Of a DNA stretch of 64,000 nt, positions 1 to 64,000 are shown piece by piece; the first letter of the stretch is position 1, and the number at the start of each line of letters is the position of its first letter. This stretch comes from Argiope bruennichi. Its lineage: Eukaryota. The notes beneath the pieces were generated by a model that was not told the DNA's origin, did not search any database, and saw only the letters and a list, made by a program, of their open reading frames with translations. Both the position numbers and the translations under genes were made by a program. The DNA lies in NCBI RefSeq assembly GCF_947563725.1, contig NC_079159.1, positions 100,049,559 through 100,113,558 on the forward strand, written 5' to 3'.

Positions 1-295
1 TCAAATTTTGATTGTCATATAATTTACTCATAATATTATAAAGGCATTCAGTCATAACGTAATATGTATCTCTCTAATTTTCTGTTAGCTCCCGTAGAAT
101 TTATGCTTTAAATTAAAGTGGAAAGGATTAATCTGAAATTAATATAATAATATTTTTTATTGAAACAAAGCATTTTTTTTATAATATGATTACTGAAAAC
201 AGAGTCACTGAGCTTTTAAACTTTATGGGCACTAAAGAATATCTTTCTTAATTTGTGTAATATCTCAAGAATTTATCAACAAAATTTTCTTAGAT

Positions 296-812
296 TCATC
301 ATGAGCAGATCGATTAATAAACAATGTTTAATTTTAAATGCATCAAACACTAAGCAAATAAAACGAATCGTTTAAAATAATCGGCTGAAAAGGTTTAAAA
401 AAAAAAAACTAATTAAAAAACGATGTACTTAAAACTATAAGCATATACAAAAAATATATAACTAACATAAGTGCATTTTAATTACAAAAGCATACAACTA
501 ACATAAAAATAATTTAAATCAATTTCGCATTTGTTGATAATAGTTGTCAGCAATCAGAACAGAACGCGCATGCGTGAATTTTCAACGCCAGTTACGGTAA
601 CGCAAATGAGCGAATTTTTCTACGCCAGTTGGGGTAACGCTATGCGGATTAGAAATTTTTAATTTCCTATATTCTGCTTTATTTTAATTCAAAAGTACTT
701 CAGAATGAATCTGAAAGATCGATTAATTAACAATGCTTGATTTTTAATGCATGAAACATTAAGAAAATAAACAGAATCGTTTGAAATAATCGGCCAAAAA
801 AATGTTAACCCT
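296..812 (+). repeat. Two direct repeats of about 110 bp (296-410 and 716-812, cgattaat(a/t)aacaatg...aatcgttt(a/g)aaataatcggc). They flank a fragment (about 545-660) related to the MITE family at 3808 and 6380
   Basis: Direct comparison of the two stretches in the sequence. The internal segment carries ttctacgccagttggggtaacgc and caacgccagttacggtaacgc, which match the interior of the copy at 3808-3998. Confidence 0.5.
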
Positions 813-2160
813 AGCCTCATTAGAGTGGGGGAAAAAATCCCTGAAGCCTTACTCATTTGGCGGTGGGGAAAAACACTATCTGGAAAAGGAGATCGATACG
901 TTTTATTTAAACTGGGCAGTTACTAAACATATCTGGAGAGATTTCAATATGTGTTTTCTATATCACTCTCTTTCGGATTTTGCAGTTTAGTTTTGTTTTC
1001 GGTTTGTAACATCTCGTTTACAAATCTCGTAACATCATTTTTATTTTAAATTTTAAAAAATGCGGATAATTTTATTTTATCGTTCATTGGATTTTAAAAT
1101 TACAATTTTACAAAAATCTCTTTTGAAAACCACTGGTGAATATATTACGTTTCATTAATCATATTTTTTTCTAAGGCTTTGCTGCTTCATTAAGATGCTG
1201 ATGATGGTAAGTAAATTAAGTGAAATTATTGTACATTTAAATATAAATTGTGCTCAAAATATAATTTAGCTGACTTAACGCAAAAAATTAGGCTAAAATA
1301 CGAGATCACTTGAGATTATACTTATGCAAAAAAAAAAAAAAAAAAAAAAAATGATAATATATTTTTAAAGAATGTGTTTTGTGTTTTAAAAGGTATTTGG
1401 TCGGACACTAGAATTTTTTTATTTGCTAAGAAACTGCATTTTAATTAAAAATAGTAATAGCATTGTTAGATTTGCCATTTATAGTGTAATACTATTACAT
1501 TATTCAAAAATTTTCGATTGAATGCTTTCTCAAATATTTCCAAATGCTTTAAATCATACCAGTAATATTATTTAAAGCAAATATCCAAGTATTCAAATAG
1601 GGAAGGGGTAGGCACAGGAAAGCAAAAATAAAGGATACTGTTAAATTTTCAGCCAAAAATTAAAATTTTTATTTAAAGTCATCTTGTGGACTAATGAACA
1701 CAAAAGTAAATGGTACCTGGGGCTTAGTCATCATTTGTTCCATTCTAATAATTTGCTTTAAAATAAGAAATAAACTCTTCAAAGTACTCCTCTCACAATG
1801 CTGACTCTGATTATCATTATCACCGGAACTACACCTCGAAGTTAGTTCATCTTAATTTTTAATCAATAACGGATTTATCTATTTTGGGCAATGCACAGAA
1901 TGAAGTCAATCTTTTGACAAGGAATCTCTTTAAACTGGTGTTCAGAATACAAAACAATGTAGGAAATCGAGAAATTCTATTCTAAAATAGCTGGTTTTCA
2001 AAGCAGTGCGTAAATATATTACGTCATCCATTTTTAAAAATTAGATTTAAGATAGACATTATATATAAAAAATTATATTTATCACAATATAATTTTGTGA
2101 ATGCAAGAAGCCTACAAAATGGGTAGCATATTAGTTATGCTTAGCTTATTCCATTCATCT

Positions 2161-2231
2161 AGAGCTTCTTTCTAGTTGTACAGAAGAAAGTTCTAGTTTT
2201 CTTTCTAGTTGTTGTCTTTCTAGTTGTACAG
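2161..2231. repeat. Short tandem repeat, about 3 units of (t)ctttctagttgt(acag)
   Basis: Visible reiteration of tctttctagttgt in the sequence. Confidence 0.5.
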
Positions 2232-3807
2232 ATTTTTTTTACATTGATAAATGAAACCCATGTATAAAAGTAAATATTTTATATGAATTTTTTTTTATAT
2301 GATAATCTTTTTCGCCTTATTTTCAAAATATGTGGAATAAAAAAAGTGTATATAACTTTTGTGGTACATTGCGTGAAAAATAAACAAAATCAGAAAGAAG
2401 ATATGCATTCAAAATTATTAATATAGCATAGAATTTCATGATAAACACAAGATAATGCTTGTTATTAAAAACTGCAGAAGTGAAGTTGAAAAATTAGCTA
2501 TAAATTCAAGCGAAATGATTAAAATTTCAAAGCAATGAATTTAAAGTTTTATCACTATTGATATTTTTACCTCGCTTATTGAAAAATAAAATGCATTGCA
2601 TTCATTGTGATTAAGAATTAATATAAAACTGACCTTTCTCAGATTAATGTAATAGAAAGACATTGGAGGAACCAGTCGAATTCCATTTAAATACGATGTT
2701 ATTGTTAAATATAAAAGTCTATAATAGCAGGTATATTGTAAGTGGGAAAGAAATAAAAGTGAGTCATGGATTTTCATCAACCCAAAACTACAAAGAAAGA
2801 ATTCCCCGACAATTGACATTGCGGGGCCGAAAGTTAAGAAGTCTAGTCCGATACCTGCGAAAGAAGGGGGTAACCCCCCTGCAGGAGGATAGGAAATATC
2901 AGAAATATAACTTTCAGCTTCAGGGAAGCCATTCGCCCGTCCTCTCAATTGAGGTCATAAAGGGAAAGGGAGAAATCTATGAATGGGTTTAAATCGGTTT
3001 ATGGACCGGTTATTATTCGAATTATAGTATCATTGTAATCATTCGAAACCTCATATCGCTGAAATTAGTGCTATTCACAGGAAAGGGTTTGTAAGTGTGA
3101 AATTACTACTTTATTTGCATTGGTGACTTCTTTTGTAGAATATCAATAACTTGGCATAAAGATAATTTCTAGTTGCCGGTGAAATGACATTCTATTGGCA
3201 TTCTTTATAGGCGCCATTTATTGCAGAATATAGAACTAAAGTGAAATCTTTTAAAGAAATGACACTATTTTATTTCATTTTTTTAAAGAAAATACTTAAT
3301 TCAAATAAATAAATTAAATTAATGGTTTTGAATAAAATTAAAAACTGCTTAAATAGATAAATGCAGTGAATCACACTTCACTTAAATAAATTAATTAGTA
3401 TTAATAACAAAAAATAAATTTTAATAACAATAATAATTAATAATTTTTAATTAAAGTGTGATTGAAGTAACAGTTGCCTGAAATAAATATTTGAAAATAA
3501 TAATAGCAAAAATTTTTGTTATTCAGAAATTCGTGAATTATGCATCTATAATATAAACACGTGATTTGTTTCTTCAAATATTAGACCTTAGCTCGCGATC
3601 GTCAAGGGCAAAATTGGCACAGACTCCAAAAGATTGCGTAACTTTTCTAGCAACAAACGCGCCAATCTACTTTTATGTTTACTTCATTTTACTCTTTCAA
3701 AAATCTTTTCTTTATGTTGACCTTTTTTTTTTTTCTTTTTTTTTCCGCTTTTGAGTTTAATTCCGCTTATTAATGTTTTTCATGAAATTTACAAACTAAC
3801 TGAAGAA

Positions 3808-3998
3808 CCGCAGTTTAACCCCCTTCTACGCCAAGTTGCGATAACGCGCCAAAGTTTCTCGGTTTCTCTAGACTGGCAAATCTATTATCTTTTGCCTTTA
3901 TGATTGGACATCATAGCTCTGCGAAAAACACGGCGCAAGACCATTGTTGGCGATTTTTGAAAATTGCGCCAAGCAGGGGGTTAAACTGCAGTCGTACC
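3808..3998 (+). mobile_element. MITE-like non-autonomous element of about 190 bp with terminal inverted repeats CAGTTTAACCCCCT ... AGGGGGTTAAACTG (copy A)
   Basis: The termini of the copy are reverse complements of each other. The whole copy reappears in inverted orientation at 6380-6605 and partially at 545-660. Confidence 0.55.
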
Positions 3999-4339
3999 AC
4001 AACAACTCTCACTTGAGAAGGCAGACCAAAAAGCGTATTTTGTTAATAAACATGTTTTTTTTTAAAGACATGTGTTTCGCTAATAAACATTGAATGACAA
4101 AGCATTTGGCTTGAGAGCGCCTCGTGTTGTATGCCAAAAACACCTTGGCGGCCTCAAAGCTTGAGCCTGCGCAGTTTCGTTTTTGACGGGCGCGGACTTC
4201 AAATTGTCTTCCCATCAAGGAATAATTGTTTTGATTTAGCTATGCAGATGTATTTAAATTTCTAGGAAGAATTAACAAATATGAATAATCTTATCACTTA
4301 AAAATTTTTGATTTCAGAAGAAAATTTGAGCATCCAAAT

Positions 4340-4478
4340 ATGGGAGATGCAATTTATGAGTTTATAAAAACAGCATTCCAAAAGATCTCTGATGTGTTAT
4401 CAGCATCTATAGTATTTGGAGGCTTACTTAATAAAATCGAAGAAAAGACAGGCATCGCAGGATCTTTCATAATTACAG
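4340..4478 (+). CDS. REEP5-like: REEP5/6-like (DP1/Yop1/TB2-HVA22 family) gene, exon 1 with ATG. Translation MGDAIYEFIKTAFQKISDVLSASIVFGGLLNKIEEKTGIAGSFIIT, then donor g|gtaagt (phase 1)
   Basis: ATG at 4340. LNKIEEKTGIAGSFII matches the conserved N-terminal L(A)KLEAKTGVNRSFIALG stretch of REEP5 as I recall it. Canonical GTAAGT donor at 4479. Reading frame is continuous with exons 2-4. Confidence 0.75.
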
Positions 4479-5327
4479 GTAAGTCAATTTCATCAAAAAT
4501 GAGATGAAACTGTAAAATATTAAGCGTTTAAACAAATTTCAACAAAGTCTAAAGTAATTTGATTCTCCATCAAAATCGTATTTTTGGAATTTGAAAGCAT
4601 ATAATCCAAGGAATATATCTACCAAATAAGAAAAATGAGTAGCAAAATTATGTTTTCTTATTAAAGGTGCTATATTAAAATAGGATTTTGCATGCCAACT
4701 GTCCCTATATCTAACCTATGTGTGATTAATTTTAATCTACATTAAGAATATGAAAAAACATTAGTTCGTTCTATATGAATTTTCAAAATCGATTGTGTAA
4801 TCTAAAAAAAATCGTACATTAAAAACTGAAATAAATGTCAAAGTTTCTTTTTTTTTAATAGGCTATACAAATTTCCAAACTAAAAATACAATGCGTCACA
4901 AAAAATGTATTGGCTTAATATTAGTTAGTTTCTATATTTATTTACTAAAAAATCTTCGATTTATACGTGGGTGTCATGACATGCAAATAATATATTTGCT
5001 AGTTTGCGTATATTTAGTAAACATTCAAAAATTTTAAAAAAACACACATTATAATTATAATATTCATTTCGTTATTATTTTTTATATTCCTTAAACTATG
5101 CAATTTTAATAACAATTACAAAAAATAATGCAAATTGCTTTTTATAAAAATTAATTACATTTAAAAATTCTAATAATAATTAGTTAAAAGTTTGCGTATA
5201 CATATGAAAAAGGCTTGCAAAATTACTATGGACAATAAGTAGGTAGCTGGATAGGCCTTATATGAAAACTTATGCGAATCGCTGAAGCATGGATTGAAGC
5301 AGTATTAATGCTTCTTTAGAAGAAATT

Positions 5328-5522
5328 TTATTCCACTTTGAGAAAATCACTCTTTTTAAATATCTCTTTCGTAGTTTTGCATTTCGATAAGTCCCACAAA
5401 TGTTCAATTCTGTTTAAGTCCTTCGATTGTGGAGGAGAATGGAGCTGATTTTTTGATACTCTAAGGCAGTCAGAGATACTTCTTGAGAGCATTGCCTCGC
5501 ATAAACCAAAAGTCATCTCCAA
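5328..5522 (-). mobile_element. Tc1/mariner-type transposase C-terminal relic (…HSPPQSKDLNRIEHLWD…)
   Basis: The translated minus-strand ORF carries the Tc1-family signature WPSQSPDLNPIEHLW in degenerate form. The ORF is short and has no N-terminal domains. Confidence 0.5.
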
Positions 5523-6379
5523 AATTCAAAGGCGTGCAGCCCGGTTTAAAATTTTTTTTAAAAATGTTTATATGGCCTATATAATTTCATTTTCAATCTA
5601 TAAAGGTTCGCAACCTACAAAACTGGCTGCCCTCCCCTCTCAAACTATTACTCCAATTTCACCGTACTAAACTGTAAGCATAAGATTTTACTTTTCAAAA
5701 ACTGTACCTTTGTTATTTCCGCACCAGCTTATGCTCTTTGATGTCAAAAATATAGAGATTGTTCTTACTAGATAAAAGAACTATTTCCAAAAATTTTGTG
5801 ACTTATCAACACACCATTTACAAAATATAAACATTTTTGCTTATTGACAGGTGATATATATGACCCTTAACGAATTCATGGCTATAATAATCAGTCTTTT
5901 TCAAAATTTTCTGTATGATGTCGACACGGAGAATTTATTAAAATGTCTCTTTAATCCTATTTGCAATTTGAGATGCAAAAATCCTAAAATTTGAATGCAC
6001 GGATTTAAAGATGTGTTTATTTAATCATTCTCATTCACAGATCAATCATTCAGATCATAAAGATTAAAGATTTATTTATAATATCTCGCTCTGAATGTGA
6101 GAATTTTGAAGGAATACTAGGTAAATAGTTATTTTTATTTTCTCGTATACAAAGTGAGAGTATTAAAATCCAAAGAGAAAGTATTAAAATCGTGAAAGAA
6201 TTCGAATTCGAGGTTTTGACTAATTACATGCATCTGTCTTTTCTGAGTTCGAAAAATACAATTTTGAAATTAAGCACGTATGCCTGTGAACACGATAACT
6301 TAAAAATGCTTTCAGTTGGAAAAATAAAATTGGTTTTTACACCGAATTTGTAGATTTCTATGAAAATTTGAACAAAATT

Positions 6380-6605
6380 CGGTACGACCGGAGTTTAATC
6401 CCCTGCTTGGCGCAATTTTCAAAAATCGCCAATTCACTAACAACGGTTTTGCGCCGTGTTTTGCAAAATGTTCAAAAGCGAGGGAGCAGATGTCCAATCA
6501 TAGCGCATAATAAAGGCAAAAGATAATGGGTTTGCCAGTCGAGAGAAAACGGAGGTTGCCAGCTTTGGCGCGTTATGGTAAATTGGCGTAGAAGGCGGTT
6601 CATCC
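6380..6605 (-). mobile_element. MITE-like element copy B, inverted relative to copy A, with small indels
   Basis: The reverse complement of 3808-3998 aligns along its length (ggtacgac.gcagtttaa.cccctgcttggcgcaattttcaaaaatcgccaa...aaaggcaaaagataat.g.tttgccagtc.agagaaa...ttggcgtagaagg). Confidence 0.55.
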
Positions 6606-6822
6606 AGAGGAAGTATGACTGTCTGATTGTCAAATGTAAAATAACACGATAACTACAAAACGAAAAGAGCTAGATTGATAAAATTTGATGCTTTGATTTA
6701 TCATCTAAAATATAGAATGTGTCAAAGTTTAAACAAAATCCGCCAAGAGAATAGCGGTCTGTTAGTCTGTACTTTTACAAGAATGTAAAAGTAATATTTC
6801 CAAAATGCATTGATTTAAATAT

Positions 6823-7080
6823 ATCAAATTTTGTATGTGATCTTGTGATTACCACGTTAGTTCTATATCAAATTCTGGTTTTAATTGGTCGGAAAAAAGA
6901 TGTCCAAAATGCACATTAGGTTTTCTTATATTTCTGTATTAAACGAATCAAATTTTGTATGTGATCTTGTGATTACCACGGTAGTTCTGAGTCAAATTCT
7001 GGTTTTAATTGGTCGGAAAAAAGATGTCTTAAATACACATTAGGTTTTCTTATATTTCTGTATTAAACGGATTCTAACGA
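6823..7080. repeat. Tandem duplication, 2 units of about 129 bp at about 95% identity
   Basis: The unit caaattttgtatgtgatcttgtgattaccacg(t/g)tagttct...ttcttatatttctgtattaaacg occurs twice back to back. Confidence 0.7.
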
Positions 7081-7756
7081 TTAATCGACAAAAAGTCGCT
7101 AAAGATGCACGCTAATAGGCTCTTTCGTATCTATTGTTCGCCAATGGTATGCAGTTGCGGTTAATCTTTTGCTATCCGAAAAGAGTTAATAAAATGCTTA
7201 ATTATATATATGTGAATGTAAGGATTCCTTTAAAGTTTAGGAAGCTAAAAAAATATTGTTATTATTTCTAAAAATTAATGAGTGAACTTTTACTCTATAC
7301 GGCTTTTATAACAATTATTATCTAATAAGAATGTGAAAACGATGCATACTTCAGAATGTCCAGTCAATCTAACGTTGAACCGCAAAAGGGTTAATTATAC
7401 ACAAATACATTCGTTAGAAAGTGTACAAGAAAGGTTCGGTTTCTCATTATTTGTACAAAATAACAAGAAAGAGATCTCAACGAACTGAAAAAGAAGGACT
7501 ACTGTATGATAGTTGATCTTAATTATGATAAATAACAAAACACAGTATTTGTAAATTGAATAGAAACATAAAATTGGAAATGATTTCCTTTTCAAATCTT
7601 GAGGCCTCAAAGCTTCCAATCTACCTGATTATCCAGCCCACTCCTTCCTAACCAGACAAGTTATACCAGGGGCGGATACAAGGATGGGTGGATGGAGCGG
7701 CTGCTTGATCTTTCCCAAAACTCTAGACCATATTTTACAGTCTCGAAGAAGTGATT

Positions 7757-7975
7757 GTTTGATATGTTACATATGTTTATTTAAAATGTTTCTGAAACTT
7801 TTCATTTTAGAAGCTTTTTACTCATTGTTCTTTATTTCTACTTTAAATTATACTATTTTTATATGTAGGAATTAAAACATATTTGCACTTCTAATTAATC
7901 TTATTTATATTGAAAACTAGATTTATGAAGTGAAAATAAAGTGTATCTTCAATTATTTAAGGTACTACATACTTC
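7757..7975 (+). mobile_element. Solo diverged copy of the Tc1-like long terminal inverted-repeat region (related to 17030-17237)
   Basis: atgtttatttaaaatgtttctgaaacttttcattttagaagc...tttgcacttct...ttatttatattgaaa parallels the right arm of the element at 15546-17237 at about 75% identity. Confidence 0.45.
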
Positions 7976-8289
7976 TTATACGAGAAAATAAATGTAGCTA
8001 GTGTTGAAATTGAAAGCATGCTCTCTGTCACAATCGATGTGGATCAAAAGTATTTTAATTACGTATAATGAATAACAACATTTGTCAAATGACTCAACTT
8101 CCCTATTTAGTGAATATGAAAAGCACGAATAACTTTTTTTCTTTGTTTCTCCAGAACTGCTTTCAACTTATCCTTTACACAAATCATATTGATTATTAAA
8201 TCATTATAGTTTTCCATGAATGTATAATTATTTTGATTCATTGAAATTTATTAGAGAATATGTTTTTTACTGAAGATAATTTTTTTTAG

Positions 8290-8383
8290 GTCTAACAGTA
8301 TTGTTTTTCTTATGTTTCCTCCTGGGAAGTGGACCATTTTTCGTGTTGTATTCTGCAATTGTTTTATATCCTGCTTATCAATC
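8290..8383 (+). CDS. REEP5-like: REEP5-like exon 2: (G)LTVLFFLCFLLGSGPFFVLYSAIVLYPAYQ(S)
   Basis: Acceptor tttttttag at 8288-8289. Phase is consistent with exon 1 (g+gt gives Gly). YPAYQS matches the conserved YPAYIS of the REEP/Yop1 family. Donor tc|gtaagt (phase 2). Confidence 0.7.
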
Positions 8384-8509
8384 GTAAGTAAAAAGAAAAG
8401 TGAAATATTACTATCAAAAGGCATGGGTAATAATAAATAATATCCTTCACTAAACTGCAATTCAGTAAACTAATAATAGAGTCTGGTACTTTTTATTTGA
8501 CAGTATTAT

Positions 8510-9180
8510 TCTTGTATTGACTCCCCCCCTCCACGAATATAGCGGTTTAATTTGGCAGCATAAGATCTCGAACGTAAAACTGTCTCGAGACTCTTGCAAT
8601 CGTAATCCACTATCTCCAATATATCATTAATTCGCCTTAAGTTTAGCACTGCTATGTACATCGAATAGATTTTTAAGATATTTGTTCCGTTTCAAGACTT
8701 GGGTCAAATTTTAAGGCAATGTTCACTCCATATATGGTAACATACCTGAGACTTGCAATTTGATAATAAATTGCATTCCATCCAGCCATTTATTTCTGAT
8801 TTTAAGACTGACTCTCTCAGCGGTAGATTGAGTATCAAGTTAACAAGACTTCGCATTGGTCATACTTATTTTACTCACAAGCCTTTACTTCATTCGGATA
8901 CGGCTCAAATTTGTTCAAGATGTAGGACCATAATATCTGTTCGGTATATCAAACGTGAATGCTCTAAGTACCGTTTTCTAAGAATAAAATATTTCGGAAG
9001 TGATTATCCAAATGTGAAAGATATAATTGGCGAACTTTACCATGATAATGTGTTTTCATTTTTATTTGACGTCAATTCCATGCATAACATTTAATTTCTT
9101 TTTTCACTTTGCTCTTTTAACTTTGCATCTCCTTACTGTTTTTAATGAGGGTTTTTTTTTTTTTTTAAGTTAACACGAGT
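8510..9180 (+). mobile_element. 3-prime fragment of a non-LTR (Jockey/CR1-like) retrotransposon: ORF2 C-terminal domain plus tail
   Basis: ORF 8753-9094 encodes LTRLRIGHTYFTH…C..C…VRYIKRECSKY, the C-terminal cysteine motif typical of Jockey/CR1-clade ORF2 (LxRLRIGHTRLTH…C.C). Upstream frames are riddled with stops, so it is a truncated relic. Confidence 0.5.
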
Positions 9181-10704
9181 TTGGCACAGCTTGGCCAATA
9201 TTGGTCCTTGCGCCTGAAAAAAAATTAATCAATCAGTCCAAGAGACCTCTCAATGTCTAGACGTATGAGGCGAGCTTCTTTAGCACCAATGTGAAAAACC
9301 GCCAATGTATGAATAAGATGATTTTCATCTGTATATCTCAGAATAAAGAACCCGTATCTGTTGAATTCTAAATAAAGCTGCACCGTATTGTTTCTTTACC
9401 ATGAGTCAATCTTGCCAAAACAAACTGATTTACAGATAATAATTTCTACTCTTCTAAATAATAAAGTGAGAGAGTTCAGAGATTCGACCAGAAGTTCAGC
9501 TCTTTGATGGAATAATAGTCTTATTTCTTGCTAGTGCGAAACAATAACAAATAGATTAAAAAATTACTTTTGATGCTTTTGGAAAATTGGATTTGAAGAC
9601 AACGGTAATTGAACTTCCTTTCCTGCGTAAAATTATTGGCTAAATTTCTCGACAATGATTTATTTTTGCTGCAAGTTCTATTTATCTGGGTTCTTTGAAG
9701 GTCGGATGTTTCTATTATTCTATGCCGATAAAGGACTCAGGAAAAATTATTTATCACTGCGAATGAGATATCTCGCCTTCCAAGAATGTTTGCTGTGCGT
9801 TAGAATCTAACTTTGATATCAGTTTAGATAAGTTTGTATACCGAATCCGTTCAGATTTTTTTTGTATATATATTATATATAGTGAGTACAGTTGCTGTTT
9901 ATATTTTCTGGAGTTTGCACCTAATTCGCAATTCTCAGTTAATATCAGTGATAAATTACGATTAGAAAGCTGGACTGAGGGGGATAGGTGGTCACAGGTA
10001 ATCATTATTAGTCGAGTTGCCAAATAAACAAATTTGTAAAAAGTATAAATTTTAGAAATTATAAAGTATTAGGATTACAATGTGTTATCCTAATGCATTG
10101 TAATGTATTACATATTAGTTATTCGTATTAAAAATATATTAAATATTAGTTATTCGTTTAACTGCAATGTTATATTCCACTTAGTGGGTGTCGTAAAAAA
10201 GGGATTTTTAATGCTATATTAGTTTGATTCTTATTATTTTCATATAAACTATTATCTATATATTCAAAATAATAAGGAACACTAATGAACCAGTCACCCA
10301 ACTTCAACTACTGGTTCGATTTCGCCACTCTTTGCATCATATGAAAACTCTTGACTCGTAGATATTCTATCAAGGATCGCTTGCCATCTTTCGCCTTTTA
10401 TTTCTGAAATAAATTGAAAAAATATCATCTCTTAATACATTCTTTGTTCTCTACTCACAAATCTTGCATGGAGTTCGTCTTTTTGACCGCTGAGGAAACA
10501 CAAAAAGTTTTACTTCATTTTAAGGCTCATGACCCCTAAATATACCTTCAAAGGTCACCTATCTTTATTTATCCTCCATTTCGGAGAGAAATAATTATAA
10601 TTAATCTTCAATGTATATTCTCTATGGGAAAAAAGTGCGACAGAGTTTACTGTTCACAACCACTAAATGGATTTTTAAAAAACATTTATTTTATAAGAAT
10701 ACTT

Positions 10705-11010
10705 ATGTTTCCCGAGGGGTCATTGGAGCCACGGTGGCCTGGTGGGAAGGTCTTGGCTTCGGAACCGGAGAGTTTCAGATTCGAGGTCCAATTCCAGAGA
10801 AGAACCGTCGTGTAAGTGAGTGTGGTGTACGTTAAATCCGTCGGAGTAAACGTCTTCCAACTGGGGTGGTGTGGAAGTTTGGAGAGGGGGTGCCAGCTCA
10901 GGTGTCGTCCTCGACATCTGACTGCGGTTCAAAATTAAGAGGTATGTCTTAAAATAGTCCCAGTGTTGCTATAAAACGGGACGTTAATATAACTAAATTA
11001 AACCCGAAAG
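10705..11010 (+). mobile_element. tRNA-derived SINE-like element or tRNA pseudogene relic with a GC-rich body
   Basis: A-box-like tggcctggtgg and B-box-like agattcgaggtcc (compare GGTTCGANTCC). The spacing is too long for a true tRNA, and a unique GC-rich body follows inside AT-rich DNA. Confidence 0.4.
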
Positions 11011-12089
11011 GTCATCAATGTTCATTATCCACTTCCCTTTTCAAATCGAACCGTCAGCCTCAACACCTGGAATGATTTTTTTCTCACTAACTTGGAATTT
11101 TGAATATTCTAACATTATTATGCAACTTTTACTTATATTACTGTAGCTATTCTTCTATTATACTTTTGTTGAGAAAAGATACAGTTAATTAAAATTGGCT
11201 GATATGACTAAATTAATTTCATTAAATAAGCGTCTTTGGCGACGTTATTAATGACAACATTAACATATGTCGACGAATTTCGATGAAATACATCTTATCA
11301 AAATAAAAGAAATTCTTATTTTAAATTATGACTTCATAATAATTGTAGACAATTCAGATTGGTTAATTATACTTGAAAAGTGGCGAAATTAATTAGCTAG
11401 AAAATTGGCGGAAACGATCCAGTAGATTAAGATTATAAACACTGCCTAATTTTATTTTACAATATTTCTCGAAGATGGATATGGAGGAGACAGATGAAAA
11501 TTGATGTTTTAACAAAGAGTCATAATCTTTTATACGAAATAAAAATTGGCAAAATCAGTGCATCAGTTAATTTATTTAGGGACTGTGACAGGCAAACTCA
11601 ATCAAGGATATTCCAAACAGAGAATGAGCAGGGTAGTAAAGTTTTTGAAATTTCTTTCAGTTAGTTGGTTTAAATGTTTTTTTTTTTTTTTTTTTCTTAT
11701 GAGCTTTTATATTTTAACTATGCCGTCCATATAGTAAAACAGAACATTGTAAATTTTCTTTTAAAATCGAAAAAAATCAAATATAGTTATATATAAAAAT
11801 AAAACAGTTAAAATATGAAGGAAAATGATAGAAAAGATTTGTGCATTAAGAAAGAACAATTTTTTAAAAATGTATGGTATGGTATTAAATGTATGGTAAA
11901 AACTGTATAGCATTTAAAAATTTTTGAATGGCGAATCTTTCCGAGTAATTCAATAAGAGTTAAAGGCGGTAAATGAAAAAAGCAGATCAACAGCCAGACA
12001 TACATACAAAAACACTCATTGGCTTTCATTATTAGAAAAGATTAAGTAAATGTTGCATTTTTGAAAGATTTTTTTTTTTTTTTTTTAAG

Positions 12090-12228
12090 ATTTAAATGTT
12101 TGGAGGAAGATAACAAGGAAAAGGCATTTAATTGGATCAAGTATTGGATAGTGTTCTGCGCCTTCCATGCTGCTGAGCATTTTGGTGATAAATTCATATA
12201 CTGGTTACCTGGATATCAAATTTTCAAG
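12090..12228 (+). CDS. REEP5-like: REEP5-like exon 3: (S)FKCLEEDNKEKAFNWIKYWIVFCAFHAAEHFGDKFIYWLPGYQIFK
   Basis: Acceptor after a T15 tract at 12088-12089, phase 2 into phase 0. Strong similarity to REEP5 [41 protein letters not shown]. Donor aag|gtatgt. Confidence 0.8.
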
Positions 12229-13467
12229 GTATGTTTTGATTTTTATTATCATAGATTCTGCAGTATCGGGGGTAAGAGATTGAACCAAAAATAGAATTAA
12301 AATAAACCACTATATTCTTTTCCTTAAAAAATAAATAGTGCCTGTTTCCATAATAAGCGATCATCATAATGCCTATTTTCTGTGAATTGTAATGATATAT
12401 AAAAGAACAACAATAAACAAACAGAATCTCATTTATTTATAATTTATTGACATTAAATATCTAAAATTGATAATTCTTGAAAAAATTTAATTCCTTTCTA
12501 ACAATTATACTGGAAATTTTTGTAAAATTTGAAACTGTGAAGTGAGAATGCAAAGGATAAGGGCTTTCCAATGAGGTGTCACAATCTTAAATTAAAAACT
12601 AGTCGGGAAAAAAAAAAGCAGTTATTTTTCAACTTCAAAGACATTTTACTGACAAAGAATACAAAAGTTGTTTTTTATGATGAGGCAGCAATTCATCTAA
12701 TTAGAATTGTCCATCTACCCTCAATAGTAAGGGAGTTAGTTACGGGGAAATGAAAATTTCATCTCCGCACCATTTTCGCTCGCTGTGAGCCGGAGAGCTT
12801 CGCTACATATTCGGGCAAGATTTTCACCCTCCCTACAACATATACTCTCAAACTCAAATCGAAATTAGTATAAGTAATTTAGTATTACAAATTAGGTATC
12901 GTGTTCACAAAATAACACGGGATGAACTGTCTTTAGGGCTTCGCAGATTGAGCCCCGATTACACATCACAAAGGAATTTGCTTTTAACTCATTGTGTTTT
13001 GTGACCTTTTAATGCATTTGCTCCCAGTTTTGAAATACCCTGTATATTTTTCTAACACTTGAAATCAAACCTCGTTAAATTTACATTATATTTTTATGAT
13101 TAAGATGGCATTTCTAAATTTATAATTAGTTGTGTTTGATATACTAGTTTTCTTTAGGAATAGCAATGTCCGGAGTTGAGGAAGCTCTGTTCTCAAACAC
13201 TGTCAACTAATCACATAGCGGAATTTGTCTTAATTCTTTCATATATATATATATATATAAATCCTATTAATCTTATGATTTTATATATGAATGAATGAAA
13301 AAATTATTTAGACCCATATTACCTGAATTTACATTGCATAATAAAGATATTACTGGTTACATTTGTCTTTAATTCTGGCAAAAAACAAGTTCTTCAAATT
13401 GCATAAATGTGAATAATGATTATAATAATTTAATTTTTTTTTACATTTTTTAAATTTATAATTTCAG

Positions 13468-13590
13468 TTTATTTTTCTGTTGTGGTGCTTCGCTCCGGTC
13501 CCAAATAATGGATCCACCATACTTTATGATAACTACGTCCGGCCGCTATTTCTGCGCAACGCCGATACATTGGACCGAGTGACAGATATG
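13468..13590 (+). CDS. REEP5-like: REEP5-like exon 4: FIFLLWCFAPVPNNGSTILYDNYVRPLFLRNADTLDRVTDM
   Basis: Acceptor atttcag at 13466-13467. Matches REEP5 [41 protein letters not shown]. Donor atg|gtaacg. The terminal exon was not resolved. Candidate acceptors lie at about 15009 and about 17398, each followed by a short ORF and an AATAAA. Confidence 0.8.
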
Positions 13591-13722
13591 GTAACGAGTT
13601 TCATTCACAAAGAAATTTCTAAATATTGGAAATAAATGATTTTTAATGGGATATTAAATATGACACATGTATTATTTTTAGACAATATGATTTGGCATAT
13701 GAAGAATCAATGTAATTTTACC

Positions 13723-13723
<1 letters not shown>

Positions 13724-13788
<65 letters not shown>
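13724..13788. repeat. (CA)n microsatellite, about 32 units
   Basis: Uninterrupted acacac tract. Confidence 0.95.
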
Positions 13789-13793
<5 letters not shown>

Positions 13794-14042
13794 TTTCAAA
13801 TATTTAAATTAACTGATTTATTGGTATGCAAATAATATAAAATTTGGTTAAAAATTAGTTATGGGATTGTAAACTTCACATTATTTATTATTTTTATTCT
13901 GGTTTGTAACAAAGATTAAAAACTGATTTAACTGATTAATTTTAATTTGAGCATGTTTTAAAATAAGTTTAAAACGCAACATTGTAACTTGGTTTGAGCA
14001 GTTTGCTTTTCTCTAACTTTCAAGCAAAATAAAATATGAATG

Positions 14043-14173
14043 AAACAAGCATTCCATTTCTCTTAAATAAAACAAGCATTTCTCTTAAATAAAACAAGCA
14101 TTTCTCTTAAATGAAACAAGCATTTCTCTTAAATGAAACAAGCATTTCTCTTAAATGAAACAAGCATTTTCAG
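14043..14173. repeat. Minisatellite, about 6 units of the 23-bp unit aacaagcatttctcttaaatgaa
   Basis: Direct reiteration visible in the sequence. Confidence 0.9.
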
Positions 14174-15545
14174 TTTCTCTTACTACCCCCCCCCTTTTTT
14201 TTTTCGAGGATTATGTGTAATCGACGAATTATTATTAGCCCTTTTCTTTTTAGTACTGAGTATTTTATGTATAGGCTGAAAGGTTCTAAATGTCACATAA
14301 CTTTCATAATGTAGTTAGTTATATTGACTTTCATAATGTAGTATTGTAACTGAAATACAGGAAATAAATTGGTTATAAATTGAAAATGAAGTATACTCCT
14401 GAGTTCCGGTTCGCGACTATCCTATCTAGTTTTCTTTCATTGTAATTAAATGAGGAAGACAAGGCGTTGTATTGGCAACACTGTTTATGTTTCCTGCATT
14501 TAAGTTAGGCATTACAGAATTGAGCAGTTTGCATCCATTAACTTACTTTTTCTCTAATAAATTCTTAAAATGTGAAGTGCAATATATAAACATATACTAT
14601 ATAAACTACCGTTACAGAGCCTTTTATTTGAACTCGACACGTTACCGGCAATTGCTTCTATGATTTAACGGGCTGCGGCCACGTTCATATTATGCATGAA
14701 TTGAGATAAATGAAACGTTTAGTACTCGATAAGCAGTGAAAAAATACGTATTATAACATTCAGTTTTGGTATAAAAACTTTGTCTCCTGGTCAAAGAAAG
14801 GAGTTCATAGAACACTGGCTTAACCAGCTTTTTTGTAATCCGGCCTGCCCTTCCGCCACATTAGGCCGGATATTCGGGGATCTACTATATTAATAAGCTA
14901 TTAAAAATACATTATTATAACAAAAGATTTTAAAATTTGTTGGTGACATTCCTGCTTTGATAAATTTTTTTTTCACTTAGTTTTTTACTTTCTGATTTTC
15001 AAAGAATAATAATCGGAGAAAATTATGGGTTTACATTACCTGAAACCTAAAACGCTCCAGAAAATTGCTGTACCTGAAACTACATTCTTGAGCATGATCC
15101 TCTCTTCTGAAATGTTAATATGTATCCGCCTCCGGCTCTAATGCTGCGTTATTCAAAATTTTAATAAAAACAATATTTGAATTGAAACCTATTCGGAGTG
15201 GAAACTAAGTTGAACCTTTATATCTTGATCATAAACAATGAAAAAAAAAAGGATAATATATTAATAGAACAACTTTAAAAAAGTCGATTTCATTTGCAAT
15301 AATGAAAACATTACTGTAAAATATATCTTAAAAATATCTTTAAATGTTAATCAAATTTAGAGAAAATATTTTAAAGCAATTAAATTGGGGTTTTTTACAC
15401 TGTTTTAAATTTTAAAACAATGAAAAGAATATATTTGTACCGTAATATTTTCGGAAGTTATCGGGGAAAAACAACAAAATCTCAATTAGCTTTCAAGCGA
15501 TTAAAATGGCTCCGATATGCACATTTACAACCTTCAAAGTATATA

Positions 15546-17237
15546 CAGTGGCTCAAAAAATTGAGAGTACACCTTACTTTTACTTCATAAATCCGACTTT
15601 CAATATAAATAACACATTACCGAGAAGTGCAAACCTGTTTTTATTTTTACACATAACAAATGGTTTAATTTAGAGTAAAAATAAAGAAAAATCAACGAAA
15701 AACTTCTAAATTGAAAAGCTTCAGAAGCATTTTAAATAAACATACGCAGGATTTTGCCTTAAAAAATTGAGAATACACCAATTAAATTCTTGTAATATCT
15801 CGCATAGAAAGAACGTGTCAGTATATAGTTGCATGTCTTTTGGCTTTTATAATGGCCTCTAAACGTCGTGGTACCGATTCGACCCATTTTTGGTGATATC
15901 AGAAGATATTTTACCCCATTCTTCTTGCACCACTGGTTTTAAAGGGGTTTTGTTTCTAATTTTGTGTTTTTGGACCACTGCTTCAAGTGTGGCCCACGAA
16001 TATTCAATGATATCGATTGATATTGATATCGGGGTACTGTGGATGTGTGTAACTGCTTTTTACAATGAAAAAGACACCATATTTTAAAGTTACGTGCATT
16101 CTGTTTGGGGTCGTTGTCCTGTTGGAAAATGGAATTTCCATTAAAACCCAAATTTTTAACACTTTCCTTTAGATTATTGTGACCCGATGGTTCAACCAAC
16201 TAGTTGCAGAAACTTTTCGAATCATAGCAGAAGTGTAGATGATGAAATTGTGCGAAATGCCATTAGACAAGCTGAGTATAAAAGTCGCATTGTTAGAGAG
16301 AAACCGTTCATCAGCTTGTAAATTCAGAAAAGGCATTTGAAGTTTACAAAAACTCATCAATTGAAGACCAATTACTTTTGGAATAAAGCTATATTTCGTA
16401 ATGAAAGAAAACTCAACATTTTTGGCAGTGACAGCCATCGTACTGTATGGAGAAAGTCTAATGCTGCTGTGGATCCAAAAAATTTACGTCTTACAGTTAA
16501 ACATGATGGTGACTCCGTCATGATTTGAGGTTGCATGGCTTAATCCGAGGTAGGAAATTTAATTTTTATAGATGGCATTATAAACTATATGGTTTACTTG
16601 TATATACTTCGCAGCAATCTAAAGGAAAGTGCTAAATATTTGGGTTTGAATGGAAATTTCATTTTCCAGTAAGACAACGACCGCAAACAGAATGCACATT
16701 ACGTCAAAATATGGTGTCTTTTTCACTGTAAACAGCAGTCACATACACCACCATTGTACTCCGACATCAATGTCGTTGAATATTCGTGGGCCACACTCGA
16801 AGTAGTAGTCCAAAAACACAAAATTAGAAACAAAACCCCTTTAAAACCAGTGGTGCAAGAAGAATGGGGTAAAATATCTTCAGATACCACCAAAAATGGG
16901 TCGAATCGGTACCACGACGTTTAGATGCCATTATAAAAGCCAAAAGACATGCAACTATATACTGACACGTTCTTTCTATGCGAGATATTACAAGAATTTA
17001 ATTGGTGTATTCTCAATTTTTTGAGGCAAAATTCTGCGTATGTTTATTTAAAATGCTTCTGAAGCTTTTCAATTTAGAAGTTTTTCGTTGATTTTTCTTT
17101 ATTTTTACTCTAAATTAAACCATTTATTATGTGTAAAAATAAAAACAGGTTTGCACTTCTCGGTAATGTGTTATTTATATTGAAAGTCGGATTTATCAAG
17201 TAAAAGTAAGGTGTACTCTCAATTTTTTGAGCCACTG
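15546..17237. mobile_element. Defective Tc1-like DNA transposon with a foldback-like structure. The element has CAGTG…CACTG termini, TA flanks and about 650-bp inverted arms (15546-16200 versus 16590-17237). The central 16337-16528 segment encodes a mid-transposase fragment
   Basis: Termini tacagtggctcaaaaaattgagagtacacc and ggtgtactctcaattttttgagccactgta are reverse complements, flanked by TA. The central ORF KLNIFGSDSHRTVWRKSNAAVDPKNLRLTVKHDGDSVMI matches the Tc1 KFNLFGSDG…PTVKHGGGSVMVWG segment. Both arms encode a C-terminal FQQDNDPKQNA… region, on the - strand in the left arm and the + strand in the right arm. The outer 300 bp of the arms are about 98% identical and the inner parts about 90%. 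There is no N-terminal DNA-binding region and several stops. Confidence 0.8.
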
Positions 17238-17999
17238 TATATGTCAAGTTTGATAATCTTAGGACAAATGGTTCGGCCTTTTGAAAGTTAACATACATAT
17301 TATCCTTTATTATTGATAAAAAAATATTGACTTAAACTTTAAGGGTATTTTGAACTTAATTATTTTTAATTCTATTTTTTGTAGGCTCCCAAAATTCTGC
17401 AGACCTAAGATCATGTGACAATGGAAAATATGCTACAGCTTTTTATTCTAATACACTTTTGCTTTATGCATTTTGCAGCTTAATAAAAACACTTCTGAAC
17501 ACCCTTTTTTTCTTGTTTTCAAAAATTATTTTTTTTTAAAAAAAAGAGGTATCTGAAAGTAAAGAAACTACTATGTATAAATGAAATGTCATATAAAATC
17601 TAAAACTAAGTTCCATTAAACACTTTTGATTGACAACAGAAATTATTGAATAAATAACTCAATCAATAAGTCACAAACCTCAAAACAAATAAATGAATTA
17701 GAAAAAGAATATTGAAATATGATAAAGTAGAAGTAATAAAAATAAAAGAAAGGATCTATTCAATATTGTTGCGAATTTGCAATATTGCTTCCTTGCGTAA
17801 TTGTTCTCATAGTAAGGAAGAGAACTTTAAAGATAACTCTAACGGATATTGTCATATATAAAAACTATATCGTTTTTGGGTACATGAAGTTTATAAATGG
17901 CTGCAAGTGGTCTTCAAGTAGATAAAAATAATCATTTCCAGTCAATGATTGGTTCAGTTGGACCAGAGGCCTTTCTATTTAAAAACAGCCTACACCATT

Positions 18000-18520
18000 A
18001 TGGAGCCCCCACTAGCTTGCACAGCGCTTCATTGATAACTTAGGTGCCCGACTTTGTGAGGTCTGTGCTAAACTTGAACATCACCATCAGTTGTTACCAA
18101 CAGAAGCCACGGTTTTCAGGTCTAGGAGTTCATTACAGCCAAATTTCGGCCCACTGTCGAAACGGATACGTATGTCCCAAATTGATTCCTGAGGTTATTT
18201 TATGCAGTGTTGCATGTCTGTTAACACTGACTATTATACGCACACAGTGCTGGTCTCCGTAATGAAGTGCAGGCGGTCGGCCGTTGCATTGTCCATGGCG
18301 GGAGGTTATGTCTAAAATAAAGTAGACCCGACACACTCTTGACACTGTGGAAATGGAAATGTTGAATTCCCTAACGATTTCCGAAGTGGAATGCCAAATG
18401 CATCAAGCTCTAACTGCATTTCGCATTCAAAGTCTGTTGATTGCCGTCGTGAGACCAGAATCATCGTCAGAAGTCTTTTTTCGTGAATAACTTGAATGCA
18501 AATGGAAATCCTGCCCATTA
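18000..18520. other. GC-rich island with frameshifted overlapping ORFs on the - strand (18133-18345 and 18312-18518), likely a degraded coding relic of unknown family
   Basis: A local GC jump in AT-rich DNA. Two minus-strand ORFs in different frames overlap by 34 bp, which suggests a frameshifted pseudo-ORF. I recognise no family motif. Confidence 0.25.
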
Positions 18521-20035
18521 ATACATTTTGTAAGAGATACTACGGCTATCTGTATATTAGCTTATTGCTATCACATGACTATTGTTGCCACAGTGTATTA
18601 AAAAAAATTCATATCGCTTTTTACTTCTGAAGTTTAGAAAAATGCGTTTTCAAACTTCCTGCATTTTAAAAATGTTAAAAAAACCCTACTTTTTAAACTA
18701 TATATAAAAATAAATAAGATTTTTCTTACTTTACTTTAAAAAAATTAACAGAAAAAGCTTATAGATTTTAAGAAGAAAATAAAAATGATTTCACAATTTC
18801 TAGTTTTCATAAATAATGGAAACAAATTCACGAAGTTAAAAAAACGCCAGCTCTGTAATTAGAAGTAAAATGAAAATAAAAAAAAATGGCAATTAATACA
18901 TTAAAAAAATATTTTTTGAAGCTAGCTCAAGACAATATATCGCAGTTTTAAAATTTAACAATATTCATCCAGTGAAAAATCGTATTAACAAACTGCTTAA
19001 ATTTTAAGCTTTAAATTAGAGCAAAAAAAGCATTTTTTTTTAAAATCACAACGTTAACTCGTTTAAGGTGACTCAACGATTCGAGGAAGCAATGACATTT
19101 CATTACAATGGAAATTATCGTTAGAAGCTGTGTTCAAAACTAATTTTTCAAAAATTATTAAAATTAAAACTTAAAAAAAAAATTCCATTCAAACAAAGTT
19201 GGTATATTTTCTTTTGGCCATCTTTTAAAACCTTTAAAATGGTATAAAAATAATTATTGTGCGATAAAATGTTTACACGTTATTGTGGAAATAAGTTAAG
19301 ATTCTATTTTTAAATAAACTTCTAATTAAAAGTTTAAAAAATCCATCCAAGAAGCAACTTCCTGGAAAATTTCAGGCTCCTAATAGCAATAGTTTGTGCT
19401 ACGCATTGCTTAATCTGTCAATCAAGACAAACCTATGTATATGTAGAGAGAATTTAATGGGGGGGGGATCTGTAATCTTAATCTTTGAAAATTTATAGGA
19501 TCTGCACCTTAAAAAATAAAAGTGTTGAAAATCCTTTATTTATTTTTAAAAATTTTAAGTACGAAATCTAGCAGAATTTTTTATACGTAAAAACTAAGAT
19601 TTGTCGGGATTGGTCCAACAAATAATAATGGAGACATTTCAAAAAATCATGAAACTTATGGCTTCAAATTAAAATTTCATCATTCTGGACTGAAATAATT
19701 ACACACTGCAATGAATTATAATTCAATGTAGTTTAGTAAAATCCCTTTAATAAGTTGTCAAAAGATTGTTCTAAAATTACCTATTAACGAGAACAATGAT
19801 CAAGTGTGTAATGACTAAAGAGGCTTCACTTTTAGTGTTTTTACAGCAGCTTTTCTCAACTTTGATATATCTCTTTATTGCACCTAATTTATCCCTGCTG
19901 TATTTTTAATTTCTGTTTGTCGGACTATTCTGCATATTTTTTTTAACAACACGTAAAAAGATTAGACATACATTTACCAGGCATAACTAAAACACCTTCT
20001 TTGAATTCTACTAAAGTTAACCGTTATACTGCGCC

Positions 20036-21808
20036 TAGGGATTGCAATACCGGACCAAAATTTCAATACCGGTATTCGGTATTTTTTATATCTTAATACC
20101 GGGATACCGGTTTTAATACCGGTATTAGAAATTTTAGAAAAAGAAAGAAAACACAGTTGTTTCTTTGTTTTATTTGCCAGTTTTATTAGAGAGTGTAAAT
20201 ATCACAAAAAATAATTTGTAACTTATAGATTATAACAGTATATAATCACAAAAAAGTAAAGTAACATCTTATTTATTTAAATCACAGAAAAAGTGTAAAT
20301 ATCACTATTCAGTCTGTGGTACTATTACAAATTTTTGAAATGTGATCTTAAAAACATAAGGCAATCAATTGTACTGTCATTAAACCTGAAAAATAATTTT
20401 GTGTAAAAATTACCAGCTGTCGAAAATGCTCTTTTGGCATCTACGCTAGTTGGTGGTACTGTTAGCAATGCGCGATATACTTTTTCCAAGCATTTACCTC
20501 CAAGTCCCTCACCTTCAAATAAATCGATTTCTCGTCGGATGGTTTTGGATATAGCTGATTTCTGTATTGTATTTTGGTTCGTTGAAATTTTTTCATTTAT
20601 CACTCATTCTAATTTTTGTTCAAGAGACAATTCCTTTTCACTATCGACAGTAGTGACATCATAATCATCGATAATTGAACCGAATTCTTCTGAATGTGGA
20701 TAGGTTTGTGGGTAAAAAATGTTAAGAAAATTTACTCTACACTTAATCAGATTTGAATTGGTTCTTTTCTTTTCTTCTTTTTCATTTTTAAAATCACTAT
20801 AATTATGTAAATACCATAAGACATTTTCTATTTCGGTATGTCTTTCTTCTGTGCGGTTTTTCAATGTAATATATAATTCAGATAGTGATGTGTGCTGTTC
20901 TTTCAGTGACTGCAACATGAAATTTATTGTTGCATTAGCTGTTAATAAATTAGAATCTCTCCGACATAATGCCTCAATAGTCAGTATTATTGGAAGTAGA
21001 GCTGATACAGTTCTGGATATTAAGTCGAATTCCCTATCTGAAAAATTAATTTACAGGTTTAAGTCGATTATTGCTTTTTGGATTGGATTTCTCAGTTTCA
21101 AAAATCGTTCCATCACTAGGAGTAAACTGTTCCAACGTGTTTTAGAATCTAATATTAACATATATTCTGTTTTATTTTCAGTTAGTATATATTTAAGTAA
21201 TATATCCTTTTTATAGGGGAACGTTTGAATATCTTAACAATTTTTCGAACTTTATACATTATAGGAAGCAATTCTTGATAGGTTGATATTTCATCCTCAT
21301 TAGCAATATCTTCTTCAACAATTACATTGTCATTATCTTCATTGTCAATATCACTCTCACTCTTTTCAAAGTTGGAATCCGAAGTTTCTATATACAGAGA
21401 ATTTGGATTCTTCTGTTCTTTATTTTTTCGGTATAACACATCTATTACTCCTAATTGAATTCCATGTGCATAGCACAACTGCTGATTTGCACGAATCAAC
21501 TTTTCAACTTTTTTCATAATTGTTGCTCCATCAGTCGTTAGGGATACAATATTTTCTTTCAGGGATAATCCATGTTTCGCTAATATAGATTTAAGCCTTT
21601 AATTAGCTAATTGATTTCGCCTATTAGGGAGACATAAAAACAAAAACGTATACTATTTTGCTATGTTCGCGATCCCTGAACATATAATGGAGACAATTTT
21701 TAAAATTTCTAGTAAATACCGAAAAACCGGTATTTAAACTTGTGAATACCGGTATTACGAAATTGTACAAATGGCTCAAAATACCGGTATTCGGTATTGC
21801 AATCCCTA
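20036..21808 (-). mobile_element. Internally deleted hAT-superfamily DNA transposon. It has 18-bp TIRs TAGGGATTGCAATACCGG and an 8-bp target-site duplication ACTGCGCC at 20028-20035 and 21809-21816
   Basis: Perfect 8-bp direct repeats flank the perfect inverted termini. Minus-strand ORFs encode hAT transposase pieces: CYAHGIQLGVID (compare the CxAHxLNL motif) and the C-terminal dimerisation region LLTVPPTSVDAKRAFSTAGNFYTKLFFRFNDSTIDCLMFL (compare …PxSSAxSERxFS…RSRL). The total of about 1.77 kb is too short for an autonomous copy. Confidence 0.8.
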
Positions 21809-21947
21809 ACTGCGCCTTTATGATAATCTTCTATTTCAATAAGCAAAGCGCATTGTCGCAGTTCCAAATTATCTTAATATGTGTTGACACCTCTGAAAGT
21901 ATTTCATCCTGGATTCCTTCTTCAGCTGTCTACAGTGGAAGAACATC

Positions 21948-22030
21948 ATGCAATTAAATACTGATGGAAAAATTAAAAACGATTTGAATTTCAAGACAAC
22001 AATGTTATTGTTGAAAGTTTGGGGAGAAAA
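21948..22030 (+). repeat. Dispersed AT-rich repeat family, partial copy R4
   Basis: gcaattaaatactgatggaaaaattaaaaacgatttgaatttcaagacaacaatg parallels the homologous segments in the R1-R3 copies. Confidence 0.4.
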
Positions 22031-22202
22031 CATTCATATTCAAGAAAAATGTGCTTAAAAAGAAACTTTCTTAAATTTTAAAATAATGCATAAGTCATAC
22101 TTACTTTTAAATTAAAATATAAAAAAAATAATTCTCAGGGGTATATTTTCACTCTCCAAAAGTCCGTTTCGAATTTCGTAGCTGTAAGGCGACAACTTGA
22201 CT

Positions 22203-22830
22203 CCCCGGAGATATTGGTTATATTTAATTTCATTTAAACTTCATATCCATGATTCCAATAAATTGTCAAACATTACAGCTGCGTTATTTTCATTTGTATG
22301 TTTTGTTCATTGCAAATATGAATTTTTCTAATGGAGGCCAATTCTATGACATCATAGCGCTATTATATCTGGTTTATCTCCAAATATATTTAGCGGTATC
22401 ATAACTTCACATTTTTATTTATCCTGTAAATTACACAAGATAATAATTACATGCTCTGTCTTTAGCTTTCAAAAATGGAAGAAAATCACACGAACAAATG
22501 CTTAGTGAAATAATGAAAACGGTTTGAAATTCATTCACAATGAAAATATGTAGTGAAATATACTTAATAACATTTCTATAAGTTAATTAAACCTAGGCTA
22601 AAGTATTTTACAGCAGTTAAATTGGCATCATCGAAAAGATAATTTTTTGGACGTTATAGCGATAAAAACTTTAAAAGCTAGCTTATTTTTTAATTAATAA
22701 AAATTTCAAAATAAATCATTGCAAGGTGCACATTCTTGGCCTTGTTTACTTCTGCCAAGTCTTGTAGCTCTAAATAGAATGGTCTAGCCTATAGAGCGAC
22801 AATAAGCACAAACTTTCATTTCTATTATTA
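22203..22830 (+). repeat. Dispersed AT-rich repeat family, copy R1 (about 630 bp)
   Basis: Shares its start (g.tggtta.atttaatttca), a catgattc block, a tga(c/t)(g/a)tcat(g/a) block, aaaatggaagaaaatca…aaatgaaaac.gtttgaa.ttca and ggtgcacatt with 31598-32300 and 38460-38900. Confidence 0.5.
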
Positions 22831-25800
22831 AATGAGATAAAGACGGAATAAGATTGTAGAGCTTGATTACTTTTATTAAGTTCCAAACTGTTCTGTTTTT
22901 TTATATTATATAATTAGATGGCCATTCATCTGAGAATTTTTGACAATTTAGTGTTTGTTAGTTTAATATTTGCGCCAAATTACAGCATCTTAAAATTGTA
23001 AGCTTTAGCTTAATAATTTGAGAAATGATAATCTGATTAATGGATTCGACAGCTAATCATTCATAGTAATTTGAAAAAGCACCAATAAATATTAAAATAT
23101 TCCAAAAGTCGAGTTTTTAGAAAGAGTTTGAATACAGCAAAAACTTAAAACTATTTCCAATACTCTAATTGAATGAAAAAAATTTAGATGGCACATTTTC
23201 AGTCTTGAAATATTATATATTATTGAATGTGATGTAAAGTTATACAATTTAAAATTGCATAAAACTGGAAGAAGACAAGTATATCTTAAGTGTTATTTGT
23301 TCTAGATCCAAATGCAACAGTGACATTACATTTTTACAATAGGTTTTGAATTCTTCAATGACATAAAATGCACTTCCTCAATTTTATTTTCAAAAAAGGA
23401 AAACAAAAAGAATTCAAAAACATTTAGATCAAATTTTAAACTGAAGATGCAAAAACTGCATTTTTGCATCTCCAAGCATGTTTTCATTATACTATCTCAA
23501 TTGTTGTTAATATAAAAATTTAAATTGAATATTACTTTAATATTCTTTTCTCTTTAAAATTGTCCTAAGATATTAATTGAGATAGGTTGCTATAAAAGAA
23601 AATAGACTTCATTTATTTGATACCTTATTTTCATTAATCAATGAATTATTTTAAACCAATAAAAATAAATATCATTGATATGACTTCTAATTCCTTTATA
23701 TTGAATAGATATTAAGAATGTAATTCTTAATAATGAAAAATAGTTTTTTAAATTAGATTAACAAATTTAAATAATTCTTAAAAAGACATGTTTTATTAAA
23801 TAAAATTATAATATTATTTTCTTCTTATAAAGTTATATATATATATTAATGCCTGGCTTTCTTTGTTAAAGCATGAGAGTATGGATGAAATATTGCTTGA
23901 TATGAATATTGCTTTTATGCCTGATTAGATAGGGGAGGGAGAATGAAGATTTCAAGAATGTATTAATCTATTGTAATAGTAATACTGAGGGCCTGAGTGC
24001 CTAGCTTTAAATCCATCCCTGGCTGATTTGATATAAAAATACAACATACCTTTGAATTGACCAATTAAATAAGTGAAATAAAATCTATAAAACTGAAAAA
24101 AAATTTTGATAGTGATTACACTTTTTGCATGCCTTAAACAGTGTTCAAGAAAATTTTTGAATTTCAAGTATGAAAAGTCAAGTAATCAGAGAATTAAGGG
24201 CTTCTATTTCAATTTTAAATATTATATTATTTATATTCTTTACATCATTAATAGCAATTTATGAAATTTAATATTAAATTTAAGAGAATATATTAAAAAC
24301 AAACCCATTCACTAAAGAAAAGCCTAGGGTCTATAACAGAAAACTAATGGTACTACATGAAATACCATACTTAACATCCTTAAAACTTTATAAATAAAAT
24401 GCTAATGTTCTTTTTAAAAATAAGGAAAAGTCTAACAGCGCCTATTGCCAATGCTATAGTTAGATCAGCACAGTCTAAATTGGTTTTATATTGTTTAATA
24501 TTGTTATATAATATATTGTTAAGATAAATTGTTTATAAAATAATAATCATATATCTTAAGACAAAAATTTCACATGTAATTAATCTAAATAATTTTTAAA
24601 AGTTTTTACACTTAGTATAATTTCCAAAAGCTATTTGAGATTATTCACATTAAATATTTAGTTATTTTCTGCTAGAAATATATTTTTAAATGTCTGCATA
24701 TTCAATAATTGTCTTGGCCTAAGATAGAAATAATGGTCCGTACCATTTATAAGAGTTTACAATCTTTTATAAATTATAATTCTATTCATAGTACATAACT
24801 AATTTTTATATTAAGTATTGTAATATTTTGATTTTATTTTTTTGGCTTTTGACAGAATTTATATGGCTAAATTTGATTTCTCATTTCAATTGTTAAATAT
24901 CTATATCACCAGCACAAATTTTCTCCCCACATGCATCAGCAACAATAAAATTTTTCAAAAAAAAAAAAAAAAAAAAAAAAATCTTATATAATTTCTTTTT
25001 TAGTAAAAATTATACTTTTTTAGTTACAAGTAAAAATAATTCTAATGCAGTTTCAAATATGATACAGATGAATCTTACAAGCAGAGAAAGAAGACAATTA
25101 AAACCATCAGAAAAATCAGGCATTATATAATAAAAAATAATTAATCAAAAGAATAATTTATTTTTTTCCAACACCATTTACAGTATTATTTCATTTGAAT
25201 ATTATTGATGAACAGAAAGTTCATATAATTCTACAGCTACCCAGTGTTACATACATAAATATATACAAGCTTTTGAAGATCAGTATGATATATTTACAAG
25301 CATAGAATTCAATAAAACATTCTTTCAAAAAAAAAAAAAAAAAAAAAAAATTCTGCAACAATTTTCTATAAAAACTATATAAATTTGGGAGAAAAAAAAT
25401 AGTGACAATTGTACAATTAGTTTTAAGAATATTTACAAAGAAATAAACATTTGATATCAGTCACTAATAAAAATCATATATAACATTTCATAAGGCATTT
25501 ACAATGTAAAATTCCAAAACTTGTATGAAGACTACTTTTAGATTATTTTTTGAAAATACAGTTTAAGTAATCTGAAAACAGCAAAATTAACAAAATATGT
25601 CAAAAAATATTCTATTTACAAGTTTGTTTTTTTAGAATGGTTTATGTAGATCAAAGTAATACATTTTTAATTATTACAATACAAACTGTATTTTATAACT
25701 ATATTAAATCAAATGACATCAGCAAGATAAATATCTTTATTGGTATGACTTATTAATAAGCATATTAAAAATAAACAAGCCCATTATATATTTACTTTTC

Positions 25801-26038
25801 TAAACATTTGAAGTCAACTTGGCTAAATTGAAAGAGTGAAAATTAAAAAAAGTTAATACATCACAATATGATAAGTCATCTTTCACATAAAGACAGTTTA
25901 AGTGGTTTTTAAGAAGCATCAGCTAGCTAGAAAAAGAATAAAAAACAAGATGCTTAAACTATCTACCCAAATAATATAAAACTAAAAAAGAAAATTCTAG
26001 GTATATTCTTGCCAAAGCTATAGACTTCATAAAAAACT

Positions 26039-27985
26039 TTATATTAAAAATGGCAAGCCTAACTTCCCTCTAGCTGGAGTTAAACCCGGCATGGTACCAG
26101 AAATATTTTTAATGGACTTCCTACTCCTTTTGCTTCTACTAGTACTCAAAGATTTCTTATTCTGACTGCAATTCAGGGATTTCTTATTTTTATTATTATT
26201 CAAGGATATCCTGGTTCCTCCTGGTTTGCGAGTTGCAAGTACAGAACTTCGTAAATTCCACCTTGATGTGCGATTCAATTCACTGGCAAAATCTGTATAA
26301 GTTGTACCATTTGGAGATGTTCTGGACTGAATTAAATTTTGTTGGTTCCTCTCCCTCAAAACCATTTTCTGATCTTTTCTTTGAATAGCATTAGGACGAC
26401 TAGTAAACAACCTAGTGACTTTAGACGTTGACTTCCCAGTAGTACTTGGTACCATTCTGGAGCTATGAGCTGCAGGAGTCTGAAACATGGATACGCCAGT
26501 ACTGGATTTAAGCATCTTGCTTGGAGCTGATTTGGGAGTTGTCATAAGAGGTCGTTTTCCCGGTGTTCCTGTGACATTTCCCAGTTGCAATAAATGTTGC
26601 TTGTGTCGTTCTTGTTTCTCATTTTCCTTTTGGTTAATTCGTTCCACCCATTGTTTGGTTACAACTTGCCTATAATCTTCACCATAGTATAAAAATGGTG
26701 AGCCTTTTTCCCTTTCGTATACTTCAATATCTTGGAAAATACTGTTTTCTAAAGCAGGAAGCTCTTTTTGTAGCCTCTTCCTTTCTTTTTCTTCCTGCAA
26801 CAAATTCCCTTTGCGATTTTTAAATCTATTTGGATCTGCTGCTTTATTTTCAAAAACAATCATCAGCTCCCACAGTTCTTTCCTCTTCTCTATTTTTTTA
26901 ATAATATGCTGAACATCTTCATAATAACTTTTCCATTTTTCAACTTCAGCCTCGTGAGCTTCCAGAATTTCATCTGTTGCTTCAGAACATGAAAAGTATT
27001 CAAATTGCTGTCTTAGAGTTTCTGAAACGTAACATTTATCCCAAAGATTATGCAATTCCTGACGAAGGGACCTAATAAACATTTTAATGTTATCTTTTTT
27101 AATTTTTTCACATCTTTCAATCTCCTCCTGAATAGATTTTATGGTTGAGAGACGATAATCTACATGATTTGATAAAAAAGTCACACGTTTGCTCTCATCT
27201 ATTTTAAGCCTTTCCCACAAGACATTCAGCTTATTCATCAATGTTTTCTTTTCAGTCTCCAACTCTATTTTCTTCTTCTTTGCTTTGTTGATGATTTCTT
27301 CTAAAGCTTTAAATGTTTCATTAGAAAGAGAAAAATTTTCCTTCTCTGACAAAATTTCTTTTTCAAGAGGTGTTTCTGGAGTCAATTCAGTTGTTTCCCA
27401 AATTGTAGTCAGTTCCTTTTTGACCTTGCACAATTTCTTATGACGCATTTCCTTTTCTTTTTTAAGCATGTCAATATGTTGTTGAAGCTCATCCAAATCA
27501 TTTTCCGATGGAACTCCAGTGTTAGAAGGAAGCTGGTGCTCAGGCATATTTAAAATTCGACAAAGCTGCAATTCAACATTCTTTAAATCTCTATATGATT
27601 TTAATCTCTTGTGTTTCAATTTAGATAAGCTATCTAATTCTTGACGCAACATTTCTTCTTGCTTAATCAGTGATTTGTCATTAATTTCTTTGGGTGATAT
27701 TGATAGAGCCTTTGACAATTCTTGTATTTTGACCTTAAAATTTTCAATACGCTCTTTGGTGTCATTACAAAAAGTGGTCTCCTCATCAAAAATATCATTT
27801 AAAAGATTTTTTATATGAACCCATACAGCTCTTGCTCTTTGTGCTTTTTGGTTGCTGTCAATACCAAAAATTTGCCAAACATCATATAATTTTCTTAAAG
27901 CTTCTTTTACATTCATAATTTCTGTATTTGCTATTTCCTCCAAAATTATTTCATCATCATTTGGTTGTTGGTTATCAGCATCCAT
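26039..27985 (-). CDS. PRC1-like: PRC1/Ase1/MAP65-family microtubule cross-linker (protein regulator of cytokinesis 1, fascetto-like). Complete 648-aa ORF with no interruption
   Basis: A 1947-nt ORF. LRKLYDVWQIFGIDSNQKAQRARAVWVHIKNLL parallels human PRC1 LNHLREIWELIGIPEDQRLQRTEVVKKHIKELL. NLWDKCYVSETLRQQFEYF, LWERLKIDESKR and PNRFKNRKGNLLQEEKERKRLQKELPALE match the PRC1 rod and spectrin-fold signatures (WDQCF, LWDRLQIPEEERE, PNRFTNRGGNLLKEEKQRAKLQKMLPKLE). There is a Ser/Thr/Lys/Arg-rich disordered C-terminal tail. Confidence 0.85.
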   Translation of the reverse strand: MDADNQQPNDDEIILEEIANTEIMNVKEALRKLYDVWQIFGIDSNQKAQRARAVWVHIKNLLNDIFDEETTFCNDTKERIENFKVKIQELSKALSISPKEINDKSLIKQEEMLRQELDSLSKLKHKRLKSYRDLKNVELQLCRILNMPEHQLPSNTGVPSENDLDELQQHIDMLKKEKEMRHKKLCKVKKELTTIWETTELTPETPLEKEILSEKENFSLSNETFKALEEIINKAKKKKIELETEKKTLMNKLNVLWERLKIDESKRVTFLSNHVDYRLSTIKSIQEEIERCEKIKKDNIKMFIRSLRQELHNLWDKCYVSETLRQQFEYFSCSEATDEILEAHEAEVEKWKSYYEDVQHIIKKIEKRKELWELMIVFENKAADPNRFKNRKGNLLQEEKERKRLQKELPALENSIFQDIEVYEREKGSPFLYYGEDYRQVVTKQWVERINQKENEKQERHKQHLLQLGNVTGTPGKRPLMTTPKSAPSKMLKSSTGVSMFQTPAAHSSRMVPSTTGKSTSKVTRLFTSRPNAIQRKDQKMVLRERNQQNLIQSRTSPNGTTYTDFASELNRTSRWNLRSSVLATRKPGGTRISLNNNKNKKSLNCSQNKKSLSTSRSKRSRKSIKNISGTMPGLTPARGKLGLPFLI

Positions 27986-29655
27986 AATGATGCACTAAAA
28001 CATATGTCCAGGAATCTGTGTAATACCTATTAAAAAAATGGAATAATTTCAGATTTTGGCTGTTAAATAAAACAATTGCAAATCCACATTAAACAATGAT
28101 AGTCATTTCATTTTTAAAAAGACAACCTTTTAACTAAAAATCAATCAATAAATAAAAAATGAGAACGTTAGAACAACTTAATTTCTTAGTTATTTTGACA
28201 ACTGTATTCATAATATTAATTGCTCTCAGGCTGGCTAATACCTTATATTTTCATCTGATTAATATTTAAAATATTAGTCCCCTTAAATTAACTAAATAAT
28301 AATTTAAATATTAATATAATTATTATTGAATATTTAAAAAATTTAATATCTTTTGTTAAAAAAATAAGTCATTCTGTATGTAGTAAAAATATAAAGAAAA
28401 AACTTTAGAAAGAATATTTTAGATTTAAAAAAAACTATTAAGAAATAAATAAAAGAAACTTTAAAACAACAGACTGTTTGATTACACATTTTTAGTTTTT
28501 ATTTTCTTACTGACGCTCAGAAGAAATATGTTTAGACTAGTTATATCAGCAGATTACATTTATTTTTTTATATAGGAGGACATTAATACTTCTTTCCTTA
28601 ATAGTAAACTGTTATTGATTACATATGAGCAGATGTGTGTTTGTGTCCACAAGTTGCTAAATCTAGAAAAGTTTGTTTCCAAAAATCACTATTTCCCTAC
28701 TTAAGTAACCAAAATGAATTTATATAGAACTATAAAATAATATTGGTTTTATATTCAATTGAGAATTAATATTTTTTAAAAAAAGATGATTCTACACTAT
28801 TTTTCCTCCTACTTTTCCTTGAAAGTCTTTATAATTTTTTCTGAGAGAAAGTTAAACACTCTAAGCCTTCTCTAATTATTGTTCAGATATCTAATTCACA
28901 ATTGAAAGAAATTTCTGAGGAAAGTAAAAAGGTTACAGTGGTTACAAAGGAAAGAGTAAAAGGTTACTTTTTCACAATAAATCCTTTCTTTTGTTGTAAT
29001 TATTTTAGCAACTGAGTACTTATACATATTTTCAGTAAAGAAGATTTAACGGAAGAAAATTCATTTAATTTTATTTTGATCATATTAAAACCTAATTTTA
29101 ACAACTTTTATAATTAATTAGCCACTTAATCAAATGAGATTATAATAAAAAATGTTATAAGCAGTCATAATGCATATTTTATAATAAAAGTTTTTACTCA
29201 AATATTCCTTAGAATTTATTTTTAGTAAATATAAAAAGATAGACTAATGAAATTTGGCATGTAATTTTTATATCAAAACTGTAAGCTAGAATCAAATTTT
29301 AAAAGAATTTCATAAATAGAAAGATTCTTTATCAGCTTGTCTATGTGAATGCAATAATTCAAATCTATACCAAACTAGATTAATGAATCATGAATCTTTA
29401 GACACTCAACTGTAGTTTAGGGTCAGACAAGATTATGGTACAGTCAGGAAAGCAGATTTTATAATGCTATTTCATATGAAATGTGGTAATCCTGATTTCT
29501 TGTGACTATTTGAGTCGGAAGAATTTTGGGAGGTATTTTTCAATTATCTGTATTTAAAGATTGTATTTTAAATCTTGCCTCATTTTAATAGTCAATTTTG
29601 TACCAAAATTAATCAAAAGAATGGCACTATTCCAAAATAAATATACTCTCTCCTA

Positions 29656-29660
<5 letters not shown>

Positions 29661-29711
<51 letters not shown>
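29661..29711. repeat. (TA)n microsatellite, about 25 units
   Basis: tatata tract. Confidence 0.95.
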
Positions 29712-29713
<2 letters not shown>

Positions 29714-31597
29714 GCATATGACAAAACATAATATATACAATGGCATATTGTGGAAAGTGATACCAGAAAATTAGGAAGATATTACTTTTTTTGCCCAGCA
29801 TAATTCAACAAATAATGAATACAATGCCCTAATATTGCTAACATTTTTTAAACTATTTTATTCAAACAAAACTATTTTTTTAACACAGCAAATTTTAAGT
29901 ATAATAAAGTCAGATCAATTGTAATTTTTAAAAAATTGTTTTATAATCTTTGTAAAATCACTATTTAAAAACACAGATTTACCAAATGTTTCAAGATTTT
30001 AACTATTTAATTAAAAATTTAAATACCTAATCAATGGATGAGAAGTGTCTCTACAATGTAAGATAATATTACTAATGTAAACTCTTTTCTTATCCTAGTT
30101 TTGCCTTCATGTAAATGTGCTTCAAAAGACCGAAAATGCTTTCATTTATCGTTTTTTCATAATATGCTGAATAGGAAAAGCAATCAGATTAACGACTCTT
30201 TTAAAGATTAAATTACATTTTGAGTTGAGAAAATACAGAAAACTATAAAATGGATAAATACATCCAACAAAAATTTTTTTACTTTATTAATATTGTAAGG
30301 TAACATATTTATTAGTTTAGAAAGTAGTTTAATAATATATAAGGATTAAAAAAAAAAAAACCAAGTATGCATTTTAAAACAAAGGTAACTTCATTTCAGA
30401 GACTATTTATCAATTACTTGATCAGAAATGTAGTAAAAATGTGACAAAGACATGTTTTCTAGGGGGGGGAGGAAATATTTGACAAAATAAATAAATAAAT
30501 AAGCCGGTACTTATCTCTTGCACTCTGAATGTGTCAGGAAATTTATTTAAAATGGCATATTATTTCATTGTTTATTTTAGCTTCGATATTTATATATTCA
30601 AAACAACAAGGAAAACCAATACACCAGTCACTTATCCCAACCACTGGTTTCATTTAACTAGTTTTTGTTTCATACAAAAGCTCATACCTCTAAATATGTT
30701 CTTAATGATATCTGAACCTTGTCGTCTTCCCTTTACAACAAAAGTTTAAACATTACTTCGTTGCATATTCTTTACAGATAAAATCTGCAACAGAATTCTA
30801 GTTATAACCAATGAAATGATTTCAAAAATTTTAACTTCATATAAAAGCTTACACTGGTACAAACGTACTGGTTGCTTGCTTTCAACATATCTCTGATGGA
30901 ACTTTCAGTCTCAACAACAGGACTGACTTCACAAATTTTCCATAACATTTTAAATTATAGATAACCAATAAAAATGCTTTGTTATTATTATGCAAGCATA
31001 ATTTAAAATAATGATTTCTTTCTCTTGATAAAATATTGTTCATCAAAGCCAACTGGAAAAATTACTCTCTAATCTAATTATGTTAATGATATTAATAATA
31101 ACATGTCAGCCAATTTATGAAATGCATCTTATGTTTAATTTACATTTGTTGTTTTAATCTATGTTTGCTGAATAATAATGATCAGAAATGATTCAAAAAT
31201 TGTGAAATTAATCAATGAAATTTATCCTGTTGTTGAGGTTAGGGTCCTATCCAAATTTTATTTTGCAATATCTCTTGAGAATGATTGCAGATGACTTATT
31301 TACATTTATGAGCTATATGGAATAAAAACTGACAAATATGTTATTTAATAATTGTAACTGAGAAATTTTGCCAAGATTCCCACATCCACATAGAGATTGT
31401 AATAAAAGAATGTTTTTGCAATTTCTTTCAGGAATTAATATCGGAGGAAAGCAGAGAGCTTTTAATGATGTATCTAGCAATCATAAACTTCAATATGGGT
31501 GGGGGATCAGCAAAATTATCACAGTGATTATGATTGGGGAACAACTGATTATTTAGTTTAGCCAATTGTTTTAAAATGCTTTTAGCAACCAGCTGGT

Positions 31598-32300
31598 TTG
31601 CCTGGGATAGTGGTTACATTTAATTTCAGTTCAATCAATTAAATAAAATTTCATGTCCATGATTCTATTGAATAATCAGACATTAAAACCATACCATTTT
31701 CAGTCTTCTGTTTATTGTGTACATGAACCTTTCAAAGAAGACTAATCCATGACGTCATGATATTACTAAAAACGTAAATGTTTGATTTATCCAACTTCCA
31801 TAATATTATAATTTTATTTATTAATTTTTCTCATGAAAAAACTACATATATATTAAATGCAATTGCTCTTTTTTAGTTTTCATGAGAGGAAAATCGTGCA
31901 ATTAAATATTTGATGAAACAATGAAAACAATTTGAATTTCATGACAATAATGTAATCTATAGTTAGAAATTAGAAAAAATAAATATATTTTTAAAAATTT
32001 CAAAAATTTTCATAACTATTAAATGAGTATCATTAAAAAGATATTTATTAAATTTTGAAATGTTGAATGTTTACAAAGTTCATTTTTGCACAATTATTTT
32101 GGATCTTATTATGGTAAAATATCAAAATCCAACTTAATTTCTAATTAAAAATTTTTTAACAAAATTGATCGAAGGTGCACATTTCCACCCTCCAAGAAAT
32201 ACAATGTGTGCCAAATTTAGTAGCAATAGATCAAATAATTTGGTTGAACAGAAAACATGACATGGCTTGAAATTACAGAAACAAAAGTAAGTTTTTAAAC
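31598..32300 (+). repeat. Dispersed AT-rich repeat family, copy R2 (about 700 bp)
   Basis: Shares the same blocks as R1, including ggtgcacatttccaccc versus ggtgcacattcttggcc. Confidence 0.5.
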
Positions 32301-33938
32301 TAACATTAAACTTAAGTGTTAAAAATGAAAGTGTTCAGTAATAACTTTTTTTTTCCCCAATCACATGAAAAAAATTTAGAATAAATTATAAAATTATTTA
32401 TCAATTTAAGTTTTTTAAACAAAAACTTAATTTGAAACACACAAACACAAAACCGCCCTTAAATATTTTTTTACAAATAATTTAATAAAATTAAAAAAAT
32501 TTTCTTACTCAAGCAAATTTCAGTATGAACATTCTGATTTCAGTAAAGTAACACTGATGATAAAATATTGATTTCAATAAAAATTTGTGAATGAGGTGTT
32601 AATTTTGAAAATATTCATTCAGCAGGGAGAAACGTAAATTTCGTCATACAAAATACTTAATAAAATTAAGTATTCTTTTAAAAGGTGTCACTAATTAAAA
32701 CGGAATCAATATTAATTTTTTATTAAATAAAAAAAAACTGTATAAAAAATGTGTTTTAAATTACTAATTTACCATTACAAAATAAATAAAGGATATTAAA
32801 AGGTAGGGAAAATAACTCTAATTCCACTGTTTGCTTGAAGTGGAAAAGTAAAGGCATAAAAAAAAATTCAAATTGAGTCTGTTAGTGGAACTGATATTCA
32901 ACGATTACAAATTTTTTTCAAAAGAAGACGAACATGACTTACCTTTAGAATGTCACTATAACAAGATGAAAAAAATAAGAAGAACTTGTTTTAATGATAA
33001 ATCAAACTAACATTTCACAATTATTTAAATTGAAATCAAATTCAAATTTGAAATCCCGGGCTACGGTTTTCCTGATAAAATATGAAAATACGATTGTTAT
33101 TGCCAGATTTGAAAGCGAACTAAATCCATATGGCAATGATACAAATCTCAAATCCTTCTCATGTCAATTTATATTAGAATGAATATATATAAAACAATCG
33201 GCATGAGAAATTAGTAAAGACATAATGTAAATAATGGAAAAATATGTTTTTTCATTTGAACTGTTGTTAAAAGTTGAAATCCTTTTCCTCTAGTGTGACT
33301 CTATTGGTATGGAAATGTTTTAGTGTCGTTGCTTTTTCCTATTTTTTTTAAATCTCTGGACAGATTTAATGTTTTTGATATGATAATACATCAAATAAGT
33401 TCCATAGTTATCAAAGGACAAACAAAGTTGGATATAATTATCGAGCTCAGTCATCATCTCCAATAGTGACGGCTTAGATGGTTTATAATAAACTGAACTG
33501 AATATAAAATATATAGTAAATTCAGTTTCCATTTCGAAGTGACAGCTATATTAAGTTCACTATTTTCAATCAAACAATCAACCAAAATAAGGGAAATTGA
33601 AATACTGCATTGATATAATAAATCCCATTTATCATTTAAATGGTGTATCATTTTAATGTGAAAACATTCATTTCTTAAGTGACACTCTTTTTCTGTACAT
33701 AATTGTGTTTAAACTGTTAAACAAGTGAAAAAATCACAAAACAACAAGTTTAATGAATGTACAAAAGAAAGAAGATAAAATATTTACTAAATGTCACAAT
33801 TTCTTAAAAATGTGTTTTATTTCAGTTTTTCCTGAATAACAAAAATACAGTTTCAGAATTGTAGAAAATACCTTTTCAGGATTTTCTAACTTTTGGGGAT
33901 ATATCTTTTGACTTATTATTTACTATTAGAAAATAACA

Positions 33939-34153
33939 ATGTTGCTGACATTATGGGATTTGTATACAATCAATAAGGAGCAATCATTCAGAGTTATATT
34001 TTATGATTTTAAAAGTAAGCATATATTAAATTTTGAACAAAGTCAGTCATACATTGGTAAAGTTTCCAAGCTGTTGAACTCTACATCTGCAGCACAATCA
34101 GTTATTGGGTGCTTTATTAGCCCAGGATTATATTTATCATGTATTATTCTTGG
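33939..34153 (+). CDS. AASDH-like: AASDH/ACSF4-U26 homolog, putative exon 1 (MLLTLWDLYTINKEQSFRVIFYDFKSKHILNFEQSQSYIGKVSKLLNSTSAAQSVIGCFISPGLYLSCIILG)
   Basis: Begins with ATG. IGCFISPGLYLSCIILG parallels the human AASDH N-terminal IGLYCQPGIDLPSWILG as I recall it, and the spacing from the Met is similar. Possible donor gg|gtacga at 34154. The following exons up to 39681 are not resolved. Confidence 0.45.
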
Positions 34154-37100
34154 GTACGAATTGTTTATCAATTATTTTACATTGACATATTATAAAGATA
34201 ATTGTATTTTGCCTTTTCTGAGATTTTGTAGATTAAAAAAAAAATTAACAAAATTTTATACCTTATATTAGTTATGCTCCTTTTACATAGAATTTATACA
34301 GGATTTTTTTCATCAATTGCAATTTTATTAGAAATCATAAATTGTCTGCTAAATAAATTGGTAAAAATTCTGTTGTTATCACATTTTTAATTTTGAGTAT
34401 TGATTATTCAAAAATATTTTATGGTACTTTCAATTGACAAGCAGTTTATTTTTTGAATAATATCAATTTTTTCCAAACTTATTGCGCTTGTTGATTGATT
34501 GAATTTTTGAATTGTAAATTCATAAATAGTTGCTTTTTTTGAATTGTTTAAATCAGTGACCAGAAAACAGTAATTAAGCTTTCTATTACGAGAAAGGATT
34601 TTAACTTTTTTTGTAATTGTGATCATCTTGTTACTTAGCTTCCATTACATATTTATATATATTTATATTGCAGAATAAATTATATAAGGGAAATGTATTT
34701 TATTCTATTTTTACATTTATTTAGTAAAAAAACAAGCTAAATTCTGAGTGATATCATTATTTGCCTGCAATATATCAAAATAAGATAAAATAGCGGGCCT
34801 GAATTGAATTATTACAAAATTCATTTGAAAAATCTTCATTATCTTTAATACTTGTCTATTAATCACATATCAGTGATTTATCTCCAAAAAAGAATAATCT
34901 AAGATGTTATATTTACTGTCAACAGTGATTAAATGCAAAAAAGTCATTAGTGATATGCTAGTCTATGCACTATATTTGCCACTGACATGTGTTTAAGACT
35001 GAAGTTTGCCAATGACATGCAGTTAAACTAACAACCTGTAATCATGTACCTATTTTTTTTCATAAAAATTCTACTGTATGAATAGCAAATCGATTTACTG
35101 ATAATTTATAAATTAATAGTTCCTTAAATATATATATATGCTGGTCCCTTTACATCCCATCCTCCTGGAAAGCTTCGTGGAACAAAATTGTAAACAATTT
35201 ATCTACTAGTACATTGTTTCTATGATGCAGACGATTTTATAATCTGTGTAAATATAACAGGCATCTCAAGGTCACATTTTCTATTTGTCATAGCTGTTAA
35301 GGTGTTACAGTAGTTTTTTGCATAATCCCTCTTGGCGCATGTATTACTGTTTGATCTCTTGCCATTTGTTCTTGATCGTTTGTTCATTTTTACGAAATAG
35401 TGCTAAAGAGTTTGTTTTTTAAGCTCTGCTCATGAATTGCTCTGATGTCAGGAGACAATCAAAGATGGTATCTACAATGCATACAGTTATTTAAGAGAGT
35501 TGGGAGTCATCTAAGAAAATGGTAAAAGTATTGTTTTTACAGATGCAAAAAGTAATTATCAAAATGTTTAGTGTTTCCTACTGAACAATGCAGCAAATTT
35601 CAACAGAGGCAATTATGACAATAGCTGTTAAAGTTATAAATAGTATTTCAATTTTCAAATCACCCAAGTAAAGAAACCCACAAACAAAATCTATTACAGA
35701 CTTGAATGATTTACATAAAAGCATTGAATACCAAACTGTACTAGAGTTTTATAACAGAGGTGAATAATCAGCATTGGTAAAATTAAGAGCTTGCTTAATA
35801 GAAAAAATTAACTTTTCTGGATGCATAGAATCATTGTAGATGATTGAAAAATTTAGGATTTTCTTACAAAATGTGCAAATTTTTAATGAAAGAAATAACA
35901 TTTTTGTTTCTCATATTTTTGAGAAAAATGAACAATGTGAGAAATGATTCATTATCCAGGCCAGTGATATATCTTAATGAAACTTAGGTAAATGCTAACC
36001 ATTCATCTAAATTTATTTGGCAAAGTTCCACTAGCTAAGGAGACTTAAAAGTTGTATTGGGGAAGGAGTCTAGATTGATCATTTGTCATGCCAGATCTAC
36101 TGATCAAGACTTTATTATGTCCACACAACTTGTATTTCAATTAAAAATTACAGTTGACTATCATGAAGTGATGAATAATGAAGTTTTAAAAAAAGTGATT
36201 TCTCAATTTACTAAGAAGATTGGGCAGTGACTGAAAAAAAATGTGTAATGCATGCAATGAAATTATAAGAAGATGACTTTGTTAAATCTAGTGCTGGAGA
36301 GGATGCAATTAAAAGGATTATTATCATTTTACAAGATTACAGTGAAAGCAGTTTTAGAAAAAGATTAAAGAAAGATAAAATGCTTTAAGCTGAGAACTTC
36401 TAAATTAGTGATTTTTATGCTGATACTCCTTTTATTTCTTTCAGAATGAAACATGTAATAATTTACCCTGATGATGATAACTATATTTGAATGTATATGC
36501 ACTTATTTTTTAAATATATGAATTTATTAAATATATGTGCTATTAAAAGTATATGTTTATTAAACTAAAATATATCTTTATTGAACTTTTTTTAAAATTC
36601 AAGATCTTATTTTTGCATAATAGAGTAATTATTCCTGCATATATTGAACCTAATTTTTCATGTTTAGATAGTTTTGTAAATAATTAATATTTGTAATGAT
36701 AATATGTAGATTTTTTAATTGCAAAACTTCTTTTTTTTTTTTTGAAAAAGTGTAAGAACAATTGGCTTAATATATAATGCCCAGCATTTATAATTGTTCT
36801 ACAAGATTTAAAAGTAAAATTTTCATTATTTTTTTAATTTACTGAAAAATATATCTCAAAAGATAAAAAAAAAAAAAATGAATGAAATTATTTGTTTACA
36901 TTGCCATTTCCAATTTTAATGACAAAAATATTTATGCTAAAATATTTATAAAGCCCTTTTTAAAATATCATAAAAACTCATTATGATATTAGTATAGTAT
37001 ATTTTTGTAACATATAAGTTTTCAAATAGTAGCTAGAATATCCATTTTTTTTTTCTATTCCAACTTCTAATTGAAATATACTGATATGGGGAAAAAGTAA

Positions 37101-38459
37101 GATTTGTCGAAACCATGTTAACGGAGAAGGGGAGTGGGAAAATTCTGTGACCTTGAAATGCTATTTTATTTGTACAGACTATAATATATAATTAGTGAAT
37201 TTTCTTTTAGTATTTATTAATTATCAAACACTAGATTTTACCTCTTTTCATTACAGACCTCATCATTCACAATGTAATTGTACTTGTTATTCAGCTTCTG
37301 TATTTAATTAGGTATCTCTATTTTTATTCCTTGAAAGAAAATAGTTATTTGAACTATATAATTTAAGTGTTTTTTTAATTGATCAAGATTATCACAAAAG
37401 CATAGATAAAAATTAGTAAGAAAGAAAGATAAATAGAACTTGTTTGTAAAGAAATTAGACTGTACTCAGTGTTGAGTAATTTGGTTTGTTTAATGTTGTA
37501 ATTGCCAAAGCCTCAAGTTCTGTTGTGCTGCCTCGTCTTGGCAGAAGGAATATTTGTTGAGGATTGCTCAAGGTGTGAAAGCCATTCCACTTTACCCAGT
37601 TAAAGAGAGCTGACACTTGGAGCTAAGTCAGTCTTCTTCCTTGATGCCCTATGTTTTAACCATTTGAAAATGTTCTTTTCTGACTCCATGATTTTGGCAA
37701 TTTATGAATTTATAGAGATGATCTAGCAAAGGTAGACTATCTATGACTAGTAAGAGTTTGAATAACCATCTGTAACTAGTAATTTATAAGTTTATCTTTG
37801 TATTAAGAAGTAAAGGCTGATTTTTAGTTTTACTGAGCTATCAAAATATTAATCCAGGCTCAATTTTTCTTTACAGAATTTTAAAGGTCCAATCTGCTTT
37901 TGTATTTTTGAATGTACAGAAACCCTGTGCTTCCTTGAACAATATTCAAAATTATGTTCCTATTAAAATTATATTAGTTGAAGGATCATTTTTTGAGGTA
38001 ATTTGTTTATTCCATTTTTATGAATTTCAAATGATTATTTATCTTTTTTTTAAAAAAAATATAAGGATATGCTTGCATTTTTAAAACATTAAATATTTTT
38101 ATGCATGTCTGCAAACTTCTCTTAATTGCATTTAATTTAGTAATTGCATTTTCTTAATTATAATTATTTCTAATATTATACAAAACTGCATATTTATCAC
38201 TTTTTTGTAAAATATCTTATATGTTGAAAATTTATAAAATATTGTCATATATGTATTGTACATCATAGAAAAATTTTATTTGAAAATTTAACTTAACATC
38301 TTGAAGTGTATTGAAAATTTATAGCATTTGACAATACTGAGCCAAAAATTTATGCAATTGGTAGATTTATTACTTATTTAACTATTTAGTGACTTTTAAC
38401 TATTTTCATTATTAGCTACCCTTGTCAAACAGTTAGTTCTCTGGGGAAATTGGTTGTGT

Positions 38460-38900
38460 TTACTTTCAATTAAGTTTCTTATGCATAATTTAATGTTCAT
38501 GATTCTGCCGATAACATATTTTTAAGCATTAATTTGTGACAAATATTAAAGCTGTACCTTATATCTTTTATTATGTATGCAATTCCTAAAGAATCAAGTC
38601 TCATGATATCATAATACTATTAAATACTGTCTGAATAATCTATCATTTAATTTCCTTTTACTATAACTTAAGTTCCTTATACTCATATAAACTACATAGA
38701 TATTAAACAGAATCTTTTTTCCTTAGCAAAATGGAAGAAAATCAGGCAATTAAATATTTGGTGCAATAATGAAAATCGTTTTAATTTCAAAACAATAACA
38801 AAATTTATTGTTGGTTGTTGTAAAAAATATTTTTTTAAAGTTATCAAATAAAAAAAAACTGCACAACATTTCTGTTAAAAAACCAAAATTTTAAATTAAA
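38460..38900 (+). repeat. Dispersed AT-rich repeat family, copy R3 (5-prime truncated)
   Basis: catgattctgccgataac, ctcatgatatcataatact and aaaatggaagaaaatcaggcaattaaatatttggtgcaataatgaaaatcgttttaatttcaaaacaataac blocks shared with R1 and R2. Confidence 0.45.
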
Positions 38901-39681
38901 AATAAAAATTAGTACAAAATTTAAAAAATAAAATAAATTATAACAATACTCGTGGGAGTTTTCACAGAAAAATGCTAAAATAATTAAAAATTGCTAATTT
39001 CTAACTAATTAAAATTTTGAAAAACTTGCTCTAAGTTCCACATTATCAATTTCCAAATATGATGTTTCTGTCAATTTATAATATTAAATTTATTTTGAAA
39101 CTGATTTTATTAATTTCTTTGTTAGTAACTAATTTTTTTTTCTCTTTGAAATATGAATGTCAAAATATGATATGAGGTTTTAAGGGATGTTATTTTTACT
39201 TATTAGACTTATCTACAAATTAATATATTGTCTGTTTTTTTATTTATTAAATTTTTTTTTTCAATTTATGTACCTTTATACTTTAAATTTGACATAATAA
39301 ATAATAATATAGTATATTGCTTTCATGAATTCAATATTTAAAATAACATGAAAAGAAAATGTCATTGCTTTTTGGAAGTGTAAATTAAGATGTTGATGTA
39401 GAAAATTTTATCTTTTGATTTATTTATCATCCATATTAGATTTTATAATTTTTTTCCTGTTAAATAATAGTATCTTATTATATAAAATTCTCCAATTTAT
39501 GATACTCTATAAATATCAGATATCACCCAAGGATAAGATTATATTACATATGCTCTTTTTAATCTGTTTGATCATTAATATGTTCTGCATTTTCTAAAGA
39601 TAATAATTTCAAATAATATATGGTTAAATTCAAATGTTTTGATTTTATATTATTATTATAAGGATGAATATTTCTTTGTAG

Positions 39682-39932
39682 ATAGTAAAGAAAGACCTGT
39701 GTACTTGCTGGCATGAAGAAAATAAAATTCTGTTAGATAACTTTTCAATAATTATTCTCCAGTCATCAAATTGCTTCAATGACTTGTGTTCTAATTCAAA
39801 GAAAATCTATTCAAATTTTTTGAAAAATGTTTCTGAATTGGCTTATGTAATTCAGACATCTGGTACAACTGGAGAACCAAAGATTATACAAGTGCCTCAC
39901 AACTGTATTGTACCAAATGTTTTAGATCTGAA
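39682..39932 (+). CDS. AASDH-like: AASDH-like exon carrying the adenylation-domain core motif A3: …KNVSELAYVIQTSGTTGEPKIIQVPHNCIVPNVLDL(K)
   Basis: AYVIQTSGTTGEPKII parallels human AASDH LAYVLHTSGTTGIPKIVRVPHKCIVPNIQ and the ANL-superfamily motif (Y/F)xxYTSGTTGxPKG. Donor aa|gtaagt at 39933. The 5-prime boundary is ambiguous: the acceptor is at 39680-39681, or in frame at 39761-39762. Confidence 0.75.
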
Positions 39933-41497
39933 GTAAGTATTTCATTTTTGTAACTATGTCATGCATAACTATTATTATGGTTTTTTTTATTTAATAGCTT
40001 TGTACAAATAAAGATAATACTGTTGAAATATATCTAGAGTTTATTTTAAAAAATCAGTATTCCTATTTATGTAACATTAAATCATGCGACCTTAAATTTC
40101 ATATGGGAATTAAGGGCTTCAAAATTTAATTTAAAAAAATCTGATAATCTTGATGTTATAAAGTCTCTCAAAAATTTATTTTTTAAAGAAATTAATTGTG
40201 ATATAAAAGTAATTCTGTAGTTTGAATATTTATAACATATAATTATAAATTGAAATCATTTGCCAAAATTCAGAAAATTAATAAATCCCTAATAAATATC
40301 TTTCATAAAATAATGAATATCTTCAAATAAGATTACAATAGTTTAATAATGGCCATGAGCACCGACTGGTGATAATTTTTATGTATTTTTATTATATTAT
40401 GGATTTAGTTATTTGATATTTCAAGCAACATTAAATTGATGACCTCAAGACAATGTGATCCATAGACTGTTAAATTTAAAATTCATTTGTTTTTCAAACA
40501 TTAACCTGTGAAAAATGATTTTGATATATATATCCAGTATATTTCCATGTATAATAGAAGAGTTTTTGGAATTTCTATGGGGAGGGCTTATATATGTATC
40601 TGGTAATCTCACAAAAACATTGATACATTTTAATTAGCTGGGCCTAAGTGATGAATTGCTGAAAATCGTAAAATATAGTTTATTTTATTTCTATTGTTTA
40701 TATTTCTTAAGAAAAATTCATTTTAAATTAAATGAGTTATTGTGCCTTTGAAAATGAATTTTTTTACTTTTTAAATTATGATTTCTGTTTTATTGTGGTG
40801 GATAGAGAGCTTATAAAGAAAGAATGAGGATCCATGCTGCTATTAGACTACAAAGACTATTACTATAGTTTGAAATTCACCATATAAGAATTTTTCTTCT
40901 CACTTATCTTTCAAATAAAAAATAAATGGCATAGAAAATAAAACTAGCGTAGATTATAAGCAAGATTGTAATGAATGGGAAAAAAGTTAAAATTATCATC
41001 ATTGGTATCATTTCTGATTTATTTTATAGCATCATGATTGGAAAATGTTCCACCTGTTTTACATACCGAGCAATATTTTCACCCTCATGGTGACATACTT
41101 GAAAGTCACAGGATTACTTTTTAAAATTTAATTTCGTCTTATATATGGGTTTTGAATTTAGGTAAATTTTTGAAGAAAAAAATTTTCTTAATGTATATAT
41201 GAATAAGATTATATTAGAAAATATATGATATATTTAATATTTTTTAATCAAAGATTTTATTAATAATCAATCATTTTATTTCTTCCTTATTTATCTTTGA
41301 AAAAAAAAGGCCAGTAAGTAGGTTTAGTAAAGGCCAAGATTATTTTTGCATTTTTTGAAGAAATATACCTATAATGCATTTTAAAATGTATATTAATTTA
41401 CCTTTAAATATATATGTGCAAGTTATCTATGTATATATGTATGTGTTATCATACTTTATAATTAACCATATTTTTATTTAACCTATTTCTCTTTTAG

Positions 41498-41687
41498 ACG
41501 AAAATTCAATATTACTTCAGAAGATAGAGTGATGTTATGCTCACCATTAACGTTTGATCCTAGCATTATTGAAATCTTCCTTGCTGTTTCAGCTGGCTGT
41601 ACTTTGATAATCATACCTAATCAGTTGAAAAGTATCCCAAGAAAACTCAGTGAAGTCATCATTAATAGCAAAGTTACTGTACTTCAG
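41498..41687 (+). CDS. AASDH-like: AASDH-like exon, A4-A5 region: (K)RKFNITSEDRVMLCSPLTFDPSIIEIFLAVSAGCTLIIIPNQLKSIPRKLSEVIINSKVTVLQ
   Basis: Acceptor ctcttttag. TFDPS motif. Parallels human FDITQEDVLFLASPLTFDPSVVEIFLALSSGASLLIVPTSVKLLPSKLASVLFSHHRVTVLQ. Donor cag|gtagat. Confidence 0.85.
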
Positions 41688-41986
41688 GTAGATAACAATT
41701 CAAAAAATACAACTAAAACTATAATTTGACTGCTGTTTTGTAAAGTAACAAAATTTTCTTATATAATAGTTAAGAAAAAAGATTTAAAAAACATTTTATT
41801 TTCTTAATAGCTCCATGTACCAGATTTTTCTGAGAAAAATGTAGATTATTTTTAAATATCTTTTATGATTTTTGTAAATGGCTTTTTTTTCCTCCTTAAA
41901 ATATTTCTTTGTTATTTTGTTTGGGTTTTCTCTTTCATTTTTTAAAATTTGTATTTATTTATTTTACCCTTTTTTTTAATTTCTAG

Positions 41987-42213
41987 GCTACTCCAACTCT
42001 TATTCAGAGTCTTGGAGATGATTTTATAAAAGGTGTTCTTTTATCGGAGAATTCTAATTTACGAATTTTGGCTTTTGGTGGTGAACCTTGTCCTTCCATA
42101 GATAAAATAAAAAGGTGGAAAGCTAAAAATAATAAAACAAAAATTTTTAACCTTTATGGATTAACAGAAGTTTCTTGTTGGGCAACATGTTTTGAAATAA
42201 ACTTAGAAAAAAA
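41987..42213 (+). CDS. AASDH-like: AASDH-like exon: ATPTLIQSLGDDFIKGVLLSENSNLRILAFGGEPCPSIDKIKRWKAKNNKTKIFNLYGLTEVSCWATCFEINLEK(K)
   Basis: Acceptor ttctag. FGGE and YGxTE adenylation motifs. Parallels human ATPTLLRRFG…LRVLALGGEAFPS…IFNVYGITEVSSWATIYRIPEK. Donor aa|gtaagt (phase 2). Confidence 0.85.
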
Positions 42214-45200
42214 GTAAGTGAAATAACAAGATTATCCATTGTTCAGTTTTAATTAATATAGGATTGATGTGAAAATTATTAAAAAAATACTTTTCAACTT
42301 TAATAATTGGAAAAAGTAGAAGAATTAATATAATAATTAGGGGATTTTCCAAATCAGCTAATTAGTATACTGATTCTACCAATTTCTACAATTATTATTA
42401 AATATTTATAAGCCCCTTTCCAATTCCTAGTTACTCTGACCAACCTTAACACACTTAAATCAAGTTACTTTCCAAATAATAGAGATGCTTGAATTTAAAT
42501 TTATCTTTATGTTAAGTATTTTTCATGATTGTCTATATATTTTGCAGGTAATATAGTTAAAACTTACTTGAAATAATTGAACTTTTTAAAATGATTTGAC
42601 ATATTCCTTGTATATGAATAAAATATGATTGATTAATTTTGCTTAGTTGTAATGGAGCAATTGTAAACTTTTTGAAAATTTGATTACAAGTTACTGTGTT
42701 ATGTAATGAAGTAATTGTAGCTGCATATTTTATTCAATTTCATATAAAGAATTTGCCTTTATTTTTTTTATTTGAATGGCAATTAATAATCTTAGGAATT
42801 TTGAGACTATAATGAAACAAAATAACTGCTATTGTGCATTTTGTTGATGTTGGTACCAGAAATGATTTGTAAACCTCACATTAATTATTGACTCATTTGT
42901 GTTCCTTTGCCTTCTTTGAATTAAACCTGTGAAAGTGCATTCTTCAAAACTTTCTTGTAAATTTTATAATAAAGATGATATCTCAGAGAACATCTTGAAT
43001 GGTATTTGCATATAATAGTTATGAAATAATAAAAATTTGACATGGCTTTAGCATTTTTTTTAAATCTGAGCTATCTTTCATGGGTTTTTTGGTAAAGAAT
43101 CCTTTGCATGCAGTTAATAGTATTCGAAAATCAAATTTTTGTTTTTGATGGGTTTTTCCTAATAAATTGAAACAAAAATTTAACACACTACTAGAGTTGT
43201 GGTCATAAAATTCCATACCAAGTTTTGTTTTTGAATTATCTTATTTACATTTTTTTAAAATTACAGTCTGACAGATGGTCAACCATTTGTTGGATTTGGC
43301 TCAAAATTTGGTAGGTGTCTGTACTAAAAATGTTAAATTTGTGTACCGAATTTTGTCTTCTTTCTTTGATTTGTAGTCATTCTATTAACTTATATTTGAA
43401 CAGCTGGACAGACAGGTTTTGCCTGAATGGATTTTACACAAAATTTGATAGAAATCTATAAATTAGGTGTAAAAACCATGTGCAAAATTTCATCCATATT
43501 CCTCAAAGTGTTTTTGAGTTATCTTTGTGACAGACAAACAAACAGACAAGTATGACACCAAAAATGTATTTTTTGAACTCAGAAAAATCTGAAATGTTGA
43601 GATTCATCAAAATCTTGAGTTTGAATTTTTTTGATGATTACAGTACTTTCTCTATACTTGTTATATGAAAAACTAAAAAGTTATGTTTATGGCTTAAATT
43701 AGATTGTGGTTAAAATATATATTCCTAATTTAATTTAGTTAAATTTTAGCTACTCTTTTGTTTTTCATATTCAGAATTTTTCTGTGATTCATTTGAATAT
43801 GGGATTCTTATGGATCTGTTTATGGTCTGTTTCAAGTTTGTTTTAGAAAATAAAATATTATATTCTTAAATTGAAAGAAAAAGTTAAACTTGGTAAGAAT
43901 TCTGTATGGTCCTTTGAAAAGAGATCCTCTCTTTGCAAAATCCGGAGTTTACTAAATGCCATCGTTTGCCATTGAGCATATCGTGTTTAGTTGTATTAAA
44001 TGGAAATTTTAGTTAAGAATGTGTAAGAAATCTATAACGTTTTTATTATGCCCTTCAAAAATTTCATGATAATTTTCAAAACTTTTCTACATTTCAAACT
44101 GTAATTAAAATATTCTTGATATATGATATGTATATTCTATAAAGTGAAGACCCTAAATTTTCTTTTTGAAGGGAAAAAAAAACTAACTAACCTACTTTCA
44201 AATTTAGTTGAAATTTTAAAATAATATATCAAGAAGTAGTATGTCTTAGTGATGCTGGCCTAAGACCCTTCTGAAATTAAAGTATAAATAAATTTACACA
44301 AACAAATATTATCTTATTTGTACTTTGGATATAGTTAATTTAAATGATATTCAACATCTTTTCCTCGACTCTTTTTATTAAATCTTATTGCAACTGAAAA
44401 GTGTTCACATATAATGAATTTTATGTGGAGGAATTTGTGCTCAGAATAATTAATTGTATGATGTCAAATATTTATAAGGATTAAATTATAAGTTTGTAAA
44501 ATGCTTGTAATGATTTGATCTCAAGTACAGTTTCACATATGAAGTAATTTTTTTCTTTGTTGCACATGCCATTTACATTAAAGTAATGATATTGTTTTTA
44601 ATATATTTAAGTACTAACTGCCTGTGGTGACCAGTTGGTTTGACTAAAATATAGACTGTACTTGATTTTATGTAAATCTCTGATGCATAAATTACTATTC
44701 AGTATCAAATTACAGAGTATTCAGTTCAGTAGAGTATTTTTATTTTAAGATAATTGTTTAATTAGCTTTATTTTAGGTGCTTGCATCTACCCAGCTGTTT
44801 GTGTGCATGAACCTACCTAATAAAGTTAAATCACATGTCCAAATCTTATGAAAATTGTAAATGTCTGCATGGTCCATCATTTAGTTCAACTTAACCTGAT
44901 CTAGTATTGTATCTTCATTTTCTCATTTCTCTTCAAATTGGTAGGGCATAATTTAGATATATTATGTGAGCATATTCAGTAGAACTTTATTTGCGCAATC
45001 TAATCAAAAAATTAAAGAACAATAAATATAACCATTCAGCATAGCAATTTTATTTTGTGGTAAATTTGATGTTATAGTGTGCTATATTTTTAGATTCCAT
45101 ACACACAAAAAATGGTATAATTAAAAATGGAACTTTTGAATTTTAAAATTATATATATATATAAACGACTATAACTGAATATAATAGTTATAAATTAATT

Positions 45201-45230
45201 TTAAAGAACTTATTTGTTATAAAATTAAAG

Positions 45231-45310
45231 GTACCATTTGCCATCTATTCCTTTGGGTGAACCTCTTTTGGATACAGTTATTGAAATCATTGATGGTGAA
45301 CTTTCTGTGG
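45231..45310 (+). CDS. AASDH-like: AASDH-like exon: (K)YHLPSIPLGEPLLDTVIEIIDGELSV(G)
   Basis: Phase is consistent. IPLGEPLLDTVIEIID parallels human LGFPLLGTVVEVRD and the A-domain PIGxPxxNT motif. Donor tgg|gtaagc. Confidence 0.75.
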
Positions 45311-46872
45311 GTAAGCATTCTAACTAATCTAATATTAATTAATTTGCCAAATTTTTACTGAAACATTTGTTTTATTTATTTAAAGTCACTATTTTTTATT
45401 ACAATTATTTTTTAAATGTTTACTTGCTGTTTCCAATATTAAATTTTCATGAAAATACAATCTATTTTTCTTTTTTAGTAAAAATTTTACTACTTAAATT
45501 CTTAAATGTAGTTTTTGTGTATAAATGAATCTTATTTTTCATACTTTGTTTCGCATGAATTAAGTATAGAATTTTCTTAAAAAGTAAAGCAGAGGTCTTA
45601 TATATATATATATATTACTGCTAATTTCATATTGAAAGCTGTTTTAAAGCAATCAATTTATTTAATACACTATGACAAATTATTATGACCACCATATATC
45701 CTATTCAAATGTCCAAGAAAGGTTTGCATGAATTGCATTGGAGCTAGTCATAAGCTTGAACAAGATAACCCATGATGTCCTACAAAATAGAGTTGCCAAG
45801 ACAATAGAGCAATTGTAGATCATACATCTGAACTCTGAGGGGATTTAATCATTATTTTATGGTAGGAAGACCTTGTCATGCTGGAATTTTTTACAATTTG
45901 GGAAAAAAACATACACACTCAATGGACAGATATAGTTGACTAGATGTTAGTGATGTTCAGATTGTCCTCAGCTTTCAATTCATTCTATAAAATAATCATA
46001 TGAACCATTTTCCACACTGTAATTAAATTACTACCAACTGAATTGTATTTGCTGTTCATCAATTCAATAGATGTTTTGTGGCCAACAATGAATTTTGTTA
46101 CTACCATTGATACCAAAAATGGTTTAATCAAGCTAGGCAATACTTTTCTATTGTTCAGGGCTCTGATAACAATGCTCATGTGCATATTGTTAATATAAAC
46201 AATGTCAAGTCCACAATGGATTTTGGTTTGTTAACAGTAGTGGAATTCATATTTAACAGCATTCACTGACTGTGAAAGCTGCAATATGTTTAAGACATAT
46301 CTGCATTTCTTTGTATTAAAATTCATATTAAGTCAAGTGACAGAATATCAGTAAATGACTTTACAAAAAATTATATCTTGTGGAATTTAATGCAATACTT
46401 TTGCTTACTTTTTTTTCATCATAAACACTTCTATCAAGATATTTTCTATAGATATTAACAATCCTAGCATGAAAACAGCTGGGCAACTTCACCAATTATA
46501 AAGCATCTTTTTATCAAACTTGCTAAAATCTCAGCATATACTGATGATGAGAAGAGAAAAATGTTTCAGTTAATTGCGGTGATTTCCTTAAATTGATCTT
46601 CGCATTTAAAAAGTTTATATTTTTTTACACCATAAAACTGCTCCTAAGGTTTAAAAATAATGGCGGTGATAATACTTTGGTAATTCAGTATTTTGTTTAA
46701 GCAAAGAAAAATAATAATATTAGGAATAGTTGAGTGAAAAAACTAAATATTTGTATGATGAAGTAAATGGATGAAATATATTCAATTCTGTTATAATATA
46801 TATACAATACATATAATATTACAGATATATATATTAATGCATATTGCAGCTTTATGTTTTTTTTTTTTTTAG

Positions 46873-47262
46873 GAGGAGAAAAGAGATGGTGTGTGATCAA
46901 TGATGAAGAATGGCCAAATCATAAACATAAAATTATGCGTAAAACAGGAGATTATGTTATTCAAAATTCTGAGAGTTTATTATATTTTGAAAGTCGAAAA
47001 GATAATATTTTGAAGTTCAAAGGACAAAAATTATCATTATTTAGGATAAATACTATTCTTGAGAGTATTCCTAGAATCACAAATCATTTCTTGAATTTTG
47101 ATGCTGAATCTTCAAAGCTTCTACTATTTGTTGTTCTGAATGAAAAAAGCAGTTGCAAAGAAGATATAAGATATGAAGTATTGAAAACTCTCCAACAGTC
47201 TACTTCCAATCTTCCTATAATTGAAGTGATAATTGTGCCTTGCATTCCTTTAACAAAGCATG
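46873..47262 (+). CDS. AASDH-like: AASDH-like exon, A8-A10 region: (G)GEKRWCVINDEEWPNHKHKIMRKTGDYVIQNSESLLYFESRKDNILKFKGQKLSLFRINTILESIPRITNHFLNFDAESSKLLLFVVLNEKSSCKEDIRYEVLKTLQQSTSNLPIIEVIIVPCIPLTKH(G)
   Basis: Acceptor t15ag at 46871-46872. RKTGDY parallels the A8 motif (Y)RTGD. IPLTKHGKAD is completed across the splice and parallels A10 PxTxxGKxDR. Parallels human MRATGDFVTVKDGEIFFLGRKDSQIKRHGKRLN…LPFTSHGKID. Donor catg|gtatta (phase 1). Confidence 0.85.
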
Positions 47263-49185
47263 GTATTATTTTTGTTCTTAATTTTATTACTTTTCCAAAG
47301 AAATTAACATAGTTCTCTATCATGTTCTTTGTCATTTCTTTTTAATTTTCTGAGATAACAAATTACATATATCTAGAGAAATGATGAGGATTTTAGAAAT
47401 TAAATTATCACATATTTATTTATTTATAGAATCACAAATGTTATGATTCAATGACTTATGTGTTGTGTATCTAAAAATGTGTAGATGATACCTATATTTC
47501 AAGCACTACTTTGATCATTTTTAAAAATTTTAACATATATGTTATAAAATGTTTATGATAATAGTTGCATAATAGCTAATTTGTAAACAGTTAGAGATAG
47601 GCATATGCATAATAAATAAGTGAAAAGAAAAGTTTAAAGCCACTACCTTACATTATTACTTTCTATTATTTCATCATAGTTTTCATTTTTTTAATCTGAA
47701 ATAATATAGTGGTACAAAATTTCTTTACATTTGAAAAATGTGAACAGAATTTAAGATTCTTAAGATAAAAGTTATGATAATTCTTTATTCTTTTACTTTT
47801 GTAATCTGATTTATCTGATTTTATACATGATTGTGTTTATTCCATTAGAATAATCTGATTTTTCATTTTAGATTATAGGAAAATTTGCTGCCATTACAGT
47901 GTTTTTAAGAAGGATTTTTAAAAGTTTATTTATTTATTATTATTATTATTTTTTTTTTTTAGCTTTTTGTTGCATATTTTCCAAAAGCACATCAGTATAA
48001 TCTTACAAAAATCTTGTAAAAATCTTTTCAGTAGTATATGATTGTATCATCTAAATGCAAAATTTTTCATCTCATAGATGTTATGCAATATTTGAATTTT
48101 CTATTTTGTTTTTCTGATATTTTTCTTATTACTCTTGAAATAATTTAGAACATGGTTTCTTAAACTTCAGATTGTATTGACCAATAGTAGTATCATTAAA
48201 ATTTTAATAACTTTTCTCTGTTAAGATTTTTTTAAAAATATATATATATATGAGAAAAAAAAAAAAGAAGTCTAAATTTAAAAGCTTTTTTTTGTAAGTA
48301 AAATCCTGATTCATAGTGATAATGTTTTTTTCTTGATAATGCAAACTATTGCAAAACTAATTATTAATGAATTTTCAAAAATATGAAATTCATTTTTATG
48401 AAGGAAAAGGTGGAAAGAAAAAAATTACATAAACTTTCTCTAAAGTTTTATTACAAATAATGAATAATAAGAGTAAAATTCTTAATTGTTTAAAACTTTA
48501 ATACTTTTTTCCTATGTTCAATAATTATAATTTACTTTTTCTCTTAGAACCTCTTTCAAAAAGAAAATATTTGAAAATTTTGTTTTCTACATTTTTCAAA
48601 GTTTTTTTGTATTACTATTTTTCTGTAGTATAACATTAGCATTCTGTAGTATTTGAGTTACATTATACATTTGTTGCAAATATATCGATCACGTGTGAAA
48701 GTATTTACAATCCAAATAATCGATTACATTGATTATCCATGTTGTGGTATTTAATAAATATATGATCAGTTTATCCAAATTAAGGATTTTATTGACTGAG
48801 TATTGATTAATTTGAGACTTCTTGTGGAATTCTTGATTCAGAAGGAGTTGGAAATTTTGACAAAATTAAAGCCCTTTAATTTAGATTTTCATTTTTTGGA
48901 TTTATTTATTCATAATTGCTGAAAAAATTGTGTTTCCATTTATCTTTTCAGAATTTTATTTAAAATATTTAAGTATTGCACTTCAATCTTATATTTAAAA
49001 AAAAGGGAATAAATAAATAGATTAAATTTTATTACAAGAAAAAGTGATTATAAAGCAATTAGTGCAAATTTTTAATTTAATATGTTTCTCCAGATTGTTT
49101 TTGTCTTTATAATTGTGTAATGTAATGAATTTGCTCTTTTTTTTAAATTTTCATTTAAATAAGCTTCTATATATATTATTTTCAG

Positions 49186-49301
49186 GAAAAGCCGATTACA
49201 ATAAATTGATTGCACTGAAAAATTCAAGAAATCAGCTGAGAAAATTGTACCAGTTCACTTCTAATTTGGATGTTTTGAATACTCTATCTAACTTGTGGAA
49301 G
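49186..49301 (+). CDS. AASDH-like: AASDH-like exon: (G)KADYNKLIALKNSRNQLRKLYQFTSNLDVLNTLSNLWK
   Basis: Acceptor ttttcag. Continues IPLTKHG|KADYNKL, parallel to human HGKIDVSELNKIYL…LWKST. Donor aag|gttaga. Confidence 0.75.
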
Positions 49302-52300
49302 GTTAGAAACTGGTTATCATTTATTTATAATATGATATATATCATTTATTTATAATTATTTATAATAATCATTTTTTAGTTTTAAAATTAAATTCATATA
49401 TGGTATTGCTGATAAAAATTAATAATTTTTTTAAATATTTGTTTTAATAAATCTCAAAATTAATTATAAAACTAATTTGGTATGTAAAGCAAGATTAGTT
49501 ATTTTTACATTGGTATTAGATTTTGGCTTTTGATATTTAATTGATAAAATATTTAACTGACATCTACTTTAATTGATATGTTTTTTACAAAACTTATTAT
49601 TGCAATCTATGTTCTGTCAACAATTTTCTACATTTTCATATGCAATGGGTTGTCAGAGTTCTTCAACTCAAAAATTCTTAATTTCAAATATTATTATTGA
49701 TGTAAATAAGATGGAATTTCAGTTGCAGTTACTTTATAAATCTGATTAATGATTGTGATCTTCACAGTAATACATCATCATCCATCAATTCAATTAATAG
49801 TAATAATGAAAAAAAGAATAAATGAGAAGTGAGATAATATTAGATTGATTTGTATAATTTTTGCATTGCATTTATATGTCGGTAGTTCATTTCTGCCATT
49901 GTGATTTGCCTTTTAATGTTGAAAACAGCTGCTAATTAATCTTTGAGGCTTTCTTTTGGGGGGGGAGGGGAGGTGTTTGATATTGTAGTTTTTATTTTAT
50001 TAAGGTTTTAGTTGTCATTATTATCTGGTTTAAAAAAGTTGTGAAATTCATTAATTCATATTAACTAAAAACCTTTTTGAATATTCAGACAAAAATGACA
50101 CTTCACTGATTTGAATTGTTTATTGTTTTCTGGTATATGTCTTTTCTGCAGTGGAACAGATGAAAGCTGTATAGCTGATTAGAAATCAAAACATTGTTTG
50201 CGATTTTTTTTCTTAAGAGTTTTGATTCAGAACTAATAATTTTTTGAAATTTCTTATAATTTTTAAATATATTTTAGGTAGGTAAAGTGCTTACCCAAGA
50301 TTGCACCAAAGTACATTGATAGTTTCAATTTGCTATGCAATGGGTGTTTTGAAAAATGTTGGTAGCAACATTTCTTTTCCCTTGAAAATGCAGCTTTATA
50401 TTTGCTGACAGTATATTCTAATGGATTATTCCTTTTTCATTCTTGGAAAAAAATGAATAACTGCTTGCTTGACAATATGTTGGATCGATTATTACAGTGT
50501 TATTAGTGAAAAGGCTTTGCATAATATCATCATGCTGAACGAGACCATTTATATATATGTTAAAGCAAGTCAGATTGAATTAGGAATAATGAAGTATTCC
50601 TGCTTTGATGTCTTTTGGTGTAAATAGGGAACTTTTGATTTTTAACCTAAATTTCTTAATGAGGAGGTAAGATGTAAGAAGTTTGACTAATCATCAGAGA
50701 TTTTAATTTTTAGTCTCTTGAATACATTGGGTCATCGATCCAAATGTATTCAAAAGCTCTAAAAAGTTTGCTCCAGTATTCATTCCAGCATTTATTGTCT
50801 GAAGGTTTTGGTCATTCCAAGGAGTTGTCTTATAATTGAAACATTTTTTTTTAAACCAGATTGTTATGGTTATATTTAATCTTCAATATTGAGTCTTTTA
50901 AGGATATTTTATTCTGTAATTGTGCTGAGTTTGAGATGTGACTGACTATTATTGTTTTACATTCTGTTGCAGCTTCAGGTTAGAGTTTCTAATTTTGTTG
51001 AGTATAATATTTGATTAAATATGGATTTTTTTTATTATGTTTTTTTTCCCTCATCAATTCCTGAGCCCTTTGTATTTTTAAGTACTTGATTGCAAGTGAT
51101 AATTTTTGATGTATGACAAAGAGAAATTTTATTCTTTACTTGTTCCTGTTGCAATTTCATTAGTTTTTTTAGTTGTTGTTGCTGCTTCAATCTGTATTTT
51201 GTTACAGGATGCTGAGGATGGCTTATTTTAAAACAGTGCAGGTCTGCTTCTAATTTCCTAATTTTTCAGTGTTTGAATAGATTGATTTTGTGCATGTGAA
51301 AATTAATAATGGAAATATATTGATTTTTTTTGTAAATAAATTTCTATTATCAAATGTAAGTTCTTTTATTATATTTAGTCGGCTTTGATATTGAATACTG
51401 ATTGGAGACAATTTTTGAAGCTCTTTTGAAAAGACTTTTATCAATGGGATCTTTAATGCCCTGCCAGATACTTGCAGTTTATTTTTCTCTATTATTTAAT
51501 TTTTAACTTTAATTATTTAATTGTATTCATTGTTTTTAATAGATTTGAGGTACATTTTTAATGTTGTTATAATTTCTTCAGTGAATTATTATTTTTTTAA
51601 TTTTGTCATTTTCTTCTTCATTAATTTTTGCTTGAAAAATAAATTGCTTTACTGTAAGTAGAGTATTTTTGAATTCTATCCATTTTAGAATATTGAACCT
51701 TTCATTTGTTGAATTATCCATTCTTAAAGTAATTTTAACTTATAGTTTGTCATTTGGCAGTTTTTCTTCATGTGATTTCATTTAACAGTTTTTAACAAAT
51801 TTTGAAAGAGTTTAAGAAATTTGAGAACCCCCCAAAACAACATATGAACAAATATTCATTTTCCTTTTTATTCAATGTTGAAAAAGGTCCACGTAATAAA
51901 TTTTATAATGAACAAAGCATAAAATAGTTTTAAAAATATATTGCACTTTCATAATATACAAACTATGAAATGTGTTTAAATATATGCATTTCATGTAAAT
52001 TAAGTACCAAATACAAGTGGGCTAAGTATTGCACTATGATTTTGTTTATTTTGATAATTTTTTATTTAGAAATTTAATAAAATAATCAGATTATATTGTA
52101 TCTGAAACATTTATAAAGCACTTTAAATTTTGGAAACTTTTTAAAATTATCTGTAAGTCAAAAATTTTCATCTTTTGAAATTCTTATAATTCAGCAAAAA
52201 GTTCACCATGTTATATGCATACTGTATTAATAAAGAAGATGAAAAATTTAATGTGATATCTTCCTGCTTATGTAAAACATATTAATTACCATGTCATACA

Positions 52301-52967
52301 TTAGTTATCATGTGTACTTCTAACTAAGCATATCCCATGACAGTTTGCTTATATTAGTACTTTTAACTAAACATCCATAGGATGTCACTTGTGCTAGTGT
52401 GATATATAGCATGTGTTTTGGTTTCCACAGTTTGGTTTTCATATTTGCAGGAAATAAATGTATTATATAGCATTTCTTTCTTTCTTTTGATGTTACATTA
52501 TTACCTTTTCATTATCATGATTTATATATTTCCCATGTTATTGATTTTTAACTTGATTCATATGTGTGATTAATCATAATCAATATTTTCCTCTGTTTCT
52601 ATTTATTAAATAAATTTTAAAAAATCAGTTATTTAAATGTTTTAAAATTTTAACTTTTCTTACTACTTATTATTTCCTTGTATTTTAATTGCATAAAATT
52701 ATAATAATTGATTTTTGTTATTGTTTTATTCTATTAAGATAAACTCTCTTTCCCAGTATTATTATTGAAAATAATATGCTGCAATTACTTTTTTTCATAT
52801 AGCTCATATAATGTATTTATATAATGTAATTTTAAATTAATTTGATGTTTTTTACTCCTAGAAGCAAAATAAAATTGGATTGCAAATTTCATTAAAAAAA
52901 TTAGTATATAAATAAGTATTAATTTATAAATTTCTGCTTTCACTAATATTATTTTCCTTTATTACAG

Positions 52968-53443
52968 AATTATACTTCTCAAGAAACAGTAACACAAACA
53001 GATAATTTTATTCTGAGTGGTGGTGATTCTTTCATGGCTTTACAACTGACATCAGATATTGAATGGGAATTTCAGATGCAACTACCTGAAATTACAGATA
53101 AACTTTTAAATTATTCATTTAGAGATGTGTATGAACTTATAAAATCTCATATGCAAGACACACAAGAAATAAATGTTGAATCTCAGAATGCACTTGTTCC
53201 CTGTAATGAACTGTCAAATGAATCTGCTCCAAAGAAAACACGCCTTATTAGTTCCGTGTGTTTTGAAGTTGTAACTAGAAGAGGTTATTCCTTAATATGC
53301 CAACATGACAAGGTGAAGTCTTGTTACTCCAAAACAATCAATAATGATTTATTCAGCAGTAAAGAATTGTCTTTAAAAATGACCTGTAAATTTGACCTGA
53401 AGAAATGTATAGATGCATCACCATGTGTTGCATATTTTTTTGA
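52968..53443 (+). CDS. AASDH-like: AASDH-like exon encoding the phosphopantetheine-carrier (PP-binding) domain and the start of the beta-propeller: NYTSQETVTQTDNFILSGGDSFMALQLTSDIEWEF…KCIDASPCVAYFF(E)
   Basis: Acceptor ttattacag. FILSGGDSFMALQL is the carrier-protein serine-attachment motif (F.LGGDS / GGHSL) and parallels human FLNSGGDSLKSIRL. KCIDASPCVAY parallels human GKCVDASPLVV. Donor ga|gtaagt (phase 2). Confidence 0.85.
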
Positions 53444-54757
53444 GTAAGTCTGCTCTATTTTTCATATATATTTGCATTATTGTCCGTGTAGATGAGTATT
53501 AGTGTGGCGTCTTCCACTCAGAATAAAAAACAAAAATACTTTGAAAAAAATGTAACTTAAACAATAATGTGTAATAATAAAAATAAATTATATAAGCAGT
53601 ATCAAAACTTTATTTAAATCTAAAACATACTTAACAAATCTATCAAAAATCTCCTTCAAAATAATAAAAACAGTCTGATACTTATAGAAACCAATGATTT
53701 TAGAAATCTCTGCAAACATTTCTTTTGATTGTGTTTAGGAATTTCTATAACTGAGATTATAAATACATTTCGTTTCTCTCAAGTTCTATGGCAAACTTTG
53801 CTTTGGATTAGAATTAAATTGAATTTTTTTTTCTTCAAATATGTCAGTTCATCTATCAGTGCTTCATAGAATATTGCTTATTCCATGAAGCACATCCTGT
53901 TTTGCAATTACTGCTCTTTTACTTTTTCAGTACTTTAAAAATGATTTATTTATATAATTTTAACCCTCCAAGTATAGTGAGAATTTAATTATTTTCAATT
54001 ATAGTATATTCAGTTGCAGTTGGCATAAAGTTTATCTCATACCATTGAAGAATTTTTAAAAAAATTCAACAAAAATTTGAAGCAATTAAAAAAAAACCCA
54101 TCAAAAACCATTATGAAGCCAAATTTTTTAATTTAGACATAAGAATAATTGATAACTTATAGATCACCATAAATGATTAAAAAAAAACAATTTGAATTTT
54201 TCTTTCAATATTTTCAGTTTAATTGCTATATTTATTCATGTATATAAATACCAAATGCTCTTACAAAAGCATTTAATTTAAATTAGTTAATATTTTTAAA
54301 TATCAGTTTTAAAAAAATTAAATATTACTGCAAAATTTCCTCAAAAATATATTTACTCCCTCTCTCCAAAATATTCTGTTATTTTCTTTGCTTTTGTTCT
54401 GATGCTCAATCATTACATTTTTAATGGGATTCATTTCAAACTTGCTTCTCTACTTTTGATGCTAAGAAGTTTGAAATATTTTTTTTCCAAATCTAAGAGG
54501 TATTTATTATATAATCTGCATAGTTCCTTGTGATATACCTTTGTGTTTTTGTTCCTTTGTTTTGATTTAATTTTTTTCTGGTTTTGAGGGGGAGGGAGCT
54601 GTAAAAGACCGATTCCTCTTGATAGTAATAACCTATAAAATATTTTCTAGAGTTATTATTTTTAATTTTGTTTTGTATTTGATTACTTAATTTTTTATTA
54701 TATTTTTTGTATTGCTTTCTCAATTTTTGTTATATGTATAAATGTTATTATTTTTAG

Positions 54758-54909
54758 GAGTAATGAACTATTGGGTTTTATTGGTTCACATGCAGGTATA
54801 TTTTGTTGTTTTAATGTATTGGATTCCTCTCTTAAGTGGACTGTTAAACTTCCAGATAGAATTGAATCTTCATCATGTTTATCATTTTGTGGAAAGTATG
54901 TTTATGTTG
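54758..54909 (+). CDS. AASDH-like: AASDH-like exon, PQQ-like beta-propeller blade: (E)SNELLGFIGSHAGIFCCFNVLDSSLKWTVKLPDRIESSSCLSFCGKYVYV(G)
   Basis: Acceptor tttttag. LPDRIESSSCLSFCGKYVYVG parallels human LGDRIESSACVSKCGNFIVVG. Donor g|gtaagt (phase 1). Confidence 0.85.
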
Positions 54910-56292
54910 GTAAGTTTTTCTGTGATGAGGTAGTGTTTGTTAAAGTTCATTTTGATTCTAAACAGATTTTATTAAAAATGGAAACATTTATTTTATTTAC
55001 TTTTTGTAAATTTCAGGTAGTAGAATTATGCAATAAGGGGCTAACTTTAAAAATCTATGTTTTTATATATGTGTTTTTGTGGAACATTAATAAAAAATTC
55101 TAATTTTATATTTACTAAAATTACCTATTATATTATTACTTATTGTCTGGTATGCAATGACTTACATGTGGTTTATATATATTTGTGTGTATGTGTGTGT
55201 GTGTGCGTGCATGCACTTTTAAAAGCAATTTTCTTTAGTAATTCTGAAATCAACAAAATAGTGATTAGTTCTTGATTACATTATTTCAGCTGTTTATGCA
55301 TCTATATTCCATCTATTAAAGATTATTTAAAGATCTTATGTGTGATTTTGTTAACAATAAGTTTTCAAAAAAGTTACAGCAAAATAGAATACTATAAAAA
55401 TTATAGAATAATTATTATTAATTGTAGAATAATTATTATAATTATTATTAATATAATAGAATACTATAATACTATAATAATACATAATTACTATAACTTA
55501 TATACATGTATGTGATTTTGCTTATATTATAATTGAGGGTACTTGATATTACTTATGTTATAATTGAGGGGCATCTGTTTATATTCCTGCAAGATGTATA
55601 ATTCAGCATATAGTATTCTTTATGTATCTTCTTTATTTTATAGAGTAAGGCACTTACTGGTAAATTATCTTGATAGAAAGAGAGTAGCAAATGGATACAA
55701 TTTTGCTATATAAAATCAATTCCAAAATACACATTTGAAGATACAACTGATTTTGTTAAATATTATATAAAAGCCTGCATTTTCAAAAAAATTGTTTTGT
55801 AAATAGTCTTTGCAATGGATTAAAGTTAATTTAAATTTGTAAAGCAGTTTACTGACACATTAGGGCAATTTGTAGTTGTGAACCAAAAATTTATAAATCT
55901 GTGATTGGTTTCTAATTGCATAACTGTAACCAGAGAAATAAAGAAAATATTAAATATTCATAATTGGTATTTGCATTTTTTTTTCTTTTTTTCTTCTTGT
56001 TTTGATTTACCTAGATAAAGCTTCAAATTGAATTTATTTTGAAATGTGTAATGATTTTCAAAAAATTACTTACCAGGCCCACAGTTTAATTACACATCAG
56101 CTACAAACTATAAATTTGAACTATTATAATCTATTATTGATGATGAGACATTGTGAAAACTATCTTGCATAAAACATCAAATTTTCTGATAAATTAAAAC
56201 AGGGTTATTGAACATCTCTTTGAAATTATTTTAGTTGATATATTAGTCTCTAAATAAATAAACCATCAAATTTATAATTTCTTACATTTTAG

Positions 56293-56453
56293 GATGCTAT
56301 GATCATCATCTGTATTGTCTAAATGTTAAAGATGGGAGTATTTTGTGGCTATTCAGTTCAACTGCTGAAATTAAAAGTTCACCCGTTGTTTCATCCCAAA
56401 ATACTGTGTTTGTAGGCTCTCATGATAAACATCTATATGCAATAAATGGGGAA
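56293..56453 (+). CDS. AASDH-like: AASDH-like exon, propeller blade: (G)CYDHHLYCLNVKDGSILWLFSSTAEIKSSPVVSSQNTVFVGSHDKHLYAINGE
   Basis: Acceptor cattttag. Parallels human GCYNGLVYVLKSNSGEKYWMFTTEDAVKSSATMDPTTGLIYIGSHDQHAYALD. Donor gaa|gtaagt. Confidence 0.85.
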
Positions 56454-58433
56454 GTAAGTATGTTTAAAAAAATTGTATTGTAATTTATATAAGATCATAT
56501 ATGAGATTCATTAGATTCTATAAATATAGGATTATTAGCTGTTAAATTATCCTAAATAATAAGCAAAGATATGAAGTAAAATGTTTATGGTTCAGTGTTC
56601 GATTCATTTAAAAGAATTCTTGGCTTGGTGTTTATAATAATTGGACATTAATCTCATGAGAAAGTATATATTCTGCTATATTTAGTATATTTTTAAATTT
56701 ATATTTTCATTCCCTTAATTTTAAGTTTAAACATATGGATGAGGGATGAATAGACAGTCCTCTGCTAAGAACTTTTCTGCTGAAAAGCCTAATATTTGTC
56801 CAAAAATGCCAGAAATGAACCTCCAGTGATAAGCAAATGATTGCATTCTCTGTTGAATAATTTCATCTAACAAGTAAGTGGATAGTAGTGCATATCACAA
56901 GAAACATGGAAGATAAAACTTTCTGAAACCACTTATGAATAAATACAAACACATGAAATTATTTTCCTAATTTGCAAAGACTTTGTGGCTTTATGTGGCG
57001 CTATTCAACACTGGAGACCAAATTAAATTTGCATTGTTTCTTGCTGACCTTATATACTTTCATATGCAAGTAGTGTCACTGGCATACATGGCGTCTTCAA
57101 ATATAATGTTTCACACAACTAAAACAGTATATGAGTGGCAAAAAGAACACTGAGATGAATTCATAATATTGCTCTAGCCTCCCAATTCCCTGATTAAAAT
57201 CCATCTGACAATCACTGGTCTTGAATGAGATCACCATGATCATAATGTTTGATCTTTAGTTCAAACTCTTCCCCTCCCACTTACACACACTCTCCATATG
57301 TTTCAATTGCTTTAGAGTCAGTATAGCTCAATAACCTTGTGACAACTTTCCAGCATCTTGTCCCTTTGCAGCCAGTAGGCTGCTGTATGTACCAAACATG
57401 TGAGTATCTCTAGATATCAGTTTGTGGTCCCATTAACATTACTAAAATGTATGGAAATAAAATTATAAAACTTTATTAATTCATTGTAATTAATTCATAT
57501 AAGTGTGAGCAGTGTATTGCAGTTATGCAAAATGTGAAGTCCAAATAATCTGAAAAAGTTTCTTTAATACTGTTGTTGTTGCAAATAATAAAATGGATGA
57601 CATGCAAATAATTTTTTCTTGCAGTGAAAAAAAGTGTATTAGATAATAAGTGGATTTTTTTTTTTATCAAGAACTGGGAACAAAGAAAAATAAGAGTATG
57701 AAAATAAAAATAAAAATTTTATGAAGATTTCATTGAATTTTGGTGAAGCACTAACCACTAAACCACCAAGCCTCACATAATTTCTATTTTTGTTAATTAT
57801 TTTCCTTTTATATTAAAAATGCTTCAATAATATTTACATGAAACATATTTTTTTTTGCGGTGGTATAGCAAGTATAAATGGTGCGTAGTGAGAATGTAAT
57901 TTTTTCATTTCTTCTATCACATTTAGCATTCAAAAGTTAAATAAGACTCTAATGTTTCTTCATTGCTTAGTTTGTCAGTTACAAACTAATTGTCCATAAC
58001 TACTGCAACATCTGCTACATTATAACATTCGTTTGAGACTAATAAGACAAATTTGATGTCCAAAATGAATGCATGAGGATGGCTTCACTGTGCTATTGAT
58101 TTGTGCTTAACATTATATTTTTAATTGTGATTAAAACTTGTTAATTGTAATTTTATACTAAAGCTAAATATTATTTTATCTAGTTTAATAATTACATATT
58201 AAATCATTCATCAATGATAATTTATTATAATTAATGTATGGAAATATTTTGCTTTGAAACATAATGAATTTTGATATATATATTAAATGATGCTTAAAAA
58301 GAAAAACATATTCTAAACTGATTGCATATTTTTTTTGTTATATTTAATACTTGAAATTATTTTTACCTATCAATTTAATGTGTCAAACGGAAAAAAAATA
58401 CTGTGTACAAAATTAAATGTATCACTTTTACAG

Positions 58434-58559
58434 AATGGAAAACTTATTTGGAAAAAGACAATTGGCAAAGGAAGTATTTTTTCTTCTCCAGCTCTGCTTG
58501 AAGAATCTGGAATTCTTTCAGTTGCAACTTTAGATGGCATTCTTTCTATTTTAAAAATG
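58434..58559 (+). CDS. AASDH-like: AASDH-like exon, propeller blade: NGKLIWKKTIGKGSIFSSPALLEESGILSVATLDGILSILKM
   Basis: Acceptor ttttacag. Parallels human KCVWKSKCGGTVFSSPCLNLIPHHLYFATLGGLLLAVN. Donor atg|gtttgt. Confidence 0.8.
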
Positions 58560-60240
58560 GTTTGTATACTTGTAGACAAAAATATGTCTACTTTCCTTCC
58601 TACATTTATGTTTATTTTTCTTTCAATAAATACTAATTAATGTATTTTGTTAACTTCATAAAAGTAAATTCATTTTTTTCTTAAATATGAAGCAGCAAAA
58701 TTAGTTTATTCAGGGAAGTCTTTTGTAATTTTTAAAAATATATTGTGTCATTTATTTTTAAAATTTATTGTTTATAATATAACACTGCAGTGAATAATGT
58801 TTTTGAAACTACCACAGATGTATAGAATTAATTGTGAGAATGGGTAAGGTGCTTATTTTTTTGTGGGGAAGGAAGGATTTGATCTTCTGTTTTTGTGATA
58901 CTTTTGCTGATAGTTTTCTAGGAAATATTTAACATAAATTTTGTATGAATTATATTTGTATTATATTAAGTGTTTAATCAAAATTAAAAGTGCTTAATCT
59001 AAGGTTAAAGTGATTAAGACACTTTATGGACTACTAGTACAAAAATTCTTCTGTTATTTCTATTGTAAACTCTATTGTTTACAAAAATTCTTTACTTTAA
59101 ATTTTATTATTTTTTTTATCATGAAATTCATTTTTAAGAAAAAAAAATATAGCTACATTTTAGATTTTAATTTAGAATTATTGTTGTGTATTTGTTGTTA
59201 TCTAATGGAATCTAAAATATGAGACTTTCATTTCTAAATTGTATTTTTTTCATCAAATATTTAATGGAACTTTTTAATATAACTCATCTTTTAAAAAAAA
59301 ATGTATTACTTTCCACATTCTTAAATATGAAATTGAAAAAGCCTTTAACATTATCAAATATATTTGAAGAAAAATTTTCCCTTTGTGAAAAACATATCCT
59401 TGCAGAACAAAGCTTATCAAATCTTATCATTTATAAAAAACAGAACAAAGTAAGATTTAAGTTGGGATTAACTTTGCAAATAACTGTATGCAAATTTTAA
59501 TTAATGGGAAGCAAAGTTAAGAAAATAGCTATTTTTGGAAGAAGTATGTAATGAAGAATGCCATTTTCATACATATTAATACAAAACAGTGCATATTTAA
59601 ATAATATTCTTTCACAAAATAGAACTATTTCAATACCAGTAACTTCATAAAATCCTATAAATGCCTTAAACATCTCAATAACTTTTTTTCTTCTGCTAAA
59701 TTTCTCCATAACTTTTTTTTACTGTCCTTTACCTTGCAGCTGAACTATATTATTAGAATTAGTTTTGTTAACTCTTTTAATATTAATCCTTTTTCAATTG
59801 AACTGGGGCTTGGCATTTTTCCAAGTTTGCAATAATTATTTACTTTTTTGGTTGATCTTGTTCTAAAGTAGAGATTTTGTTTAAGCATTTTTATATGCTT
59901 ATTAACTATTGATTCTTTGCTTTGTAAACCACTAGCTTGTTATCATCAAGGACATCAATTTCTAAATTTGACAAAACAGGCAGCTTGATCATTTTTCAGG
60001 CTCATTCTTTTAAACAAAATGGACAATTATTATTATTATTATTATTTGTATCATATTCTAAAATGAAAAAGTATTTGAAGCAAGAAAGGGAGATAAAGAA
60101 TTTCATAGCTTCATATTCTCATACATGCATGTATTATTATATTTAATTGTTGCATTCATGTTTGTATCATATTCAGTTTTAATTGCATATTATATTCTCA
60201 AATATAATATTTTTCCTTTCTTTTTTGTATGTGTATTAAG

Positions 60241-60372
60241 GATACTGGTACTACTGTTTGGACCTACAGTTATGGAAAACCATTATTTTCCTCTCCATTA
60301 TTTACTACTTCAGGAATTTTTATTGGTGCCACAAATAATTGTTTTTTGCATTTTAATTTATCTGGTATATTG
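60241..60372 (+). CDS. AASDH-like: AASDH-like exon, propeller blade: DTGTTVWTYSYGKPLFSSPLFTTSGIFIGATNNCFLHFNLSGIL
   Basis: Acceptor gtgtattaag. Parallels human PATGNVIWKHSCGKPLFSSPQCCSQYICIGCVDGNLLCFTHFGEQV. Donor ttg|gtaagt. Confidence 0.85.
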
Positions 60373-63300
60373 GTAAGTAAATTATTTTTTAAAATATTTT
60401 ATATCTTGTTCCAATTTTTTTAAAACTGATTTTGTATTATTAATTTCTTATTATTAATATTTCTTTTATTAACATAAATACATAAATATGCTGTACCCTA
60501 AATGTAAATATGTGTATAGCTTTTTTTTTTATTATTTTTTTACAATTTATGAATTGAAATGATTGCATATATTAATACCAGCTGGTATGCATACTTGTAT
60601 TTGCAGAATAAATTTTAAAGAAAAAGTTTATTTTACACAATTTCCATATTTATTTATTTTCTGTATGCTAATCTTATTTACCTTAATTTTCATTGATATT
60701 TCAAATTTATGAGTTAATTTGCTAATAAATTAACTATATAATATTTTGCATTTTCTATTTTATACCATGTCAACCTTTCGATTTATAAATATGGGATATA
60801 ATTAGTGGCAAAAAATAACTATTACATACAGATGAATTTGTTTATTCAAGACTTAAATATATATTTAAATATGTTTAGAAATTTGCTGTTACTTTGTGCA
60901 ATATTTTATAAACATTCGTGTTGCAATAGGTTATATCCAATTTCTAATGATGCACAAAATTTTCACAATAAATTAAAATGCATTAAAAGCATTTTTTTAA
61001 AATAATTATTCTGAATTGCCATTCTTGTTACTAAGTATATTGAATTTCAATATACTTATAAATTAGAAAAAATAATAAAAAAATCGTCAAGCATTGAAAT
61101 AAATCAAATGAAAGTTATGAAAAAGGAAATACATTTCAAAATATAAACAATCAAGCTGAAAAGAAAATTAACTTAAATATTAAAGAATTTATTAAAGAAT
61201 CTCAAAACTTTGTTTTCAAAATAAATTTCTGTGGCATTTTTGATAACTTCATAGAATAATAAATCTAATATTTCTTAATAATTTTGGAATTCTATATTTA
61301 CACTTATATTTTATCCCTTTGCGTTATTTATTAGTTGGCACTTCTTTTAATAAATGCAATATAAGAAATTGAGAGCATCATTTAAATTGAGTCCATATTT
61401 AACTATATTTTCTTGTTTACTTGAGAATAGTTAATATAATTTGCAATAGAAAAATAATCCCACTGTTTCAGTTAACCTTGCTTATGACATTCTGCTATGT
61501 AATGTCAGAAAAAAATGTTTTATGTAAGTAATTTCAAGAAATATTATAAAGAACTTTTTAAATGCTTCTAAATTTTATTGATTAAGTAGTAATCCTAAGA
61601 TATAATATGTTTTAAAGAAATCCATTTTTTTTTCAAAAAAAAATAAAAAAATGCATGAATTAATCTTTTTGTACTGTTTGCTTTTATCATTTTTAGACTT
61701 TCTTTTCTTTCTTTTTTTTTTTTTAATCATCAGGTGACCAAATTTGAGATGGTAAATCTAATTATATCATTGAGCTATCTAATCTTAATAATTGTGTGGT
61801 GGTAAATGTATTTATAAAAGTTAAAAAAATTTTTATATCTAAAAGATACAAATACATTGATGCTTTAGAAAAATGTATTTTCATAAATCAGTTTATAATG
61901 ACAGAAATTATGTTAAAGGTTCATTGAGAGCTTCACTACTTCTTTATAGATAATAAATTTAAAGACATAATTTTCATTCAGGATGTCAACAATTCCTGGC
62001 CTTGGGCCTATTAATTTTGAAAAAAAAAAAAAAAAAAAAAAAAAACCATATATTTTTCTTTTTTTATTTAATTAAAAATACTATTTTTAACCATGAAGAA
62101 TGCAGTTTTTTTAAAATGAATTATATCTTTGCCTTAATTTTTTATGATTAGTATAGAATGAGGGTGAAGTAGAGAGTAATTAATAAGTTCCTCGCTTCAA
62201 ATAAGCTGCATGTTAGAAAAGGCCCTGGGGGGTCTGGACATTAATCTTTTTCGGCATAAGTTATCAAAATTTTTGAACAATAATGAAAAAGCTCAATGAA
62301 TAGAGTATTTGTTGATCTAAACATAGATTTTAATGTAAATTTTTTTCTTTAAACATTATGTTCCCTCCTCGGGGGTGAGGTAGATCTCTTTTAAGGATAC
62401 TGCTCATCTAAAGCAATCGATTTGTAAGAAAATCTTCACAGTTGAATTCCTTAAATTTCTTAATAGAGTTATGATATCTTTGGTTCTTAAATACTTTATT
62501 TATACTCTAAGAAATTTAAAATATTAAAAATACACAATCGTATATATTTTCTATAAAAATTATTCTAATTCAATCTAATATATGTAAATTGAGTAAAATA
62601 TTTATTTCAGTTTAATACACATATTAACAAAAAAATTAAAATCTACAAAATAAGATTTGCAAAAAATTATCATTTATTGTATTTGAACTATTAAAATTCA
62701 AAATATTTATGAAACTTTAAAAATATTAAATAAAAAATGATAAAAATTGAAAGTCTCATTATTTCATATGAAATGTTTAAAGAGGGTGGTAATATCTATT
62801 TGCTTCACAGATAAAATGATCAAAGTTTTGCATATTGAATATATTTTCTATACAAAATTATACTTTTCAAACATAGAAATGAAAGATTTTGTTAAGCTCA
62901 AGTGTCCCCATGTGAGGATATCTTTGAAATAAATTTTTATGCCTTCTGAAAGGAAGTTGAATCTTATACAAAATTATGAATTTATGTCTCAAGGATATTG
63001 TAGAAGTAAAATCTATTGATTTTTTTTAGAATTTTAATTCTTAAGAAATTAAAAAATTACCATATTGAAGACCAAAAATTGTGATATTTTAAGTCTAAAA
63101 TTAGTCCCATGAAGAAATTATATTTTTTGTACTATTTTTTTAATTAATCTCTCAATCTTTTTTAATTTTTTCTTTCTTTTTTTGAAAATTGATGATTTTT
63201 TCCCCTTCTTTTTTTGTAACGATTATATCAGAAGGAATTAACACTAATATAGTACTTTATGTTTTCCAAAAATTTTTTAATGTGATAATAGTAAATTTCA

Positions 63301-63793
63301 AAAATTTAATTTGTTAACATGTTTTATCTGTATAATAAATCTCATAATATAGCTTACTAAAATATGGATCTAATATTGAATTTATATAGCTTTAATGTTA
63401 CTGAGCAAGAATTGAAATCATCACTACTTTTTCATTTTTGTTGTTATTCATCCCTACTTTATAAAAGTGAAAACTCTTTTTCCTTTTTTGAAACATTATA
63501 TTTAATTTTTAAAATGTAAGCATCTTAGATTTTAAAAAGAGATGAGATTTAAAATTCATTATAAATTTATTCACCTAAAAATATGATTCTAAATTATTTG
63601 AACTTTTATACGTTATGTTATATGCTTTTCTAGTCTTAAAAAAAAGTGTTTCTGGTCATTTCATTTTACATTATTGCATTTTTAAAACTAATTTTTTAAC
63701 TTTAAACAATGTAACTATAATCACAATTTATTTGGAGCTCCACATTTTTTGCATTATATTTGTGACTGATCTTTTTAAATATACTTTCATTTC

Positions 63794-63908
63794 CAAAATT
63801 AAGGGCCCAAACATAAAATCTGTAAAAACTGATGGAACTATTCACTGTACTGTCACAAAATCTGGCACAGAGATATATTACAATGGGAGAAAGAATATAG
63901 CAACATAA
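63794..63908 (+). CDS. AASDH-like: Candidate distal AASDH-like exon, or part of one: GPNIKSVKTDGTIHCTVTKSGTEIYYNGRKNIAT
   Basis: Acceptor ttccaaaattaag. TDGTIHCTVTKSGTEIY resembles human C-terminal STDGKVWILESQSGQLQSVY. The real 3-prime boundary is unknown: the ORF runs to a stop at 63908 and no donor is identified. One or more exons in 60373-63790 are unresolved, and the gene probably continues beyond the window. Confidence 0.3.
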
Positions 63909-64000
63909 TAATATGAAAAAGATTTTAATTGTGAATTAAGAAACAGGATATATGAAAAAGTGTTAAATCATGAATCAGAGATAAAGCATTTCTCTCAGAA

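Follow-up and report, generated by a model that had tools for sequence, protein, structure and literature searches.

A decayed Tc1-like transposon with a mirrored 3' end in the last intron of a REEP5-like gene of Argiope bruennichi

The locus, the element and its transposase relic

The stretch of the genome of the wasp spider Argiope bruennichi analysed here (64,000 nucleotides, referred to below as the window) carries a REEP5-like gene (P0179) whose annotated last intron (13591-17384) contains, in sense orientation, a 1,692-bp Tc1-like element of the DD34E, IR/DR type (15546-17237). The intron opens with a donor GT at 13591, directly after the penultimate coding exon (13468-13590, plus strand), and is followed by an annotated last mini-exon encoding APKILQT and a stop (17385-17408, plus strand), 148 bp downstream of the element. 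Two smaller Tc1-like remnants are present in the window. One is a solo right-type end of the same family, diverged (~80%), whose terminus is degenerate and which lacks the inner direct repeat (7772-7967, plus strand), and the other is the C-terminal relic of a more distant Tc1-like transposase, located by tblastn at 5276-5468 (minus strand). Both had been recognized in an initial annotation of the window, at 7757-7975 and 5328-5522, respectively.

The termini are of the Tc1 type, as that annotation had reported. At the left, TA is followed by CAGTGGCTC (15544-15554), and at the right, GAGCCACTG is followed by TA (17229-17239); the TA target dinucleotide of Tc1/mariner elements thus occupies 15544-15545 and 17238-17239, immediately outside the first (15546) and last (17237) nucleotides of the element. 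The TA target-site duplication and the CAGTG...CACTG termini by which Tc1/mariner elements are recognized are both present.

Between these termini, two inverted arms of ~630 bp flank a unique centre of 426 bp. The right arm (16609-17237, plus strand) holds the transposase C-terminus and a 3' end of 272 bp that contains an inner and an outer direct repeat, and the left arm (15546-16182, minus strand) is the reverse complement of the right, equivalent to positions 1696-1067 of a canonical Araneus copy. Each mirrored arm consists of a ~270-bp end and ~355 bp that code for the C-terminus of the transposase. The centre had been placed at 16337-16528, but its actual span is 16183-16608 (plus strand); it covers transposase codons ~79-224, with in-frame stops and with N in place of the first catalytic D (FRNERK). 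The similarity between the arms far exceeds chance. Gapped blastn aligns them over 633 nt at 93.4% identity (bit score 924, E=0), which bears out the earlier description of the left arm as an inverted copy of the right, and the inverted similarity is clearly not confined to less than 100 bp at the termini. An inverted repeat search recovers it in two blocks, one of 477 nt at 97% (15541-16017 and 16766-17242) and one of 139 nt at 86% (16044-16182 and 16609-16747).

A repeat search also located an outer and an inner 25-nt direct repeat in each arm. In the left arm the outer repeat, a putative transposase binding site, is at 15549-15573 and the inner repeat at 15755-15779 (both plus strand); their counterparts in the right arm are at 17210-17234 and 17004-17028, respectively (both minus strand). 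Outer and inner repeats are 206 bp apart in both arms and 88-92% identical, the arrangement expected of an IR/DR element, and they are conserved in Araneus and Trichonephila copies. The mirrored arm meets the forward body of the element at 16182/16183, where ATTGTGA is followed by CCCGATGG. Microhomology at this breakpoint amounts to at most 1-2 nt, and the motif AGATTA(A/T)T is found 5-12 nt ahead of it in the two parental sequences. The whole element can be written as the reverse complement of canonical positions 1067-1696 joined to canonical positions ~634-1696, and comparison with canonical copies revealed neither host DNA nor additional termini between its parts.

Homology of the coding relic to transposases was established with phmmer and tblastn. 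Its best phmmer matches are spider Tc1/Tcb1 transposases (E=5e-106), and among the matches listed the nearest are Tc1 transposases of spiders, at identities of up to 69% over 98% of its length. When the Trichonephila transposase P0001 is used as a tblastn query, residues 96-341 align on the plus strand (16226-16962), with the right-arm stop codon at 16963-16965, and residues 225-341 align again on the minus strand (16178-15821), confirming that the mirrored stretch includes the coding sequence of the transposase C-terminus. This mirrored relic (15821-16178) is spread over three frames by two frameshifts. The first is a 10-bp tandem duplication accompanied by a 2-bp deletion; the duplication (two copies of TGATATCGAT, 16008-16027) is private to the left arm and is present in both assemblies. 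The second, common to both arms, is the loss of 1 nt from a run of A. The left arm was originally described as reading cleanly, which holds around FQQDNDPKQN but not elsewhere, and the right arm as being read with stops, of which there is one only (FQ-stop-DND) in addition to the shared frameshift. The spacing between the second D and the E is 34 residues in P0001 (D245, E280) and in the relic alike.

The N-terminal DNA-binding part of the transposase is missing, as had been proposed; tblastn found codons 1 to ~78 neither in the element nor anywhere in the 64-kb window. The unique centre retains the C-terminal part of an HTH_Tnp_Tc3_2 domain (a sub-threshold Pfam match), and Pfam DDE_3 gave no match on the conceptual translation of the decayed relic. 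A complete transposase ORF with an N-terminal paired-like HTH, such as an autonomous element carries, is absent. With its altered first D, its stops and its frameshifts, the relic, which retains ~263 codons in the forward part of the element, is a pseudogene, and the element appears to encode nothing functional. What remains is a dead element, a non-autonomous derivative of a Tc1-like DNA transposon of spiders.

Relatives in other spiders and a second assembly

Canonical relatives are found in two other spiders. The copy in Trichonephila clavipes (L001:2614-4296) is 1,683 bp long and has 245-bp inverted repeats and a 341-aa transposase, while that in Araneus ventricosus (L007:1599-3294) is 1,696 bp long; nucleotide identity of the Argiope element is 82% to the former and 86-87% to the latter. 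In four Trichonephila copies the terminal inverted repeats measure ~245-286 bp, and the 5' coding half is present. In Trichonephila the left inter-repeat region is mirrored. Two Araneus copies have a distinct left end in common, and the Araneus ends are asymmetric, in contrast to the 245-bp inverted repeats of Trichonephila.

All six canonical relatives carry the 5' UTR and N-terminal coding sequence at the position where the Argiope element has its mirrored arm, and in none of them does inverted similarity extend beyond 286 bp. Because the relatives have a normal 5' half, the foldback is a derived rearrangement and not the normal architecture of the family, and the original structural reading, in which the 3' part of the transposase and the right end are mirrored as the left arm, stands. 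That arms of 630 bp might be normal for this family is suggested by its long (~245 bp) IR/DR ends in Trichonephila, but the 5' UTR and N-terminal region retained in six of six relatives make this very improbable, and for the relatives examined it is already refuted. In the Argiope element the canonical left ~633 bp, comprising the left end, the 5' UTR and codons 1 to ~78, have been replaced by the mirrored right ~630 bp, comprising codons ~225-341 and the right end. The left part was exchanged almost nucleotide for nucleotide, position 660 of the element aligning to position 660 of the Araneus copy.

Two candidates for additional foldbacks were rejected. Trichonephila proteins of ~247 aa, which begin close to the residue at which the relic begins, were suspected to come from foldbacks with the same junction, but their loci (L002-L004) are canonical and their ORFs begin at an internal Met. 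Inverted matches in the Araneus L007 sequence are due to an unrelated neighbouring Tc1-like element in the opposite orientation. No A. bruennichi transposase is present among the 120 best protein matches listed, in which all named proteins are from Trichonephila or Araneus and at most 71% identical; the missing A. bruennichi proteins are probably explained by the published annotation, which was made on a repeat-masked assembly.

An A. bruennichi assembly produced independently (GCA_015342795.1, 21.8x PacBio, Pilon-polished) shows the complete foldback at the corresponding locus (L009:9828-11493). The 16182/16183 junction is found there as well (L005/L009), and both the differences between the inner arms and the 10-bp duplication are identical. 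The initial annotation had suggested that such derivatives can be sources of chromosome breakage; the locus is collinear in both assemblies and thus shows no sign of instability. Long inverted repeats are a known class of artefact in long-read libraries, and a chimeric long read or missed-adapter palindrome was therefore weighed as the source of the structure. The arms, however, are 93% and not 100% identical and have arm-specific indels, their ends match true transposon termini bordered by TA, the 426-bp centre is collinear with the right arm, and structure and arm-specific differences alike recur in an assembly built from other data. An assembly artefact is effectively refuted, and its probability is negligible. 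The right outer arm of GCA_015342795.1 shows many differences, and an allele that had escaped conversion was considered and rejected as their source. They are scattered small deletions that match neither outgroup, and they fit the residual errors which the authors of that assembly expect in repeat regions.

Divergence between the arms and the origin of the foldback

The arms are not equally similar along their length. Their outer 430 nt (15546-15975 and 16808-17237) are 98.4% identical, with 7 mismatches, whereas the inner 190 nt (within 15976-16182 and 16609-16807, which also differ by indels) are 86.3% identical, with 26 mismatches and 12 gap columns. The breakpoint lies near 15975/16808 (Fisher p=6e-9), and the observed likelihood ratio was reached in 0 of 2000 permutations. 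The graded identity described previously is therefore real, and the step is sharper than was stated. Derived changes in the inner zone, polarised against the outgroup, number 12 on the left and 13 on the right, a split that decay of both arms since one duplication event should leave. Of the seven differences in the outer zone, two (15586 and 16926) are not the same in the two A. bruennichi assemblies, which indicates that the outer arms were more alike still in the recent past. Gene conversion of the ends, the first of two options raised in the initial annotation, fits the sharp step, and it is this step in identity that suggests conversion from arm to arm.

The best explanation, which we consider reasonably probable though far from certain, is that repair of a break or gap switched template from one end of the element to the other, similar end, and that gene conversion between the arms later homogenised their outer part. 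After a break made by transposase or in some other way, repair synthesis would have copied the left terminal repeat, and the nascent strand would then have re-annealed, inverted, to the near-identical right terminal repeat. Copying would have continued inward from the right end until the product was joined to the body of the element at 16182/16183 with little or no microhomology. Such abortive gap repair with template switching has been modelled for Goblin, a MITE of the Tc1/mariner element Ozma. Both arms would subsequently have decayed by ~7% each, and the outer ~430 bp would have been re-homogenised, either through gene conversion between the arms or through another round of repair that started at an end and used the opposite arm, which would account for the step from 98.4% to 86.3%. 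The junction has no convincing microhomology, and so an MMEJ step is not directly supported. The near-exact, in-register replacement of the left part is likewise not predicted by the template-switch model. Taken together with the mirrored inter-repeat region of Trichonephila, this in-register replacement of the left third could, though with low probability, point to recurrent, length-preserving end-to-end copying in IR/DR Tc1 elements.

The second option in the initial annotation was that two copies lay head to head and that a deletion of both 5' parts and of the host DNA between them fused the 5'-truncated copies. The end product would be identical, the 13.7% divergence of the inner arms could be ordinary divergence between copies, and the other Tc1-like relics nearby imply frequent insertion in the region. 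Three events would nevertheless be required, the 98.4% outer zone would still call for later conversion, and the deletion would have had to restore almost exactly the canonical length; moreover, the junction holds no host DNA. We regard this fusion as unlikely.

It is also possible, although not the origin we would expect, that the foldback belongs to a non-autonomous subfamily that has amplified; the rearrangement would then have occurred once elsewhere, and a transposase acting in trans would have moved its product to this intron. The two termini and the four direct repeats have all remained intact, TA is present on both sides, the near-canonical length suits mobilisation, and Goblin shows that such derivatives can amplify. 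With the outer and inner putative transposase-binding repeats retained at both ends, the element could in principle be mobilised in trans. On the other hand, blastn found no second copy within the 64-kb window, and exact-match scans of metagenome contigs, in which spider DNA is not expected, were empty for both the junction and the terminal repeat.

Comparison with known systems and a predicted hairpin

Rearrangements of this type have already been described for other transposons, and the Argiope element is a tidy but ordinary example. The template switch favoured above is also the origin proposed for Goblin of Aedes aegypti (Yang et al. 2013, PMC3814204), a Tc1/mariner derivative with an inversely duplicated subterminal sequence that is attributed to gap repair in which the template was switched from the left to the right TIR after the left TIR had been copied. 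In Goblin, as in the Argiope element, an inverse duplicate of 3' subterminal sequence takes the place of the 5' part. Goblin, however, is a miniature element with 54-bp TIRs, no coding sequence, many copies and a clear 6-bp microhomology at its junction, whereas the Argiope element is of full length (1,692 bp), has 630-bp arms that include ~355 bp of coding sequence, and lacks clear microhomology. Given its size and its ~263 relic codons, it is not a MITE of the Goblin type, which would be miniature, free of coding remnants and high in copy number. Structures of this kind are substrates for the birth of MITEs. The locus provides a clean, datable case in which a cut-and-paste transposon with similar ends came to carry a portion of its gene as a long inverted repeat, and outgroups polarise its history into two steps, an old mirroring and a probable younger homogenisation from arm to arm.

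The maize locus Mu killer and composite Ac/Ds insertions (PMC3440606; bioRxiv 10.1101/2020.01.07.897926) share with the Argiope element the inverted duplication of a transposon end together with part of the transposase gene. The minimum free energy predicted for the fold of the Argiope element is -1054 kcal/mol, with 596 in-register pairs between the arms, compared with -363 +/- 11 for shuffled sequences and -650 for a canonical element. A pre-mRNA that runs through the element would hold a predicted hairpin of ~600 bp that could feed Dicer, and output of hairpin RNA or siRNA, as the initial annotation proposed for such derivatives, would be plausible. At Mu killer, at the Ac/Ds loci and in Argiope, read-through from a flanking gene could yield long hairpin RNA. 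At the plant loci dsRNA, siRNAs and heritable silencing of active elements have been demonstrated, via RdDM, whereas the family looks dead in the Argiope copy. It is conceivable, but improbable, that the element is an animal counterpart of Mu killer, in which the stem in the REEP5-like pre-mRNA would be diced to endo-siRNAs (or would seed piRNAs) that silence the Tc1 family in Argiope, and in which homogenisation of the outer 430 bp would represent maintenance of the stem and not neutral conversion. As it stands, the element is a decayed, rearranged transposon of a known type without evidence of function. Structures like it provide the starting material for small RNAs that derive from hairpins and silence transposons, as has been shown in maize, and if the hairpin is expressed from the host intron, the locus would be a ready chelicerate test case for silencing by such RNAs.

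Copies of Galileo, a P superfamily transposon, recruit internal sequence into their TIRs, and the '2RT' form in Drosophila mojavensis, whose TIRs are extended or recombinant (Marzo et al. 2013, PMC3573991), resembles the Argiope element in being non-autonomous and foldback-like. It differs in superfamily, in its 7-bp target-site duplication, and in TIRs that have also been lengthened by tandem repeats. The Argiope arms contain no tandem sub-repeats; TRF detects only three tiny repeats of 10-11 bp in the element, at 2-2.5 copies each. Foldback (FB) and Galileo elements are characterized by TIRs of tandem sub-repeats, a 7-9 bp target-site duplication and a P/MULE transposase. The Argiope element, with a TA duplication and a Tc1-like transposase, resembles them only in its foldback-like shape.

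Among IR/DR Tc1-like elements such as Bari, in which terminal inverted repeats may be short or long (Palazzo et al. 2016, PMC4877112), the ends measure ~250 bp and have conserved transposase-binding direct repeats. Similarity between left and right ends ranges from ~56% to 100% within one family, a range that matches the contrast between the asymmetric ends in Araneus and the 245-bp inverted repeats in Trichonephila. In Bari the ORF is kept and the inverted repeats never reach into the sequence that codes for the transposase, unlike in the Argiope element.

Architecture of the foldback element and its canonical relatives

The Tc1-type termini described for the foldback element in the initial annotation were read at both ends (TA|CAGTGGCTC at window 15544-15554 and GAGCCACTG|TA at 17229-17239), and the left side is, as had been claimed, an inverted copy of the right. 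A repeat search of the window returned inverted arms of 477 nt at 97% identity (15541-16017 and 16766-17242) and a second inverted block of 139 nt at 86% (16044-16182 and 16609-16747). A gapped self-blastn gave a single inverted alignment that spans both blocks (633 nt, 93.4% identity, bit score 924), far more than a similarity of under 100 bp at the termini. The element thus comprises a left arm (15546-16182), a unique centre (16183-16608) and a right arm (16609-17237); a unique central segment had been recognised previously, although its limits, placed at 16337-16528, were wrong. Each arm holds two 25-nt direct repeats with a spacing of 206 bp, at 15549-15573 and 15755-15779 on the left and, mirrored, at 17210-17234 and 17004-17028 on the right. 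Paired direct repeats at each end form the IR/DR layout found in many Tc1-like elements. No tandem sub-repeat arrays were detected in the foldback by TRF.

Conceptual translation of the centre and right arm matches spider Tc1/Tcb1 transposases of Trichonephila clavipes and Araneus ventricosus, with identities that reach 69% across 98% of its length (E=5e-106), and, with 34 residues separating D and E, the family belongs to the DD34E Tc1 group. The transposase relic is dead: the first catalytic D is replaced by N (FRNERK), the forward copy has four in-frame stops, and a 1-nt deletion within an A run is common to both arms. The left arm, which had been thought to read cleanly, is frameshifted by this deletion and again by a 10-bp tandem duplication at 16008-16027.

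The Trichonephila locus that encodes the 341-aa transposase P0001 contains a canonical element of 1,683 bp (L001:2614-4296) with inverted ends of ~245 bp at 97% identity, an ORF at 3001-4026 and 82% DNA identity to the window element, and three more Trichonephila copies (L002-L004) are likewise canonical. Two Araneus ventricosus copies (L007:1599-3294, 1,696 bp, and L006) are closer, at 86-87% identity, and are canonical in the sense that the 5' UTR and N-terminal coding region are present. An unrelated Tc1-like element in opposite orientation (L007:3536-4990) adjoins the first of these and explains the weak inverted matches at that locus. The window element corresponds to the reverse complement of canonical 1067-1696 followed by canonical ~634-1696; neither codons 1 to ~78 nor the canonical left end occurs in the element or elsewhere in the window, in agreement with the reported loss of the N-terminal DNA-binding half. 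The structural reading, in which a mirrored 3' part serves as the left arm, is supported, and the canonical form of the Trichonephila and Araneus copies examined confirms that the foldback is a rearrangement and not the native architecture.

Comparison with a second assembly

The window is 98-99% identical to the published A. bruennichi assembly GCA_015342795.1, yet it is not the same sequence and must belong to another assembly. At the corresponding locus (L009:9828-11493) the published assembly also has the element, with the junction, the arm-specific differences and the left-arm 10-bp duplication all as in the window, which excludes an assembly artefact. The two assemblies remain collinear across the 14.7 kb surrounding the foldback, and this comparison gave no sign of fragility of the locus. 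With a spacer of 426 bp and arms that diverge by 7%, inverted-repeat instability should be much reduced. The centre of the element differs between assemblies by only 1 change, while the right outer arm (L009:10900-11493, equivalent to window 16808-17237) differs by 26 substitutions and 26 indel columns. Since these changes, which include many small deletions, match neither outgroup, and the published assembly is a 21.8x PacBio, Pilon-polished sequence in which its authors expect residual errors in repeats, they have the appearance of long-read errors that escaped polishing and cluster in one inverted-repeat arm.

Identity step between the arms and proposed origin of the mirrored arm

A single change-point was fitted to an alignment of the right arm, the left arm in reverse complement and the Trichonephila element. 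In the outer zone (15546-15975 left, 16808-17237 right) the arms differ at 7 of 430 positions (98.4% identity), whereas the inner zone (15976-16182 left, 16609-16807 right) has 26 mismatches in 190 positions plus 12 gap columns (86.3%). This drop in identity is significant (Fisher p=6e-9; likelihood ratio reached in 0 of 2000 permutations), so that the arm identity, previously described as graded, changes more sharply than was stated. Derived inner-zone states relative to the outgroup number 12 on the left and 13 on the right, and both arms are equidistant from it (~19% in the inner zone, ~16% in the outer). Two of the seven outer differences, at 15586 and 16926, vary between the two A. bruennichi assemblies and are therefore young. 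These observations fit a history in which the mirroring is old, both arms then decayed neutrally and symmetrically, and the outer 430 bp were homogenised later. We infer that the homogenised tract would start at the termini and run inward; gene conversion between the arms would suffice, as would repair, templated by the opposite arm, of an end break made by transposase.

For the mirroring itself, the simplest route would be the break-repair template switch put forward for Goblin, a MITE of the Tc1/mariner element Ozma (PMC3814204). Following a break, whether from excision or another cause, repair synthesis would copy the left terminal repeat; the nascent strand would re-anneal, inverted, onto the near-identical right terminal repeat, copy inward from the right end and be joined to the strand arriving from the other side. 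Galileo '2RT' copies, which recruit internal sequence into their TIRs, are a further precedent (PMC3573991). Microhomology at the junction (...ATTGTGA|CCCGATGG...) is at most 1-2 nt, which lends no specific support to the end-joining step; AGATTA(A/T)T is found a few nt upstream in each parental sequence. Two head-to-head insertions followed by a deletion could also have produced the foldback, but this needs more events than a template switch and still requires later conversion.

The template-switch model does not explain why the mirrored arm takes the place of the canonical left portion nearly in register (position 660 of the element aligns with position 660 of Araneus), leaving a total length of 1,692 bp versus 1,696 in Araneus and 1,683 bp in Trichonephila; the post hoc chance of such a replacement is ~1-2%, and we know of no mechanism that requires it. 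Nor does the model explain the difference in the ends of the family: Araneus left and right ends have in common only the two ~26-nt direct repeats, whereas the Trichonephila left inter-repeat region mirrors the right one inside the ~245-bp inverted ends. End-to-end copying seems, from these copies, to have occurred more than once in the family, and the contrast resembles the short-IR and long-IR variation in Bari (PMC4877112). The foldback is a further example of a known transposon rearrangement, TIR extension by inverse duplication, and stands out chiefly for its size among Tc1/mariner elements and for a two-step history that can still be read.

Host gene, predicted hairpin and other features of the window

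Splicing three plus-strand exons (~12090-12228, 13468-13590 and 17385-17408) gives exactly the protein annotated in A. bruennichi as P0179 ('Receptor expression-enhancing protein 5 like'). This places the foldback, in sense, within the last annotated intron, with the last mini-exon 148 bp downstream of it. A plausible REEP first exon at 4340-4480 (+; MGDAIYEF...ITG|gtaagt) resembles the REEP5 N-terminus and falls outside the annotated 111-aa model, whose start exon is near 9950-10000. The model is probably incomplete or partly wrong, perhaps including its 8-codon last exon; if 17385-17408 is a mis-call, the foldback would instead lie ~2 kb downstream of the gene.

The predicted RNA stem has 596 in-register pairs, with a minimum free energy of -1054 kcal/mol compared with -363 +/- 11 for shuffles of the element and -650 for a canonical element. 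In maize, the Mu killer locus, an inverted duplication of a transposon end and partial transposase gene, yields hairpin RNA and siRNAs that silence its family (PMC3440606), and similar inverted duplications in Ac/Ds composite insertions give hairpin RNA, siRNAs and silencing (bioRxiv 10.1101/2020.01.07.897926). The putative hairpin and small-RNA functions suggested for the foldback are plausible.

A solo right-type end of the same family, noted earlier at 7757-7975, was found at 7772-7967 in an upstream intron of the REEP5-like gene; it is ~80% identical, has a degenerate terminus (…GGTACTACATA) and is without the inner direct repeat. The Tc1 C-terminal relic placed at 5328-5522 is present, though at 5276-5468 on the minus strand, and belongs to a more distant Tc1-like transposase (64% and 35% identity to P0001 across 25 and 31 aa, respectively). 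A 113-aa ORF at 8753-9094 (+) containing '...LTRLRIGHTYFTH...' is similar to the C-terminal tail of ORF2 proteins from non-LTR retrotransposons and is probably another TE relic.

An intronless 648-aa PRC1/MAP65-like ORF at 26039-27985 (-) matches an annotated A. bruennichi protein at 100% identity and is 87% identical to its Larinioides counterpart and 71-73% to proteins of Trichonephila clavata, Nephila and Caerostris; a second A. bruennichi paralogue is just 52% identical. This ORF has the look of a single-exon paralogue that is old and conserved, and it may be a retrogene. The transposon DNA, although decayed and presumably neutral, shows 82-87% identity across genera (window versus Trichonephila and Araneus elements), whereas the PRC1-like protein is 71-73% identical to the best matches returned in other araneid genera and lower still to that in Araneus, which may be a paralogue. 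Horizontal transfer of the family, or a common source for it in the recent past, might account for this difference. The right half of the window holds a large multi-exon ACSF4/AASDH-like gene (~34000-55000, +; also L005:1-3963 in the published assembly) with AMP-binding and PQQ/beta-propeller domains.

What the first reader, a model, noticed from the sequence alone, without database searches (positions are those of the whole stretch)
26039..27985. Intron-free, full-length PRC1/MAP65-family gene sitting head-to-head with an intron-rich neighbour
A 648-aa uninterrupted ORF carries clear PRC1 signatures: a dimerisation helix region, a spectrin-fold rod and a basic, S/T-rich tail.

Both flanking genes (REEP-like and AASDH-like) are split into many small exons with kb-scale introns, so a 1.95-kb single-exon coding region stands out. 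It could be an ancient retrogene that replaced or duplicated the parental cytokinesis gene, or simply an intronless lineage-specific architecture.

The A-runs at 24955-24980 and 25327-25350 are on the wrong strand to be its retro-tail. They would be T-runs in this gene's mRNA. So there is no retroposition hallmark beyond the intron loss.

The ATG at 27985 is about 5.9 kb from the AASDH-like ATG at 33939 on the opposite strand. That suggests a shared or bidirectional promoter region at 28000-33900.
Basis: partly seen in the sequence, partly recalled or inferred. Interest (0 to 1): 0.5.

Follow-up and report, generated by a model that had tools for sequence, protein, structure and literature searches.

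The report
Spider PRC1 gene with single coding exon
This is the ordinary, functional wasp-spider copy of the cytokinesis gene PRC1; its uninterrupted coding region is shared by all ten spider PRC1 genes I examined, so it is an old inherited gene architecture and not a recent retrogene.

Summary
Window 26039-27985 (-) is an uninterrupted 648-codon ORF encoding a full-length PRC1/MAP65 protein (Pfam PF03999, 316 bits; human PRC1 structure E=2e-71). It is 100% identical to Argiope bruennichi KAF8774451.1. It lies between a REEP-like gene and an AASDH/ACSF4-like gene, both split by kb-scale introns.

It is not a locus-specific retrogene. All 10 spider PRC1 genes examined have a single-exon CDS. 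They come from 7 species and 4 families, and cover three araneid paralog groups and two Parasteatoda paralogs. All 22 spider PRC1 proteins form one clade (100% bootstrap). Isoform evidence suggests tick, sea-spider, priapulid and crustacean PRC1 genes have introns in the CDS.

So the CDS introns were most likely lost once, before entelegyne spiders radiated, and the gene then duplicated. The gene is under strong purifying selection (dN/dS 0.08 against Larinioides) and has a conserved ~0.9-kb 3'UTR. It has no poly(A) remnant and no target-site duplications.

All ten loci carry a splice-acceptor-like site 17-60 nt upstream of the ATG (combined p~3e-6). The gene therefore probably has a 5'UTR intron and is not truly intron-free.

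Low interest: annotated gene, lineage-typical architecture.

The parts
26039..27985 (-). Complete PRC1/MAP65 coding sequence (648 codons + TAA), single exon; araneid paralog 'A'
   Evidence: 100% identical to A. bruennichi KAF8774451.1; dN/dS 0.077 vs Larinioides ortholog
27986..28026 (-). 41-nt 5'UTR segment of the coding exon, from the predicted splice acceptor to the ATG (inferred)
   Evidence: Conserved with Larinioides. In-frame TAG 12 nt upstream of the ATG, read directly from the sequence shown, so the CDS does not extend upstream in this exon
28027..28046 (-). Predicted 3' splice site (ttattccatttttttaatAG|G): polypyrimidine tract + AG, putative end of a 5'UTR intron (inferred, no RNA evidence)
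   Evidence: an equivalent site is present in all 10 spider PRC1 loci
28048..28093 (-). 46-nt block, 83% identical to Larinioides, upstream of the putative acceptor; function unknown (intronic or regulatory, or core promoter if there is no intron)
25070..26038 (-). Conserved 3'UTR (~0.9 kb). Collinear conservation with Larinioides at 25700-26038 and 25070-25484. AATAAA at 25741 and a conserved AATAAA at 25162. Argiope-specific 24-nt T-run (mRNA sense) at 25327-25350
33939..60423 (+). Neighbour: AASDH/ACSF4-like multi-exon gene, divergent from PRC1 (context only; extent approximate)
4340..12294 (+). Neighbour: REEP-like (TB2/DP1/HVA22) multi-exon gene, convergent with PRC1 (context only; 3' end not mapped)

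Best explanation
This is the functional Argiope bruennichi 'A' paralog of spider PRC1. PRC1 is the homodimeric crosslinker of antiparallel microtubules that organises the anaphase central spindle. SHOWN: the protein is full-length PRC1 (dimerisation domain, rod, spectrin-fold microtubule-binding domain with the DPNRF-NR-GNLL-EEK-R motif, basic S/T-rich tail with CDK-type TP-x-KR sites). It evolves under strong purifying selection. Its single-exon CDS is shared by all ten spider PRC1 genes examined, and spider PRC1s form one clade. INFERRED: (1) The CDS introns were removed once, in a stem lineage predating the entelegyne radiation, most likely through an RNA/cDNA intermediate. (2) The resulting gene already had 'non-coding exon - 5'UTR intron - one coding exon' and was then copied by DNA-level duplication. 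That gave the araneid A/B pair (same chromosome in A. bruennichi), group C and the lineage-specific pairs in Uloborus and Stegodyphus. (3) The transcript here runs from an unmapped upstream non-coding exon, splices into 28026, and ends near 25130 after the conserved AATAAA at 25162. Biochemical function (antiparallel bundling, CDK1-gated activity, kinesin-4 recruitment) is inferred from established knowledge of PRC1/Ase1/MAP65 and was not tested.
For: Family and domains. Identity and annotation: (KAF8774451.1; RefSeq XP_055949096.1). Single-exon CDS verified by translating genomic DNA for Lscl_A, Lscl_B, Ptep P0008, Tclavata_A, Npil_C, Udiv 1 and 2; for Sdum_1 and Ptep P0078 by the look-up's own check that the gene translates to the protein, plus gene length = 3 x aa + 3. 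Spider monophyly 100%, group A 100%, A+B 96%, group C 100% (300 NJ bootstraps). Purifying selection: dN/dS 0.077 (dS 0.79) vs Larinioides, 0.089 vs Trichonephila, uniform over domains. Orthologous locus: continuous nucleotide conservation 28093..25700 plus 25484..25070 with Larinioides. Outgroups appear to have CDS introns: Nymphon isoforms are 100% identical except for one internal 27-aa block; Ornithodoros has X1/X2 isoforms; Priapulus has X1-X4 of 637/627/618/608 aa; Oratosquilla has X1/X2. 5'UTR intron: an acceptor-like site 17-60 nt upstream of the ATG in 10/10 loci. A strict rule passes 6/10 against 12.7% background. PWM-based empirical p-values combine to 3e-6, or 3e-5 with group A counted once. 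Stegodyphus P0014 and Parasteatoda P0078 each carry three RefSeq XP accessions with identical protein on a single-exon CDS, so the transcript variants must differ in UTR exons. Context: mean exon 200 bp and mean intron 4,035 bp in this genome (PMC7788392). Chelicerate gene families that are mono-exonic or have a first exon that is 5'UTR only are described and interpreted as retroposition plus re-exonisation (PMC11752866).
Against: No RNA-seq was available, so the splice acceptor, TSS and poly(A) site are predictions. The PWM was a generic metazoan one from my own knowledge, and individual loci are only marginal (p 0.001-0.22). Outgroup intron content is inferred from isoform differences, not from gene models, because look-ups were exhausted. 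Named sampling covers only entelegyne spiders. Mygalomorphs, Synspermiata, scorpions and horseshoe crabs were not identified. Only the best 150 of 745 strong hits of the exhaustive search were listed, so a very divergent intron-containing spider PRC1 cannot be excluded. Synteny with REEP/AASDH in relatives could not be tested: no neighbour exons lie within the 10-kb flanks. Deep relationships among the paralog groups are unresolved.
Confidence: 0.85

Rival explanations
1. Locus-specific (young or araneid-specific) retrogene: a processed PRC1 mRNA inserted between the REEP-like and AASDH-like genes, duplicating or replacing an intron-containing parent that still exists, or recently existed, in Argiope.
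For: Uninterrupted 1.95-kb CDS in a genome with 200-bp mean exons; intron-rich neighbours.
Against: Orthologs and all paralogs across 4 spider families have the same single-exon CDS. The other A. bruennichi paralog found (B) belongs to a group that is intronless in Larinioides. There is no poly(A) remnant: the nearby homopolymers are on the wrong strand and one is an Argiope-specific expansion of a 6-nt run. There are no TSDs. Flanks are conserved with Larinioides.
Confidence: 0.03
2. Ancient retrogene replacement: in a stem spider a processed PRC1 cDNA inserted at a new locus, recruited an upstream promoter through a newly acquired 5'UTR exon and intron, and the multi-exon parent was lost. 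Later paralogs are DNA copies.
For: All CDS introns are absent in every spider copy, while outgroups show isoform evidence for CDS introns. Retrogene replacement is documented elsewhere (amphioxus SYCP1, PMC5803294). Acquisition of 5'UTR exons by retrocopies is described for chelicerate families (PMC11752866).
Against: No hallmark survives. It cannot be distinguished from in-situ loss without outgroup synteny, and no parental relic was found.
Confidence: 0.4
3. In-situ cDNA-mediated intron loss: recombination of the ancestral gene with a 3'-primed, incomplete reverse transcript erased all coding-region introns. The 5'-most (UTR) intron and the native promoter were kept.
For: The inferred structure, with only a 5'UTR intron retained immediately upstream of the ATG in all ten loci, is the pattern expected from the classical reverse-transcriptase model of intron loss, which spares 5' introns (my own knowledge).
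Against: Same limits as above. The acceptor is predicted only, and it is not known whether outgroup PRC1 genes have a 5'UTR intron at that position.
Confidence: 0.35
4. The gene is truly intronless. The polypyrimidine-AG motifs upstream of the ATG are promoter or 5'UTR features (for example initiator-like CAG), or AT-rich chance matches, and transcription starts within ~100 nt of the ATG.
For: Conservation with Larinioides stops ~108 nt upstream of the ATG, as expected for a compact promoter. Several per-locus p-values are weak (0.06-0.22). No upstream exon could be located.
Against: The combined signal is p~3e-6. 8 of 10 sites have G at +1, read from the site sequences listed. A 38-nt indel is tolerated just upstream of the tract between Argiope and Larinioides, while the tract, the AG and the downstream sequence are conserved. 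Multiple RefSeq transcript variants share identical single-exon CDSs in two species.
Confidence: 0.2

Closest known systems
Human PRC1 (structures 4L3I/4L6Y, 3NRX, 5KMG, 7VBG) and the MAP65/Ase1/Feo family
   Same: Same domain order and length. Alignment spans residues 17-478 (E=2e-71). The spectrin-domain motif DPNRF-NR-GNLL-EEK-R-LQK is conserved. The basic S/T-rich tail begins with TP-x-KR CDK-type sites.
   Different: The human gene is multi-exonic (about 15 exons, my own knowledge), whereas here the CDS is one exon. Spiders carry 2-4 paralogs per species. There is a spider-specific conserved C-terminal motif, RGKLGLPFLI.
Spider PRC1 paralogs already in public annotation (e.g. XP_055949096.1 and XP_055949658.1 A. 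bruennichi; XP_015921548.1, XP_042903473.1 and XP_042895209.1 Parasteatoda; XP_035212870.1 Stegodyphus)
   Same: Same family, same single-exon CDS, same acceptor-like site just upstream of the ATG.
   Different: This copy is the araneid 'A' paralog. It is 87% identical to Larinioides A and 52-55% identical to group B.
Retrogene replacement (e.g. amphioxus SYCP1, PMC5803294) and chelicerate mono-exonic families with a non-coding first exon (tick SULT clade C and serpins, PMC11752866)
   Same: A single-coding-exon gene stands in for a normally multi-exon essential gene, with no multi-exon copy detectable in the lineage. There is a possible secondarily acquired or retained 5'UTR intron.
   Different: No direct evidence of retroposition here (no tail, no TSD, parent locus unknown). 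The event, if any, is ancient and shared by the whole spider clade.

Membership tests
PRC1 / MAP65 / Ase1 family | Match to Pfam PF03999 above the gathering threshold over the full profile | tested here: met
   316.1 bits vs cut-off 26.9; profile positions 2-474 of 477
PRC1 / MAP65 / Ase1 family | N-terminal dimerisation domain | tested here: met
   Residues 16-79 align to the human PRC1 dimerisation-domain chain 7vbg_A, E=1.5e-5, and lie within the 4l3i alignment. This is sequence homology only; no structure was predicted.
PRC1 / MAP65 / Ase1 family | Spectrin-fold microtubule-binding domain with the conserved basic motif | tested here: met
   Residues 351-464 align to 3nrx/5kmg, E~4e-22. The DPNRFKNRKGNLLQEEKERKRLQK motif is aligned to the human one. 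The lowest dN/dS of the protein is here, 0.051.
PRC1 / MAP65 / Ase1 family | Basic, disordered C-terminal tail with CDK phosphorylation sites | tested here: met
   aa 471-648: pI 12.0, S+T 27%, K+R 20%; TPGKR at 474 and TPKSA at 483. Phosphorylation itself is not testable here.
PRC1 / MAP65 / Ase1 family | Selective bundling of antiparallel microtubules and midzone localisation | not testable with these tools
   Requires biochemistry or imaging
Retrogene (processed retrocopy) at this locus | Intronless copy with an intron-containing parental gene in the same genome or lineage | tested here: not met
   The CDS is intronless, but no intron-containing spider PRC1 was found among 22 spider proteins, and 10/10 loci examined are single-exon
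Retrogene (processed retrocopy) at this locus | 3' poly(A) remnant on the gene's strand | tested here: not met
   The downstream homopolymers are T-runs in the mRNA sense. One lies inside the conserved 3'UTR and is only 6 nt in Larinioides.
Retrogene (processed retrocopy) at this locus | Flanking target-site duplications | tested here: not met
   Only imperfect AT-rich matches of 17-31 nt at 77-88% identity; none bracket the transcript ends convincingly
Retrogene (processed retrocopy) at this locus | Absence of the insertion at the orthologous site in related species | tested here: not met
   Larinioides has the orthologous gene with collinear conserved flanks. Trichonephila, Nephila, Caerostris and Araneus have group-A orthologs.
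Bidirectional promoter pair (PRC1 / AASDH-like) | Divergent TSSs less than ~1 kb apart (my own knowledge of the usual definition) | tested here: inconclusive
   The orientation is divergent, but the ATGs are 5953 nt apart. TSSs are unknown, and the intergenic region is not conserved with Larinioides.

The most novel reading that the evidence does not exclude
The sole PRC1 gene of a stem spider lost all its coding-region introns in a single RNA-mediated event, either retrogene replacement or in-situ cDNA recombination that spared a 5'UTR intron. This processed form of an essential cytokinesis gene then gave rise by DNA duplication to the 2-4 paralogs seen in modern spiders. These may be subfunctionalised, for example between mitosis and meiosis or early cleavage.
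Probability: 0.55. Interest if true: 0.3.

Novelty: already known. Interest (0 to 1): 0.2.

Why it matters
It matters little for this locus. The gene is annotated (KAF8774451.1 / XP_055949096.1), is a typical PRC1, and its exon structure is typical of its lineage. The family-wide pattern is a modest evolutionary curiosity: an essential, normally multi-exon cytokinesis gene exists only in processed, single-coding-exon form across spiders, and was then amplified. It would be a tidy example of ancient RNA-mediated gene restructuring in an otherwise intron-rich genome (mean intron 4 kb). For annotation, 'single-exon CDS' should not be read as 'intronless gene', because a 5'UTR intron is likely.

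Tried and rejected
1. Exact look-ups of the window protein and of A. bruennichi paralog B (P0015) found no record, so Argiope's own paralog locus could not be read.

2. The look-up of the sea-spider protein P0074 used the last slot and found nothing, so outgroup gene structure is only inferred from isoforms.

3. Synteny: tblastn of all window ORF pieces, and of AASDH/REEP exons, against the 10-kb flanks of nine relatives' loci found no neighbour exons. Different genes flank the paralogs: MRP-L47; ACAD and MRM3; adaptin; ECH.

4. A sensitive blastn search for a conserved upstream non-coding exon or promoter between window 28094-36000 and the Larinioides and Trichonephila flanks gave only non-collinear AT-rich noise.

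5. I tested whether the two A-runs, each preceded by AATAAA-like sequence on the + strand, mark + strand retroposed elements. Rejected: the region is unique in the window and all loci, and is orthologous to the Larinioides 3'UTR.

6. TSD search: nothing convincing.

7. The word-indexed profile search did not reach non-spider chelicerates. The exhaustive search did.

8. P0078 (second Parasteatoda paralog) looked like a candidate intron-containing parent. Rejected: it is also single-exon.

9. Pseudogene: rejected by the intact ORF and dN/dS 0.08.

10. A literature search for intronless PRC1 found only Polycomb PRC1 papers.

11. My early note that the Argiope A and B paralogs lie on different chromosomes was wrong. 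The 124-Mb and 131-Mb contigs are the same chromosome in two assemblies.
Full report
**Observation.**
- It is by far the longest ORF in the window; the next is 152 aa.
- The window's stop-trinucleotide frequency is 0.074, so 648 consecutive sense codons have a chance probability of about 2.5e-22.
- The ORF is also a GC island: 34% against 25% in the 5 kb on either side.

**Family.**
- Pfam MAP65_ASE1 scores 316 bits (cut-off 26.9) over essentially the whole profile.
- The protein aligns to human PRC1 over residues 17-478 (4l3i, E=2e-71).
- Separate hits cover the dimerisation domain (7vbg, residues 16-79) and the spectrin-fold microtubule-binding domain (3nrx/5kmg, residues 351-464).
- The tail (471-648) has pI 12.0, 27% Ser+Thr and TPGKR/TPKSA sites at its start.

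**Source and neighbours.**
- The protein is 100% identical to Argiope bruennichi KAF8774451.1. RefSeq has XP_055949096.1 for the same gene.
- REEP-like (TB2/DP1/HVA22, E=3e-12) exons lie on the + strand at 4340-4507 and 12061-12294.
- AASDH/ACSF4-like exons lie on the + strand from 33939 to about 60400 (Beta-prop_ACSF4 E=1.7e-37), spaced 1.3-8 kb apart.
- PRC1 is divergent from the AASDH-like gene (5953 nt between the ATGs) and convergent with the REEP-like gene.
- In this genome the mean exon is 200 bp and the mean intron 4,035 bp (PMC7788392). A 1,947-bp coding exon really does stand out locally.

**Is it a retrogene at this locus? No.** I fetched the genomic loci of nine other spider PRC1 genes:
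- Larinioides A and B
- Trichonephila clavata A
- Nephila pilipes C
- Parasteatoda P0008 and the divergent P0078
- Uloborus 1 and 2
- Stegodyphus dumicola 1

In every case the gene length is exactly 3 x aa + 3 and the look-up reports that the gene translates to the protein. For the first seven I also re-translated the genomic DNA myself. With the window, that makes 10 of 10 single-exon CDSs, from 7 species and 4 families (Araneidae including nephilines, Theridiidae, Uloboridae, Eresidae).

An exhaustive profile search of 1.84 billion representatives plus name look-ups found further spider paralogs (a third Parasteatoda gene, and Oedothorax). It found no candidate intron-bearing lineage. P0078 looked like a possible parental gene but is also single-exon.

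**Phylogeny.** In a 31-taxon NJ analysis with 300 bootstraps:
- All 22 spider proteins are monophyletic (100%) relative to a tick, a sea spider, crustaceans, insects, a priapulid, a mollusc and a bird.
- Group A, which contains this gene, has 100% support.
- A and B are sisters at 96%.
- Group C has 100% support.
- Uloborus and Stegodyphus each have their own lineage-specific pairs (100% and 97%).
- Deeper relationships among the paralog groups are unresolved.

**Outgroups.** I could not read outgroup gene models because the look-ups were exhausted. Isoform data indicate introns within the CDS:
- The two Nymphon striatum proteins are 100% identical except for one internal 27-aa block.
- Ornithodoros turicata has X1/X2 isoforms.
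- Priapulus has X1-X4 (637/627/618/608 aa).
- Oratosquilla has X1/X2.

None of the spider entries shows protein-level isoforms. The parsimonious reading is a single loss of all coding introns before the entelegyne radiation, followed by duplications.

**Function and constraint.**
- dN/dS is 0.077 against Larinioides (dS 0.79) and 0.089 against Trichonephila. It is similar across the N-terminal part, the spectrin domain (0.051) and the tail.
- Nucleotide conservation with the Larinioides locus is continuous from 108 nt upstream of the ATG to 340 nt past the stop. It resumes for a collinear block at 25070-25484.
- That gives a constrained 3'UTR of roughly 0.9 kb ending shortly after a conserved AATAAA at 25162.
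It corresponds to a 6-nt run in Larinioides, so it is an Argiope-specific expansion and not a retro-tail.
- No credible target-site duplications flank the unit.

**A refinement: probably not intron-free.** All ten loci have a polypyrimidine tract followed by (C/T/A)AG, and 8 of 10 are followed by G. The site lies 17-60 nt upstream of the ATG.
- In Argiope the site is ttattccatttttttaatAG|GTATTAC. The first exon base is 28026, 41 nt before the ATG. It is conserved in Larinioides despite a 38-nt indel just upstream.
- Under a strict rule, 6 of 10 loci pass against a 12.7% background at random anchors.
- With a generic 3' splice-site weight matrix (my own knowledge) and per-locus empirical nulls, Fisher's combined p is 3e-6. 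It is 3e-5 when group A is counted once.
- Independently, Stegodyphus P0014 and Parasteatoda P0078 each carry three RefSeq XP accessions with identical protein. Their CDS is one exon, so those transcript variants must differ in UTR exons.

I therefore infer a conserved 5'UTR intron. The upstream non-coding exon and TSS could not be located, because nothing beyond 28093 is conserved with Larinioides or Trichonephila. If correct, the shared 'UTR intron + one coding exon' structure argues that the paralogs arose by DNA duplication of an already processed gene. Repeated retroposition would have erased that intron.

**Origin of the processed architecture.** Two RNA-mediated routes fit the evidence, and I cannot separate them.
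- Retroposition to a new locus with loss of the parent. Retrogene replacement is documented, for example for amphioxus SYCP1 (PMC5803294). Retrocopies that gain a non-coding first exon are described in ticks (PMC11752866).
- In-situ recombination with a 3'-primed cDNA, which classically spares the 5'-most intron (my own knowledge).

Outgroup synteny and outgroup 5'UTR structure would decide between them.

**Bidirectional promoter.** The divergent orientation is real. However, 5.95 kb between the ATGs, an unknown TSS and no intergenic conservation give no support for a shared promoter.

**Verdict.** What remains is an annotated, conserved and selectively constrained spider PRC1 paralog with a lineage-typical single coding exon, plus a modest family-level story of ancient wholesale intron loss followed by duplication. 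Interest is low.

Noticed in passing
window 20325-21517 (-): Remnant of a hAT-family transposase. The ORF at 20325-20603 matches the hAT C-terminal dimerisation domain (PF05699, E=2e-6). Adjacent ORFs on the same strand (20604-20918, 21182-21517) are probably fragments of the same element.
   Followed up: partly
window 15420-17298: Inverted duplicate structure. ORFs 15506-15673(+) and 17110-17298(-) encode near-identical peptides, as do 15890-16087(+) and 16723-16893(-). They flank an ORF (15939-16199, -) with a Tc1/mariner-like 'FQQDNDPKQ' motif. This is likely a DNA transposon with long terminal inverted repeats. Pfam gave no hit for the central piece.
   Followed up: no
window 10689-10968; L004 18749-18876; L005 14589-14686, 15145-15222, 16545-16646: A short interspersed repeat in the REEP-like gene's intron. 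It has multiple copies near PRC1 paralogs of Trichonephila clavata and Nephila pilipes, so it belongs to a repeat family shared across araneids.
   Followed up: no
window 24940-24994 and 25310-25364: Two 55-nt segments 82% alike, each 'CAATAAAA..TTTC' followed by a ~24-nt A-run on the + strand, 370 nt apart (D1). The upstream one lies in the conserved PRC1 3'UTR, where Larinioides has only 6 T. The downstream one lies beyond the conserved block. Their origin is unexplained (homopolymer expansion or a small local duplication).
   Followed up: partly
window 28048-28093 (-): A 46-nt block 83% identical to Larinioides. It sits upstream of the predicted splice acceptor and is separated from it by a 38-nt indel. 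It could be a branch-point or intronic regulatory element, or the core promoter if there is no intron.
   Followed up: partly
A. bruennichi chromosome carrying the window (not in the window): The sister paralog B (KAF8773043.1 / XP_055949658.1, 612 aa, 52% identical) lies on the same chromosome as this gene. The two Uloborus paralogs are also on one chromosome, 6.3 Mb apart. This is consistent with intrachromosomal DNA duplication.
   Followed up: partly
spider PRC1 C-termini (window 26042-26071 encodes RGKLGLPFLI): All spider PRC1 proteins inspected end in a conserved RGKLGLPF(L/I)(I/M) motif. It is absent from the priapulid sequence P0035 and from the six unnamed non-spider representatives inspected (P0063-P0068). 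An unnamed Logan sequence (P0087) ends in a similar ALPFLF. The function of this terminal motif is unknown.
   Followed up: no
window 13636-13812 and 29561-29731: Dinucleotide microsatellites, (AC)n and (TA)n, show up as THTHTH and IYIYIY ORF translations.
   Followed up: no

Follow-up and report, generated by a model that had tools for sequence, protein, structure and literature searches.

Beta-alanine-activating enzymes and their relatives

One of the closest described systems for the locus considered here is the vertebrate enzyme ACSF4-U26 (human gene AASDH), whose family has reportedly been characterised biochemically in vertebrates by Drozak et al. in 2014; the name AASDH is said to originate from Kasahara and Kato, who in 2003 proposed a role as a 2-aminoadipate-6-semialdehyde dehydrogenase. 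A second animal system is Ebony of Drosophila, reportedly the subject of studies by Richardt et al. in 2003 and Izore et al. in 2019. As summarised in the articles citing the work, vertebrate ACSF4-U26 catalyses an ATP-dependent, PQQ-independent activation of beta-alanine followed by its transfer to a thiol (Drozak et al. 2014, FEBS J 281:1585, cited in PMC10531068 and PMC4882622). Ebony, a beta-alanyl-biogenic-amine synthase, also activates beta-alanine, and shares with the spider protein described below the organisation of a single-module, NRPS-like animal enzyme with an adenylation-carrier didomain and without a classical condensation domain (PMC10531068).

Our analysis of a window of 64 kb, i.e., the whole stretch of DNA under study, indicates that this wasp spider locus is very probably the single-copy Argiope bruennichi ortholog of AASDH/ACSF4-U26, the "beta-alanine-activating enzyme". 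Its adenylation, carrier and Beta-prop_ACSF4 domains follow one another in the same order as in the vertebrate proteins, to which it is 33-35% identical over ~90% of its length, with all core catalytic residues identical. At 1004 aa it is ~100 residues shorter than these (about 1100-1125), having lost length chiefly in the A2-A3 region and in the carrier-propeller linker. Ebony differs at the C-terminus, where it carries a small amine-selecting domain, an atypical condensation domain, in place of the PQQ-repeat beta-propeller of the spider protein. Bacterial NRPS adenylation-thiolation modules, of which LgrA, TycA, GrsA-PheA and DltA are examples, resemble the didomain as well: matches in sequence go down to E = 1e-40, and the spider protein likewise has a GGxS carrier site and the core motifs A3-A10. 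Unlike these, it is encoded by a eukaryotic, intron-rich, single-module gene, carries a fused C-terminal propeller and is without a condensation, epimerisation or thioesterase partner domain.

Gene structure

The gene comprises 14 coding exons and measures 31.8 kb from ATG to stop; exons 1-13 lie within the window on the + strand, at 33939-60372. The features of the locus are as follows:

32826..33134, + strand: non-coding block conserved in Araneus, 0.8-1.1 kb before the ATG
33939..34153, + strand: coding exon 1, aa 1-72; start codon, A1 and first half of A2
37877..37997, + strand: coding exon 2, aa 72-112; second half of A2, with a unique AG/GT solution
39682..39932, + strand: coding exon 3, aa 113-196; motif A3
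41498..41687, + strand: coding exon 4, aa 196-259; motif A4
41987..42213, + strand: coding exon 5, aa 260-335; FGGEPC and motif A5
45231..45310, + strand: coding exon 6, aa 335-362; IPLGEP and start of A6 (GELSVG)
46873..47262, + strand: coding exon 7, aa 362-492; end of A6, A7, A8 and first part of A10
49186..49301, + strand: coding exon 8, aa 492-530; A10 Lys493 and linker toward the carrier domain
52968..53443, + strand: coding exon 9, aa 531-689; carrier domain, disordered linker and start of the propeller (KCIDASP)
54758..54909, + strand: coding exon 10, aa 689-740; propeller blade (GSHAG … RIESS)
56293..56453, + strand: coding exon 11, aa 740-793; propeller blade (KSSP … GSHDKH)
58434..58559, + strand: coding exon 12, aa 794-835; propeller blade (IFSSP)
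60241..60372, + strand: coding exon 13, aa 836-879; propeller blade (LFSSP), GT donor at 60373
60373..64000, + strand: first 3.6 kb of intron 13, which runs past the window end
~65350-65727 (window-equivalent), + strand: coding exon 14, aa 880-1004 and stop; outside the window

Every intron between exons 1 and 13 is of the GT-AG type with unique splice pairs, and the translation of the spliced exons is identical at 879 of 879 positions to residues 1-879 of the RefSeq protein (XP_055949085.1 / XP_055949086.1, "beta-alanine-activating enzyme-like"; also KAF8774452.1). Given these unique GT...AG joins and the complete residue identity to a database protein, an open frame arising by chance across 13 spliced exons is excluded. 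The identification of an AASDH-like gene in an earlier sequence-only reading was thus correct, and the exons that it had proposed to be joined by splicing do so through canonical sites in one frame, that of the annotated protein. Exon 14 (residues 880-1004), which lies ~1.35 kb past the window end, was placed by means of a second A. bruennichi assembly, so the final 125 residues are encoded beyond the window; it corresponds to 41417-41794 of the locus retrieved from that assembly, which is 99.7% identical to window positions 29673-64000 and in which AASDH is called too. The gene thus continues beyond base 64000 and does not stop within the span 33939-63999 initially marked for it. The region is very AT-rich and its introns are long.

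The boundaries initially given for exon 1, 33939-34153, and the A3 exon start at 39682 are exactly those of the spliced solution. Exon 1 has its GT donor at 34154 and encodes an N-terminus conserved among orthologs, including motif A1 (LNFEQSQSY...). The A1/A2 region that had been expected between these two exons, and that could not be assembled at the time, is supplied by exons 1 and 2: motif A2, ILG|ILKVQSAFVFLNVQKP, straddles their junction, with the exon 1 half ending in …CIILG. Exon 2 (37877-37997) begins ~240 bp downstream of a GC-rich block at 37500-37640 which had itself been considered as a possible exon on either strand or a repeat. A vaguely A2-like peptide, LLRIAQGVKAIPLYPVKES, is indeed present in the block at 37554-37610, but stops break all frames on both strands, and no further copy exists within the 64-kb window. 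The RefSeq coding sequence does not include the block, which lies in intron 1 of Argiope, and the corresponding Araneus ventricosus intron lacks it although the adjacent exon aligns. Neither an Rfam search nor a search for a fold signal in 37500-37640 gave a match.

Adenylation and carrier domains

Seven of the nine peptides quoted in the sequence-only reading are contiguous on the + strand where it had placed them. The P-loop motif A3, YVIQTSGTTGEPK, lies at 39844-39882; motif A4, TFDPS, whose Asp binds the substrate amino group, at 41550-41564; FGGEPC at 42074-42091; motif A5, YGLTE (NLYGLTE), at 42155-42169; IPLGEP at 45247-45264; and RKTGDY at 46938-46955. The A10 peptide IPLTKHGKAD emerges only upon splicing of exon 7 to exon 8 (IPLTKHG|KAD), the Gly492 codon being split between the two and the codon of the catalytic Lys493 being 49188-49190. 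Three of the motif labels need revision: FGGEPC, lying upstream of YGLTE, is not the core motif A6, IPLGEP is not A7, and RKTGDY is A7 rather than A8. In Marahiel's nomenclature, RKTGDY is A7, A8 is SRKDNILKFKGQKLS and A6 is GELSVGGEKR, which is split across exons 6 and 7. The adenylation domain's C-terminal subdomain is encoded in exon 7, too.

Profile searches with Pfam detect AMP-binding (PF00501) at residues 25-358 with 126 bits, and among the NCBIfam models TIGR01733, which describes amino-acid adenylation domains, fits best. The AMP-binding_C model (PF13193), listed for many bird orthologs, has no Pfam match in the spider protein. Residues invariant in 36 orthologs include T171, S172, G173, T175, G176 and K179 of A3, F215 and D216 of A4, G290, G291, E292, Y316, G317, T319 and E320 in exon 5, G387, D388, R403, K409 and G412 in exon 7, and G492 and K493 of A10. 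The catalytic residues of A3, A4, A5, A7, A8 and A10, together with the carrier serine, show no change in either 17 or 36 orthologs. With positions taken as motif offsets from GrsA-PheA numbering rather than from structural superposition, the substrate pocket would read DPITLFLCWK in Argiope, DPVTLFLCWK in Danio and DPVTLLLSWK in Buteo, i.e., 1-3 of 10 positions would differ between spider and vertebrates, by conservative changes.

The carrier-domain motif noticed at the outset, FILSGGDSFMALQL, is present in exon 9 at 53007-53048. It holds the GGDS site (SGGDS), with the Ser551 codon at 53028-53030, and G548, G549 and S551 are likewise invariant in 36 orthologs; on the strength of this GGxS motif, Ser551 is the putative phosphopantetheine site. 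The PP-binding model (PF00550) matches residues 535-570 with 18.5 bits, short of the Pfam gathering score of 20.8, a below-cut-off score common to most members of the family, among whose listed matches the PF00550 label is rare. Matches to the adenylation-carrier didomains of LgrA and TycA among PDB sequences, covering residues 161-562 or 44-593, extend through the carrier domains. In the AlphaFold model the ensuing linker (residues 595-624) is disordered, with pLDDT < 50.

The C-terminal propeller

The four propeller-blade exons of the sequence-only reading (54758-54909, 56293-56453, 58434-58559 and 60241-60372) are real. The Beta-prop_ACSF4 model (PF13570) matches residues 674-1000 with 373.9 bits against a Pfam cut-off of 133, spanning profile positions 1-328 of 329, and the part encoded in the window alone still scores 226.9 bits. 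The AlphaFold model of the whole protein has a pLDDT of 84.2; in it the propeller, of the PQQ-repeat type with ~8 blades by strand count, consists of repeating blades of four strands each, whose pLDDT is close to 90 or higher. Foldseek searches with this model recover GrsA-PheA (1amu) and DltA with target TM of 0.74-0.77 (0.74-0.76 for 1amu alone). No condensation, thioesterase or reductase domain appears in the Pfam/NCBIfam output for the 1004-aa protein. The layout runs from the NRPS-type adenylation domain through the carrier domain and a disordered linker to the ACSF4 propeller, and the order of AMP-binding, PP-binding and propeller models is that predicted at the outset.

The propeller raises the question of whether the protein might act in lysine catabolism as a genuine 2-aminoadipate-6-semialdehyde dehydrogenase that depends on PQQ, with this redox cofactor bound to the propeller. 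It does match the PQQ_2 model (PF13360) with 100.8 bits and the "pyrrolo-quinoline quinone" structures 3hxj and 7eq5; however, the same propeller models also cover BamB and the sensor domains of kinases, none of them quinoproteins, the classic repeat model PF01011 has no match at E <= 0.01, and the activity described in the vertebrate literature, as far as the citing articles relate it, is PQQ-independent. We accordingly regard a PQQ-dependent dehydrogenase as highly improbable. A fungal Lys2-type alpha-aminoadipate reductase, an adenylation-thiolation-reductase protein ending in an NAD(P)H-dependent reductase domain, was also considered and set aside, since neither Pfam nor NCBIfam gave a match to a reductase or NAD-binding family.

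Conservation and selection

The best relatives of the A. bruennichi AASDH protein are found in spiders, ticks, a scorpion, a horseshoe crab, echinoderms, hemichordates and vertebrates; insect or cnidarian proteins had been proposed as guides for spliced alignment, whereas the host is a spider. The 120 matches listed bear the names beta-alanine-activating enzyme, ACSF4 or AASDH, or are uninformative ("hypothetical protein"), and they include one A. bruennichi cluster only. A spider ortholog, the "Beta-alanine-activating enzyme" of Araneus ventricosus (contig BGPR01002406.1), is 81% identical at the protein level and likewise has 14 coding exons at corresponding positions, spread over 27.0 kb as against the 31.8 kb in Argiope. 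In both species EMC1 lies downstream in a tail-to-tail orientation.

These comparisons bear on whether the locus could be a pseudogene, i.e., a decaying or non-functional copy of the family, as might be suggested by the very AT-rich region with its long introns and by the truncated propeller of RefSeq isoform X2. All 14 exons are nonetheless open in frame with canonical splice sites, and every catalytic residue is kept. Moreover, the dN/dS between the Argiope and Araneus genes is 0.26, 13 of the 14 exons are identical in length (the last is off by one codon), and exons retain 77-84% nucleotide identity whereas most of the intron sequence cannot be aligned. A pseudogene is thus very unlikely and, judging from these sequence comparisons, A. 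bruennichi AASDH is an intact gene that evolves under purifying selection.

That the protein is instead a beta-alanyl-amine synthase of the Ebony type, or else a common acyl-CoA synthetase, has a practically negligible probability: the former would fit an adenylation-carrier protein that, like Ebony, lacks a classical condensation domain (PMC10531068), and the latter the weak matches to acyl-CoA ligase models in NCBIfam, but the C-terminal 330 residues form the ACSF4-specific propeller (374 bits) and not an amine-selecting domain, the close relatives are all ACSF4/AASDH, and the carrier domain and amino-acid-adenylation signature speak against a CoA ligase.

Both this AASDH/ACSF4-U26 ortholog and its family were known before; RefSeq and GenBank each have a prediction of the gene for A. 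bruennichi, and it shows no unusual feature. Apart from the annotation being confirmed, what is gained here is a base-exact exon map, the location of the missed exon 2 and the result that the GC-rich block is no exon.

Proposed biochemistry

Vertebrate biochemistry and the conservation of catalytic and pocket residues suggest that the adenylation domain would use ATP to form beta-alanyl-AMP. The beta-alanyl group would then, on the same basis, be moved onto a phosphopantetheine thiol at Ser551, an arm presumably installed by an animal phosphopantetheinyl transferase (AASDHPPT in mammals), and the resulting thioester would be handed to an acceptor without involvement of PQQ. Speculatively, the propeller may bind this acceptor or a partner, thereby replacing a condensation domain. 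The probable specificity of the spider enzyme for beta-alanine is carried over from the 33-35% identical vertebrate enzymes.

Orb-weaving spiders produce amide-linked acylpolyamine venom toxins, and we know of no description of the enzymes that synthesise them. As pure speculation, one might imagine the spider enzyme giving an activated beta-amino-acyl unit to such toxins, besides or instead of to protein. We consider the chance of this to be very slim, as none of the results speaks for it: the gene is apparently single-copy and kept in non-venomous animals, and the inferred pocket residues are almost unchanged from those of vertebrates.

A conserved block upstream of the gene

The non-coding block at 32826..33134 shows 77% identity over 329 columns to the equivalent position upstream of the Araneus ventricosus ortholog, with indels between the two species that are not multiples of three. 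It is tentatively a putative promoter or 5'-UTR exon.

Gene identity and exon structure

The window is AT-rich (27% G+C), and its open frames, joined approximately, returned in a Pfam search AMP-binding (105 bits), a weak PP-binding match and Beta-prop_ACSF4 (226.9 bits, cut-off 133), in that order. The top protein-search match was 'beta-alanine-activating enzyme-like isoform X2 [Argiope bruennichi]' (P0001, XP_055949086.1), followed by orthologs of other spiders, ticks, a scorpion, a horseshoe crab, echinoderms, hemichordates and many vertebrates; every informative name among the listed matches was beta-alanine-activating enzyme, ACSF4 or AASDH. The observation of an AASDH-like gene made in the sequence-only reading is confirmed and its interpretation supported. 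Public databases already carry an annotation of the gene, and vertebrate members of the family have been characterised biochemically, so nothing here is new; what is added is the species, an exact exon map, a missing exon, the exclusion of a GC-rich block and evidence of an intact, constrained spider copy.

Exon boundaries were obtained by searching for donor/acceptor pairs that reproduce the annotated protein exactly. All 12 introns have one sole GT...AG solution, and the 13 exons (2637 bases) that these junctions join by splicing, as had been proposed, encode residues 1-879 with zero mismatches to the database protein. The last coding exon was reached via the longer isoform X1 (P0121, 1004 aa, XP_055949085.1 / KAF8774452.1), which led to the same locus in another assembly of this species (L001; GCA_015342795.1, CM027190.1); this locus matches window 29673-64000 at 99.7% identity and window 24005-29713 at 97.5%.

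Coding exons of the AASDH gene (exons 1-13 by exact spliced solution)
33939-34153, 37877-37997, 39682-39932, 41498-41687, 41987-42213, plus strand: exons 1-5
45231-45310, 46873-47262, 49186-49301, 52968-53443, plus strand: exons 6-9
54758-54909, 56293-56453, 58434-58559, 60241-60372, plus strand: exons 10-13
L001 41417-41794 (approximately window-equivalent 65350-65727, about 1.35 kb past base 64000): exon 14, last coding exon, residues 880-1004

The gene covers 31.8 kb between its ATG and its stop codon, which bears out the earlier estimate of at least 30 kb, and 87.5% of its coding sequence lies inside the window. RefSeq isoform X2 parts from X1 after residue 953 and ends in …ATTAELFEKIA, losing the last ~51 residues of X1. 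In X1 these C-terminal residues complete the propeller; X2 probably reflects minor or aberrant splicing.

The missing exon and the adenylation motifs

Motifs A1 and A2 had been expected between exon 1 and the exon bearing A3. Exon 2 (37877-37997) is the exon that was missed there, and as it encodes ILKVQSAFVFLNVQKPCASLNNIQNYVPIKIILVEGSFFE, motif A2 straddles the exon 1/2 junction, with …CIILG on the exon 1 side and ILKVQSAFVFLNVQKP on the other. A1 lies in exon 1.

The remaining motifs are labelled by the standard A1-A10 nomenclature. FGGEPC lies upstream of YGLTE, which is A5, and is not the A6 that it had been called; IPLGEP, formerly assigned to A7, forms the loop between A5 and A6, the latter being GELSVGGEKR, across exons 6 and 7. 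RKTGDY is A7 rather than A8, and SRKDNILKFKGQKLS is A8. IPLTKHGKAD, A10 as first proposed, is real in the spliced protein; it is not contiguous in the DNA, arising only after exon 7-exon 8 splicing, which joins the two parts of the Gly492 codon. Of the nine peptides in the sequence-only reading, seven are contiguous on the plus strand where it placed them, and an eighth, from the GC-rich block of intron 1, is also present.

Domain architecture and predicted structure

In the full 1004-aa product, Pfam recovered AMP-binding (residues 25-358, 126 bits), PP-binding (residues 535-570, 18.5 bits, just below the 20.8 cut-off) and Beta-prop_ACSF4 (residues 674-1000, 373.9 bits), which is the domain order first proposed; the same search found no condensation, thioesterase or reductase domains. 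Judged by the precomputed domains of the protein-search matches, a sub-cut-off PP-binding match is usual for the ACSF4/AASDH family. The best NCBIfam match was TIGR01733 (amino-acid adenylation domain). In a PDB sequence search, the adenylation-carrier didomain of LgrA aligned with Argiope residues 161-562, TycA with residues 44-593 and PQQ-repeat propellers with the C-terminus; no solved AASDH structure was apparent in this search.

An AlphaFold2 model of the 960-aa isoform, computed from a 36-sequence alignment, has a mean pLDDT of 84.2, its sole disordered stretch being the carrier-propeller linker (residues 595-624). Foldseek related the model to GrsA-PheA, DltA and other adenylation domains at target-normalised TM 0.74-0.77, and to multidomain NRPS modules at E near 1e-30. 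Beyond residue 680 the beta-strand pattern of the model recurs every ~42-44 residues. Against this repeat, exons 12 and 13 (42 and 44 aa) correspond to roughly a blade apiece, and exons 10 and 11, at 52 and 54 aa, are somewhat longer than one, so the suggestion of one propeller blade per exon is approximately right.

Conservation, selection and function

Residue conservation was assessed in alignments of 17 and of 36 orthologs. The residues on which catalysis depends are invariant in both: T171, S172, G173, T175, G176 and K179 of the A3 P-loop, F215 and D216 of A4, Y316, G317, T319 and E320 of A5, G387 and D388 of A7, R403, K409 and G412 of A8, G492 and K493 of A10, and G548, G549 and S551 of the carrier domain. 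The ten specificity-pocket positions, placed by motif offsets from GrsA-PheA numbering rather than by superposition, read DPITLFLCWK in Argiope, DPVTLFLCWK in Danio, DPITLLICWK in Podarcis and DPVTLLLSWK in Buteo; these near-equal codes suggest a pocket essentially unchanged between spiders and vertebrates.

The Araneus ventricosus ortholog shares with Argiope the number (14) and the positions of its coding exons, 13 of which are of equal length, the last differing by one codon. Between the two species exons align at 77-84%, most intron sequence is unalignable, and dN/dS is 0.26 overall (adenylation domain 0.29, carrier plus linker 0.20, propeller 0.23). Judged from sequence comparison, the spider AASDH is an intact gene under purifying selection.

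Monomodular NRPS-like animal proteins include ACSF4-U26 (PMC11869996). According to PMC4882622 and PMC10531068, both citing Drozak et al. 2014, ACSF4-U26 uses ATP to activate beta-alanine, passes it to thiols without the need for PQQ, and may participate in post-translational modification; in these papers, the older proposal of a PQQ-dependent aminoadipate-semialdehyde dehydrogenase is described as never demonstrated. By analogy with this vertebrate activity, the spider enzyme would most likely adenylate beta-alanine, load it onto the phosphopantetheine of Ser551 and hand it over to an acceptor. More speculatively, the propeller is plausible as the acceptor-binding module.

The GC-rich block of intron 1

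The core of this block (37500-37640) has 45% G+C and the wider block (37450-37750) 40-45%; the surrounding intron 1 averages 24%. It is best described, on present comparisons, as lineage-specific intron sequence: intron 1 of Araneus ventricosus has no counterpart, though the adjoining region of exon 2 can be aligned at 80%. The block may be what is left of an old mobile element with copies elsewhere in the genome; a repeat within the window is rejected, as the window holds no second copy. The earlier suggestion of an exon, on either strand, fails because stops break all six frames and leave no open frame through the block, both RefSeq coding sequences omit it, its 39-aa frame has no Pfam match and Araneus lacks it. 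A structured RNA is likewise rejected, with no Rfam match even at E <= 1 and no folding signal on the two strands (z = +0.61 and -0.42).

Neighbouring genes and conserved non-coding blocks

Upstream of AASDH, in divergent (head-to-head) orientation and ~6 kb away, lies a second gene, which is also called in L001:

26039-27985, minus strand: intronless MAP65/ASE1 (PRC1-like) microtubule-bundling gene, 648 codons (Pfam 316 bits)

This open reading frame accounts for the rise in G+C and the strand skew at 26-28 kb and, as a single-exon gene in an intron-rich genome, could be a retrogene. Downstream, outside the window, EMC1 is placed tail-to-tail with AASDH in both Argiope and Araneus.

A 309-bp block at 32826-33134, which precedes the ATG by 0.8-1.1 kb, matches the equivalent Araneus ventricosus position at 77% identity; its indels are not multiples of three, and it is taken as non-coding. 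It contains a core of 60 bp that is nearly perfectly conserved (…ATTATTTAAATTGAAATCAAATTCAAATTTGAAAT…), and probably serves the AASDH gene as a promoter or 5'-UTR exon. In intron 13, a 160-bp block (63580-63739) shares 76% identity with the Araneus intron sequence that immediately precedes the last exon. The 109-aa open frame overlapping it gave no Pfam match, and the block could be either a conserved element of the intron or an alternative exon.

Repeats and mobile elements

Neither ARAGORN nor Rfam at gathering thresholds found tRNA or RNA families in the whole window, and no nested genes were evident in the AASDH introns among ORFs of at least 60 aa on both strands. One intron holds a transposase-like fragment (36039-36227) with no Pfam match. 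Tandem repeats in 28000-64000 are short AT-rich arrays only, and the remainder of the window contains mobile-element debris. Two short open frames at 8750-9091 and 10540-10812 (both plus strand), reading …RLRIGHTYFTHKPLL… and …PRWPGGKVLASEPESFRFE… and without Pfam matches, give us the impression, and only that, of the peptides, derived from retrotransposons and repeats, that arthropod genomes commonly encode. At 20328-21598 (minus strand) lies a series of broken ORFs with the look of a decayed hAT transposon; one of them has a 27.7-bit match to the hAT-family C-terminal dimerisation domain. Finally, 15541-16175 and 16616-17242 form an inverted pair, 93% identical over 637 bp and ~440 bp apart, to which a 200-bp fragment at 7772-7974 is related; the pair probably represents the long inverted arms of a mobile element.
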